A stretch of DNA of 64,000 bases, from assembly GCF_030144855.1 (NCBI RefSeq), contig NC_082710.1, positions 174,778,001-174,842,000 of the forward strand, in the 5' to 3' direction. The position numbers were made by a program, and so were the translations under genes. Below are positions 1 to 64,000 of this stretch, piece by piece (within the stretch, counting starts at the first letter, position 1; each line of letters opens with the position of its first letter). Under the pieces are notes generated by a model. That model was not told the origin of the DNA. It worked only from the letters and a program-made list of their open reading frames with translations, and did no database searches. Source of the DNA: Hypanus sabinus. Its lineage: Eukaryota.

Positions 1-225
1 TCTTTCTGAGCCTTTTGATATTGAATAGTGTTCGTTGAGATTCCTCCCTCAGTGTTCTGAACTCCAGCATGTATAGGCCCAGAGCTATACTCCAACCCTT
101 TCACCACCAGCAGCATTCTTGTGAATCTCTGCTGGACCCTTTCCAACGCCAGCACAACCTTTCTTTGATAAGCAGTCCAAAAATGGTCACTATAGTCTAA
201 ATGCAGTCTGAACAATGCCAATGAA
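1..225 (-). mobile_element. CR1-type LINE 3' fragment (degenerate)
   Basis: Resembles the C-terminal RT region of the clearer CR1 copy at 42296-42800 (gtgaatctctgctggaccctttccaac...tccaaaa...cactatagtctaaatgcagtct); boundaries approximate. Confidence 0.55.
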
Positions 226-439
226 ATGTTGGTTCACCATCTTTCAGGGAGGTTTCTACTATCCTTTGTGAGGGATGATTTCTGACAATCCTGAACAGCT
301 TGATTTAGGCCCATTTTCCAGACAATCCCTCTCCAGAACCACACACAGCAGGTTGCCTCGCAACCTACCCGATCAATCAGATCTTTTAACCATCTTAAAA
401 GACTTCAGATTTGATTAAACTTTAACCATTGACAGAGCT

Positions 440-1010
440 TCATGTTCCTTGGAGTCGTGGTCCAACTGCACTGATGTCACAGCCAAGAAAGCTCATCAGC
501 TCCTCGAGCGGCTAAAGAAATTCGACATGCCACCATCGACTCTCACCAGTTTTCATTGCTTAGTATGGCAACTGATCTGCATGTGATCACAAGAAACCAC
601 AGATGGTATTGAACACAGCTCAGCATATCATGGAAACCAGCTATCTACCCCCCCACCCCCATATTGACTGTCTACACTCCTCGCTGCCTCAGTAAAGCAG
701 CCAGCACAATCAAGGACTCCACCCACCCATCTCTCATCTGCCTCTCCCATTGGGCAGAAGGTACATGCCTGGAAGCATGTAGCACCAAGCTCAGAAACAG
801 CTTCTATTCCCATTATCAGACACAATAAGATGAACTCTTGGCCTCACAATCCACCTCATTATGATCTTGCACTATCATTAACTTGCACTGCACTTTTTCT
901 TATGTTTTATTCTGCAATATGATCGAATACTTATTCTACCTCAAAGATTTGATCTGTATGAACAGTACACAAGACAAGCTTTCAACTATTTCAAATGACA
1001 ATTATAAACC
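440..1010 (+). mobile_element. Rex1/Babar-like LINE 3' fragment (degenerate)
   Basis: gccaagaaagctcatcagc...ctaaagaaattc and agcacaatcaaggactccacccaccc...aacagcttctattcc resemble the Rex1 C-terminal segments (KKAQQ..LKKF, IKDP.HP) of the copy at 19330-20310. Confidence 0.55.
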
Positions 1011-1522
1011 AATTCCAATACAAAAATAACCTCAGCTAGTTACCATTTGCTTTTCACTAGGTCCATCCCAAAAATAAGAGCTCAGTTCAGAAAACAGATC
1101 CCACCATGCACCACCAGACTCCAGCATTGTTTCTATCCCGGTCATGAGACTCATGAATGGTACCCTTGGCAAGGCTCCTGCATCTTATTTGTCTACCAGC
1201 ACCATGCTTTCTCTGTAACTGTTACCATACTCTGCAATGCTTTCCCTAGCTCAGTATGTATGGAATGATTAGTATGTATAGTATACAAAACACTGCATCT
1301 CAGTACACGAGACAATAATATTGAACTCTCAGAACTCTCTCCCTGAAAGCAGAAAGTGCTTAGCCATGACAACTTGACTTTAAAAGTTGGAGAGACACAG
1401 GAAATATTTAAGAAAGACATCAAATCAAAGACAAGATGTATAAGGAGAAGTGAGACTAAAGACATTAGTAGGAATAGTCTGCATTCTGCTACAATCAGAG
1501 GCAAACCAAATGGTGCACTCAC

Positions 1523-1590
1523 CTCAGATCATTCTTCAGTTCCACCACCACATCTTTCCCAACAAGAGATTTGAAAAATGAATAAAATAA
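1523..1590 (-). CDS. LSM2: U6 snRNA-associated Sm-like protein LSm2, coding exon 2 (68 nt)
   Basis: Minus strand reads ttttgttttag|TTATTTTATTCATTTTTCAAATCTCTTGTTGGGAAAGATGTGGTGGTGGAACTGAAGAATGATCTGAG|gtgagt = LFYSFFKSLVGKDVVVELKNDL(S), the LSm2 N-terminus, with canonical splice sites. No later exon recognised in 1-1522; presumably left of the window. Confidence 0.95.
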
Positions 1591-2269
1591 CTAAAACAAA
1601 AAAAAAAGATTAATAATGAGCCAAAGCACTCTTCAAAGGTGTTGAAAATTAGCAAAGTACAATTCATCCTGGGAATGTTTTGAGCTGCTGCTGGGACTTG
1701 AAACTCAGTGAGAAGATAGTGGGTTGAGACCTGCTCCTCCCAGTTTACAGACACCTTACACATATGAACAGATTGACAATTTAGCTCAAGGATGGGCTGG
1801 TCTATTGTCAGGAGGTTGGACGTGGACAGAGCATTACACCAAAACCTTGATCTGAGACGGCTGTCCTCAAGAGAAACCAGGCAGTTTGGGTCTCCATTTC
1901 CTGGAACTTAGAAGAATGAAGGGTGAACTGAACCATACCAAGACGGCATGGTAGCGTAGTGTTTAGCAAAACAGTTTACAGGGTCAGCAAAGGAGACTCA
2001 TTTCCCAACACAAGGAGTCTGCATGTTCTACTCATAACCATATGTCCTTCTTCCATCATTTCAAAGAGATACAGATTAGTAAGCTACAGTGCATGCTACA
2101 CTGGAGCCACAAATATGGGGACACTTGTGGGATGACCCCATCACACAGTCATAGAGCACTATAGCACAAAAACAGGTACTTTGGCCCCACTTGTCCTTGC
2201 CAAACTGCTATTCTGCCAAATCCCATCGACCCTTAACCAGACCATAGCCCTCCATACCCATAGCTTGAC

Positions 2270-3035
2270 GCTGATACAAAGATAGGTGGAGGGGTAGGTA
2301 GTGCTGAGGAAGCAATGCGACTGCAGCAGGACTTAAGACAAATTTGAAAAATGAGCAAAAATATGGCAGTTGGAATATGGTGTTGGGAAATATGATAATG
2401 CATTTTGGTAAAAGGAACAATAGTGTGGATTATTATCTAAATGGGGAGAAAATTCAAACAGAAGTACAAAGGGACTTGGGAGACCTCATGCAAGACTCCC
2501 AAGGTTAATTCAGAGGCTGAGTCTGTGATAAAGAAGGCAAATGCAATGTTGGCAATTATTTCAATGGGAATAGAATATAAAAGTGAGATAATGCTGAAGC
2601 TTTATAAGACACTAGTCATGCCGCACTTCATTGTCAACAGTTTCAGAATGCAGAGGAATCTCATTGAAACCTACCGAATGTTAAAGGGTCTAGATAGGAT
2701 GGACGTGGAGAGGATGCTTCCTCTGGTGGGAATATCCAGAACTAGAGGGTGCAGCTTCAAAATTGAGGGGCAACCTTTTAGAACAGAACAAAGGAGAAAC
2801 TTTCAGCCAAAGAGTGGAATACTCTGCCACAGACTCATGGGTATATTTAATTGTAAGTTGATAGATTCCTGATCGGTCAGGGAATCCTGGGATATGATGA
2901 GAGGGCAGATTCCTGATCGGTCAGGGAATCCAGGGATATGGTGAGAAGGCAGATATACGGGGTTGAATGGGATACAGGATCAGCTATAATGAAATAGCAG
3001 AGCAAATTCAATGAGCTGAATGGCCTCATGTCTTG
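2270..3035 (+). mobile_element. CR1-type LINE 3' portion with internal deletions (LSM2 intron 1)
   Basis: ORF 2441-2872 has KKANAMLAIISMGIEYKSEIMLKLYKTLV.PH...LIETYRMLKGLDRMDVERM...SRTRG; a ~44-bp tandem duplication lies at ~2864-2953. Confidence 0.8.
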
Positions 3036-3714
3036 TATGTAGAATTTTTTTTTAAATGCATGGCTTGCATCAACCACCAAAGTCTGAGATGTGCTAGGAC
3101 AGCCCGCAAATGTCTCCATGCTTGCGGGACCAACGCAGCATGCTGCAGCACACTGTTGTTTTTGAATGTGGGAAGAAAGCAGGACATTCGGAGGAAACCC
3201 ACACAGTCACCAGAACATACAGCAACTGGAATACAAACATACAAACCACCAGTTTACACCTACAGTAAACTACTTCAGTAAAATAATAGATAATCAATTA
3301 GATAAGACCTCTAGTGTACATAGGAGCAGTGAATTGCAAAACGGCAGAGTGCTGCTGCAGGTAACACTGCCACCTTCAAGTTCTGCCAGCCCAGATTTGA
3401 AGCTGCCGTCCAGAGAAACATGAGAATTCACAAATTCTCCATTACGGAATGGGTTCCACTTGTGCTCCTGATTCCTGCTGAGGACATGCTATCTGCTAGA
3501 GTCATTAGATGTGAACTGGCCATCCTGCAAGCTATGGTCTTGGCTACGTTTTTCCTCTTGCTGTAATACAACTCAACTCTACACATTTCACACTCCTAAT
3601 GCACCACATTGATGGTCACTTATCCTCCTGTAACCCCAGACACACCTTAGCACATATTCCTTTCACCCTTTCCACCCCTCTTCCTCCCCAAACTTCTCCA
3701 CAACTTAAAACTAC

Positions 3715-4275
3715 ATAGTTTAGCCCCATGAGACAGAATTGGCTCAGCAGGACTGCTCCTCCATCTTATTATGGCCAAGGTATTTTTCCCCAACACCATT
3801 CTCCTGCCTTCTTTGTAATCTTCGACGCCTCTACTAATCAAAAACCTGTCAACATCCACTTTAAATACACCCAGTAACTAGGTCTCCACAACAGTCTGTG
3901 GCAATAAATTCCACAGTTCACCAGTGTCTAGCTAAAGAAATATCTCATCTCTGTTCGAAAGGGAGGGCCTTCTATTCTGAGGCTGTGCCCTCTAGTCCTA
4001 CTATTGGAAATATCCTCTCTACATCCACCCTTTTTTGTTCTTTTAAACAGGAGTGAGTGTGGGCCCAGAGCTACCAAATATTCCTCATACGTTAAGTCTT
4101 TGATTTCTGGGATATTCTCATGAATCTCTGGACCATCTCCAATACAAGCATATCCTCTCTTAGATAAACGGTCCAAACCTGCTCCCAACACTCCAAATAC
4201 AGTTTGACCAATGACTTAGAAAGCCTCAGCATTACGCCCTGGCTTCTACATTCCAGTCCTCTCAGAATGAATGCT
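3715..4275 (-). mobile_element. CR1-type LINE 3' fragment
   Basis: ORF 3928-4191 contains LTYEEYLVALG..SL...SRTRGHSLRIEGPPFRTEMR.FFS, typical CR1 ORF2 C-terminus. Confidence 0.75.
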
Positions 4276-4599
4276 GTGACTCCAGTGTTTGTTAAGAGCT
4301 ACATTCTGGATATTTGCATAGGATCATTCATATCCATTTGAATAAACACATTACAGAGTCTTTCATCCAAAACATTAGCCTTGCTTCTCTCTCCACTAAT
4401 AGTGCCTGACCCAAGTACCTGATGCATTTTCAGATGGAATGGCTGGGTAGGAGACTGACGAAGTGCATTCACAAAACAAGTTAAAAGGAGAATTAAAGTG
4501 GGATAACTAGGATTGACTTGAGCATTGGCATGGACCAATAATGACACACAAGTACTTTTTTTTGCCTTTTGAATTATTTTCAATGCAAGCAGAGCTACA

Positions 4600-5135
4600 A
4601 ACTTGGAGTAATGCATTCAATTTTAGTCACCCTATTACAGGAGGATATAGAGGATGTTTAGAAGAGGTTTACCTGGACGAGGCCTGGATTAGCAGGCAGG
4701 TACTACAAGGAGAAGTTTAACAAACCTCAGTCGTTTTTGTTGGAGAAGCACAGAATGAGGCGAGTCCCGACAATATAAGTTTATGAGATTTTGAAAGGCA
4801 ACGTAGACAGCTGGTATCCATTCCCTAAGGTAGAAACTGGATTGAAAGTGGCCGAGAGGTGGGGGACAAGTTCAAATGAAATGTACGGGGCTAGTCTCAC
4901 CCCACCTCCAAAACACAAAGTGGTTTGTGCCTGAAATGCGCTGCCTGGGGTGTTTGTGGAGGCAAATACAACCTAAGTATTTACGAGGCTCTTAGAGGTA
5001 CATGGATGTGCCGAAAATGGAGGGACGTGGACATTGTGCAAACAGAAATTATTAATTAGTTACAGTTAAATACTGATTTAACTAGTTCGACTCAACATCG
5101 TGGGCTGAAGGGCCTACTCCTGTACTATACTGTGC
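4600..5135 (+). mobile_element. CR1-type LINE 3' fragment (old)
   Basis: ttggagtaatgcattcaattttagtcaccctattacaggaggat (LEYC.QFWSP.Y.KD-like) and 3' UTR gtgggctgaagggcctactcctgtac. Confidence 0.6.
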
Positions 5136-5345
5136 AGAGTGGAATATGAAGCACTGCAGAGCAACTTTTGCAATAATCGGCTGCGAGGCAAGAGCCCGGG
5201 CCTGCAGGAAAGTCCGAGGCTCCAGAGAGGCCTTCCCCACGAAGGCGAAAGAGACTGGCCCCTTCTGGATGCGTCCGACCCTCCCCCAGCCCTGGGACTT
5301 CAGCTGTGAACAACGCCCGGGATCAGAAGCCCCCCAGTCACTCAC

Positions 5346-5348
5346 CAT
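5346..5348 (-). CDS. LSM2: LSM2 coding exon 1 (start codon only, followed directly by intron 1)
   Basis: Minus strand ggagccgccATG|gtgagt: strong Kozak context plus consensus donor in a CpG-rich stretch; splices in frame to exon 2 to give MLFYSFFKSLVGKD... Confidence 0.88.
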
Positions 5349-5437
5349 GGCGGCTCCTGATTCAAACTGCAAATGATTGACGCACCTCTCGCCCGGGTGA
5401 ACTCGTTCTCGCGAGAATTTATCAAGATTCCCCGCCC
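5349..5437 (-). promoter_or_regulatory. LSM2 5' UTR and CpG promoter with palindromic TCTCGCGAGA (BANP/ZBTB33-type) motif and GC box
   Basis: ttctcgcgagaa at 5406-5417; cccgccc at 5431-5437; truncated by the gap. Confidence 0.75.
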
Positions 5438-6124
5438 NNNNNNNNNNNNNNNNNNNNNNNNNNNNNNNNNNNNNNNNNNNNNNNNNNNNNNNNNNNNNNN
5501 NNNNNNNNNNNNNNNNNNNNNNNNNNNNNNNNNNNNNNNNNNNNNNNNNNNNNNNNNNNNNNNNNNNNNNNNNNNNNNNNNNNNNNNNNNNNNNNNNNNN
5601 NNNNNNNNNNNNNNNNNNNNNNNNNNNNNNNNNNNNNNNNNNNNNNNNNNNNNNNNNNNNNNNNNNNNNNNNNNNNNNNNNNNNNNNNNNNNNNNNNNNN
5701 NNNNNNNNNNNNNNNNNNNNNNNNNNNNNNNNNNNNNNNNNNNNNNNNNNNNNNNNNNNNNNNNNNNNNNNNNNNNNNNNNNNNNNNNNNNNNNNNNNNN
5801 NNNNNNNNNNNNNNNNNNNNNNNNNNNNNNNNNNNNNNNNNNNNNNNNNNNNNNNNNNNNNNNNNNNNNNNNNNNNNNNNNNNNNNNNNNNNNNNNNNNN
5901 NNNNNNNNNNNNNNNNNNNNNNNNNNNNNNNNNNNNNNNNNNNNNNNNNNNNNNNNNNNNNNNNNNNNNNNNNNNNNNNNNNNNNNNNNNNNNNNNNNNN
6001 NNNNNNNNNNNNNNNNNNNNNNNNNNNNNNNNNNNNNNNNNNNNNNNNNNNNNNNNNNNNNNNNNNNNNNNNNNNNNNNNNNNNNNNNNNNNNNNNNNNN
6101 NNNNNNNNNNNNNNNNNNNNNNNN
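5438..6124. other. Assembly gap (N run)
   Basis: Run of N. Confidence 1.
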
Positions 6125-6384
6125 TACTTTGAAACTAAACGTTTTGCATCGGATCAATACACATTTCTAAATCAGCTTTATTATCACCGGCATATGTCGT
6201 GAACTTTCTTAACTCAGCGCATCGATACATCAAGACGGTGCAAGGGAAACAATAAAAGAATGTAATCATGTGTTGTAACAATAAAAGAATGTCAGAATGT
6301 GTAGGGCAGGCAGGCAGGCAATAAGGTACAATGCCTTAACGGGGGAGAATGCAAGGACCAGATGCTTGCTATCGTACAAGGGGA

Positions 6385-6915
6385 TTCTGTAGACTCGGCA
6401 CGTCACCGAAAACATTGACAAAGCTTCCACAGATGCACAGTGGAGATTTATTGCATCACGGCTTGGAATGGAAACACCAATGCCGAGGAACAAAAAAGAC
6501 TACCGAAAAAGGCGGACATGGCCCAGCTGTATTACCAGCAACGCCCTCCCCACCATTGAGTATAATTACATGAAGCGCTGCCACAGGAAAGCAGCTTCTG
6601 TCGTCAGAGGCTCGCCCCACCACCTCCTCCATCCAGGCCATGCTGTCTTCTTGCTCTATCATTGGGCCCACATCACCGGGTTCAGAAACAACCCTCAGCC
6701 TGGATAACTGCACTCACCACAACTCTGAGCTGATTTTACTACCTGCAGACTCACTTTCAAGGACTGTACAACTCGAGTTCCTTTATTGTTTGCTCAGTTT
6801 GTCTTCTGTACATTGAAGTTTATTTCTGTAGATTCTATCGTACTTATTTATTTTTCATGTAAATGCCCGATAGTATATAGTAACATGTACATACTTTGTT
6901 AATAAATTTGCTTTG
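6385..6915 (+). mobile_element. Rex1/Babar-like LINE 3' fragment
   Basis: ttccacagatgcacagtggag...ttgcatcacggcttggaatgg...aaagcagcttctgtcgtcagagg...catccaggccatgctgtcttc resembles Rex1 RT C-terminus; ends near aataaa. Confidence 0.6.
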
Positions 6916-7399
6916 AAGGGAACCTTCGAATAGATTTGTAACAGCAGAATAGAAACTGTCCCTGAGCATGATGGGACATCATTTCAGCTTGGTACCCATC
7001 ATAAACAGCATTGAGGCCTGTTATTTTTAAGTAAAATATAAATTATACACAACATTTACAAGAAAGATCACAAATACTCCTGATGCTGAGTTTCAACTGG
7101 AAACATCTGAAGCATCGACTCTTCTTTTCCTCCCACAGACGCTGATCGACCAGTTGAGTTCCTCCAGCAGATAAGTTATTGCTCCAGATTCCGGTGTCTC
7201 TGGGCTGGAAGAACTCACTGGGCCAGGCCGTCACTACTGGGGGGAAATGGTCAATAGACATGTGGGATCCGGACCGCAGATCGGAATGGCCAGGGGGCTG
7301 CCAGAACTGCTGGAGATGTCAGATATTTCGGAGACACGGGAGATTGCAGAGCTGGGATCGACAGCAACACAAAAGATGCTTGGGAACTCAGCGGGCCGG

Positions 7400-7530
7400 A
7401 CAGGCACAGTGGCTCAGCCAGTAGAGCTGTTACATCATAGCTCACTGCAACCTGTGTTCGATCCTGACCTCTGTGGTGTTGTTTGTGGGTCCATCTCCCT
7501 GTGGCTTGTCCCAGCACCTCCATTTTCCTC
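7400..7530 (+). mobile_element. tRNA-derived SINE head (degenerate)
   Basis: A-box-like gtggctcagccagtagagc and B-box-like gtgttcgatcc. Confidence 0.5.
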
Positions 7531-7863
7531 TTGAGCTCTAGATAGGTGCCAGTTGGTAGATTAGTTGGAGAAGGAACAAAGAATCGGGTTCTTCCACTAT
7601 TGGAGAGGGAGGGGCCAGGATTGGTGAGGAAGCTTCTCAATTACTGTAGTGGTGAGCCACACCAGGGGGCCACATGGCCATATGAGCAGCAGCTCATGAA
7701 ATGTAATGGAACAGTACTGAAAACATTAACTATGTATGAATGAATGAAAAGATATGGCACTGTTTATTATTCTAAATAATTTTTATTATGAATAAAGTTT
7801 CTTCTGATAATTTTTAAAAAGTCGGCAGATTAATGGGTCACTATAAATTTCCGCTATAGCCAG

Positions 7864-7992
7864 GGCAGGTGGTGTAGTGGCATCATTACCGGACTTTGAG
7901 GTGAATGGTCCCAAGTTCGAACCTGGCCAGCCCCTTGCACGCTTTCCAGCCGTGCTGGGGCGAGCGTTGAGGTAGCAACTCTGCCTTATAAA
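7864..7992 (+). mobile_element. tRNA-derived SINE (5' part)
   Basis: Pol III A box TGGTGTAGTGG and B box GTTCGAACC, followed by a non-tRNA body. Confidence 0.6.
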
Positions 7993-8333
7993 GTTCGAGA
8001 GAGTTGAGGGGAAGTGGGAAGAATAACATGGAATAAGCAGAGGAATAGTGTAGCTGGTTCCCCCTTAGGCAACACTGTCTCTGGACTAAAGGACCTGTTC
8101 CTATGCTGTGGGACATGGACTCTACACGGACTAGAGAAAGCTATTGTAATGTAATAGCAAATTAGCCAGCGGCTCACAACCCCCGTAAATTTACATAGTA
8201 GCCATCAGACAGAAAAACGGAGACATATATGAACTTGGTAGGGCAACTGCTCTGCTCAAGACGGAGGATGAGAGGTGTATAAGATGATGAGAGGCATTGT
8301 TCACATGGATAACCAGAGATGAGCAGTGACCTG

Positions 8334-8547
8334 TGTGGTGAACTATGTGCCTGTCTGGACACGCCCCCTGCTGACTGCTCCTGTGGCTCCTCCCACAGGC
8401 CCCTGTATAAAGGAGATCTGCGGCCTGACGCTCGGCCTCAGTCTCCAGTACATAGTATGATGGACACTCACTCCTGGTTCCTTCTTCCAGTCAATAAAAG
8501 CCGATATCACGCCTTATGTCTCAGTGTGAGTTATTGATGGTGCATCA
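8334..8547 (+). mobile_element. Solo LTR (214 bp) inserted in a CR1 fragment
   Basis: TG...CA termini, 5-bp target-site duplication ACCTG (8329-8333 / 8548-8552), internal TATAAA and AATAAA. Confidence 0.85.
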
Positions 8548-8763
8548 ACCTGATAGAGGAGTATAAGATGATGAGAGGCATTGATCGTGTGGACAGTCAG
8601 ATGCTTATTTCCCAGGGCTGAAGTGACTAACACGAGAGGGCACACTGCCACCTTGTGGTGATGGTGGAAATGGGACCGGCTGTTGATTACCAATCAAAAG
8701 TTTGGCCACAACTGGAGAAAATTTAGAAATCGAGGTGATTCCTCTTTGGACGGAGTCACACAT

Positions 8764-10646
8764 TCAGTCAACCTTCTCGGATGTTTGCCCAGCTGTGGTA
8801 TTTTTCTGGCATGCCTTGATGATAGAGTTTCCTTATATCTGGGCTCCATATCTTCTGAAGCTCCTTCAACTGGTACTGAAATTCTTCCTTCTCTGCCATC
8901 TGATTGTCTTCCAATCAGGAGATGGTGTGATTCCACTTTTTGGAAGCTTTGTTCTTCTCTTCCTCACTGATCGTGCCCCTCACCATCCACTGAGCGTTTG
9001 ATGTGGAAAGTGTAGCACTCGAGGGAGTTCTTGCTGCCAATCCGTTCACGTTGCTGTTTGTCTTTGGCTTTATATTTTTTGGCCTCCTGCACCATCCTGT
9101 CAATTTCCTCCTTACTCAGCCTGCCCTTGTCGTTGGTGATGGTGATCTTGTTTGTTTTCCCAGTGCTCTTGTCGACAGCAGAGACATTGAGGATGCCATT
9201 GGCGTCAATATCGAAGGTCACCTCAATCTGGGGTACGCCACGAGGAGCGGGAGGGATGCCACTCAACTCAAACTTGCCCAGAAGGTTGTTGTCCTTGGTC
9301 ATGGCTCTCTCGCCTTCATACACCTGAATAAGGACACCAGGCTGGTTATCGGAGTAGATGCTGAAGATCTGGGTCTCTTGGTGGGGATGGTGGTGTTCCG
9401 CTTGATAAGGGTGGTCATGACTCCACCTGTCGTCTCCAGCCCCAACGACAGAGCAGCAACATCCAGGAGTAGCAGATCCTGAACATTCTCCGACTTGTCC
9501 CCCATCAGAATGGCCGCCTGGACAGCTGCCCCATAGGCCACGGCCTCATCGGGGTTGATGCTCTTGTTCAGCTCCCTACCGTTGAAGAAATCTTGCAGCA
9601 GCTTCTGGATCTTGGGGATGCGGGTGGAGCCTCCGACCAGGACAATCTCATGGATCTGGGATTTGTCCAGCTTGGCATCTCTCAGGGCTTTCTCCACTGT
9701 CTCCAGAGTGCCCCTGAACAGGTCAGAGTTCAGCTCCTCAAACCGAGCCCTGGTGATTGAGGTGTAGAAGTCAATGCCCTCAAATAGAGCATCAACCTCA
9801 ATACTGGCTCGGGTGCTGGAAGACAGGGTTCTCTTTGCTCTCTCGCAGGCCGTCCGCAGCCTCCTCACCGCTCTCTTGTTCTGGCTGATGTCCTTCTTGT
9901 ATTTCCGCTTGAACTCCTCAATGAAGTGATTGACCATGCGGTTGTCAAAGTCCTCTCCTCCCAGGTGGGTATCACCGGCTGTCGATTTCACTTCAAAGAT
10001 CCCGTCATCAATGGAGAGAATGGAGACGTCGAAGGTGCCACCACCCAGGTCAAAGATGAGAACATTATGCTCCCCTTTGCCTTTCTTGTCCAGCCCATAG
10101 GCAATGGCAGCTGCTGTCGGTTCATTGATGACACGCAGGACATTGAGACCCGCTATCACACCAGCATCTTTGGTTGCCTGGCGCTGGGAGTCATTGAAAT
10201 AGGCAGGAACAGTAACGACAGCGTTGGTGACATTGTGGCCGAGATAAGCCTCAGCAATCTCCTTCATCTTGGTCAGCACCATGGAGGAGATTTCCTCTGG
10301 GTAAAAGGTCTTGTTCTCCCCCTTGGGCCACCTTCACCTTGGGCTTCCCTCCGTCACTCACCACCTGGAAGGGCCAGTGCTTCATGTCAGACTGCACCGT
10401 CGGGTCATCAAACCTCCTCCCGATGAGCCGCTTGGCATCAAAGATGGTGTTGGCGGGGTTCATTGCCACTTGGTTCTTGGCCGCATCGCCGACGAGCCTC
10501 TCGGTGTCGTTGAAGGCCACATAGCTGGGGGTGGTGTGGTTACCCTGGTCGTTGGCGATGATCTCCACCTTGCCATGCTAGAATGCCCCAACACGGGAGT
10601 AGGTGGTGCCCAGGTCAATGCCAATGGCCGTTCTCTTACTCGCCAT
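8764..10646 (-). pseudogene. hsp70: HSP70 pseudogene (copy A), intronless
   Basis: Starts [22 protein letters not shown] (TAG at 10578-10580); frameshifts near 10327 (2-nt loss) and 9377 (1-nt loss) relative to intact copies; degenerate lid ending in an EKVD* remnant at 8764. Confidence 0.93.
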
Positions 10647-10699
10647 TCTCACAGGACCTCTTTTACTGTCCGTAGCACAGCCTCAACTCCTTGCTTGTC

Positions 10700-10900
10700 T
10701 TTGCTCCTCAGCCTCTTATTTACAGGTTGCGTCTGGACCAGAACTCGCACGCCTGATTGGCTATTAAGCGGTCCAGTAATCAGTGCCCAAAATACGCTTT
10801 GGCCAATGACGTTCTGCGTCAGCGGAGTGTGACAGCAGCATTATATGTCAGTGTATTCCGTCATTTGGCGCAAACCTGTGTCTTCTGTTGATGACGTAAA
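10700..10900 (-). promoter_or_regulatory. Putative promoter of HSP70 copy A (TATA-like, two CCAAT, CRE-like; no clear HSE)
   Basis: taaataag near 10715-10722 (minus), attgg 10756-10760, ccaat 10803-10807, tgacgtaa near 10892. Confidence 0.45.
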
Positions 10901-11419
10901 TCCCTCAAGGAACCTTGGTATCAAACATGTCTTGGATGGCACGAGTTCAATCTGAAATTTGAAACCTACCTGAAGCCGATGAGTTTCTACATTTATTTGC
11001 CACTGCTACTTGTCTGTTGTTAAAAATAAGCCTCGGGCTGGCAATGGATCATTGTGTTTGCACCATTATTGCGTTATGTCTGTCTGGCTTTGCGTTGTGC
11101 CAATAGCATTTGCTTTGGTGTTTCTGGACAGCAAAGAGTAAAAGTTTTAAACAGATCTCTGAATAAAACATGTGTTAACGACACCTAAAAAAGGAGAGCT
11201 GCTGTATGGTGGCCCAAACACCTGTTCCCAATCTGAATCCTGAAGTAATTGGCACAGGAGAAGGTCACGCAGTTCCTGAAACCTCGCTGCCTTTCCATAT
11301 CAATTCCACTTTCCAGTTTCAACTCCAATTCCTGGATTACACTGTATTCCAAAACCAGAATCACTGGCACATGCCATGAAAGTCATTTTGTGGCAGCAAT
11401 GCATTATAACTTTTAGAAA

Positions 11420-11700
11420 CTATAAATTACAGTAAGAAATATATATATAAATTAATAGTGAGTGCATTGTCCATTCAGAAATCTGATGGCTGAGGGAATA
11501 TGCTCGTCTGCAAAATGTTGAGTGTGTGTCTTCAGGCTCCTGTAACTCCTCCTTGATGGTCGTAATGAGAAGAGGGCATGTTTTGGGTGATCGGGGTCTT
11601 TAATGATAGATGCTGTGTTCCTGAGGTATTGCCCTGTGCCCATGATGGAGCCAGCTGAGTTTACAACTTCCTGCAGTTTCTTTTCTGCTCCTGTACCAGA
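11420..11700 (-). mobile_element. Rex1/Babar-like LINE 3' fragment
   Basis: ORF 11452-11754: KKLQEVVNSAGSIMGT...ASIIKDPDHPKHALFSLRPSRRSYRSLKT...IPSAIRFLN. Confidence 0.75.
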
Positions 11701-12119
11701 CGGCGAAGTTATAAACCAGATTAAATCAATTGTACCCGTGCTATTAGTCCACACAACAACTGAACACCCACCCTGCTTCTGGAATAGAAAATTCCATACA
11801 TTGGCATTGGTCTAAACAAAGTACTGGCTCCTGATCTCACCCCTAAAATTCCTACCCCCATTTCCCTAGCCATGCTCGTACTAACATGAAGGGCACAATT
11901 TAAAGGTGCTTGGAAGTAGGTGTAAGGGGGGGGAAATAGAGGGCTATGCGGTAGGGAAACTCTAGGCAGTTTCCAGACTAGGTTACATGGTTGACACAAC
12001 ATTGTGGGCCGAAGGGCCTGTAATGTGCTGTAGATTTCTATGTTCTATGCACCAGATGCTAAAGCCAAGAAAATCAACAGTCTTCTTTTTGGCATCTTCA
12101 GAATTATACAACTTTAAAC

Positions 12120-12940
12120 TAAGCAGGTCAGGCAACATCTATGGAAAAGAGTAAACTGTTGACAATTCAGTAGGGCTAAGACACTTCTTCAGGAAAGGAA
12201 GGGGGAAGATGTCTGAATTAAAAGGTGGGGAGGGGGAAAGAGGAAAGCAGCTAGCTGGAAGATGATAGGTGAAGCCAGGTGGACGGGAAGGTCAGGGGCA
12301 GGAGAAGAAGGAATCTGATAGGAGAGTGGACAATGGTAGAAAGGGAAGGAGGAGTGGACACAGGGGGAAGTAATAGGCAGGTGAGAAGTGAAAGGTCAGT
12401 GTGGGGGATAGAGGAGGGTGTGGAATTTGTTCACCAGAAGGAGAAATCGATGTTCATGCCATCAGGTTGGAGGGTACCCAGAAGGAATATAAGATGCTGC
12501 TCCTCCACCCTGAGGATGGCCTAATCCTGACACAAGATAAAGGCACAGATCAACACATCAGGTGGGAATGGGAATCAGAATTAAACTGTTTGACCACTGG
12601 GATGTCCCACTTGTGGCAGATGATGCAGAGGTGCTCGACGAGGTGCCCCCCCCCCCAGTTATGACAGGTCTCACCAGTGTAGAGGAGGCCGCATTGGGTG
12701 CACTGAACACAACAGATGATCCCTGCAGATTCACAGGTGAAGTGTTACCTCACCTGCAAGGACTGTTTGGAGCCCTGAATGGAGGTGAGGGAGGAGGTGT
12801 AGGATCAGGTGGAGCACTTAGGCCGCTTGCAGGGGTAAATGCCTGGAGGGAGATTAGTGGGGAGGGACGAATAGACAAGGGAATTGTGAAGACAAGGGAT
12901 CCTTGCAGAAAGCAGAGAGGGATGGAGGGGGTAAAGAAAT
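12120..12940 (-). mobile_element. Penelope-like retroelement 3' fragment (GIY-YIG end)
   Basis: Similar to 36700-37290 (tcacaggtgaagtgttacctcacctg.aaggactgtttgg.gccctgaatgg); degraded hammerhead-like tail near 12155-12195. Confidence 0.75.
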
Positions 12941-13808
12941 CTCTGTAGACTTTCCTGTGTTTATGGCCTTTAAATTATTTCATCTCTCTAACCCTAGTAA
13001 ATGGTAGATTTTCCTGTTTGTCTCCAGTTGCCAAGGCAGAGACTCTTGTGCTATAATGGACTATAATGTGAGAGCAGATTCATTGGTAAATGTCTGCATG
13101 GAGTCAGAGTTAGCAGCATCGCCATCTTTGCCAGAAATGACTTAGCAATGGAAAACAAAATACTCCTTGCTGATCTGTCTCTATTGATAATTATAAATCT
13201 AATTATGTCAAGAAAACTCTGCAGGTTTATTGGAGCGTGCCTGGCAGTGTGGTCATATCAGAGGGAGTGTATGGAGCGTCCACAGAGAGGTAGCACCTCT
13301 GGTCAGGGGGCTTATGTTACGCGTCCCTGCATTTGCGTGCCTGCAGATTCTACAATGGATCTGCTCTTCTATTAAAGAGCAAGCTCAGTATGGCACAAGG
13401 CAATTGGAGACAAGGCCACTATTTACAGAGGTTACAAATAGATTTGTCATATTTTCTCACGATAAAGATCATTGGTCATTCAGTCCAATGAGTAGATGCT
13501 GGCTCACACAGCAATCCTGCGGTTTTTTTAGCAAATAATTCATTCCCTGTCAGCAACACATCACCTTCACCATGAACCTCCTCCCACCACCCACCACCAG
13601 TGGCCATTTGGCCAACCTGCCCAACTGCCTATGGGATGTGGGTGGAAACCAGAGTACTCGGGGAGGTGGGGGGAACAAATGCAGTCATGGGGAGAATGTG
13701 TAAGCTCATCACATACACACAAACTTTCAGGAAAAATAGATGAAAGATGTGGAGGTGTCAAAATAGTGCCAGTGATACGCCAACGTAGTTTAATTACAGA
13801 ATATTGCT

Positions 13809-14358
13809 AGTGGCCACTTCATTAGGTGCACCTGTACACCTGAACATTAAAGCAAATATCAAATCGGCCAATCACGTGGCAATAACTCAATGCGTAAAAG
13901 CATGCAGACATGGTCAAGAGGTTCAGTTGTCATTCAGACCAAACATCAGAGTGGGGAAGATAGGTGATCTAAGTGATTTTGACCGTGGAATGATTGTGGA
14001 TGCCATGGTTTGGGTAACTCAAAAGTTGCTGATCTGGGATTTTCACATACAACAGTGTCTTGTGGGTTACAGAGAATCATGCGGAAAACAAAAAATAATC
14101 CAGTGAGCGACAGTTCTGTGGGTAAAAACGTCTTGTTAACGAGAGGGGTCACAGAAGATTGGCCAAAATGGTTCGAGTTGACAGGAAAGCAACAGTAACT
14201 CAAATAACCATGCGTTACAACAGTGGTGTGCAGAACAGCATCTCTGAACGCTCAATGGGTCCAACCTTGAAGAGGATGGACGACAACAGCAGAAGACCAG
14301 GAACGGGGGCCGCTTTACTAGGTACAAGAGGTATGCAATGAGGTGCCCACCAAGTGCG
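13809..14358 (+). mobile_element. Tc1/mariner-type non-autonomous DNA transposon
   Basis: Left end agtggccacttcattaggt; body homologous to the TIR-bounded copy at 26319-26857; degenerate right TIR. Confidence 0.7.
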
Positions 14359-14412
14359 TGTTGCTAATTTCCATGAAACGCTAAGACTGACATACTGTCA
14401 TTAATCAAAGGT

Positions 14413-14418
14413 TTTATT
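14413..14418 (-). terminator. Polyadenylation signal of HSP70 copy B
   Basis: AATAAA on minus strand ~210 nt after the stop codon. Confidence 0.6.
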
Positions 14419-14629
14419 GGCGTTGTATGAGTACAGTAACATGCTCAGCCAACCAGTTGTAGCTCGATATGAACATGCAGCCCAAATGTGCAACTTATTC
14501 AGGGAAAATCATCACCGCAACGCCAAATCGGACATTTGTTCAAGTCATGTAATTAATTGTTGCCAAATATAATGTGCCTGGCCAACATTACTGAAGGGTG
14601 TGATGGGAAAGGAGAAGTCGGGAAGGGAT

Positions 14630-16540
14630 TCAATCAACCTCATCTATTGTTGGACCACTGAATGAATCCCCTTTAGCGGCTTGCGTCTCAAAGCCAGGTG
14701 CTATGTCTCCCTGGTATAGCCCAAGGATGATGGGATTACAGACTTTCTCCAGACCTTTTAACTGTCTTTCAAACTCTTCCTTTTCTGCCTCCTGGTTCAC
14801 CTCCAGCCACGAAATCGCTTGATTGCAGGCTTCTATCACCTTCTTCTTGTCCTCCTCACTGACCTTTTTCTTGATCTTCTCTTCCTCCAATGAGCTCTTC
14901 GTGCTGAAGGCATAAGACTCCAGGGAGTTCTTGGCCGAGATCTTGCCGTTCAGCTGCTCATCCTGCGCCTTGTACCTCTCAGCATCTTGCACCATTCTGT
15001 CAATCTCTTCCTTACTCAGCCTGCCCTTGTCATTGGTGATGGTGATCCTGTTCTGTGTGCCGGTGATCAGGTCCACGGCCGACACATTCAGGATGCCATT
15101 GGCATCGATATCGAAGGTGACTTCTATCTGCGGCACGCCGCGAGGAGCAGGAGTGATGGAACGGAGATCAAATTTGCCCAAACGGTTGTTGTCCTTGGTC
15201 ATGGCTCCCTCACCTTCATACACCTGGATCAAAACTCCAGTTTGATCATCAGAGTTAGTGGTGAACATCCTCGTCTGCTTGGCAGGAATGGCTGTATTAC
15301 GCTTGATGAGAGTGAACATGACACCGCCTGCTATTTCAATTCCCAGTGATAACGGAGTGACATCCAGGAGAAGCAGACCTTGAACATTCTCTGACTTGTC
15401 CCCCATCAGAATGGCCGCCTGGACAGCTGCCCCATAGGCCACGGCCTCATCGGGGTTGATGCTCCTGTTCAGCTCCCTACCGTTGAAGAAATCTTGCAAT
15501 AGCATCTGGATCTTAGGGATTCGAGTGGAGCCTCCAACCAGGACAATTTCATGGATCTCAGGTTTGTCCAGCTTGGCATCTCTCAGGGCTTTCTCCACTG
15601 TCTCCAGAGTGCCCCTGAACAGGTCAGAGTTCAGCTCCTCAAACCGAGCCCTGGTGATTGAGGTGTAGAAGTCAATGCCCTCAAATAGAGCATCAACCTC
15701 AATACTGGCTCGGGTGCTGGAAGACAGGGTTCTCTTTGCTCTCTCGCAGGCCGTCCGCAGCCTCCTCACCGCTCTCTTGTTCTGGCTGATGTCCTTCTTG
15801 TATTTCTGCTTGAACTCCTCAATGAAGTGATTGACCATGCGGTTGTCAAAGTCCTCTCCTCCCAGGTGGGTATCACCGGCTGTCGATTGCACTTCAAAGA
15901 TACCGTCATCAATGGAGAGAATGGAGACGTCGAAGGTGCCACCACCCAGGTCAAAGATGAGAACATTACACTCCCCTTTGCCTTTCTTGTCCAGGCCATA
16001 GGCAATGGCAGCTGCTGTCGGTTCATTGATGACACGCAGGACATTGAGACCCGCTATCACACCAGCATCTTTGGTTGCCTGGCGCTGGGAGTCATTGAAG
16101 TAGGCAGGAACGGTAATGACAGCGTTGGTGACATTGTAGCCGAGGTAAGCCTCAGCAATCTCCTTCATCTTGGTCAGCACCATGGAGGAGATTTCCTCTG
16201 GGTAAAAGGTCTTGTTCTCCCCCTTGTACTCCACCTTCACCTTGAGCTTCCCTCCGTCACTCACCACCTGGAAGGGCCAGTGCTTCATGTCAGCCTGCAC
16301 CATCGGGTCATCAAACCTCCTCCCGATGAGCCGCTTGGCATCAAAGATGGTGTTGGCGGGGTTCATTGCCACTTGGTTCTTGGCCGCATCGCCGATGAGC
16401 CTCTCGATGTCGTTGAAGGCCACATAGCTGGGGGTGGTGCGGTTGCCCTGGTCGTTGGCGATGATCTCCAATTTGCCATGCTGGAAGACCCCCACACAGG
16501 AGTAGGTCGTGCCCAGATCGATACCGATGGCCGCTGACAT
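14630..16540 (-). CDS. hsp70: Heat shock 70 kDa protein, divergent intronless copy B (636 aa)
   Basis: Complete ORF with [35 protein letters not shown] signatures; ends GPTIDEVD. Confidence 0.95.
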
Positions 16541-16618
16541 TGTTTAACGGAGTGTGGCAGATGCCGCAATCACAGAAGATATCCCCGCTCTCGGCGTCGT
16601 TCCTTGCCGTCTTCTTGC

Positions 16619-16792
16619 TTTACATATAGCCTTCAAGTGCGATTCCAGAATATTTTTCCCGGAATCTGATTGTTGTGGCCATCATAGCCAAAGTGCAAAT
16701 GTATCTGAACGCTATTGAAGCACAGCGTCCCCGGTGAGTGAGTGCGCTCCTCGGTTGCCATGCAAACCCAAGGACAGAAACATTTGACGTCA
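16619..16792 (-). promoter_or_regulatory. Promoter of HSP70 copy B: TATA-like, weak HSE, RFX X-box-like site, perfect CRE
   Basis: TATATGTAAA (minus) 16619-16628; aTTCcaGAAtaTTTt 16642-16656; GTTGCCATGCAAAC 16754-16767; TGACGTCA 16785-16792. Confidence 0.6.
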
Positions 16793-17011
16793 TAGAAGAT
16801 GCGAAATGACGGCAGCCGGCAGCAACTTCGCTACATGCAAAAGCGCTGTGTTCCTTCCCAACGTCAAAGCTTAAAATGGCTCAGTCTTTCGCTTAACAGA
16901 GGAATGGTTCGCCTTTGCTAGTTCCGTTCCTAGTTTTACGATTTTGGGAGGAAAACTGACCCAAAGGCTTCCATTGTATTACTCTATAAATGAGGAAAAA
17001 TAGTTCTTAAT

Positions 17012-18350
17012 TTCAAGTTCAAGTTCAAGTTCGTTTATTGTCATTCAGCCATAGATATATAGATATACCGCCACAAATAACAACGTTCCTCTTGACTAAG
17101 ATGCACAACACACTACATAATACTCACACATAACACATTAAGTAATATTACCACAAATATATTAACAAATAATAAGACATTTTCACAGCGTAAATTTGGA
17201 AAGTACGCAGTTTCCATGGTAACTACTGCTACTGGCGCTTTATACGTAATGAGGCCTGGGTGATGGCGGGGCGTTCAGTAGCCTCGTGCCCTGGAGGGAG
17301 AATCTGTTTCCCAACCTTCTCCTAATACCACTGTACCTTCTGTATGATGGTAGGGGGTCAAAGAGATTGTTAAACTGGTGGGAGGGACCACTGACCATCT
17401 TAAGTAATTGCATACGCAGCGCTCCTGGTAGATATCTGAGATCGCCCGTTCTGTGCATTCTCCACGGAGAATGGTGCAGTGAGGAGTGTCAGTCTGCACC
17501 CTCCTAAAGTCTACAAGCACCTCTTCAGGCTTATCCTCGTTGAGAATTAAGTTGTTTCTTCGCACTATTCTATCAGCGGTGCAACCTTCGCTGTCTGCAC
17601 CGACTCGTCGTCGTTGCTGATGAGGCCGATCACTATCGCCTCATCAAAGAACTTGATGATTCGGTTTGAACTAGATCTTCCAGTACAGTCAGACTACCGC
17701 AGCGTGACGGCAGCGGGCCTAGCATGCAGCCCTGGGGACCCCGGTGCTCAGCGTGACGGGCTAGAGATGTTGATACCAACACGGACTGACTGGCCTTCCT
17801 GTCAAAAAAAGTCCAAGATCCAGTTACGGAGACAAGTGTTGAGACCCAACAAGGATAGGTTACTGACCAGCTTCTGAGGCAGGAACTGAGGTGGACAAAG
17901 AGCATCCTGGCATATAAGGCACCATTCCCCAGGTGGGACTGGACAGAGTGGAATGGCATCATCAACGGACTTGTAACCGGAAAGGGTCCAGTGTCGCAGA
18001 AAGATGGGAATTAACGCGATCCATAACCAGCTGCTCAAAGCACTGGATTATTCCTCATGTCAGTGCACTGGCCGAGATAATAGTGACCGCCTCGTAGTCT
18101 GCGAGGGCAGTGGTTTGTTCCAAAGAAATTCTGAAGGTGTCTATAGCACCTCTGTTTTCTGGGCTGAACGACCTGATGTTATGAGGCCCCGCAGCTTTAC
18201 GTGGATGAACCCTGGCTAGGTCGGCGTCCTAGCCGGCACGTTGTCCGTGCGAGAAGACATTTAGCCTTGGCGGAAAGAGAGGCATCGCTGTCGTTGACGT
18301 ACATGGTGGACTTGTAGTCCGTAATGGTCTAAATGCCCCCGCCATGAAAG
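17012..18350 (-). mobile_element. Rex1/Babar-like LINE, degenerate RT region with (TTCAAG)n tail
   Basis: ORF fragments YARMLFV, PQKLVSNLSLLGLNTCLRNWILDF, GPQGCMLGPL, NNLILNEDK.EEVLVDFRR; ttcaag repeats at 17012-17030. Confidence 0.8.
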
Positions 18351-18424
18351 CTTTGTGTCTCTGGCGGTATATTCTGTGAATAATCCCGTTTTGTTTTCCT
18401 GAAGACACGGAAAATTGCGGTTTA

Positions 18425-18604
18425 TCCCCCGATCCCCCTAAACATTAGTTCTATTCCCGCCTCCGTGGGAGTAAAAAAGCCTGCTTTCATCATTCCGTCT
18501 GTGAGTCCACGGACTTCGTTGCCTACACGGTTGTGAAGGCCAAGCCATTGGTCTATCTAAAGCAGGAGGCGGGAATAGAACTAGTGTATAGGGGGATCGG
18601 GGGA
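18425..18604. repeat. 40-bp inverted repeat pair enclosing 100 bp (MITE- or hairpin-like)
   Basis: tcccccgatccccctaaacattagttctattcccgcctcc (18425-18464) matches the reverse complement of 18565-18604 with 2 mismatches. Confidence 0.85.
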
Positions 18605-19199
18605 AAGGTGAAATATTTATGGGGAACCTGAGGGGGATTTCTTCATTCAGTGCAAGTGTGGAGCGAGCTGCCCGTGGAAATGGGTTCGGTTGCAACATTC
18701 GAGAGAATTTGGGTAAGTACATGGATGGGAGGGCGAAAGAAATTCCTCCTCGTCTCTTTTCACAGGGTACGTCCTTGCATGCTGAGGTTTCCTGGGATAT
18801 CTACCCGAACCTGAGGTCGGTGACAGAGTATCAAATCAAAGAGAACTGCAGCACAGATACGGGCCCTTCGGCCCATCTAGTCTATGCTGAAATGTTAATC
18901 TGCCTACTCCCATCCACCTGCACTTGGAGCATAACTCCATACCCACCCATCCATCTATACCCCTTATGATTTGTATAGCTTTATCAAATCTCCCCTAATT
19001 CTCCTATGACCCAGGGAATAAAGTCCTAAATTGTTCGACCTTTCTCTATAACTCTGGTCCTCCTTTCAGGTGTTCACTGTAAAGGCTCCCTCTGGCATGA
19101 GTTCAGGAGGTACCCCTCACAGTACTGTCCTTAAAAAATGATTCCCGAATTTTTATCGGCAATATCCACCATAAGAGAACGGTATGGTAGCATTATTGA

Positions 19200-20315
19200 A
19201 ATGAATTGACTTTATTACTTACATCCTTCACATACATGAGGAGTAAAAATATTTATGCTATGTTTCTGTCTAAATGTGCAATAAGCAATTTGTAGTAGTT
19301 TATAATAAATAGTACGTACAACAGGACAGTCAATATAACATAGAAATACAGTTGTACCAGCAGGAATTAATCAGTCTGATGGCCTGGTGGAAGAAGCTGT
19401 CCTGGTGACTGTGGTCCTGACTTTTATGCTGTGGTACCATTTCCCAGATGGTCGCAGCTGGAACCGTTTGTGGTTGGGGTGACTCAGGTCCCCAATGATG
19501 CTTTGGGCCCTCTTTACACACACCAGTATCTGTAAATATCCTAAATAGTAGGAAGTTCACATTTACAGATGCACTGGGCTGTCTGCACCACTCTCTGCAG
19601 AGTCCTGCAATTGAGGGAATGACAGTTCCCATACCAGACAGTGATGCAGCCAGTCAGGATGCTCTCAATTGTGCCCCTGTAGAAAGTTCCTAGGATTTGA
19701 GGGCCCATACCAAACTTCTTCAACTGTCTGAGGTGAAAGAGGAGCTGTTGTGCCTTTTTCACCATAAAGCCGGTATGTAATAGACCACATGAGATCCTTG
19801 GTGATGTTTATGCTGAGGAACTTAAAGCTGCTCATCCGTTCAACCCCAGATCCATTGATGTCGATAGGGGTTAGCCCGCCTCCATTCCTCCTGTAATCCA
19901 CAACCAGTTCCTTTGTTTTTGCGACATTGAGGGAGAGGTTGTTCTCTTGACACCATTGTGTCAGAGTGATAATTTCTTCACTGTAGGCTGCCTTGTTATT
20001 AGTTGAGATTAGGCCAATCAATGTCATTAGCAAATTTAATTAGCAGGTTGGAGCTGTGGGTGACGACACAGTTGTGGGTGTACAAAGAGTAAAGGCGGGG
20101 GGCTTAGGACACAGTCCTCTGTTGAGGGTCAGAGGGTTGGAGGTGAGGGAGCCCACTCTTACCACCTGCCAACGATCTAACAGGAAGTCCAGGATCCAGC
20201 TGCACAAGGCAGGGTGAAGGCCGAGGTCTCTGAACTTCTTGTCAAGCTGAGAGGGAATTATGGTGTTGAATGCTGACCAGCATTCTCACGTGAGATCCTT
20301 CTTCTGCAGATGTGT
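19200..20315 (-). mobile_element. Rex1/Babar-like LINE 3' half
   Basis: WCQENNLSLNVAKTKELVVDYRR, KKAQQLLFHLRQLKKFGMGPQILGTFYRGTIESILTGCITVWYGNC, DSFFHQAIRLIN. Confidence 0.88.
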
Positions 20316-20689
20316 TACAGTGCTAGTGATGCAGTTCAGTTCCGCCGCTGTCCATATGGAGTCTGCACTTGCCCTCTGGACCCATGGGTTTCCCTCTCAA
20401 ATCACAAGGAAGCATGGGCAAGTAGGTTAATTGGTCACAGGGTATGCCGGAAGGGACTGTATCTCTAAATAAAATAAACAAGAACATCCAGTCCTGAAGA
20501 AGGGTCTTGGCCCCAAACGTTGACTCTTTTCCATGGATTATGCCAAGCATGCTGAGTTCCTCCAGCAATTAGCGTTTCCAGCACCTGCAGATTTTCTCAT
20601 GTGTCAAATAAGACTGTGCCCTGAAGTTGCCTGAGGCTTGGCTGTCCTGGGAAAACCGGTTTGAATTCCCATGTCTCAGAACAGAACAG

Positions 20690-21855
20690 AGAAAATCTAC
20701 AGATGCTGAAATCCAAGCAACACACATAAAATGCTGGAGGAACTCAGCAGGCCAGACAGCATCCACAGAAAAGAGTACAGTCGACGTTTCGGGCCGAGAC
20801 CCTTCATCAGGACTGCAGAAGAAAAATGATAAGAAAGAGGAAGAAGCTTGGGAGAGGGGTGGAAGAAATACAGGAGTAGGTGATAGGGAGAGGAGAAGGG
20901 CATGAAGTAAAGAGCCGGGAAGTAGATAAAGGGCAGGAGAAGAGAGAATCCGAGAGGAGAGGACAGAAGGCCATGGATTGAAGGGAAGAGGAGGAGCACC
21001 AGAGGGAGATACTGGGCAGGTAAAGAGATAATGTGAGAGAGGAAAATGGGAATGCGAAATGCTGAAGGAGGAGGGCCACTATTGGAATTTTGAGAAATTA
21101 ATGTTCATGCCATGAGGATGGAGGCTACCCAGACGGAATAAAATGTGTTGTTCCTCCAACTTATGAGTGGCCTCATCACAACAGCAGAGGAGGCCATGGC
21201 TAGACGTGTCGGAATGGGAATGTGAAATGGAATTAAAATGGGTGGGTGGCCACTGGGAGATCCCACTGTTTATGGTGGCTGGGGCATTGTTGCTCGATGA
21301 AGCGGACTCCCAATCTATGTCGGGTCTCACCGATATACAGGAAGCCAGACCAGGAGCACCGGACACAGTAGGTGTCCCCAACAGGCTCACATGTGAAATG
21401 ACGCCTCACCGGGAAGGACTGTTTGGGGTCCTGAATGGTAGTGAGGGAGGAGGTGTAGGGGCAGGTGTGGCACTTGTTCAGCTTGCAAGGGTAAGTGTTA
21501 GGAAGGAGATCAGTGGGGAGGGATGAATGGGCAAGGAGTTGGTAGGGAGTGATCCCTGCAGAAAGCAGAAAATGAAAGGAGGGGCGGCAAAGATTAGCTT
21601 AGAAGTGAGATCCTGTTGCAGATGGCAGATGTTACGGAGAATTATGGACACGGGCTGGTGGGGTGATAGGAGACCCTCTGGCATTCTCTCTCCCTACCTG
21701 CAATGGCTCTGCTCTACACGTTCTCTGACTTTCAATCGTCGGTTCTTTGCCTTTTTCGTGCCCTGTAAAGATTGGAAGGAAGATCACCCGGCCTCAGACT
21801 ACAGAATCATGCCATCTCCAACGCTGACAGGCCCGGATGTCTCCAGACCGTGATC
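20690..21855 (-). mobile_element. Penelope-like retroelement 3' part with inverted 5' piece; paralogous to 30200-31190 and 59525-60525
   Basis: THFNSISHSHSD...GLLCCCDEATHKLEEQHILFRLGSLHPHGMNINFS (GIY-YIG C-terminus); strand switch near 21670. Confidence 0.8.
20778..20815 (-). ncRNA. Minimal type I hammerhead ribozyme motif of a Penelope-like element
   Basis: Minus strand CAGUC-CUGAUGA-A-GGG(UCUCGG)CCC-GAA-ACGU-C-GACUG: core boxes, helix II, 5-bp helix I, GUC cleavage triplet, helix III reduced to palindromic ACGU. Confidence 0.75.
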
Positions 21856-21859
21856 TCAG

Positions 21860-22168
21860 TATGTTGTGGAGTGGATGGGAGACATTGACCAAGATGGCGT
21901 GCAACTTGGACAGCATCCTCTTTTCAGACACCACCGTCAGAGAGTCTAGTTCCACCCCCACAACATCACTGGCCTTACGAATGAGTTCGTTGATTCTGCT
22001 GGTGTCTGCTACCCTCAGCCTGCTGCCCCAGCACACAACAGCAAACATGATAGCACTGGCCACCACAGACTCGTAGAACATCCTCAGCATCGTTCGGCGG
22101 ATGTTAAAGGACCTCAGTCTCCTCAGGAAATAGGGACAGCTCTCACCCTTCTTGTAGGCCGTTTTCAA
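21860..22168 (-). mobile_element. Rex1/Babar-like LINE fragment
   Basis: YFLRRLRSFNIRRTMLRMFYESVVASAIMFAVVCWG...INELIRKAS...HPLH; same fragment inverted at 46501-46850. Confidence 0.85.
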
Positions 22169-23396
22169 TGCTTCCTTTCAAAATAAAATCCCTCAGCTTC
22201 AGGAATTTGCTCAAGTCTGTGTGTTGATCCAGTATTGCTGATGATATCATTCCAATGCCTTGACGGCCCCCTATAGGTTGTCCTCGTCTGGGGACAGAGT
22301 GGTGGGGTGGCTATGTCTTGTGAGGATCTGAATTTAACAGGTGTCAATTGTACCTTTCTCCTTCTTAGTAATGCCACCAACATCGCAGATATTACCCCAG
22401 TATCTCTTCAGTAACAAACAGGAGAGAATTCCTATCCTCAGGAATACTTCCATTCCATTAAACCTCCTGTAAGCAACTGCCCTGGGTGTCAGTGTCCTCG
22501 AGAGAAATGGCGTCTTGTATACACGTACTGTGAACACAAATTAGGAGGAACTTCCTTAGTCAAAGTGTGAATCTGCCGAGGCCCCAAGTCATTGGATATA
22601 TTTAGGAGATTGGTACTTCCTTCATTAGTGAGGGTATCAAAAGTTATGCAGGGAGAGGGAGAGGGAGAATGGGATAGAGGAGGAAAATAAATAAGCAATA
22701 ATCCTATACTGAATCAGTATCGATCAGCTCAATGGACTCATTCTGTTCCTCTGTGTTTGGGCTTATCGACGGGGTGAGATTTCATTCAGGAGTTTAATAA
22801 CCATCTATGTAGAGCCTACAGAAATGCCTGCAAGGCTTGAAATGATTAATACGTAAAAATTCTTTGTAAACTCAACTCAGAAAATGCACACACATTTTCT
22901 CATAATCATACAAGTCCCCCCGCCATCTACCTGTTCAGACCCACACTCCTCACCACAGAGCCGACTGCAACAACCAGTCCTCATTCCCAGCATGTGGGTG
23001 TGGAATCCTCCCCCAAGGCAGCTAATTATACTTTGTCGGGGGGCAATGTTGGAGCTGCTGCCCAAGGCCAACATCACTGGATCTGTCCACGTTGAGGGTT
23101 AGTCACCTTCCTGAAGGACCACAGGCCTTCTGGTAAAGTAATGCCACACGGAACCTGTGAGAGTGGGGAAGTGTTAACAACCAGATCCAGAAACAAGGAA
23201 CAGTGTGATGGGATCTGGGAGGAAGATATCCCTGGGAAAGGGAGCCTGGGGAAGGGTCACCCGATTATATGCAGCAGTATTTTAACACCCATAAATTGGG
23301 GACTTCCAATTTTTTTAAAAAAACAAAAGGAACAATCTTCCTTCCCGGCTAGGCTGGTATTTAAATAAAATTACAGACAATTGAAAAATTAAACAA

Positions 23397-23402
23397 TTTA
23401 TT
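23397..23402 (-). terminator. Polyadenylation signal of HSP70 copy C
   Basis: AATAAA (minus) ~285 nt after the stop; conserved in copy D at 39676-39681. Confidence 0.65.
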
Positions 23403-23684
23403 CAAAGCAAATATAACAAGATATTTAATACTGTACAACATTTACATTCCAAAAGTGGTGACATTAAAAAAATACCCCCGATACAGAGAACCCGATCAAA
23501 GGAATTGAATAGTCCAGTTACCAGTGTTTACAATTAGAACATCACAGCCAGACTCAGGACATTGACATGACCCAGTGGTGTTACAGTGGAGACTATTCCC
23601 AAGAGCCAACATCAGCATCAGACCCACTGAAGTGTCCAGAGAGCTCAAACTGAGCAAGCCCCATACTGTCACATTTACAGTCCT

Positions 23685-25607
23685 TTAATCCACCTCCTCA
23701 ATAGTTGGTCCAGAGGAACTGGCATTCCCAGCCTGTGCCCTGCATGATTCCCCTGCGCCTGCTCCTTGGTACAGTTTGGCAATGATGGGGTTGCAGACTT
23801 TCTCCAGCTCTTTCTGCTTGTGCTCAAACTCTTCCTTCTCTGCCATCTGATTCTTCTCCAGCCATGATATTGCCTCGTTGCACAGGTCAATAACTTTCCT
23901 CTTGTCTTCTGCACTGATCTTTCCAGCCATCTTCTCATCCTCCACAGAGCCCTTCATGTTGAAGGCATAGGACTCCAGGGAGTTCTTGGCTGCAATCTTC
24001 TGCCGCTGCATTTCATCCTCATTCTTGTACTTCTCGGTCTCCTGCACCATCCTGTCAATTTCCTCCTTACTCAGCCTGCCCTTGTCGTTGGTGATGGTGA
24101 TCTTGTTTGTTTTCCCAGTGCTCTTGTCGACAGCAGAGACATTGAGGATGCCATTGGCGTCAATATCGAAGGTCACCTCAATCTGGGGTACGCCACGAGG
24201 AGCGGGAGGGATGCCACTCAACTCAAACTTGCCCAGAAGGTTGTTGTCCTTGGTCATGGCTCTCTTGCCTTCATACACCTGAATAAGGACACCAGGCTGG
24301 TTATCGGAGTAGGTGCTGAAGATCTGGGTCTGCTTGGTGGGGATGGTGGTGTTCCGCTTGATAAGGGTGGTCATGACTCCACCTGCCGTCTCCAGCCCCA
24401 ACGACAGAGCAGCAACATCCAGGAGTAGCAGATCCTGAACATTCTCCGACTTGTCCCCCATCAGAATGGCCGCCTGGACAGCTGCCCCATAGGCCACGGC
24501 CTCGTCGAGGTTGATGCTCTTGTTCAGCTCCCTACCGTTGAAGAAATCTTGCAGCAGCTTCTGGATCTTGGGGATGCGGGTGGAGCCTCCGACCAGGACA
24601 ATCTCATGGATCTGGGATTTGTCCAGCTTGGCATCTCTCAGGGTTTTCACCACTGGCTCCAGAGTGCCCCTGAACAGGTCAGAGTTCAGCTCCTCAAACC
24701 AAGCCCTGGTGATTGAGGTGTAGAAATCAACACCCTCAAACAGAGAGTCAATCTCAATACTGGCTTGGGTGCTGGAAGACAGGGTTCTCTTTGCTCTCTC
24801 ACAGGCCGTCCACAGCCTCCTCACCGCTCTCTTGTTCTGGCTGATGTCCTTCTTGTATTTCCGCTTGAACTCCTCAATGAAGTGATTGACCATGCGGTTG
24901 TCAAAGTCCTCTCCTCCCAGGTGGGTATCACCAGCTGTCGATTTCACTTCAAAGATCCCGTCATCAATGGAGAGAATGGAGACGTCGAAGGTGCCACCAC
25001 CCAGGTCAAAGATGAGAACATTATGCTCCCCTTTGCCTTTCTTGTCCAGCCCATAGGCAATGGCAGCTGCTGTCGGTTCATTGATGACACGCAGGACATT
25101 GAGACCCGCTATCACACCAGCATCTTTGGTTGCCTGGCGCTGGGAGTCATTGAAGTAGGCAGGAACGGTAATGACAGCGTTGGTGACATTGTGGCCGAGG
25201 TAAGCCTCAGCAATCTCCTTCATCTTGGTCAGCACCATGGAGGAGATTTCCTCTGGGGAAAAGGTCTTGTTCTCCCCCTTGTACTCCACCTTCACCTTGG
25301 GCTTCCCTCCGTCACTCACCACCTGGAAGGGCCAGTGCTTCATGTCAGACTGCACCGTCAGGTCATCAAACCTCCTCCTGATGAGCCGCTTGGCATCAAA
25401 GATGGTGTTGGCGGGGTTCATTGCCACTTGGTTCTTGGCCGCATCGCCGATGAGCCTCTTGGTGTCGTTGAAGGCCACATAGCTGGGGGTGGTGCGGTTG
25501 CCCTGGTCGTTGGCGATGATCTCCACCTTGCCATGCTGGAAGACCCCCACACAGGAGTAGGTGGTGCCCAGATCGATCCCGATGGCTTTCCCCTTGGATG
25601 CAGGCAT
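23685..25607 (-). CDS. hsp70: Heat shock 70 kDa protein, inducible-type intronless copy C (640 aa; several substitutions at conserved sites)
   Basis: Complete ORF with all three HSP70 signatures and GPTIEEVD; near-identical to copy D. Confidence 0.95.
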
Positions 25608-25709
25608 CTGTGTTTCTGATGAAAGCTCCGACGTTCCTTATTGAAATACCAGAAGGACTTCCTTGTTTCTCCAAGCCGATCGTTACTGCATGGCTTGCTG
25701 CTCCGTCCC

Positions 25710-25888
25710 TTAATATAGTCCCAGCGCGGCTATGTGGGCGGTGCTTCGTTCTTGAGGGGCGTCTAGGTAAACCAATGAAAACGCGGGCGAGTGACTCACC
25801 GCCGAAGGTTGGAGAAGGTTCCGAGGCGGCGGCCAATGACAGCGCTGCTAGTTCGAGACTTGCCGGGGCTTCGCGAAAATTCTGGAAA
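25710..25888 (-). promoter_or_regulatory. Heat-shock promoter of copy C: TATA, GC box, CCAAT boxes, two HSEs
   Basis: TATATTAA (minus) 25710-25717; gggcgg 25736-25741; ccaat 25772 and 25833; cGAAggTTGgaGAAggTTCc 25803-25822; perfect 4-unit cTTCgcGAAaaTTCtgGAAa 25869-25888. Confidence 0.9.
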
Positions 25889-26318
25889 CAGCGAGGAAGA
25901 TCTGGGGCAGTCAGGGAGGTTCCGGCAGAAACAGAGTCATTCAGGAACCCTTTGAAACACTTGTTAAACTGTACGAAACAAGCAATATTGCACCTCTTCC
26001 AAAAGTTCCCTCTGCGCAAGAAAAAGTCTCAAGCACCTTCTGGGGAGGGAATTCTCCGGCCTTAAGGGACGAAGCGAGTAAACAAGGAACGACAGCTCTG
26101 GGTAATACCTGCAGGACCAAATTAGCAACAGAACAAACACTTAAAAGAGAAAGTCAGAGTTTGTGACATTTAATTTTGACAAAAGGAATTTTCCGGTGTT
26201 GGCCCTGTTCTGGGCGGGACATGGAGTTTAAAAAAGAATTTTTAGGCTGACAGAAGTAATGAAATTTGCGAGAGTTCTTTTGTTTCGGTATAAATATACA
26301 GGTACACTCACAGACGTA

Positions 26319-26857
26319 CACTCAGTGGGCAATTTACTAGGTACAGGACAGTTGTGTGTCTGCTGGTTAATGTAAATGACTGATTAGCCAATCATGTGGC
26401 AGCAGCTCAATGCATAAAAGCATTCAGACATTGTTGAGTTGTTGTCCAGACCAAACATTGGAATGGGGAAGAAATGTGACTTTTTAGGTGACTTTTACTG
26501 TGGAATGACTGTTGGTGCCAGACAGGGTGGTTTGAGTATCTGAAAAAATACTGATCTCTCGGATTTTTGTTCACAACATTCACTAAAGCTTACAGAGAAT
26601 GGTGTGTAAAACAAAACCATGCAGAGAGTGAAAATGCCTTGTTATTGAGAAGGTCAGAGAAGAATGGCCTGTCTGGTTCTGGATGACAGGAAGGTGACAG
26701 TAACTGAAGAATCCACGTGGTACCACACTGGTGTGCAGAAGAGCCTCTCTGAATGAACAACACGTAGAGCATTGAAATGGACGTGTTAGAGCACAGACGC
26801 ACACTAAGACAGAATTTATTATGTGTGGGATGTACCGAATAACGTGGCCACTGAGTG
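26319..26857 (+). mobile_element. Tc1/mariner-type non-autonomous DNA transposon
   Basis: TA flanks and imperfect TIRs cactcagtgggcaatttactaggtaca / tgtaccgaataacgtggccactgagtg; absent from the matching position upstream of copy D. Confidence 0.85.
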
Positions 26858-27499
26858 TAAATCTCCCCCAGTGTGTGGGTGATTGATTCGTGTAAGTGTG
26901 TGTTTGTAGGTCAGTGCAGAATGATGGGGATTGGTTCATACAGAATGATGCCATGACTTTACTGTCCTTCCATACCCACAAACAGGTCAAAATCTTTCTC
27001 TTCCCACTAAGCTGTTAAACAAGAACTGACCACTGACCTCCAATTCATTCTGGGAGGCTGAATATTGAAATTCAGGACTGTTCCTCACAAAGCAAAATTG
27101 GTAAATTTCCACAAACACATCTACTATAAAGTCAGCTCTTTCTGTCAGTTCCCCGGGATGCTTTCCATCAGGGTCTGGGGACTTGTCTACTGTTTACTCG
27201 GCCTACCCATTTGCTCATCACTCTCTTCAGTGACAGTTTTGGTCAAGGGTTCTCACCTCCCATTGCATTCATAACGTCTCTCCTTGACATGTTAGATGTG
27301 TCCTCAACACAAAGTCAGAATCTGGCACATGTAGTGAAATCTGCTGTCTTTGAGGGAACAGTACGATGCAATACATGGTATTAGAGAAAATAAGAATATT
27401 TGTGCATATTAAACAGTTAAAATAAGATAAGTCATATAGAGGCACAAATTTTAAAAAAGAAGTGAGGTAGTGTTCATGGCTTGTTGATCAGGACTGTGG

Positions 27500-29400
27500 G
27501 AATCACGGCGTTAAATATTGATGGTGACGATGAACAGTGTTCTGTCCAGGTGACCTCAGGCTGAGTGAAGAGTGAGTTCATTCGAAGTGGAATGGCTTAA
27601 ACAATTGAAAAAGCTACACTGAACGCTTGTGAGTTTGGAACCTGCAGCTCTGAGAAATATAATGCAGAGAATGGTGTTAGCTGTGTGGATTGTCACGGAT
27701 GCAAGAGTTGCTGGGGAATTTGCAAGTGGGAAGAAGTGGAGTAATATTTAGAAACGTCATTTAGCAAACAAATTCCATATGAATGGTGTACAAAAGCCTC
27801 GGTGACAAAATCCTCCATTACCCCGCTACAGGCCCTACGTGCGTTTTGTGCGGATGAACGAGAGCGAAAACGATCAAACTCAGAGGAGATCAAGTTCTTA
27901 TTGACAGCATTTTGCTGGCAGTTAAAATGAATACCTCCGTGCATTCAGTCCAACACATCGATGAACAAATGGAAAAGTGTGTCCAAACGCCGGACAGCTG
28001 GAGAGGCAAAAATTATGTGTTCGCATTTCTTTATGTTATCAAAGTTCAAAGTAAGATTTATTATCAGAGTACATACATCTGACCACGTACAACCCTGAAA
28101 TTCTCATCCTGTGGGTATACTCCGCAAATCTATAGAACAGTAACTGTAAACATCCAGAACTATAAACAGTAAACAAGCCGTGCAAATATAAATAAATAAC
28201 AAACATGAAATAACAATATAACTGAGTCCTTAAATGAGGGTAGCTGTCTCCTTTTGTTCAAGAGCCTAATGGTTGGGGGGTAGTAACTGTTCGGGAACCT
28301 GGTGGTGGTGAGTCTGAGAACTGAGGCATTTGTATCTCCACCTGATGGCAGCAGCAAGAGAAGAGCCTGGCCTGGGTGGTTTCTGGGTGTTTTCTCAATC
28401 TTCAGCTAAAAGATGCACATGTAAAGGAATTGCAGACTCCTCTGGGAATGAAGCTCTTGCTTTCAGACCATTGAATAAAGTGAGATGCTGTCTAGACGCG
28501 TTGCACTGCAGACAATCATAAATACGTACGAGGCATTGATTGTATATTCTGAGGATGATAAGATATATCACAAGATATATTGTCACAGAAATTTGATAAA
28601 CAGTGAATAAATATAGCTTTAGTCGTCTTAAATGATGTCTCTAAAGAACAGGCTGCGCTGTTGAAGACTGCAAAGGAGTGTATTAATGCCAATTGATGAA
28701 CTTCATTTTGCACGAGGCAAAATTAACGAGATAAGAAGGAAGTATCTGGGAGACAATGTGTCTTGGAGTGAGAAAGTTACATTTTTCTCAGCCAAATTTG
28801 TGACAGGAGCTACAAATTCTCTGGTGACCTTGATAAACCACCTCTGTGTTTATTGAGAAGAGAGGTTTCCTGAGGGTGAGGTACAATGGGCGGCTTTTGA
28901 TTTTTCTGTACATGCGGGATGGGACCTCCATTTTGGCAAAGACCAGGTCAGTGCCTTGTGTGGAAAATACCCTGATTTCCTTGCTGTCATAGTGAAGCAG
29001 TACAACGACTTCAAATTTACTGTACAGGAAAAGATTAAATCCTAACCGATTACTAGCTCGTCTGAAATGGTGACATTTGCAACTCAAAATGAAGAGTTTT
29101 GTGACCTTGCAAAGCTGACGGACAATGGCAGAACCTTTCTTACAACTAGTGCTGCTCATGAAAGAGGTTTTAGCCTCATGAATCAAATCAAAAACAAGCT
29201 GAGGAACCGTTGAAGTGAGTGTCATTTGGATATGCCAATGGGAATTCTCTGCTGGAAGAGGATTTATTAGTCTGGACAAAGATGGGTAAATGCCAAAGAC
29301 AGCAGGGAGAAAAGTGACTAAGCAACTTGAATATGTTCAATATCTTGTTCACATTTATGTCTCTTTTGTAATTCAGCTACCAATTTGGTGCTGTACGCAA
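27500..29400 (+). mobile_element. Fossil hAT-superfamily transposase (interrupted by a LINE 3' fragment at ~28050-28390)
   Basis: 29130-29240 translates RTFLTTSAAHERGFSLMNQIKNKLRNR*SECHLDMPM, the hAT C-terminal dimerisation motif; outer limits uncertain. Confidence 0.7.
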
Positions 29401-30199
29401 TGATTTCCAAATAAAACACTGATCTGCATACATTGTCAACCATTTTAGACCACTTCAATAACATGTGAAACGATCGATATTGATCGTCTCCGGTCTCTCT
29501 GATTACCATATCTGCCGGGGATCCAGCTGGGACTAAGGGGCCTCCTATTTGCTGGCGGTGCAGTTTTATATTTTTAATCTTTTTTTTTGCGGTCTTTTTT
29601 CCTACTTGCAGTTGAGTGTTCAAAGCCTTTGTCTTACCTCCGGAACTCTTTGGTTTGTTAGCAGGATCAGTGCTAGCCGATCGACTGCTCACATTTCCCG
29701 CTTTTCCCGTCTAGGATTTCAGTTTCAGTTAAGATGGCACAAAGCTTTATTCACACTATGAGCGCTCACTGGTGTGTTTCCACTGTCTTTCCACAAGTCT
29801 GAGTTCAGTCACAGAATAAATTGGGAGTTCTGAGACTCTGCTCGACAACGGATTACACTCTTATTTACACCCCAGGCGTACGTGACAAAAAGCACTTAAT
29901 CTGAAAAAGAGGCAACTTCAACTACAACTCGGTAGAATAGCAAAGTTGCACTATATGTCCTTGAGTAGTTATACATTTTCTTAAGTGTTAGTTCTCAGGA
30001 CAGTGTATCAGGCTTTCCCAAGCACAGACATGTGATAATGCTCAGAACAAGGTTATTTTGCCATCCTGTCTAGAAAGCACACTTCAGTCACACAGTGTAC
30101 ATCAGTAGCAGATAAGTGATTACAGACTTTGAATTCACATACTAGAAGATCATTAACCCCTTCATGTTCGTCACAATGTCTTACTATTTTTCTTCCTCA

Positions 30200-33100
30200 G
30201 GAGGGGTGGAAGAAATACAGGAGTAGGTGATAGGGAGAGGAGAAGGGCATGAAGTAAAGAGCCGGGAAGTAGATAAAGGGCAGGAGGAGAGAGAATCCGA
30301 GAGGAGAGGACAGAAGGCCATGGATTGAAGGGAAGAGGAGGAGCACCAGAGGGAGATACTGGGCAGGTAAAGAGATAATGTGAGAGAGGAAAATGGGAAT
30401 GCGGAATGATGAAGGGGGAGGGCCACTATTGGAATTTTGAGAAATTAATGTTCATGCCATGAGGATGGAGGCTACCCAGATGGAATAAAATGTGTTGTTC
30501 CTCCAACTTATGAGTGGCCTAATCACAACAGCAGAGGAGGCCATGGCTAGACGTGTCGGAATGGGAATGTGAAATGGAATTAAAATGGGTGGGTGGCCAC
30601 TGGGAGATCCCACTGTTTATGGTGGCTGGGGCATTGTTGCTCGATGAAGCGGACTCCCAATCTATGTCGGGTCTCACCGATACACAGAAAGCCAGACCAG
30701 GAGCACCGGACACAGTAGGTGTCCCCAACAGGCTCACAGGTGAAATGACGCCTCACCGGGAAGGACTGTTTGGGGTCCTGAATGGTAGTGAGGGAGGAGG
30801 TGTAGGGGCAGGTTCAGCTTGCAAGAATAACTGTTCGGAAGGAGATCAGTGGGGAGGGAGGAATGGGCAAGGAGTTGGTAGGGAGTGATCCCTGCAGAAA
30901 GCAGAAAGTGAGGGGAGGGTGGCAAAGATGAGCTTAGAAGTGAGATCCTGTTGCAGATGGCGGATGTTACGGAGAATTATGGACACGGGCTGGTGGGGTG
31001 ATAGGTGACCCTCTGGCATTCTCTCTCCCTACCTGCAATGGCTCTGCTCTACACGTTCTCTGACTTTCAATCGTCGGTTCCTCTCCTTTATCATGCCCTG
31101 TAAAGATTGGAAGGAAGATCACCCGGCTTCAGACTACAGAATCATGCCGTCTCCGATGCCGGCAGGCCCTGATGTCTCCAGACTGCGATCCCTGCTGCCA
31201 ACCTCAACGGTTCTGACGATCCCGAGTAGATACAGAACCCGGGCTCCACCGTGGTCAGTGTGGGTTCCAAGGACCTTGGACACCTTCAAAGTGCCGATTG
31301 AACAACCCCCAACCCCAACTCCAGCCTGGACACTGATCGACAGCACCTCCAGGCCGGGACTTTACCCACTGTCCCAGTCTCACCTTCGCCCACCACCGCA
31401 CTGCAGTCCTGTGTCCCTCAGATCCTACCGCCATCCTGAGAGACCCCATCTTCATCTCACCACACCTTCCCTCTCCTCAGACACTGTCAATCCCCTTGCC
31501 CCCGCTGATCCCAGCCCTCATCCGTGCCGGGTCTCCACAATTCCCTCTGACTTTCCCCTCTCTCAGGAAGAACCTTCTGAGGTCAGTAAGGGCCTCTCCT
31601 TTGTAACCCTGAGCGCACACCTCAGTGAGTTCCTCGCCCACCCTGACGCAGAACCCTTCTTCCACCGCATCCGTCTCCGTGCCTGCTTCTTTGGCAAGGA
31701 CTCCCCACCCCGCACCGATGACCCCATCTCCCGTCTTCAACCCTCATCCTCTTCCTGGACGTCCCAGTCTAGTCTCCTGCCAGCTCTGGATCTTTTCATT
31801 GCTGACAGCTGACGAGACATCAACCGTCTCGACTCCACTCTCCAATCTTAATCTCACTCCTGCCCAACGCACAGCTCTCCACTCTCACTGTACTAATCCT
31901 AACCTCGCCATCTAACCCGCAGATGAGGGTGGGGGTGCTGTAGTAGTCTGGCGGACTGACCTCTACCTTGTTAAGGAAAGGCGACAATTCTCAGACACCT
32001 CCTCTTACATACCCCTCGAACAGGACCCTGCTAAGGAGCACCAGGCTACTGTCTTTCACAACATCAGTAATCTTATTAACTCTAGGGATTGCCACCAACC
32101 TCATAGTTCCTTCACCCCACATCTCCCCTTTCTACCTCCTACCCAAGGAACAAAAACCTGCTTCTTCCTGCCTCACCAAACTTATATTTTCATACCATGC
32201 CTCAGATTTATCCCACCTGCTTCAGTCCCGTCCTGTCTACATCCTGGTCTATTTCTGACACTTTCCTCCCCTTTCTTGATCTTTCTGTCTCCATCTCTGG
32301 ACTCAGCTCAGCTCATCTACTGAAATTGTTTGTAAACCCACTGAGTCTCACAGCAACCTGGACTATACCTCTTCCCACCCTGTGACTTGTAAAAAGGCCA
32401 TCCCCTCTCTCTCAATTCCTCCATCTCCGCTGCATCTGCTCTAAGGATGAGGCTTTCCATTCCAAAACAAAGGAGATGTCCTCCTTTTTCAGAGAAGGGG
32501 ATTCGCTTCCTCCACCACCAACTCTACCCTCACCCGCATCTTTTCCATTTCACGCACATCTGCTGTCACCCTATTCTCCTGCCACTTAACAGAGACAGAG
32601 TTTCTCTTGTCCTCACCTACCACTCCACCAGCCTCTACATCCAGCACATAATTCTCCGTAACTTCTGCCATCTGCAACGGGATCCCACCACCAAGCACAC
32701 CTTTCCCTCCCACTTTCTCTCCTCGCAGGGATCACTCCCTACGTAACTCACTTGTCCATTCGTCCCTCCCCACTGATCTCCCTCATGATTGCAGTCTTCC
32801 GGTTAAGATGCCGAGGGTGAAAACTGACAAGAGACGCTTCTTCAGTCATCAACACAAGAAATTCTGCATGTGTTGGAAATCCGAAGCAACACACACAGAC
32901 ACAAAATGCTGGAGGACCTCGGCGGGTCAGGCAGCATATATGCAAACGGTCAGGCCGAGGGCCGAGACCCTTCTTCAGACCTGAGAAAGAAAGAGGAAAA
33001 GGCCAGAATAAAGAAAAGTGGGGAGAAGGAAAGGAGGATAGCCAGCCGGTGAAGCCAGGTACTTAACATGGGTAAAGGGCTGGAGAGGGAGGAATCTGAC

Positions 33101-33410
33101 AGGTGAGGGGATTGCACTGTAGCAGAAAAGGAAGGAGGAGTGGACCTGGGGAAGTTACAGGCAGCTGGGAAGTGTAAAGGGCCAGGGTAGGGAAAGGAAG
33201 AGCTGGGGGGGGGTGTGGGGGGGGATACCCTGATTGGAAACCCTAAGGTTTTTCTCCTCCATTCTGAGGGAGGCCTCATCATATCACATGAGGAGGTCAT
33301 GGACTGACCAGTCGAGCATTAATGGGAATCAGAACTATACTGTGTGGCCAGTGGGAGGCTCCATTTTTGGCGGATGGACTGGAGGTGTTTGATGAAATGG
33401 TCCCCCACAT
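30200..33410. mobile_element. Composite of Penelope-like retroelement pieces in alternating orientation
   Basis: Minus GIY-YIG end ~30200-31005; plus N-terminal/RT remnants ~31005-32790 (SKGLSFV, FFHRIRLRACFF, LPFLDLSVSISG, RDRVSLVLTYH); minus 3' end ~32860-33410. Confidence 0.8.
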
Positions 33411-33780
33411 TAAATGTTAAATGTTGTGACAGTCCCTGTTACCCCACTCCCCCCCGTCAGTAGGTTCCAGATTACAACCACAGATGAAGTTCTTCCTCGC
33501 TAACCCTTGCACCTCAATGAATGAATGAATGATCTTTATTGTCATTATACATAGATACAATGAAACTCTGTTTGGTTTCCTCTCAGGTAATTAAATAAAA
33601 CGGTAGATAAAAACAAGACAGTATTAGAAAAACAGAATTAAATAGATAAGTAGCAGAAAATAAGTTCCAGCTGCACCAGAATGTAACAGTAATGCACAAA
33701 GTGCCGTTAGTGCAAGTATTTGAATCCTTGTGTGTGCTCACTGTTTCAGTCATTGTTCTGTGGGAGTGGTGTGATAGAAG

Positions 33781-34260
33781 CCACATCTCTGGGGTAGAAG
33801 CTATTCCCCAGTCTATTTGTTCACATCTCTGGGGTAGAAGCTGTTCCCCAGTCTATTTGTTCACATCTCTGGGGTAGAAGCTGTTCCCCAGTCTATTTGT
33901 TCACATCTCTGGGGTAGAAGCTGTTCCTCCGTCTATTTGTTCACATCTCTGGGGTAGAAGCTGTTCCTCCGTCTATTTGTTCACATCTCTGGGGTAGAAG
34001 CTGTTCCCCAGTCTATTTGTTCACATCTCTGGGGTAGAAGCTGTTCCTCTGTCTATTTGTTCACATCTCTGGGGTAGAATCTGTTCCTCTGTCTATTTGT
34101 TCACATCTCTGGGGTAGAAGCTGTTCCTCTGTCTATTTGTTCACATCTCTGGGGTAGAAGCTGTTCCTCTGTCTATTTGTTCACATCTCTGGGGTAGAAG
34201 CTGTTCCTCTGTCTATTTGTTCACATCTCTGGGGTAGAAGATGTTCCTCCGTCTATTTGT
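33781..34260 (+). repeat. 40-bp minisatellite, 12 units
   Basis: Unit tcacatctctggggtagaagctgttcctctgtctatttgt repeated head-to-tail with minor variants. Confidence 0.97.
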
Positions 34261-35089
34261 TCTGGTTTCTGGAGTCCTGAACCTTTTGCTGGACGGCAGC
34301 AGGTCAAACAGGGAGTGGCCGGGGTGAGTGGTGTCTCCTGATTACTTTCCTCCTGAGTCTGCTGGAATAGATGGTGTCCAGTCCTCAGGCCCCCTGGTTT
34401 GAGCTTGCCCGGCCATGGGGTAAAAGTTCTTGTTTTCAGCCCACCCGTGGCCTCTCTCTCCCATTTACGCTCACCCTTCTCCTCCACTAAGAAAACTTAT
34501 CTAACCCTCTGGATTTCTCTCGAGTGTCAAGAATGGAGGCAAAACTTGAAAACTGCTGAGAAACACTTATAGAAGAGGTTTTTGGAATCTTTTCTGCAGA
34601 AGAGAAAATTCAAATACATCCACTTTTATGATGGGGGTTAGCTTAAAGGAGATTTTTTTTACACACACGTTGATGTTTGCTGCCGGAACAGGTTTGCAGG
34701 TATGGTGGTGGAAGCGGATACGGTGCAGCTTAAGAGGGTTTTAAACTGGAACATGCGGGATATGAACATGCGGACCGTGCGCAGACAGAAGGAGTTTCAT
34801 TTAATTTAGCTGAACAGGCATTTTGGGCCAAAAGATCTGCTCGTGTGCTGTTCTGTGCTCAGTCTCCCTTCATAAGTGAAAAGCTGACACCCCTGTAACA
34901 TGCTGACTAATCACCCCTTCACCCTTTCCAGTGCGGGGCAGGGGAAGGGGTCGCCTGTTCATTTACCCTGTGAGCCTCAGGCAGCTCCCTGTATTTCCTC
35001 AATGAAAACACTGCCACCGTGCGGTCGGGTTCGGTAACGGGCAGTCGCTGCAAAACCAATCGTGGCGCAGATTTCCTTTTTTGGAAAAG

Positions 35090-35247
35090 ATGCAGATTAA
35101 GGGTCTGGAAATTGTCACCAGTGAACTACAGCAGCTAATCAACTAATCTAGATTTGTAGTCTTTGTGGTAACGGTACTCTAGGGGGATGGTGTGTAAAAG
35201 TAGGAAGTAGGTATTTAAAATATTTGTTTGCCTTAACTCTGAGGGGT
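35090..35247 (+). promoter_or_regulatory. U1 promoter: octamer variant (DSE) and PSE-like element
   Basis: ATGCAGAT at 35090-35097 (about -198); ttgccttaactctgagggg at about -60 to -42. Confidence 0.55.
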
Positions 35248-35287
35248 ATGGCATAGGCCTGGATGTGGCTGGCGGAGAGAGGAAAGC

Positions 35288-35451
35288 ATACTTACCTGGC
35301 AGGGGAGAGACCGTGATCATGAAGGCGGTTCTCCCAGGACGAGGCTATCCCATTGCACTTCGGGTGTGCTGACGCCTGCGATGTCCCCAAATGCGGGATA
35401 CTCGACTGCAAAATTTGTGGTAGTGGGGGACTGCGTTCGCGCTCTCCCCTG
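35288..35451 (+). ncRNA. RNU1: U1 spliceosomal snRNA (copy a, 164 nt)
   Basis: ATACTTACCTGGCAGGGG 5' end, U1A loop ATTGCAC, Sm site AATTTGTGG, terminal stem ending CTCTCCCCTG. Confidence 0.98.
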
Positions 35452-35523
35452 ATTTTCAAAGTAAGAACAGAATTAGAAATTTTCTTGCCCGGTGCTTCGT
35501 TTTGGGAGTCAATGTTTTATTAT

Positions 35524-36407
35524 TGTTACGTACTCGTGACACATGACAGTGGAGCCCTTGTCATGTGACTGGGGTTGAAGCTGTACTGGACTTGAGGTGA
35601 TGGTCTTCTGATGGTGGAATGACATCATTTTCCCGCCAGTAGAGGTCATGTGACGGGTTTTTTACAGGTTATAAAAGGTAGACCCCACCCTGTGAGGAGG
35701 GGCAGTTCGTGGCTGGATTTGCCAAGTTGACTTCATGCCACTGCGTGTTTGAAGTGATGACGCAGTTTAGTTGAAGGGTGAAGTTTTTATTTAATGCCTA
35801 AAGTTTAAAAGGTTAATGCCAACAGGTTCTTTATGATTCTGTTAGTTTGAGAATTAAAGGAGAGTGAAGATTCAAGGTTGGAAGTTAAAGATCGAGGAGA
35901 ATCGCTTTCTACGGTGAAACGGGGGCGACCTTTGTTTGATCCTTATTTGGAAGGATTTCGTTGACTATCTTCGTGTTAATCCCTAGGTTTACCTAGAAAG
36001 GATTGAAGGTAGTGGAGAAGGAAAGGTCAGTGCCTTTAAGCCGTTCTGTTTCGTAAATTCTTCGTGGGAATTTCGACGTCGGGAATCGAAGCAAGCGACG
36101 TGAAAAAGAACTTAAATCGTCCTGTAAAGTCTCTCCTTTTAAATGGACTGTGAGCATATTGAACTTTTGGCAATATCACTTTAAGAACTGTTTTGGAATA
36201 TCACTTTAAGAACTGTTTTGGAATATCACTTTAAGAACTGTTTTGGAATATCACTTTACGAACTGTTTGAACAGCCGCTCAGCAGCTGTTTCCGGTAGTG
36301 TTTGTTTACTTTTGGGGGGGTTTGTTTTCTGTGTTTAATAAACGTGTTGTTTGTTATAAGAAACCCTTGTCGAACTCATATATTTATTGTTGCCTGAATA
36401 CGTAACA
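35524..36407 (+). mobile_element. Solo LTR (884 bp)
   Basis: Inverted termini TGTTACGTA...TACGTAACA, 4-bp target-site duplication TTAT, TATAAAA near 35670, AATAAA near 36337, internal 25-bp tandem repeat (~4 copies, ~36170-36268). Confidence 0.9.
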
Positions 36408-36689
36408 TTATAGACTTCCTTAGTTTGTGTCGGAACGGAGTTAACAAAAGTTGAGAGCGTTCGTATTAGGACACAGCTATCTCAAATGTCATTAGAACAA
36501 CCGGAGAACGAGATGAAGTCGCGCTCATGCAGTGGTGGAGTCTGATGTTGAGCGGCTTCAAACCTTCTCCGCCCTCTCCGACGACAGTGGGGAATTGCGT
36601 GGCTGCAGAGCAGAGCGATGAAAAGGAAGGTGGATTAGACCTCCGCTGAGACTCGCTGGGCAGGAATCAACAACGCTACGTACACAACT

Positions 36690-38285
36690 TTGGAAGAACC
36701 CAGCAGGTCAGGCACCGTCCGTGAGAAAAGCGTAGCCAACGTTTAAGGCCAAGACCCTTCGTCAGGGTCAAGATAAAGGGGGACGGGATAAGCATGAAAG
36801 AACTGTAGAGATAAAGGAGCAGAAAGTTGAAAGGGGAGAGAGGCAGAGAGGGACCTGGGATAGGGGGAGGGGGATGGAATTACCTGAAATTGGAGAATTC
36901 AATGTTCATACCTCCAGGCTGGAGTCTACCCAGTCAGTAGATGAGGTGTTGCTCCTCCAACCTGAGTTTAGCCTCATCATGGCAGTAGAGGAGGCCCTGT
37001 ACGGACATATCTAGATGGGAATGAGAGACAGAGTTGAAGTGGGTGGCAACCGGGATATCCTGTCTATTGTGACGGACGGAGCGGAGGTGTTCGACGAAGC
37101 TGTCCCCCAATCTGTGTCGGGTCTCGCCGATGTAGAGGCAGCCGCACCGGGAGCACCGGATGCAATAGACAACTCCAGCAGACTCGCAGGTGAAGTGTTG
37201 CCTCACCTGGAAGGACTGTCTGGGGCCCCGAATGGTGGTAAGGGGGGAGGTGTGGGGACAGGTGTAGCATTTGTGAATGATCCCTGCGAAAAGCTGAGAG
37301 GGGTAGATGTGCTGGGTGGTGGGGTCCTGTTGAAGGTGGCGGAAGTTGCGGAGGATAATGTGTTGGATCCGGAGGCAGGTGGGGTGGTAGGTGAGGACAA
37401 GGGGAACACGGTCCCTGTTGTGGTGACGGGAGGATGGGTTAAGGGCTGAAGTGCGGGAAGTGGAGGAGATGCGGGTGAGGGCATCTTTGATGACGCCAGA
37501 AGGGAAACCATGATCCTGAAAGAAAGAGGATATATGAGAAGTCCTGGAACGGAAAGCCTCATCCTGGGAGCAGATGCGGCGGAGACGGAGGAACTGGGAA
37601 TAGGGAATGGCATTTTTGCATTGGGCAGGGTGGGAAGAGGTATAGTCAAGATAGTTATGGGAGTCAGTGGGTTTGTAGAAGATGTCAGTGGATAGTCTGT
37701 CTCCAGAGAAGGAGACCGAGAGATCAAGAAAATGGAGGGAATGGACCAAGTGAATTTAAGGGCTGGGTTAGAAGCAAAGTTGATGAAATTGATGAGCTCA
37801 GCATGGGTGCAGGAAGCAACACCAATGTAGTTGTCGATGTAGCGGAGGAAAAGTTGGGGAGTGGTGCCAATATAGATTTGGAGCATAGACTGTTCCACAT
37901 AACCCACAAAGAGGCAGACATAGCTGGGGCCCATGTGAGTGCCCATGGTTATGCCCTTGATCTAGAGAAATTGGGAAGAACCAAAGGAGAAGTTATTGAG
38001 AGTTAGAACAAGCTCCGTCAACCGGAGAAGTGTGGTGGTGCTGGGGAACTGGTGGGGTCTGTTATTCAAAAAGTAGCAGAGGGCTTTGAGGCCTTCTTGA
38101 TGGGGAATGGAGGTGTATAAGGATTGAACATCCATGGTAAAAATGAAGTGGTCGGGACCAGGGAATTGGAAGTTATTGAAGAGGTGAAGGGCATGGGATG
38201 TATCCTGGATGTAGGTGGGAGAATCTGAACTATGGGGGATAAAATGGAGTCCAAGTAGGCAGACACAAGATCGGTGGGGCAGAAC
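36690..38285 (-). mobile_element. Penelope-like retroelement (RT + GIY-YIG endonuclease), 5'-truncated and frameshifted
   Basis: MGT.MGPSY.CLFVG, FLRYIDN (YIDD variant), FLDL, YKPTDSHNYLDYTSSHP, then CYTC...HFTC...VVYCIRCSRCGCLYIGETRHRL..EH. Confidence 0.92.
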
Positions 38286-39963
38286 TGAAAATTTACTAGG
38301 TTGCCTTTGTAATCTGCAAAGGACGGATTAGTAAATTTCATGGATTTACAACTTCCTGAGATTAGTGTTTTTTTTGCTCAATTGTTCCTTGCTTCCCCAG
38401 TTTTACAGTCTAGCAAAAGTTTATTTTGTTCAGAAATGACTCGAGGGTGCTTTCAACGCTTCCTTTCAAAAAAAAAAAATCCCTCATCTTCAGGGATTTG
38501 CTCGAGTGTGCTTGGTGATCCAGTGTTACTGAAGAAATCATTCCAATGCCTTGACGGCCTTGTACGGGGGCTGAGTGGTGGGGTGACAATTTCGTGTGAA
38601 CATCCAAATTTAACAGGTGTCGATCGTTTCTACTTTTCTCTTTTTTAGTAATGCCACCAACATCGCGGATATTACCCCAGTATCTCTTCAGTAACAAACA
38701 GGAGAGAATTCCTATCCTCAGGAATACTTCCATTCCATTAAACCTCCTGTAAGCAACTGCCCTGGGTGTCAGTGTCCTCGAGAGAAATGGCGTCTTGTAT
38801 ACACGTACTGTGAACACAAATTAGGAGGAACTTCCTTAGTCAAAGTGTGAATCTGCCGAGGCCCCAAGTCATTGGATATATTTAGGAGATTGGTACTTCC
38901 TTCATTAGTGAGGGTATCAAAGAGGGAGAGAAAGAGAGAGAGAGAGGGAGAAAGCAGGAGAATGGGATTGAGGAGGGAAATAAATAAGCAATAATCCTAT
39001 ACTGAATCAGTATCGATCAGCTCAATGGACTCATTCTGTTCCTCTGTTAATGGGCTTATCGACGGGGTGAGATTTCAGTCAAGGAGTCTATGTACAGCCT
39101 ACAGAAATGCCTGCAAGGCTTGAAATGATTAATACGTAAAAATTCTTTGTAAACTCAACTCAGAAAATGCACACACATTTTCTCATAATCATACAAGTCC
39201 CCCCCCCCTCATCTACCTGTCCAGACCCACACTCCTCACCACAGAGCCGACTGCAACAACCAGTCCTCATTCCCAGCATGTGGGTGTGGAATCCTCCCCC
39301 AAGGCAGCTAATTATACTTTGTCGGGGGGCAATGTTGGAGCTGCTGGCCAAGGCCAACATCACTGGATCTGTCCACGTTGAGGGTTAGTCACCTTCCTGA
39401 AGGACCACAGGCCTTCTGGTAAAGTAATGCCACACGGAACCTGTGAGAGTGGGGAAGTGTTAACAACCAGATCCAGAAACAAGGAACAGTGTAATGGGAT
39501 CTGGGAGGAAGATATCCCTGGGAAAGGGAGCCTGGGGAAGGGTCACCCGATTATATGCAGCAGTATTTTAACACCCATAAATTGGGGAGTTTCAATATTT
39601 GAAATCAAAAGAAAAACATTCCTTCCCAGCTACACTGGTATTTACAAAATTACAAACAATTGAAAAATTTAACAATTTATTCCAAGCAAATATAACAAGA
39701 TATTTAATACTGTACAACATTTACATTCCAAAAGTGGTGACATTAAAAAAATACCCCCGATACAGAGAATTGGATCAAAGGAATTGAATAGTCCAGTTAC
39801 CAGTGTTTACAATTAGAACATCACAGCCAGACTCAGGACATTGACATGACCCAGTGGTGTTACAGTGGAGACTATTCCCAAGAGCCAACATCAGCATCAG
39901 ACCCACTGAAGTGTCCAGAGAGCTCAAACCGAGCAAGCCCCATACTGTCACATTTACAGTCCT

Positions 39964-41886
39964 TTAATCCACCTCCTCAATAGTTGGTCCAGAGGAACTG
40001 GCATTCCCAGCCTGTGCCCTGCATGATTCCCCTGCGCCTGCTCCTTGGTACAGTTTGGCAATGATGGGGTTGCAGACTTTTTCCAGCTCTTTCTGCTTGT
40101 GCTCAAACTCTTCCTTCTCTGCCATCTGATTCTTCTCCAGCCATGATATTGCCTCGTTGCACAGGTCAATAACTTTCCTCTTGTCTTCTGCACTGATCTT
40201 TCCAGCCATCTTCTCATCCTCCACAGAGCCCTTCATGTTGAAGGCATAGGACTCCAGGGAGTTCTTGGCTGCAATCTTCTGCCGCTGCATTTCATCCTCA
40301 TTCTTGTACATCTCGGCCTCCTGCACCATCCTGTCAATTTCCTCCTTACTCAGCCTGCCCTTGTCGTTGGTGATGGTGATCTTGTTTGTTTTCCCAGTGC
40401 TCTTGTCGACAGCAGAGACATTGAGGATGCCATTGGCGTCAATATCGAAGGTCACCTCAATCTGGGGTACGCCACGAGGAGCGGGAGGGATGCCACTCAA
40501 CTCAAACTTGCCCAGAAGGTTGTTGTCCTTGGTCATGGCTCTCTCGCCTTCATACACCTGAATAAGGACACCAGGCTGGTTATCGGAGTAGGTGCTGAAG
40601 ATCTGGGTCTGCTTGGTGGGGATGGTGGTGTTCCGCTTGATAAGGGTGGTCATGACTCCACCTGCCGTCTCCAGCCCCAACGACAGAGCAGCAACATCCA
40701 GGAGTAGCAGATCCTGAACATTCTCCGACTTGTCCCCCATCAGAATGGCCGCCTGGACAGCTGCCCCATAGGCCACGGCCTCATCGGGGTTGATGCTCTT
40801 GTTCAGCTCCCTACCGTTGAAGAAATCTTGCAGCAGCTTCTGGATCTTGGGGATGCGGGTGGAGCCTCCGACCAGGACAATCTCATGGATCTGGGATTTG
40901 TCCAGCTTGGCATCCCTCAGGGCTTTCTCCACTGGCTCCAGAGTGCCCCTGAACAGGTCAGAGTTCAGCTCCTCAAACCGAGCCCTGGTGATTGAGGTGT
41001 AGAAATCAACACCCTCAAACAGAGAGTCAATCTCAATACTGGCTTGGGTGCTGGAAGACAGAGTTCTCTTTGCTCTCTCGCAGGCCGTCCGCAGCCTCCT
41101 CACGGCTCTCTTGTTCTGGCTGATGTCCTTCTTGTATTTCCGCTTGAACTCCTCAATGAAGTGATTGACCATGCGGTTGTCAAAGTCCTCTCCTCCCAGG
41201 TGGGTATCACCGGCTGTCGATTTCACTTCAAAGATCCCGTCATCAATGGAGAGAATGGAGACGTCGAAGGTGCCACCACCCAGGTCAAAGATGAGAACAT
41301 TACGCTCCCCTTTGCCTTTCTTGTCCAGGCCATAGGCAATGGCAGCTGCTGTCGGTTCATTGATGACACGCAGGACATTGAGACCCGCTATCACACCAGC
41401 ATCTTTGGTTGCCTGGCGCTGGGAGTCATTGAAGTAGGCAGGAACGGTAACGACAGCGTTGGTGACATTGTGGCCGAGATAAGCCTCAGCAATCTCCTTC
41501 ATCTTGGTCAGCACCATGGAGGAGATTTCCTCTGGGGAAAAGGTCTTGTTCTCCCCCTTGTACTCCACCTTCACCTTGGGCTTCCCTCCGTCACTCACCA
41601 CCTGGAAGGGCCAGTGCTTCATGTCAGACTGCACCGTCGGGTCATCAAACCTCCTCCCGATGAGCCGCTTGGCATCAAAGATGGTGTTGGCGGGGTTCAT
41701 TGCCACTTGGTTCTTGGCCGCATCGCCGATGAGCCTCTCGGTGTCGTTGAAGGCCACATAGCTGGGGGTGGTGCGGTTGCCCTGGTCGTTGGCGATGATC
41801 TCCACCTTGCCATGCTGGAAGACCCCCACACAGGAGTAGGTGGTGCCCAGATCGATCCCGATGGCTGTCCCCTTGGATGCAGGCAT
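39964..41886 (-). CDS. hsp70: Heat shock 70 kDa protein, inducible-type intronless copy D (640 aa, closest to consensus)
   Basis: Complete ORF, all HSP70 signatures, ends GPTIEEVD. Confidence 0.98.
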
Positions 41887-41988
41887 CTGTGTTTCTGATG
41901 AAAGCTCCGACGTTCCTTATTGAAATACCAGAAGGACTTCCTTGCTTCTCCAAGCCGATCGTTACTGCATGGCTTGTGGCTCCGTCCC

Positions 41989-42167
41989 TTAATATAGTCC
42001 CAGCGCGGCTATGTGGGCGGTGCTTCGTTCTTGAGGGGCGTCTAGGTAAACCAATGAAAACGCGGGCGAGTGACTCACCGCCGAAGGTTGGAGAAGGTTC
42101 CGAGGCGGCGGCCAATGACAGCGCTGCTAGTCCGAGACTTGCCGGGGCTTCGCGAAAATTCTGGAAA
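41989..42167 (-). promoter_or_regulatory. Heat-shock promoter of copy D: TATA, CCAAT, two HSEs
   Basis: TATATTAA 41989-41996; HSE 42082-42101; perfect 4-unit HSE 42148-42167. Confidence 0.9.
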
Positions 42168-42220
42168 TAGCGAGGAAGATCTGGGGCAGTCAGGGAGGTT
42201 CCGGCAGAAACTGAGTCATT

Positions 42221-44343
42221 ATAACCATATAACAATCACAGCACGGAAACAGGCCATCTTGGCCCTCCTAGTCCGTGCTGAACTCTTAATCTCACCTAGT
42301 CCCACCTACCCGCATTCAGCCCATAACCCTCCACTCCTTTCCTGTCCATATACCTATCCAATTTTACCTTAAATGACACAACTGAACTGGCCTCTACTAC
42401 TTCTACAGGAAGCTCATTCCACACAGCTATCACTCTCTGAGTAAAGAAATACCCCCTTGTGTTTCCCTTAAACTTCTGCCCCCTAACTCTCAAATCATGT
42501 CCTCTCGTTTGAATCTCCCCTACTCTCAATGGAAACAGCCTATTCACGTCAACTCTATCTATCCCTCTCAAAATTTTAAATACCTCGATCAAATCCCCCC
42601 TCAACCTTCTACGCTCCAATGAATAGAGATCTAACTTGTTCAACCTTTCTCTGTAACTTAAGTGCTGAAACCCAGGTAACATCCTAGTAAATCGTCTCTG
42701 CACTCTCACTAATTTATTGATATCTTTCCTATAATTCGGTGACCAGAACTGTACACAATATACCAAATTTGGCCTTACCAATGCCTTGTACAATTTTAAC
42801 ATTACATCTCAATGCTTTGATTTATAAAGGCCAGCGTTCCAAAAGCCTTCTTCACCACCCTATCTACATGAGACTCCACCTTCAGGGAACTATGCACTGT
42901 TATTCCTAGATCTCTCTGTTCCACTGCATTCCTCAATGCCCTATTTGGATTATTCCTGCCAAAATGTAGAACCTCACACTTCTCAGCATTAAACTCCATC
43001 TGCCAACGTTCAGCCCATTCTTCTAACTGGCATAAATCTCCCTGCAAGTTTTGAAAACCCACCTCATTATCCACAACACCTCCTACCTTAGTATCATCGG
43101 CATACTTACTAATCCAATTTACCACCCCATCATCCAGATCATTTCTGTATATTACAAACAACATTGGGCCCAAAACAGATTCCTGAAGCACCCCGCTAGT
43201 CACCGGCCTCCATCCCGATAAACAATTATCCACCACTACTCTCTGACATCTCCCATCTAGCCACTGTTGAATCCATTTTATTACTCCAGCATTAATACCT
43301 AACGACTGAACCTTCTTAACTAACCTTCCATGTGGAACTTTGTCAAAGGCCTTGCTGAAGTCCATATAGACTACATCCACTGCCTTACCCTCGTCAACAT
43401 TCCTCGTAACTTCTTCAAAAAATTCAATGTTTGTCAAACATGACCTTCCACGCACAAATCCATGCTGGCTACTCCTAATCAGTCCTGTCTATCCAGATAA
43501 TTATTAATACTATCTCTAAGAATACTTTCCATTAATTTACCCACCACTGATGTCAAACTGACAGGTCTATAATTGCTAGGCTTCCTTCTAGAACCCTTTT
43601 TAAACAATGGAACCACATGAGCAATACACCAATCCTCCGGCACAATCCCCGTTTCTAATGACATCTTAAAGATCTCCGTCAGAGCTCCTGCTATTTCTAT
43701 ACAAACTTCCCTCAAGGTCCTGGGGAATATCCTGTCAGGACCCGGAGATTTATCCACTTTTAAATTTCTTAAAAGCACCAGTACTTTCACCTCTTTAATT
43801 GTCATAGGTTCCATAATTTCCTTACTTGTTTCCCACACCTTACACAATTCAATATCCTTCTCCTTAGTGAATACCGAAGAGAAGAAATCGTTCAAAATCT
43901 CTCCCATCTCCCTCGGCTCCACACATAGCTGACTACCCTGATTCTCTAAGGGGCCAATTTTATCCCTCACTATCTTGCTTTCAATATAACTGTAGAAACC
44001 TTTCGGATTTACTTTCACCTTATTTGCCAAACCAACCTCGTATTTTCTTTTAGCTTTTCTAATATCTTTCTTAAGATTCCTTTTACATTCTTTATATTCC
44101 TCGAGCAATTCCTTTACTCCATGCTGCCTATATCTATTGTAGACATCCCTCTTTTTCCGAACCAAATTTCTAATATCCCTTGAAACCTTTAACCTTTCCT
44201 TTCAACCTAACAGGAACATAAAGATTCTGTACCCTCATAATTTCACCCTTATATGACCTCCATTTCTCTATTACATCCGTCCCATAAAACAACTTGACCC
44301 AATCCAATCTCTCTAAATCCCTTCGCATCTCCTCAAAGTTAAC
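42221..44343 (-). mobile_element. CR1-type LINE, 5'-truncated (~2.1 kb), inserted just upstream of the copy D HSE
   Basis: RT in three frameshifted ORFs (KSPGPD, NYRPVSLTS, YMDFSKAFDKV, KYADDTK, YCVQFWSP); flanked by CATT on both sides; empty site gagtcattcaggaacc present in copy C. Confidence 0.95.
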
Positions 44344-44823
44344 CATTCAGGAACCCTTTGAAACACTTGTTAAACTGTACAAAACAAGCAATATTGCACC
44401 TCTTCCAAAAGTTCCCTCCACGCAAGAAAAAGTCTCAAGCACCTTCTGGGGAGGGAATTCTCTGGCCTTAAGGGACGAAGCGAGAAAACAAGGAACGACA
44501 GCTCTGGGTAATACCTGCATGACTAAATTAGCAACAGAACAAACACTTAAGTAAGGATAGCCCAGAATGTCAGAGTTTGTGACATTTAATTTTGACAAAA
44601 GGAATTTTGTGGTGTTGGCGACCAGAACAGGGCGGGACACGGAGTTTAAAAAAGAATTTTTAGGCTGACAGAAGTGATGAAGTTTGCGCGGGTTCTTTTG
44701 TTTCGGTATAAATATACAGGTTCAAATGTCAGAAATACTCCTTTTGCAGCCCAGTACAGTACACTACAAGGAGAGTTGACTTAAACAGGTTTAAATAAAT
44801 TATCCGTAAGGCAGCGATGTTAG

Positions 44824-45593
44824 TGTTATGATAATAATGTTAGTGGATGAACAGCTCTGATGGGCAGAAGGGTACAGAGTTGCCCATATCCCCCCCCCCG
44901 GGAGAATCACAAACTGTTACTGTTACCATGCTGCTAATGAGAGAGAAAGAGAGACAAAGGGAAAACATAATGGGACTGGAATATCTGCTTCAGACAAGGG
45001 AGAGATTACACCGGGAGAGAGAGACTTGTTTACCCACCATATTATGACTCCTGTAAGACTTATGGCTTCGGAGAGGGCTGTTTACTTGGTACCATTCTGT
45101 TCCTTAAAATTCCTCAGTGGACAGCCGGAGTGGGCTGGTTTGATGGACTAAACCATTCAAAACTGATTGACACCTGAGACCCAGTGAATAGGGATAAAAG
45201 TGAGGTGTGGCGAGACACCCCTCAGACACACCAGGAGACACACCAGTGAGCACTGCTTGAGTGTTGGAACCCACGGGAAGGTGTGGGGTATCAGGGACCG
45301 AACAAAGGATCGGTCAGTTTAACTCAGTGTTTATAGCAGGGCCGGTGGGGGCTTGTGTGTGTGTCCACCCTTGCCTGGGTGACGAGTCCACCACAGAAGA
45401 ACGGTCTAGCTGAAGGACAGAGGGGTCATAGCTGAATGGGCACAACACATCGACGGATCAAGAACGTAAAGGAAGGTTTGACTGACTTTAGCTGTCACCG
45501 TTCGTTTTTCTCTCTCTCTCTCTCTCTCTCTCTCCCTCCCTCCCTCCCTCCCTCCCTCCCTCCCTCCCCCTATTGCAGCTCTCGTATAATACA
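44824..45593 (+). mobile_element. LTR-like element (tentative)
   Basis: TGTTATG start, possible ACA end, TATA-like gataaaag near 45193, pyrimidine tract near the end; no matching target-site duplication found. Confidence 0.35.
45509..45570 (+). repeat. (CT)n/(CCCT)n microsatellite
   Basis: Directly visible. Confidence 0.95.
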
Positions 45594-45683
45594 TTGCAAA
45601 GAGAAGGTGACATAATCAAGTTAAAATTTTTTATCCGTAACGCTGCCATGTCAGTGTTATCAGATCCTCCCAGAGTCTTCACG

Positions 45684-45738
45684 AGATCTATCTCGCCACC
45701 TCCAGAGTTTTCGCGAAGCCCCGTCGGCTCCCAGCGCT
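45684..45738 (+). promoter_or_regulatory. Orphan, inverted remnant of the HSP70 distal HSE region
   Basis: agatctatctcgccacctccagagttttcgcgaagccccg aligns with the reverse complement of the C/D promoter, agatcttcctcgctgtttccagaattttcgcgaagccccg. Confidence 0.75.
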
Positions 45739-45949
45739 ACTACCCATGTAGTGTCGGTTATGAAACCAACATCGAGTGTCTGCATGGTGTGGGGATAATA
45801 TTGTTGTTCAGATTTATATAATGACAAGTTAGGAATGGAAAGCCCCCTCTCCCCCTCCTACTTTCAAATCCCTTACTATCTTTTCTTTCAGTTAGTCCTG
45901 ACAAAGGGTCTCGGCCCGGATGAGAATCGGGTCTGTCAAAGACGTACAC

Positions 45950-46808
45950 TTCAGTATAGGATTATTGCTTATTTATTTTCCTCCTCAATCCCATTCTCCT
46001 GCTCTCTCCCTCTCTCTCTTTCTCTCCCTCTTTGATACCCTCACTAATGAAGGGAGTACCAATCTCCTAAATATATCCAATGACTTGGGGCCTCGGCAGA
46101 TTCACACTTTGACTAAGGAAGTTCCTCCTAATTTGTGTTCACAGTACGTGGAAACAAGACGCCATTTCTCTCGAGGACACTGACACCCAGGGCAGTTGCT
46201 TACAGGAGGTTTAATGGAATGGAAGTATTCCTGAGGATAGGAATTCTCTCCTGTTTGTTACTGAAGAGATACTGGGGTAATATCCGTGATGTTGGTGGCA
46301 TTACTAAGAAGGAGAAAAGTACAATTGACACCTGTTAAATTCGGATCCTTACACGACAGAGCCACCCCACCACTCTGTCCCCAGACGAGGACAACCTATA
46401 GGGGGCCGTCAAGGCATTGGAATGATATCATCAGCAATACTGGATCAACACACAGACTTGAGCAAATTCCTGAAGCTGAGGGTTTTTTTTAAAGGAAGCA
46501 TTGAAAACGGCCTACAAGAAGGGTGAGAGCTGTCCCTATTTCCTGAGGAGACTGAGGTCCTTTAACATCCGCCGAACGATGCTGAGGATGTTCTACGAGT
46601 CTGTGGTGGCCAGTGCTATCATGTTTGCTGTAGTGTGCTGGGGCAGCAGGCTGAGGGTAGCAGGCACCAACAGAATCAACAAACTCATTCGTAAGGCCAG
46701 TGATGCTGTGGGGGTGGAACTGGACTCTCTGACGGTGGTGTCTGAAAAGAGGATGCTGTCCAAGTTGCATGCCATTTTGGACAATGACTCCCATCCACTC
46801 CATAATGT
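45950..46808 (+). repeat. Inverted copy of the HSP70 downstream flank (21860-22714; 38445-39006), including the Rex1 fragment
   Basis: Mirrored ORFs 46135/22334/38410, 46286/22165, 46501/21794. Confidence 0.93.
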
Positions 46809-47135
46809 ACTGGTTAGGCACAGGAGTACATTCAGCCTGAGACTGCAACACTGAGCGTCTAAGGAAGTTATTTTGCTATATTTCTACTGTATTCTGGGTT
46901 GGTGCGACAGTAACGAAACCCAAATTCCTTCGGATCAATAAAATATGTCTGTCCGTCAAAATCAGCCCCGAGTCTTCCTCCACAAAATAAGCTTCTTATG
47001 ACCCTTAAAACGGAGTTGATACTTGCAGGAGTAGAAGACAGAAAACCAAGCAAAAACGCGTTTATTCGTTAAGTGCTTATAACAGACGCAATTAAAGAAA
47101 CCATGAAACGTTATTTCTGCTTTTATATCGAAAAA

Positions 47136-47299
47136 CAGGGGAGAGCGCGAACGCAGTCCCCCACTACCACAAATTTTGCAGTCGAGTATCCCGCATTTGG
47201 GGACATCGCAGGCGTCAGCACACCCGAAGTGCAATGGGATAGCCTCGTCCTGGGAGAACCGCCTTCATGATCACGGTCTCTCCCCTGCCAGGTAAGTAT
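47136..47299 (-). ncRNA. RNU1: U1 spliceosomal snRNA (copy b, 164 nt)
   Basis: Same sequence as copies a and c; 3'-box-like ATAAAAGCAGA downstream. Confidence 0.98.
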
Positions 47300-47339
47300 G
47301 CTTTCTCCTCCCGCTCGCTCCCTGCCAACCAGTAACATT

Positions 47340-47497
47340 ACACCTTTACATCACCGCGAACCAGATCTTTCACCCATTATTTGGCTTTTACTTGCTACCA
47401 ACCGCCCAGAAAACAATTCACCTCTGCTACAATTTCTTTATTTGCCACTTCTGCTTTTAAAACCCTTCTTGCTGCTCACTCGATGCTTCATTTGCAT
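47340..47497 (-). promoter_or_regulatory. U1 copy b promoter: PSE and perfect octamer
   Basis: Minus strand TCGCGGTGATGTAAAGGTG at about -60 to -42; ATGCAAAT at 47490-47497 (about -195). Confidence 0.75.
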
Positions 47498-47779
47498 TTC
47501 TTCCTTATAAGGAAGCAGAGCTCGCCGGCTGCCGGTCCGCAATTTGTGAACTCCGCCCCTGGGTGTTACCTCGCATTTGCGGGCGGGAGGACGTTTTAAG
47601 GAAAAGAGGGAGTCCTTTCGCTTACTTACATCGTGGCTGACCGGAAGAGAAGGGGGGCGAAGGCGAGCGACCCTGATGAAGGGTCTCGCCCTGAAATCTG
47701 AATTCTTTGATCAGAAATCATCCTCTGACTGTGTTGGTCGTTCAAACAAATGGCCCATTTCACTTATGTTTCAGCGTTA

Positions 47780-48595
47780 TTCGGTCATAGAGAAGGCCCT
47801 TCGTCCCATCTAGACAATACTGAAAACTTTTAAGCTGCGTACTTCCTATCGACCTGCACTGGGACCATAGTCCTCCATATCCCTACTATCCACGAAGGTG
47901 TGCTGGCAGCTCATTCCACACCCTCAGGGACCTCTGAGTGAAGAAGTTTCCTCTCATGTTACCCTTAAACTTCCACCTTTCACCCTTAACCCATGACCTC
48001 TGGTTGTAGTCCCACCCAACCTCAGTGGAAAAATTCAACCCCTTACCGATCAATACCCCTTGGGATTTTATATACCTCTGTTAAATCTCTTCAGCATCTT
48101 CTATGTTCTAGAGAATACAGTTCTAACCTATTCAATCTTCCCTTATAATGCAGTTCCTCCTCAACAACATCCTTGTAAATGTTCTCTACACTATTTCAAC
48201 CTTATTTACACCTTCCTTGTAGGTAGATGATGAAAACTACACATATTACTCCAAATTAGGGCTCACCAATGTCTTATGCAACTTTAACATAACATCCCAT
48301 CTCCTGTACTCAATACAAAAGTATTATGATGGCCAGTGTTCCAGAGGCCTGGCAATTAAGAACTTTACGACCCTATCTATCTGTGATGCCACTTTCAATA
48401 GATTATAGATTCTGAGATCCCTTTGTTCTACCACACTCCTCAATACCCAACCATTCACTGCGTAAGGCCTACCCTAGTTGGTCCTACCAAAATGCCAAAC
48501 GTCACACTTGCCTGCGTTGAATTCTGTCTGTCATTTTTCAGCCCATCTTTCTAGCCGATGCAGATCCCTCCAGAAGCCCTGGTAGACTTCCTCAC
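47780..48595 (-). mobile_element. CR1-type LINE 3' fragment
   Basis: Similar to the 3' part of the CR1 at 42221-43100 (agctcattccacac...gagtgaagaagtttcc, ttcagcccatctttctagcc...agatccctc). Confidence 0.7.
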
Positions 48596-48599
48596 TGAC

Positions 48600-51500
48600 A
48601 AGAGAAAATCTGCGAATGCTGGAAATCCAAGCAACACACACAAAACGCTGGAGGAACTCAGCAGGCCAGGCAGCATCTATGGGAAAGAATACAGTTGACA
48701 TTTCAGGCCGAGACCCTACATCAAGACTGGAGAAAAAAGGATGAGAAGTCAAAGAGAGTGGTGTAGAGAAGGAAAAAATACTAAGTAGTAGGTGATAAGT
48801 GAGAGGGGAGGGGTGAAGTGAAGTAAAGAGCTGGGAACTTTTCAGTGGAAGAGATACAGGGCCAGAGAAGGGGGTGTCTGATAGGAGAGGACAGAGGCCA
48901 TGGAAGAATAGGAAGGGAGGGAGGTGATGGGCATAAGGGGCCGTTGGGAACAGACCCAAATGCAAGACACTGACACGGAAGTACTAAGGACAGGACTAGG
49001 TTTATCAAGAAAGCGAGGGAAGAAACGACGCTGGACGTTGACACACAAGCCCTGGATGATTCTAGGATTCAGGGCCAGGGCTAAGACTAAGACTAGGAAA
49101 GCGGGACCAGGACAAGGAACTTGGAACTAGGTGCCTGGGCTAGGACTCCGAGCCAGAGACCGGATAGGGACCCAGAACCTGGGTCTTGACCCGGGCTCTG
49201 ACCCCGTATCTAGGTGAGGACAAGATGGGGCTACAGGACTGGACATGGAACTGCTTCACAAGACGAGGCACATGGACAGGATGAGAACACAAAGCCGTGA
49301 CTTGGGCAGGACAAGGAATCTCCAGCACCAGGCTGGGCGAGGTACTCTGGGTGGGTGAGTCACATGGACTGGGAGGACACAAAGCTTGGACAGGGAACAC
49401 AGTACTCCAGAACAGAGCCTGGACAAGGACCCGGAACCTGGGTTTTGGCTGGAACTAGGAACCCAGGTCTAGGCTAGGACAAGATGTGGCTACAGGTCAT
49501 GGTGTGGCTACAGGACAGGACGAGAACACGAAGCCTTGACTAGGTCTTGGGAGACGGGAAACAAAGCCTTGGCTTGGACAGGACACAGGACTCCTGGAAT
49601 AGGCAAGGCTTCAGGTATAGGCTGCAGAAGGAAGGGAAGGGAACTGTCCAGCAGCTGAATCCTGAAGCTATTTATGGAGCCAGCCCAAAATGAGAATCAG
49701 GTTACTCAATTAAGGCACCCAGTGGAACCAGGGAAAACAGGAAAACCCGGAATAAGGATTGATGGACTGGATCGTGAAGCGGAATGCGGATTTCACAGTC
49801 AGGGCCATGGCACAGGTAAAGAGGTAAGTTCGGAGAGGGAAAAGGGGATGGGGAATGGTGAGGGTGTGGCCATTACCGGAAGTTCGATAAATCGATGTTC
49901 ATGCCATCAGGTTGGAGGCTGCCCAGATGGAGTGCAAGGTGTTGCTCCTCCAAGCAGAGTGTGGCCTCCTCGAGGCGAGGCCATGAGATGAGATGGGAAT
50001 GGGAAGTGGAATGGGAATGGGAATGGGTGGCCACTGGGAGATCCCACTTGTTCTGGTGGACAGAGTGTGGATGCTCGGTGAAGTGATCTCACCAGTATGA
50101 AGGAGGCCGCACCGGGAGCATAGGATACAAAAAGTGGACGGGTGGTGAGTAAAGATGAGCTTGGCAGTGGGATCCTATTAGAAATGGGGGAAGTTACAGA
50201 GAATTACATGCGGAGGCTGGTGAGGTGGTAGGTGAGGACAAGAGGAACCCTATCACTAGTGGCCTGATGATAGATTGAGGGCAGACATGAAGTTTTTCTC
50301 TCCAGGAGAGGAGATGTTGCCCGCTTCCTCAAAAGATGTGCTTCCTTTCCTCTATCATCAACATTGCCCTCGACCACATTGCTTCCATTTCACTCACGTC
50401 TGCCCTCATCCCATCCTCCTACCACCCCACCAAGGACATGGTTCCTATTGTCCTCACCTACCACCCCCACCCCGCCTCTGCATCCAGCACATAACTCTCC
50501 TTAACCTCTGCCAACTCCAACAAGATCCCACCACCGAGCTCATCTCTCCTCACCCTCCAAATTTGTTGCCACATGCAGCGGGGAAAGCCAGGCCGTTGGG
50601 TGTACTTAACGCAGAGATTGATAGGTTCTTGATTGGACACGCACGGCATCAAAACTTGTCCTGGGAGAAGGCCGGGAACTGGGGTTGAGGAGGAGAAGGA
50701 AAAGGGATCGGGAAAAAAATGATGGAGTGGACCTAATGGGCCAGACGGCCTAATTCTGCTCCGCTGTCTTATGGTGTATGGTCTCTCCCCACCGATCTCC
50801 CTCCTGGCACTTATCCTTGCAAGTGGAACAAGTGCTACACCTGCCTCTACACCCTTCTCTGTCACAACCATTCAGGGCCCCAAACAGTCCTTCCAGGTGA
50901 GGTGACACTCCACCTGTGAGTCTGTTGGGGTCGTATACTGTGTCCCGTGCTCCCAGTGTGGCCTCCTGTATATCGGTGTGTCCTAATGTAGATTGGGAGA
51001 CTGCTTGGCCAAGCACCTATAGTTTGGCAGAAAAAGCGGGATCTCCCATTGGTCACCCATTTTAATTCCTCTCCCCATTCCAACAGGTCAATTCCAACAT
51101 GGCCTCCCCTACTGCCACAATGAGGCTACACTCAGGTTGGAGGAATAACACCTTATGTTCTGTCTGGGTAGATTCCAACCAGATGACATGTCATTGATTT
51201 CTCAAACTTCCAGTAATGCCCCCTCCCCTCCTTCACCATTCCCCATTCTCATTTCCCTCTCTCACCTTATCTCCTCATCTGCCCATCGCCTCCCTCGGTG
51301 TTCCTCCCCTTCCCTTTCTTCCACGGCCTTCTGTCCTCTCCTATCAGACTCCCCTTTCTCTTTCTCCGACCATCTTCCCAGCTCTTTAATCCACCCTTCC
51401 CCCTCCCACTTTCACCGATCACCTACCACCTTGTATTTCTTCCTCCCCTCCCCCACCTTCTTTCTCTAACTTCTCATCTATTTTCCCTCCAGTCCTGATG

Positions 51501-51600
51501 AAGGGTCTAGAGCTGAAATGTTGACTGTTCACTCTTTTCCATAGGTGCTGCCTGGCCTGCTGAGTTCCTGCAGCGTTCTGTGTGTATTGCTTAGCCATTC
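48600..51600. mobile_element. Nested Penelope-like fragments in both orientations, with inserts at ~48935-49811 (LTR-like) and ~50570-50780 (CR1 3' end)
   Basis: Homology to 36700-37500 and 20690-21670; hammerhead-like tails at 48692-48729 (minus) and 51490-51527 (plus). Confidence 0.7.
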
Positions 51601-52915
51601 CCACTGTCCACTACACCCCCAATCTTAGTGTCATCCACACATTTGCTGATCCAGTTACCCACAATATCATCCAGTTCATTGATTATAGATAACAAGCAAC
51701 AATGGACCCAGCACACCACTAGTCACAGGCCTCTAGTCAGAGGGGCAACCCTCCACAACCACTCTCTGGCTTCTACCACAAAGCCAATGTCAAATGCAAT
51801 TTACTACCTCACCCTGAATACCGAGCGATTGAACCTTCCTGACCAGCCTCCTGAGCAGAATCTTGTCAAGTGCCTTATTAAAGTCTATGTAGACAACATC
51901 AGCTGCCTTGCCTTCATCCACCTCCCTGGCAACTTTCTCAAAAAACTCTATAAGATTGGTGAGGAATAACCTAACACACAAAAATCAATGTTGACTATCC
52001 TTAATCAGTCCATGCCTATCCACTTATATACTCGTTCCCTTAGAATACCTCCCAATAACTTTCCCACAGCTGATGTCAAACTCGCCGGCTGATAGTTTCC
52101 TGGTTTCTGTTCAGAGCCTTTTTTAAAACAGTAGAACAACACTGGCTGTCCTCCCTCTCCTGTCACTAAGGACGTTTTAAGTATCTCTGCTAGGGCCCCA
52201 GCAACTTTTTTCACTTGCCTCCTGTAGGGTATGAGGGAACACCTCATCAGGCCATGGGCATTTATCCATCCTGATTTGCCTCAGGGTATCAAACACTTCC
52301 TTCTCTGTAACCTGTACAGGGTCCATGAAGTTAATGCCACTCTGTAGACTCTGTATCTGGCTCCCGACTTAATATACAGATGCGAAGAATTCATTTAACA
52401 TTCTTTGGCTCCACACATGGATTACCATTCTGGTCTTCCAGCAGACCAATTTTGTCCCTTGCAATCCTTTAGCTCTGAACATATCGTAGATTCCCTAAGG
52501 ATTCCCCTTCACCTTGTCTGCTTTGGCAACTTTGTGGCTCCTTTTCACCTTCTTGAGTTATTTATGGAATACTCACCTGCATTCCTTGTGCTCCAGAGGC
52601 ACCTCATTTGTTCCTACTTGCCTACACCTTTTCTTCTCCTACCCCAGGGCATCAATATCCATTGAAAACAAAAGTTCCTAAACTTGTTATCTTTACCTTT
52701 TATTCTGACAGGCACATAGAAGCTTTGTACTCTCAGAATTTTGTCTTTGAAAGCCACCCACCCTTTCCAGAAAGCCTGTCCCATCCACAGTTGCCAGATC
52801 ATTTCTGATTCCATCAAAATTGGCCTTTCTCCGACTGAGAATCTGAGACCGCGGACCAGACCTATCTCTTTGCACATTTACTTTACAACTAATGGCATTG
52901 TCGTCACTGGATGCA
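51600..52915 (-). mobile_element. CR1-type LINE RT fragment (old)
   Basis: LTNLIEFFEKVAREVDEGKAADVVYIDFNKALDKI; FKKGSEQKPGNYQPASLTSAVGKLL. Confidence 0.85.
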
Positions 52916-53634
52916 AAGTGCTCCCTTTTGATGCACCTGTGACAAAGAAAGCTAATCTTTATTTTAAATATCACTCCCCAGGTCTGTCTGCCCTGCTCTA
53001 GTACAACTGAGATAATTCTCGGCACCGATTGCGCCTCCGTTTGCGAAAGCGCACGGAGCGTAGAACAGTACGTACTTTTTCTCTTTTGTTTGAACAGAGG
53101 AAGCCGAGGAGTGTATAAATTTTGAGACGGCAAGACGGAGATGTTAAAATATGGCATGCCCTGAACCTCCTCTGTAACTGTGACGCTTTATTCTGTCACG
53201 GTTTCCTTGTACCACCTCAATACTCAGATGCATCAGTACAGAACGCGGCAAAAGGGCGGTGGGGAATTTTTCAATGCACTTTCGATAAATAAATTTGTTT
53301 ACCTCCTAACAACCAATTATCCAACCTCATTAATATATTGTCCAGAATCCCATGTTCTCCAATCTTTGGTGTATGACCTAATTGAAAAAAAAATCTGTAA
53401 ATTCAACTTTGCGCCTGTCTGCCGGCTGAGTGTGTGGTCATCGGCTGATGCCGCTCAGCATCCCCACCTCCTGGCCGGCACCGGAACTACAACGAACTGC
53501 AAGGCCGGTTCTGCAGTCCGGGGGCAATGTCCAGATTGAAGACCAGATTCACATTCTGATTCATTCATTCATTCCTCACACATCAAAACATCCAGTGAGA
53601 TGTGTCATTACGCTAACAACCAGCACCGCCTGGG

Positions 53635-54040
53635 GGTCCTGGTCGCCTCATTATCAGAAGGATGCAGGAGCTTTATAGAGGGCACAGAGTAGATTTACCA
53701 TGGACTAGAGAGCAAGGTTGAGCGACCTTGATAGAGGTGTACAGTACGACAAGAAGCATAGGATGATATGTGGATAGCCGGAGAATTTTTCCCAAGGCAG
53801 AAATAACTACTCCCCGGGGAGATAATTTTAGGGTGATTGGGGGATTTGTTTGCACAGTGAGTGGTGAGTGCACCCCTGCTGGGGTGGGTGGTGGTGGACG
53901 CAGATACACTAAAGACATATAAGGGACTCTTAGATAGGCACATGGGGGAGTCTATGTAGGAAGGAAGGGTTAGGTTGATCTTGGAGTGGGTTAAGAGGTT
54001 GACACAACAATGCACTGTACTGGGCTGTAGAGTTCTTCAC
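53635..54040 (+). mobile_element. CR1-type LINE 3' fragment
   Basis: tcctggtcgcctcattatcagaaggatg...cagagtagatttacca...gaccttgatagaggtgtac. Confidence 0.65.
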
Positions 54041-55061
54041 TCCATGCGCTGGGGATAGTCTGCAACTGTAACCACCCAGTCTGCCCACTTTGTTTAACAG
54101 AATTCAAAAAGGTAATTCACTCCAGTCCCAGTGAGAACCCTCCTTCCATCTGGATCTATTGATCAGACTGTTCTCTGTTTTATACAACTGCCCTTTACAC
54201 AGCACCAGGTCCTCTGACCAAAGAAGGTACTGCATCAAAATAGAGAACTTTTTGGGAAAGAGCTGATTATTTACATTTTTCTCTCTCATCACCTTTTTCC
54301 CCCTTGCCCAAACCAGCTGAATCATCGGTTCACTCAGAACAGTTATGTACACTGGCTCTGTCTATATCATCGTCAACCCTTGCAGATTCCTTTTTTCCAT
54401 TTGCCGCTGAATCCCCCAAACTGATTTTTCATGGGTACCATCTTTGACCTGCATCATATCAATTGCAAGGATGTGGCAAGTGTGTGCCCGGCCAATTGAC
54501 TGTCGAGTCAATCAGTTGGGCCCCCTACACTCGCAAAGCTCTCTCTTTTTTACACAGGTTTTCAAGTACATATAGATTTGTCTTGGAGAGCCAGGTTCAT
54601 CGCTTCCATAACACGAATAGTGGATAACGTGACTCAGCCAAAACCGTTAATCCTTGTGATATGTTGTCATTTTTGTTCCGTGTACATGTCTCAACTTTCC
54701 TTCTTCAATTCAGCAGTTTGAGTACTTTGTTTTTCTAGAGCGAGGGGTACGGATAGAGAAGGACTCCCAGGTCAAGACAGATGAAGTCAAGTTAAAGACA
54801 AGTTTATGGTCATATTGATATGTACACATTAATACAGGTGTAATGAAAGACTTACTTGCAGCAACATCACAGGCACAGAGCATTAAAAACCCATCGTCAC
54901 TGATGATGAAATAAAATAACAAGGATGCACACACTCTTTTATTTGTGCATTAGAGAACAGCCCCTGTTACCCACACTGCTCCGAAGCCAGGACAGAACAC
55001 AGCTGGTTTTCTGCAAAATCGGCTTATACCAACCATTTATCTCTGCTTTTATGTTGAAAAT

Positions 55062-55225
55062 CAGGGGAGAGCGCGAACGCAGTCCCCCACTACCACAAAT
55101 TTTGCAGTCGAGTATCCCGCATTTGGGGACATCGCAGGCGTCAGCACACCCGAAGTGCAATGGGATAGCCTCGTCCTGGGAGAACCGCCTTCATGATCAC
55201 GGTCTCTCCCCTGCCAGGTAAGTAT
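55062..55225 (-). ncRNA. RNU1: U1 spliceosomal snRNA (copy c, 164 nt)
   Basis: Same sequence as copies a and b; 5' flank matches copy a. Confidence 0.98.
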
Positions 55226-56250
55226 GCTTTCCTCTCTCCGCCAGCCACATCCAGGCCTATGCCATACCCCTCAGAGATAAGGCAAACAAATATTTTAAAT
55301 ACCTACTTCCTACTTTTACACACCATCCCCCTAGAGTACCGTTACCACAAAGACTACAAATCTAGATTAGTTGATTAGCTGCTGTAGTTCACTGGTGACA
55401 ATTTCCAGACCCTTAATCTGCATCTTTTCCAAAAAAGGAAATCTGCGCCACGATTGGTTTTGCAGCGACTGCCCGTTACCGAACCCGACCGCACGGTGGC
55501 AGTGTTTTCATTGAGGAAATACAGGGAGCTGCCTGAGGCTCACAGGGTAAATGAACAGGCGACCCCTTCCCCTGCCCCGCACTGGAAAGGGTGAAGGGGT
55601 GATTAGTCAGCATGTTACAGGGGTGTCAGCTTTTCACTTATGAAGGGAGACTGAGCACAGAACAGCACACGAGCAGATCTTTTGGCCCAAAATGCCTGTT
55701 CAGCTAAATTAAATGAAACTCCTTCTGTCTGCGCACGGTCCGCATGTTCATATCCCGCATGTTCCAGTTTAAAACCCTCTTAAGCTGCACCGTATCCTCT
55801 TCCACCACCATACCTGCAAACCTGTTCCGGCAGCAAACATCAACGTGTGTGTAAAAAAAATCTCCTTTAAGCTAACCCCCATCATAAAAGTGGATGTATT
55901 TGAATTTTCTCTTCTGCAGAAAAGATTCCAAAAACCTCTTCTATAAGTGTTTCTCAGCAGTTTTCAAGTTTTGCCTCCATTCTTGACACTCGAGAGAAAT
56001 CCAGAGGGTTAGATAAGTTTTCTTAGTGGAGGAGAAGGGTGAGCGTAAATGGGAGAGAGAGGCCACGGGTGGGCTGAAAACAAGAACTTTTACCCCATGG
56101 CCGGGCAAGCTCAAACCAGGGGGCCTGAGGACTGGACACCATCTATTCCAGCAGACTCAGGAGGAAAGTAATCAGGAGACACCACTCACCCCGGCCACTC
56201 CCTGTTTGACCTGCTGCCGTCCAGCAAAAGGTTCAGGACTCCAGAAACCA

Positions 56251-56930
56251 GAACAAATAGACGGAGGAACATCTTCTACCCCAGAGATGTGAACAAATAG
56301 ACAGAGGAACAGCTTCTACCCCAGAGATGTGAACAAATAGACAGAGGAACAGCTTCTACCCCAGAGATGTGAACAAATAGACAGAGGAACAGCTTCTACC
56401 CCAGAGATGTGAACAAATAGACAGAGGAACAGCTTCTACCCCAGAGATGTGAACAAATAGACAGAGGAACAGCTTCTACTCCAGAGATGTGAACAAATAG
56501 ACAGAGGAACAGCTTCTACCCCAGAGATGTGAACAAATAGACAGAGGAACAGCTTCTACCCCAGAGATGTGAACAAATAGACAGAGGAACAGCTTCTACC
56601 CCAGAGATGTGAACAAATAGACTGGGGAACAGCTTCTACCCCAGAGATGTGAACAAATAGACGGAGGAACAGCTTCTACCCCAGAGATGTGAACAAATAG
56701 ACTGGGGAACAGCTTCTACCCCAGAGATGTGAACAAATAGACGGAGGAACAGCTTCTACCCCAGAGATGTGAACAAATAGACGGAGGAACAGCTTCTACC
56801 CCAGAGATGTGAACAAATAGACTGGGGAACAGCTTCTACCCCAGAGATGTGAACAAATAGACTGGGGAACAGCTTCTACCCCAGAGATGTGAACAAATAG
56901 ACTGGGGAATAGCTTCTACCCCAGAGATGT
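56251..56930 (-). repeat. 40-bp minisatellite, 17 units
   Basis: Reverse complement of the unit at 33781-34260. Confidence 0.97.
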
Positions 56931-59900
56931 GGCTTCTATCACACCACTCCCACAGAACAATGACTGAAACAGTGAGCACACACAAGGATTCAAATACTTG
57001 CACTAACGGCACTTTGTGCATTACTGTTACATTCTGGTGCAGCTGGAACTTATTTTCTGCTACTTATCTATTTAATTCTGTTTTTCTAATACTGTCTTGT
57101 TTTTATCTACCGTTTTATTTAATTACCTGAGAGGAAACCAAACAGAGTTTCATTGTATCTATGTATAATGACAATAAAGATCATTCATTCATTCATTGAG
57201 GTGCAAGGGTTAGCGAGGAAGAACTTCATCTGTGGTTGTAATCTGGAACCTACTGACGGGGGGGAGTGGGGTAACAGGGACTGTCACAACATTTAACATT
57301 TAATGTGGGGGACCATTTCATCAAACACCTCCAGTCCATCCGCCAAAAATGGAGCCTCCCACTGGCCACACAGTATAGTTCTGATTCCCATTAATGCTCG
57401 ACTGGTCAGTCCATGACCTCCTCATGTGATATGATGAGGCCTCCCTCAGAATGGAGGAGAAAAACCTTAGGGTTTCCAATCAGGGTATCCCCCCCCACAC
57501 CCCCCCCCCAGCTCTTCCTTTCCCTACCCTGGCCCTTTACACTTCCCAGCTGCCTGTAACTTCCCCAGGTCCACTCCTCCTTCCTTTTCTGCTACAGTGC
57601 AATCCCCTCACCTGTCAGATTCCTCCCTCTCCAGCCCTTTACCCATGTTAAGTACCTGGCTTCACCGGCTGGCTATCCTCCTTTCCTTCTCCCCACTTTT
57701 CTTTATTCTGGCCTTTTCCTCTTTCTTTCTCAGGTCTGAAGAAGGGTCTCGGCCCTCGGCCTGACCGTTTGCATATATGCTGCCTGACCCGCCGAGGTCC
57801 TCCAGCATTTTGTGTCTGTGTGTGTTGCTTCGGATTTCCAACACATGCAGAATTTCTTGTGTTGATGACTGAAGAAGCGTCTCTTGTCAGTTTTCACCCT
57901 CGGCATCTTAACCGGAAGACTGCAATCATGAGGGAGATCAGTGGGGAGGGACGAATGGACAAGTGAGTTACGTAGGGAGTGATCCCTGCGAGGAGAGAAA
58001 GTGGGAGGGAAAGGTGTGCTTGGTGGTGGGATCCCGTTGCAGATGGCAGAAGTTAAGGAGAATTATGTGCTGGATGTAGAGGCTGGTGGGGTGGTAGGTG
58101 AGGACAAGAGAAACTCTGTCTCTGTTAAGCGGCAGGAGAATAGGGTGACAGCAGATGTGCGTGAAATGGAAAAGAGGCGGGTGAGGGTAGAGTTGGTGGT
58201 GGAGGAAGGGAATCCCCTTCTCTGAAGAAGGAGGACATCTCCTTTGTTTTGGAATGGAAAGCCTCATCCTTAGAGCAGATGCAGCGGAGATGGAGGAATT
58301 GAGAGAGAGGGGATGGCCTTTTTACAAGTCACAGGGTGGGAAGAGGTATAGTCCAGGTTGCTGTGAGACTCAGTGGGTTTACAAACAATTTCAGTAGATG
58401 AGCTGAGCTGAGTCCAGAGATGGAGACAGAAAGATCAAGAAAGGGGAGGAAAGTGTCAGAAATAGACCAGGATGTAGACAGGAAGGGTCTGAAGCAGGTG
58501 GGATAAATCTGAGGCATGGTATGAAAATATAAGTTTGGTGAGGCAGGAAGAAGCAGGTTTTTGTTCCTTGGGTAGGAGGTAGAAAGGGGAGATGTGGGGT
58601 GAAGGAACTATGAGGTTGGTGGCAATCCCTAGAGTTAATAAGATTACTGATGTTGTGAAAGACAGTAGCCTGGTGCTCCTTAGCAGGGTCCTGTTCGAGG
58701 GGTATGTAAGAGGAGGTGTCTGAGAATTGTCGCCTTTCCTTAACAAGGTAGAGGTCAGTCCGCCAGACTACTACAGCACCCCCACCCTCATCTGCGGGTT
58801 AGATGGCGAGGTTAGGATTAGTACGGTGAGAGTGGAGAGCTGTGCGTTGGGCAGGAGTGAGATTAAGATTGGAGAGTGGAGTCGAGACGGTTGATGTCTC
58901 GTCAGCTGTCAGCAATGAAAAGATCCAGAGCTGGCAGGAGACTAGACTGGGACGTCCAGGAAGAGGATGAGGGTTGAAGACGGGAGATGGGGTCATCGGT
59001 GCGGGGTGGGGAGTCCTTGCCAAAGAAGCAGGCACGGAGACGGATGCGGTGGAAGAAGGGTTCTGCGTCAGGTTGGGCGAGGAACTCACTGAGGTGTGCG
59101 CTCAGGGTTACAAAGGAGAGGCCCTTACTGACCTCAGAAGGTTCTTCCTGAGAGAGGGGAAAGTCAGAGGGAATTGTGGAGACCCGGCACGGATGAGGGC
59201 TGGGATCAGCGGGGGCAAGGGGATTGACAGTGTCTGAGGAGAGGGAAGGTGTGGTGAGATGAAGATGGGGTCTCTCAGGATGGCGGTAGGATCTGAGGGA
59301 CACAGGACTGCAGTGCGGTGGTGGGCGAAGGGGAGACTGGGACAGTGGGTAAAGTCCCGGCCTGGAGGTGCTGTCGATCAGTGTCCAGGCTGGAGTTGGG
59401 GTTGGGGGTTGCACAATCGGCACTTTGAAGGTGTCCAAGGTCCTTGGAACCCACACTGACCACGGTGGAGCCCGGGTTCTGTATCTACTCGGGATCGTCA
59501 GAACTGTTGAGGTTGGCAGCAGGGATCGCAGTCTGGAGACATCAGGGCCTGCCGGCATCGGAGACGGCATGTTTCTGTAGTCTGAAGCCGGGTGATCTTC
59601 CTTCCAATCTTTACAGGGCATGATAAAGGAGAGGAACCGACGATTGAAAGTCAGAGAACGTGTAGAGCAGAGCCATTGCAGGTAGGGAGAGAGAATGCCA
59701 GAGGGTCTCCTATCACCCCACCAGCCCGTGTACATAATTCTCCGTAACATCCGCCATCTGCAACAGGATCTCACTTCTAAGCTCATCTTTGCCACCCCTC
59801 CCCTCACTTTCTGCTTTCTGCAGGGATCACTCCCTACCAACTCCTTGCCCATTCCTCCCTCCCCACTGCTCTCCTTCCGAACAGTTATTCTTGCAAGCTG

Positions 59901-62900
59901 AACAAGTGCCACACCTGCCCCTACACCTCCTCCCTCACTACCATTCAGGACCCCAAACAGTCCTTCCCGGTGAGGCGTCATTTCACATGTGAGCCTGTTG
60001 GGGACACCTACTGTGTCTGGTGCTCCTGGTGTGGCTTCCTGTATATCGGTGAGACCCGACATAGATTGGGAGTCTGCTTCATCAAGCAACAATGCCCCAA
60101 CCACCATAAACAGTGGGATCTCCCAGTGGCCACCCACCCATTTTAATTCCATTTCACATTCCCATTCTGACACGTCTATCCATGGCCTCCTCTGCTGTTG
60201 TGATGAGGCCACTCATAAGTTGGAGGAACAACACATTTTATTCCATCTGGGTAGCCTCCATCCTCATGGCATGAACATTAATTTCTCAAAATTCCAATAG
60301 TGGCCCTCCCCCTTCATCATTCCGCATTCCCATTTTCCTCTCTCACATTATCTCTTTACCTGCCCAGTATCTCCCTCTGGTGCTCCTCCTCTTCCCTTCA
60401 ATCTATGGCCTTCTGTCCTCTCCTCTCGGATTCTCTCTCCTCCTGCCCTTTATCTACTTCCCGGCTCTTTACTTCATGCCCTTCTCCTCTCCCTATCACC
60501 TACTCCTGTATTTCTTCCACCCCTCCTGAGGAAGAAAAATAGTAAGACATTGTGACGAACATGAAGGGGTTAATGATCTTCTAGTATGTGAATTCAAAGT
60601 CTGTAATCACTTATCTGCTACTGATGTACACTGTGTGACTGAAGTGTGCTTTCTAGACAGGATGGCAAAATAACTAAGTCTGTGCTTCCTTGTTCTGAGC
60701 ATTATCACATGTCTGTGCTTGGGAAAGCCTGATACACTGTCCTGAGAACTAACACTTAAGAAAATGTATAACTACTCAAGGACATATAGTGCAACTTTGC
60801 TATTCTACCGAGTTGTAGTTGAAGTTGCCTCTTTTTCAGATTAAGTGCTTTTTGTCACGTACGCCTGGGGTGTAAATAAGAGTGTAATCCGTTGTCGAGC
60901 AGAGTCTCAGAACTCCCAATTTATTCTGTGACTGAACTCAGACTTGTGGAAAGACAGTGGAAACACACCAGTGAGCGCTCATAGTGTGAATAAAGCTTTG
61001 TGCCATCTTAACTGAAACTGAAATCCTAGACGGGAAAAGCGGGAAATGTGAGCAGTCGATCGGCTAGCACTGATCCTGCTAACAAACCAAAGAGTTCCGG
61101 AGGTAAGACAAAGGCTTTGAACACTCAACTGCAAGTAGGAAAAAAGACCGCAAAAAAAAAGATTAAAAATATAAAACTGCACCGCCAGCAAATAGGAGGC
61201 CCCTTAGTCCCAGCTGGATCCCCGGCAGATATGGTAATCAGAGAGACCGGAGACGATCAATATCGATCGTTTCACATGTTATTGAAGTGGTCTAAAATGG
61301 TTGACAATGTATGCAGATCAGTGTTTTATTTGGAAATCATTGCGTACAGCACCAAATTGGTAGCTGAATTACAAAAGAGACATAAATGTGAACAAGATAT
61401 TGAACATATTCAAGTTGCTTAGTCACTTTTCTCCCTGCTGTCTTTGGCATTTACCCATCTTTGTCCAGACTAATAAATCCTCTTCCAGCAGAGAATTCCC
61501 ATTGGCATATCCAAATGACACTCACTTCAACGGTTCCTCAGCTTGTTTTTGATTTGATTCATGAGGCTAAAACCTCTTTCATGAGCAGCACTAGTTGTAA
61601 GAAAGGTTCTGCCATTGTCCGTCAGCTTTGCAAGGTCACAAAACTCTTCATTTTGAGTTGCAAATGTCACCATTTCAGACGAGCTAGTAATCGGTTAGGA
61701 TTTAATCTTTTCCTGTACAGTAAATTTGAAGTCGTTGTACTGCTTCACTATGACAGCAAGGAAATCAGGGTATTTTCCACACAAGGCACTGACCTGGTCT
61801 TTGCCAAAATGGAGGTCCCATCCCGCATGTACAGAAAAATCAAAAGCCGCCCATTGTACCTCACCCTCAGGAAACCTCTCTTCTCAATAAACACAGAGGT
61901 GGTTTATCAAGGTCACCAGAGAATTTGTAGCTCCTGTCACAAATTTGGCTGAGAAAAATGTAACTTTCTCACTCCAAGACACATTGTCTCCCAGATACTT
62001 CCTTCTTATCTCGTTAATTTTGCCTCGTGCAAAATGAAGTTCATCAATTGGCATTAATACACTCCTTTGCAGTCTTCAACAGCGCAGCCTGTTCTTTAGA
62101 GACATCATTTAAGACGACTAAAGCTATATTTATTCACTGTTTATCAAATTTCTGTGACAATATATCTTGTGATATATCTTATCATCCTCAGAATATACAA
62201 TCAATGCCTCGTACGTATTTATGATTGTCTGCAGTGCAACGCGTCTAGACAGTATCTCACTTTATTCAATGGTCTGAAAGCAAGAGCTTCATTCCCAGAG
62301 GAGTCTGCAATTCCTTTACATGTGCATCTTTTAGTTGAAGATTGAGAAAACACCCAGAAACCACGCAGGCCAGGCTCTTCTCTTGCTGCTGCCATCAGGT
62401 GGAGATACAAATGCCTCAGTTCTCAGACTCACCACCACCAGGTTCCCGAACAGTTACTACCCCCCAACCATTAGGCTCTTGAACAAAAGGAGACAGCTAC
62501 CCTCATTTAAGGACTCAGTTATATTGTTATTTCATGTTTGTTATTTATTTATATTTGCACGGCTTGTTTACTGTTTATAGTTCTGGATGTTTACAGTTAC
62601 TGTTCTATAGATTTGCGGAGTATACCCACAGGATGAGAATTTCAGGGTTGTACGTGGTCAGATGTATGTACTCTGACAATAAATCTTACTTTGAACTTTG
62701 ATAACATAAAGAAATGCAAACACATAATTTTTGCCTCTCCAGCTGTCCGGCGTTTGGACACACTTTTCCATTTGTTCATCGATGTGTTGGACTGAATGCA
62801 CGGAGGTATTCATTTTAACTGCCAGCAAAATGCTGTCAATAAGAACTTGATCTCCTCTGAGTTTGATCATTTTCGCTCTCGTTCATCCGCACAAAACGCA

Positions 62901-63895
62901 CGTAGGGCCTGTAGCGGGGTAATGGAGGATTTTGTCACCGAGGCTTTTGTACACCATTCATATGGAATTTGTTTGCTAAATGACATTTTAAAAGACAAGT
63001 TTCTAAATATTACTCCACTTCTTCCCACTTGCAAATTCCCCAGCAACTCTTGCATCCGTGACAATCCACACAGCTAACACCATTCTCTGCATTATATTTC
63101 TCAGAGCTGCAGGTTCCAAACTCACAAGCGTTCAGTGTAGCTTTTTCAATTGTTTAAGCCATTCCACTTCGAATGAACTCACTCTTCACTCGGCCTGAGG
63201 TCACCTGGACAGAACACTGTTCATCGTCACCATCAATATTTAACACCGTGATTCCCACAGTCCTGATCAACAAGCCATGAACACTACCTCTTTCTTTTTT
63301 AAAATTTGTGCCTCTATATGACTTATCTTATTTTAACTGTTTAATATGCACAAATATTCTTATTTTCTCTAATACCATGTATTGCATCGTACTGTTCCCT
63401 CAAAGACAGCAGATTTCACTATATGTGCCAGATTCTGACTTTGTATTGAGGACACATCTAACATGTCAAGGAGAGACGTTATGAATGCAATGGGAGGTGA
63501 GAACCCCTGACCATCACTGTCACTGAAGAGAGTGATGAGCAAATGGGTAGGCCGAGTAAACAGTAGACAAGTCCCCAGACTCTGATGGAAAGCATCCCGG
63601 GGAACTGACAGAAAGAGCTGACTTTATAGTAGATGTGTTTGTGGAAATTTACCAATTTTGCTTTGTGAGGAACAGTCCTGAATTTCAATATTCAGCCTCC
63701 CAGAGTGAATTGGAGGTCAGTGGTCAGTTCTTATTTAACGGCTTAGTGGGAAGAGAAAGATTTTGACCTGTTTGTGGGTATGGAAGGACAGTAAAGTCAT
63801 GGCATCATTCTGTATGAACCAATCCCCATCATTCTGCACTGACCTACAAACACACACTTACACGAATCAATCGCCCACACACTGGGGGAGATTTA

Positions 63896-64000
63896 CACTC
63901 AGTGGCCACGTTATTCGGTACATCCCACACATAATAAATTCTGTCTTAGTGTGCGTCTGTGCTCTAACACGTCCATTTCAATGTTCTATGTGTTGTTCAT
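63896..64000 (-). mobile_element. Tc1-type element end (mirror of 26753-26857)
   Basis: ta|cactcagtggccacgttattcggtaca TIR. Confidence 0.85.

What the first reader, a model, noticed from the sequence alone, without database searches (positions are those of the whole stretch)
26753..64000. Large inverted duplication with its inner breakpoint at the U1 3' end; predicts a plus-strand HSP70 just outside the window
26753-35459 and 55054-64000 are near-identical inverted arms around a ~19.6-kb spacer. Identity ends 8 nt after the U1 gene (…cccctg attttcaa). U1c has the 5' flank of U1a but a 3' box (ATAAAAGCAGA.ATAA) like U1b, as expected if exchange occurred within identical U1 genes. If the mirror continues, an HSE promoter and HSP70 ATG should appear on the plus strand about 1.1 kb past the window end (~65150).
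Basis: partly seen in the sequence, partly recalled or inferred. Interest (0 to 1): 0.7.

Follow-up and report, generated by a model that had tools for sequence, protein, structure and literature searches.

The report
Inverted duplication anchored at U1 genes
In the Atlantic stingray's heat-shock (HSP70) and U1 splicing-RNA gene cluster, a stretch of at least 8.7 kb is present twice in mirror orientation; its inner edges fall exactly at the ends of two U1 genes and patches of it have been re-copied between the arms, which is a tidy example of a well-known kind of genome structure, not a new one.

Summary
Window 26753-35459 and 64000-55054 are inverted copies with 53 substitutions in 8,212 comparable columns (0.65%). 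They also differ by three 11-14-nt indels, three 1-nt indels and a 40-bp minisatellite of 12 versus 17 units. The spacer is 19,594 nt.

Identity stops 8 nt after two convergent, identical U1 genes (35288-35451 +, 55062-55225 -). The outer limit is only the window end.

- **Divergence is patchy.** It runs from 0 to 2.4% per 500 nt (chi-square p=3e-7), with two substitution-free tracts of about 2 kb. This points to arm-to-arm gene conversion.
- **U1c has its own 3' box.** A canonical box sits at the normal distance, wholly outside the duplicated arm. The recipient site was therefore probably already a U1 gene, which supports a homology-guided exchange inside U1.
- **The U1b/U1c likeness is short.** It covers only about 25 nt.
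- **The spacer is not plain unique DNA.** It holds an older, decayed head-to-head HSP70 pair.

The predicted plus-strand HSP70 beyond the window could not be read. A neighbouring-window note (unchecked) and extra HSP70 genes on the same chromosome agree with it.

This scan has also noted several inverted duplications on other DNA of this genome. Verdict: real, ordinary palindromic segmental duplication; modest interest.

The parts
26753..35459 (.). Left arm of the inverted duplication (outer end cut by the mirror of the window end, not a true boundary)
55054..64000 (.). Right arm (reverse complement of the left arm); runs off the window
35460..55053 (.). 19,594-nt spacer; it holds HSP70 copy 2, a LINE fragment, a decayed inverted HSP70 remnant, U1b and transposon debris
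35288..35451 (+). U1a snRNA gene at the inner end of the left arm
   Evidence: Rfam RF00003, 159.6 bits
55062..55225 (-). U1c snRNA gene at the inner end of the right arm, identical to U1a and U1b
47136..47299 (-). U1b snRNA gene inside the spacer; identical coding region, but its flanks share only promoter-like motifs with U1a and U1c
35458..35466 (+). 3' box (AAAGTAAGA) of U1a at +7..+15, straddling the arm edge
55042..55050 (-). 3' box (AAAAGCAGA) of U1c at +12..+20, wholly outside the arm; same 9-mer and same offset as U1b (47116-47124)
28488..30321 (.). Substitution-free tract between the arms (1,835 nt; contains one 14-nt indel), a candidate conversion tract
32659..35459 (.). Inner 2.8 kb of the arm, including the U1 promoter and gene: only 2 substitutions (34715, 35236) plus minisatellite length change
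33782..34262 (.). 40-bp minisatellite, 12 units (17 units in the other arm, 56251-56931)
23685..25607 (-). HSP70 copy 1 (640 aa), 1,146 nt outside the visible left arm; four-unit HSE at 25870-25887 and a TATA-like box near 25715
39964..41886 (-). HSP70 copy 2 (640 aa) inside the spacer; HSE at 42149-42166; part of a 96% direct duplicate of 22163-25941
42220..44344 (-). LINE fragment (RT ORF 42802-43455) inserted upstream of the copy 2 promoter
45663..45723 (+). Plus-strand HSP70 promoter remnant that keeps the HSE with one mismatch; likeness stops right after it
45950..46812 (-). Inverted copy of the HSP70 3' flank (95% to 21857-22713, 89% to 38451-39006); U1b lies 324 nt from it

Best explanation
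This is a genuine palindromic segmental duplication in the HSP70/U1 gene cluster of the Atlantic stingray (Hypanus sabinus). Two U1 genes already lay in convergent orientation. A homology-guided event that started or ended in the shared U1 sequence copied the U1a-side DNA in inverted orientation onto the other U1 gene. That DNA was the U1 gene, its promoter and at least 8.5 kb further upstream, probably reaching HSP70 copy 1. The event was either break-induced replication / template switching or a very long gene-conversion tract. The recipient gene kept its own 3' box, so U1c is a complete chimeric gene. Since then the arms have diverged by up to ~2.4% in some stretches and have been re-homogenised in ~2-kb patches by arm-to-arm gene conversion. 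One such patch covers the U1 gene and its promoter. Shown: the arms, the edges, the patchiness, the independent 3' box. Inferred: the mechanism, the direction of copying, the extension to a mirrored HSP70. Such arms could also flip the 19.6-kb spacer by recombination; this was not tested.
For: Arms and edges.

The inner edges of both arms fall 8 nt after a U1 gene. Only three U1 genes exist in 64 kb, so a chance coincidence is well under 1%.

U1c has a perfect AAARNNAGA box at +12..+20, outside the arm, with the same 9-mer and offset as U1b. Motif density is 62 per 128,000 strand-positions, giving about 0.7% for a chance hit in a 14-nt window.

No likeness exists beyond the edges in 1.5 kb.

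Arm divergence is heterogeneous: chi-square 63, 17 df, p=3e-7, with substitution-free runs of 2,057 and 1,835 nt that were never reached in 20,000 random placements.

The differences are transition-rich (32 of 53) and include a minisatellite length change, as expected of real evolutionary divergence.

There is no gap in the region. The assembly was made from ~15-kb HiFi reads with hifiasm and was manually curated.

The same locus holds an older decayed inverted HSP70 pair, so inverted arrangements recur here.
Against: No independent reads could be laid.

The outer boundary is outside the window. A one-step duplication therefore cannot be told from conversion between older inverted cassettes, and the direction of copying is unknown.

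The U1b/U1c flank likeness is a 25-nt functional motif, not proof of common descent.

With only three U1 copies, the crossover point cannot be placed.
Confidence: 0.75

Rival explanations
1. Two old inverted HSP70-to-U1 cassettes existed long ago. The present 98.7% identity results only from long-tract gene conversion anchored in the conserved genes (U1 at the inner end, perhaps HSP70 or its flank at the outer end), not from a recent duplication.
For: Divergence is patchy with conversion-like tracts. A 3' box pre-exists at U1c. The locus already holds an older inverted HSP70 pair and a 96% direct duplicate.
Against: The arms share the same transposon fragments at the same positions over 8.7 kb. 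Conversion would therefore have had to overwrite the whole interval at least once, which is equivalent to a duplication in outcome. No residual low-level likeness exists beyond the inner edge.
Confidence: 0.18
2. Assembly artefact: the second arm is the other haplotype, or a mis-joined or mis-oriented contig, and the animal has only one copy.
For: No read support could be obtained. The region is repeat-rich and lies in a multi-copy gene cluster.
Against: Sequence is continuous, with no N gap between the arms. Both inner junctions lead into different unique DNA, each with its own U1 3' box. Local divergence of 2-2.4% and three 11-14-nt indels sit next to 2-kb identical tracts, an odd pattern for alleles. 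The HiFi reads of ~15 kb are longer than the visible arm, and the assembly was curated.
Confidence: 0.05
3. The position of the breakpoint next to U1 is a coincidence or reflects fragility of a highly transcribed gene. A non-homologous break occurred at the U1 termination region, with no exchange between two U1 genes.
For: snRNA gene loci are known fragile sites in human cells (my own knowledge, not checked here). The edge lies between the RNA end and the 3' box, where transcripts are cleaved.
Against: A non-homologous join would leave U1c without a 3' box. Instead a perfect box sits at the canonical distance just outside the arm, identical to that of U1b.
Confidence: 0.03

Closest known systems
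Palindromic segmental duplications kept alike by arm-to-arm gene conversion (human Y and X chromosome palindromes; the 11-kb inverted repeats flanking FLNA-EMD in Xq28). Recalled from my own knowledge; a mouse example is PMC13688818, seen by title and abstract only
   Same: Kilobase-scale inverted arms around a unique spacer, identity above 98%, signs of conversion between arms, and potential for inversion of the spacer.
   Different: Arm identity here is lower and patchy (0-2.4%). The arms carry an snRNA gene at their inner tips. No population or read data are available.
Inverted hsp70 gene pairs of Diptera, which evolve in concert by gene conversion (PMC3071340, PMC6995229)
   Same: Heat-inducible HSP70 genes arranged head to head, with homogenisation by conversion and frequent rearrangement, deletion and transposon insertion around them.
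   Different: The fly pairs are about 1-5 kb apart and the repeat is the gene itself. Here the visible arms are non-coding DNA plus U1, the presumed HSP70 partners would be ~39.5 kb apart, and the in-window inverted partner is a deleted remnant.
Inverted-repeat-mediated template switching / break-induced replication that produces inverted duplications (DUP-TRP/INV-DUP events at MECP2 and PLP1, my own knowledge; yeast work PMC10622511, seen by title and abstract only)
   Same: One junction lies inside a pre-existing pair of inverted homologous segments (here the 164-nt U1 genes), so it is invisible except through the change of flanks.
   Different: The second junction and any triplicated segment are outside the window. 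The homology here is only ~200 nt, far shorter than the low-copy repeats in the human cases.
Human RNU1 gene clusters, where long flanks are conserved between copies (my own knowledge, not checked here)
   Same: U1 genes are duplicated together with many kilobases of flanking DNA, and the coding regions are kept identical.
   Different: Here the conserved flank lies only on the 5' side and the copies are inverted and interleaved with HSP70 genes.
Little skate HSP70 array (locus L001)
   Same: Multi-copy 640-aa HSP70 genes in a cartilaginous fish.
   Different: The skate has three genes head to tail with a 6.66-kb period and no inverted repeat of 300 nt or more in 22 kb. The palindromic layout is therefore not general in batoids.

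Membership tests
Palindromic (inverted) segmental duplication | Two copies of at least 1 kb and at least 90% identity in inverted orientation on one chromosome | tested here: met
   8.7 kb visible; 98.7-99.1% by blastn, 0.65% substitutions
Palindromic (inverted) segmental duplication | Non-duplicated spacer between the arms with sharp loss of identity at both inner edges | tested here: met
   19,594-nt spacer; the alignment is at random level beyond 35459/55054
Palindromic (inverted) segmental duplication | Both arms present in the organism's DNA (not an assembly artefact) | not testable with these tools
Indirect support only: no gap and a curated HiFi assembly
Palindromic (inverted) segmental duplication | Arm-to-arm gene conversion (heterogeneous divergence, identical tracts) | tested here: met
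   chi-square p=3e-7; substitution-free tracts of 2,057 and 1,835 nt. This is a pattern, not a direct observation of conversion
Palindromic (inverted) segmental duplication | Defined outer boundary | not testable with these tools
Functional vertebrate U1 snRNA gene | Full-length match to the U1 covariance model | tested here: met
   RF00003, 159.6 bits, model positions 1-166 of 166, for all three copies
Functional vertebrate U1 snRNA gene | 3' box (AAARNNAGA core) within about 9-19 nt after the RNA end | tested here: met
   U1a at +7..+15; U1b and U1c at +12..+20
Functional vertebrate U1 snRNA gene | Proximal and distal promoter elements; expression | not tested
   Only an octamer-like ATGCA(G/A)AT block about 200 nt upstream was seen in the alignment; no RNA data were examined
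Inverted-repeat-mediated template switch / BIR product | One junction inside pre-existing inverted homologous segments | tested here: met
   Inferred from the chimeric U1c: arm-type 5' flank with an independent canonical 3' box outside the arm
Inverted-repeat-mediated template switch / BIR product | Second junction with microhomology or another homology block | not testable with these tools
   Lies beyond position 64000
Head-to-head HSP70 pair spanning the palindrome | A plus-strand HSP70 with an HSE promoter mirroring 23685-25887 | not testable with these tools
   Predicted HSE at ~64866-64883 and ATG at ~65146. Support is limited to an unchecked note that starts 800 nt past the end and extra HSP70 genes on the chromosome

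The most novel reading that the evidence does not exclude
U1 snRNA genes act as the recombination handles that build and reshuffle the stingray HSP70/U1 cluster. Short (~200 nt) identical U1 genes in opposite orientation seed template switches that copy 10-kb-scale HSP70-U1 cassettes in mirror image. The resulting palindromes then keep U1 promoters and HSP70 genes identical by conversion and can flip the intervening HSP70 genes between individuals.
Probability: 0.25. Interest if true: 0.45.

Novelty: new member of a known kind. Interest (0 to 1): 0.3.

Why it matters
It gives a clean, base-resolved example of a small, highly conserved RNA gene serving as the homology for a large inverted duplication. 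It shows how a complete extra U1 gene can arise as a chimera. It also warns annotators that this HSP70/U1 cluster is a nested set of inverted and direct repeats that can mislead read mapping, copy counting and orthology calls. It does not reveal a new mechanism or a new gene.

Tried and rejected
1. **Read validation.** For the same reason I did not scan the skate locus for U1.

2. **Reading past the window.** The look-up of encoding contigs for HSP70 copy 1, copy 2, P0022 and P0031 located them on the same 187-Mb chromosome, but no DNA or coordinates were served. The mirrored HSP70 could therefore not be placed.

3. **Protein content of arms and spacer.** Twelve ORFs from the arms and the spacer (120-436 aa) had no Pfam hit. 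The 436-aa ORF in the right arm (58902-60212) translates to low-complexity sequence and is not taken as a gene.

4. **Longer homology between the 3' flanks of U1a, U1b and U1c.** None was found above shuffled controls.

5. **Orientation of HSP70 neighbours in other rays.** Single genes with no neighbours were listed, or the protein was not on record.

6. **The bacterial promoter/terminator scan** is irrelevant for this genome.
Full report
**Identity of the DNA.** Exact protein look-ups place the HSP70 genes of the window on a 187-Mb chromosome of assembly GCA_030144855.1. Source names for close relatives on the same contig read Hypanus sabinus, the Atlantic stingray. That assembly was built from PacBio HiFi reads of about 15 kb with hifiasm and Hi-C phasing, and was manually curated (bioRxiv 10.1101/2025.02.26.637739).

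**The observation.**
- The repeat finder and a blastn of the window against itself show that 26753-35471 and 64000-55042 are inverted copies.
- A MAFFT alignment of the arms gives 53 substitutions in 8,212 comparable columns (0.65%; 32 transitions, 21 transversions).
- The arms also differ by indels of 14, 14 and 11 nt, three 1-nt indels, and a 40-bp minisatellite with 12 units in the left arm and 17 in the right.
- Rfam finds three full-length U1 genes: U1a at 35288-35451 (+), U1b at 47136-47299 (-) and U1c at 55062-55225 (-). All three are identical over 164 nt.
Beyond that point the alignment falls to random level.
- The spacer is 19,594 nt.
- Position 26753 pairs with 64000, so the outer 'end' is only the window limit.

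**What the arms contain.** No ORF from the arms or spacer that I tested has a Pfam match, apart from HSP70 and a LINE reverse transcriptase in the spacer. Sensitive self-comparison shows copies of interspersed repeat families at 72-78% identity in both the arms and the spacer. So the arms are non-coding, transposon-littered DNA with a complete U1 gene and its upstream region at the inner tip. The two U1 genes point toward each other across the spacer.

**Arm divergence is not uniform.**

| Stretch (500-nt bins unless noted) | Divergence |
|---|---|
| 26753-27252 | 2.0% |
| 28753-30252 (three bins) | 0% |
| 30253-30752 | 2.4% |
| 30753-32752 (four bins) | 0.6-1.2% |
| 32659-35459 (inner 2.8 kb, with the U1 promoter and gene) | 2 substitutions in all |

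Heterogeneity is highly significant (chi-square 63, 17 df, p=3e-7). Substitution-free runs of 2,057 and 1,835 nt never occurred in 20,000 random placements. This is the pattern expected from arm-to-arm gene conversion laid over an older divergence of about 2%. It is a pattern, not a direct observation of conversion.

**The inner junction.** The three 3' flanks, read in the direction of transcription, share only the first ~25 nt. In 1.5 kb nothing else exceeds shuffled controls.
- Over +1..+8, U1c equals U1a (ATTTTCAA), while U1b has TTTTTCGA.
- Over +9..+25, U1c matches U1b at 15 of 17 positions and U1a at 10 of 17.
- The core of the vertebrate snRNA 3' box, AAARNNAGA (consensus from my own knowledge), is at +7..+15 in U1a. 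It is at +12..+20 in both U1b and U1c, as the same 9-mer AAAAGCAGA.
- The U1c box (55042-55050) lies wholly outside the duplicated arm.
- The motif occurs 62 times in 128,000 strand-positions. A chance hit in the ~14 admissible positions is therefore about 0.7%, and identity of the 9-mer and offset with U1b is much less likely still.

I conclude that the site that received the inverted copy was already the 3' part of a U1 gene. That is what a homology-guided exchange inside the U1 sequence predicts. A blunt break 8 nt after U1 would have left U1c without a 3' box.

**The spacer is not neutral filler.**
- HSP70 copy 2 (39964-41886, minus strand) with its 3' flank and promoter is a 96% direct duplicate of the copy 1 unit (22163-25941).
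- A 2.1-kb LINE fragment sits 54 nt upstream of its heat-shock element.
- About 3.5 kb further on, a plus-strand promoter remnant keeps the heat-shock element with one mismatch (around 45700-45723).
- That remnant is followed at 45950-46812 by an inverted copy of the HSP70 3' flank (95% to the copy 1 flank, 89% to the copy 2 flank). U1b lies 324 nt beyond it.
- This confirms another first-reader note (s1-231718) of a deleted head-to-head HSP70 partner.

The region 20.8-64 kb is therefore a nested structure. An old, decayed inverted HSP70 pair sits in the centre (5-11% divergence). The 96% direct duplicate of the HSP70 unit links the stretch just outside the left arm with the spacer. The youngest layer is the 98.7% outer palindrome. 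By divergence, the order of events is inner pair, then direct duplication, then outer palindrome; this ordering is inference.

**The prediction of an HSP70 beyond the window.** Copy 1 has its four-unit HSE at 25870-25887 and its ATG at 25607. A continued mirror puts the HSE at about 64866-64883 and the ATG at about 65146 on the plus strand. I could not read that DNA: the chromosome file is too large for the look-up tool, which returned no DNA or coordinates. Three things agree with the prediction:
1. Identity is still about 98% in the last 500 nt of the window.
2. An unchecked note from the adjoining window describes a 'heat-inducible HSP70 facing a complete U1 gene, present twice', starting 800 nt past the window end, about 66 nt before the predicted HSE.
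3. At least three more HSP70 genes lie on this chromosome outside the window: a second gene encoding exactly the copy 2 protein, P0022 (97% identical to copy 1), and P0031 next to a TRIM-like gene.

I put the prediction at roughly 85%, untested. That note also mentions a U1 facing the HSP70, whereas copy 1 has transposon DNA (20854-21855) where such a U1 would lie. The mirror may therefore end near the equivalent of 21857. This is speculation.

**Is it an artefact?** I could not test this with reads. No served run held more than 10% of the sampled words. Four indirect arguments speak against an artefact:
- There is no gap between the arms.
- Each inner junction leads into different unique DNA with its own 3' box.
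- 2%-divergent stretches alternate with identical 2-kb tracts.
- The reads are longer than the visible arm.

I leave 5% for an artefact.

**Comparison with what is known.** Inverted segmental duplications with spacers and conversion between arms are well known; the human sex-chromosome palindromes and the Xq28 FLNA-EMD repeats are examples from my own knowledge. Inverted hsp70 pairs that evolve in concert are described as the basic hsp70 unit of Diptera (PMC3071340, PMC6995229). Junctions hidden inside pre-existing inverted repeats are the hallmark of template-switch or BIR inverted duplications (my own knowledge; PMC10622511, seen by title and abstract only). The little skate has three HSP70 genes head to tail with a 6.66-kb period and no inverted repeat, so the mirror layout is not general in batoids. 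This scan has also noted several other inverted duplications on other pieces of this same genome, including a followed-up 8.2-kb palindrome with the same conversion-like pattern.

**Verdict.** The structure is a new member of a known kind. Its most interesting detail is that a ~200-nt snRNA gene appears to have served as the homology for a duplication of at least 8.7 kb and produced a complete chimeric U1 gene. Interest 0.3.

Noticed in passing
window 8859-10637 (-): HSP70 pseudogene or fragment: 93-97% identical to copies 1 and 2 over about 1.8 kb, but the longest ORF is only 327 aa (9299-10282).
   Followed up: partly
window 42220-44344: LINE fragment (RT ORF 42802-43455, Pfam RVT_1) inserted 54 nt upstream of the heat-shock element of HSP70 copy 2. 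The uninterrupted state is seen at copy 1 (25941/25938 junction).
   Followed up: partly
window 20854-21855 vs 30201-31190 and 59524-60525: A 1-kb piece of a repeat family (other copies at 72-78%) is 95-96% identical between the flank of HSP70 copy 1 and both arms. It is either two young insertions or a small extra duplication, and it abuts the HSP70 3' flank exactly at 21856/21857.
   Followed up: no
window 33782-34262 and 56251-56931: A 40-bp minisatellite has 12 units in one arm and 17 in the other. It would make a handy marker for telling the arms apart in reads.
   Followed up: partly
same chromosome, outside the window: The exact 640-aa protein of HSP70 copy 2 is encoded at a second place on the 187-Mb chromosome. 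Two more paralogues (P0022, and P0031 next to a RING-PRY-SPRY gene) lie there too.
   Followed up: partly
L001 1-21923 (Leucoraja erinacea, JAMYXN010000098.1): The little skate has three 640-aa HSP70 genes head to tail with a 6.66-kb period and no inverted repeat of 300 nt or more.
   Followed up: partly
window 14630-18876 (-): The public gene call for the divergent HSP70 (636-aa ORF at 14630-16540) spans 4.2 kb and gives 639 aa, that is, with an intron, unlike the intronless copies 1 and 2.
   Followed up: no
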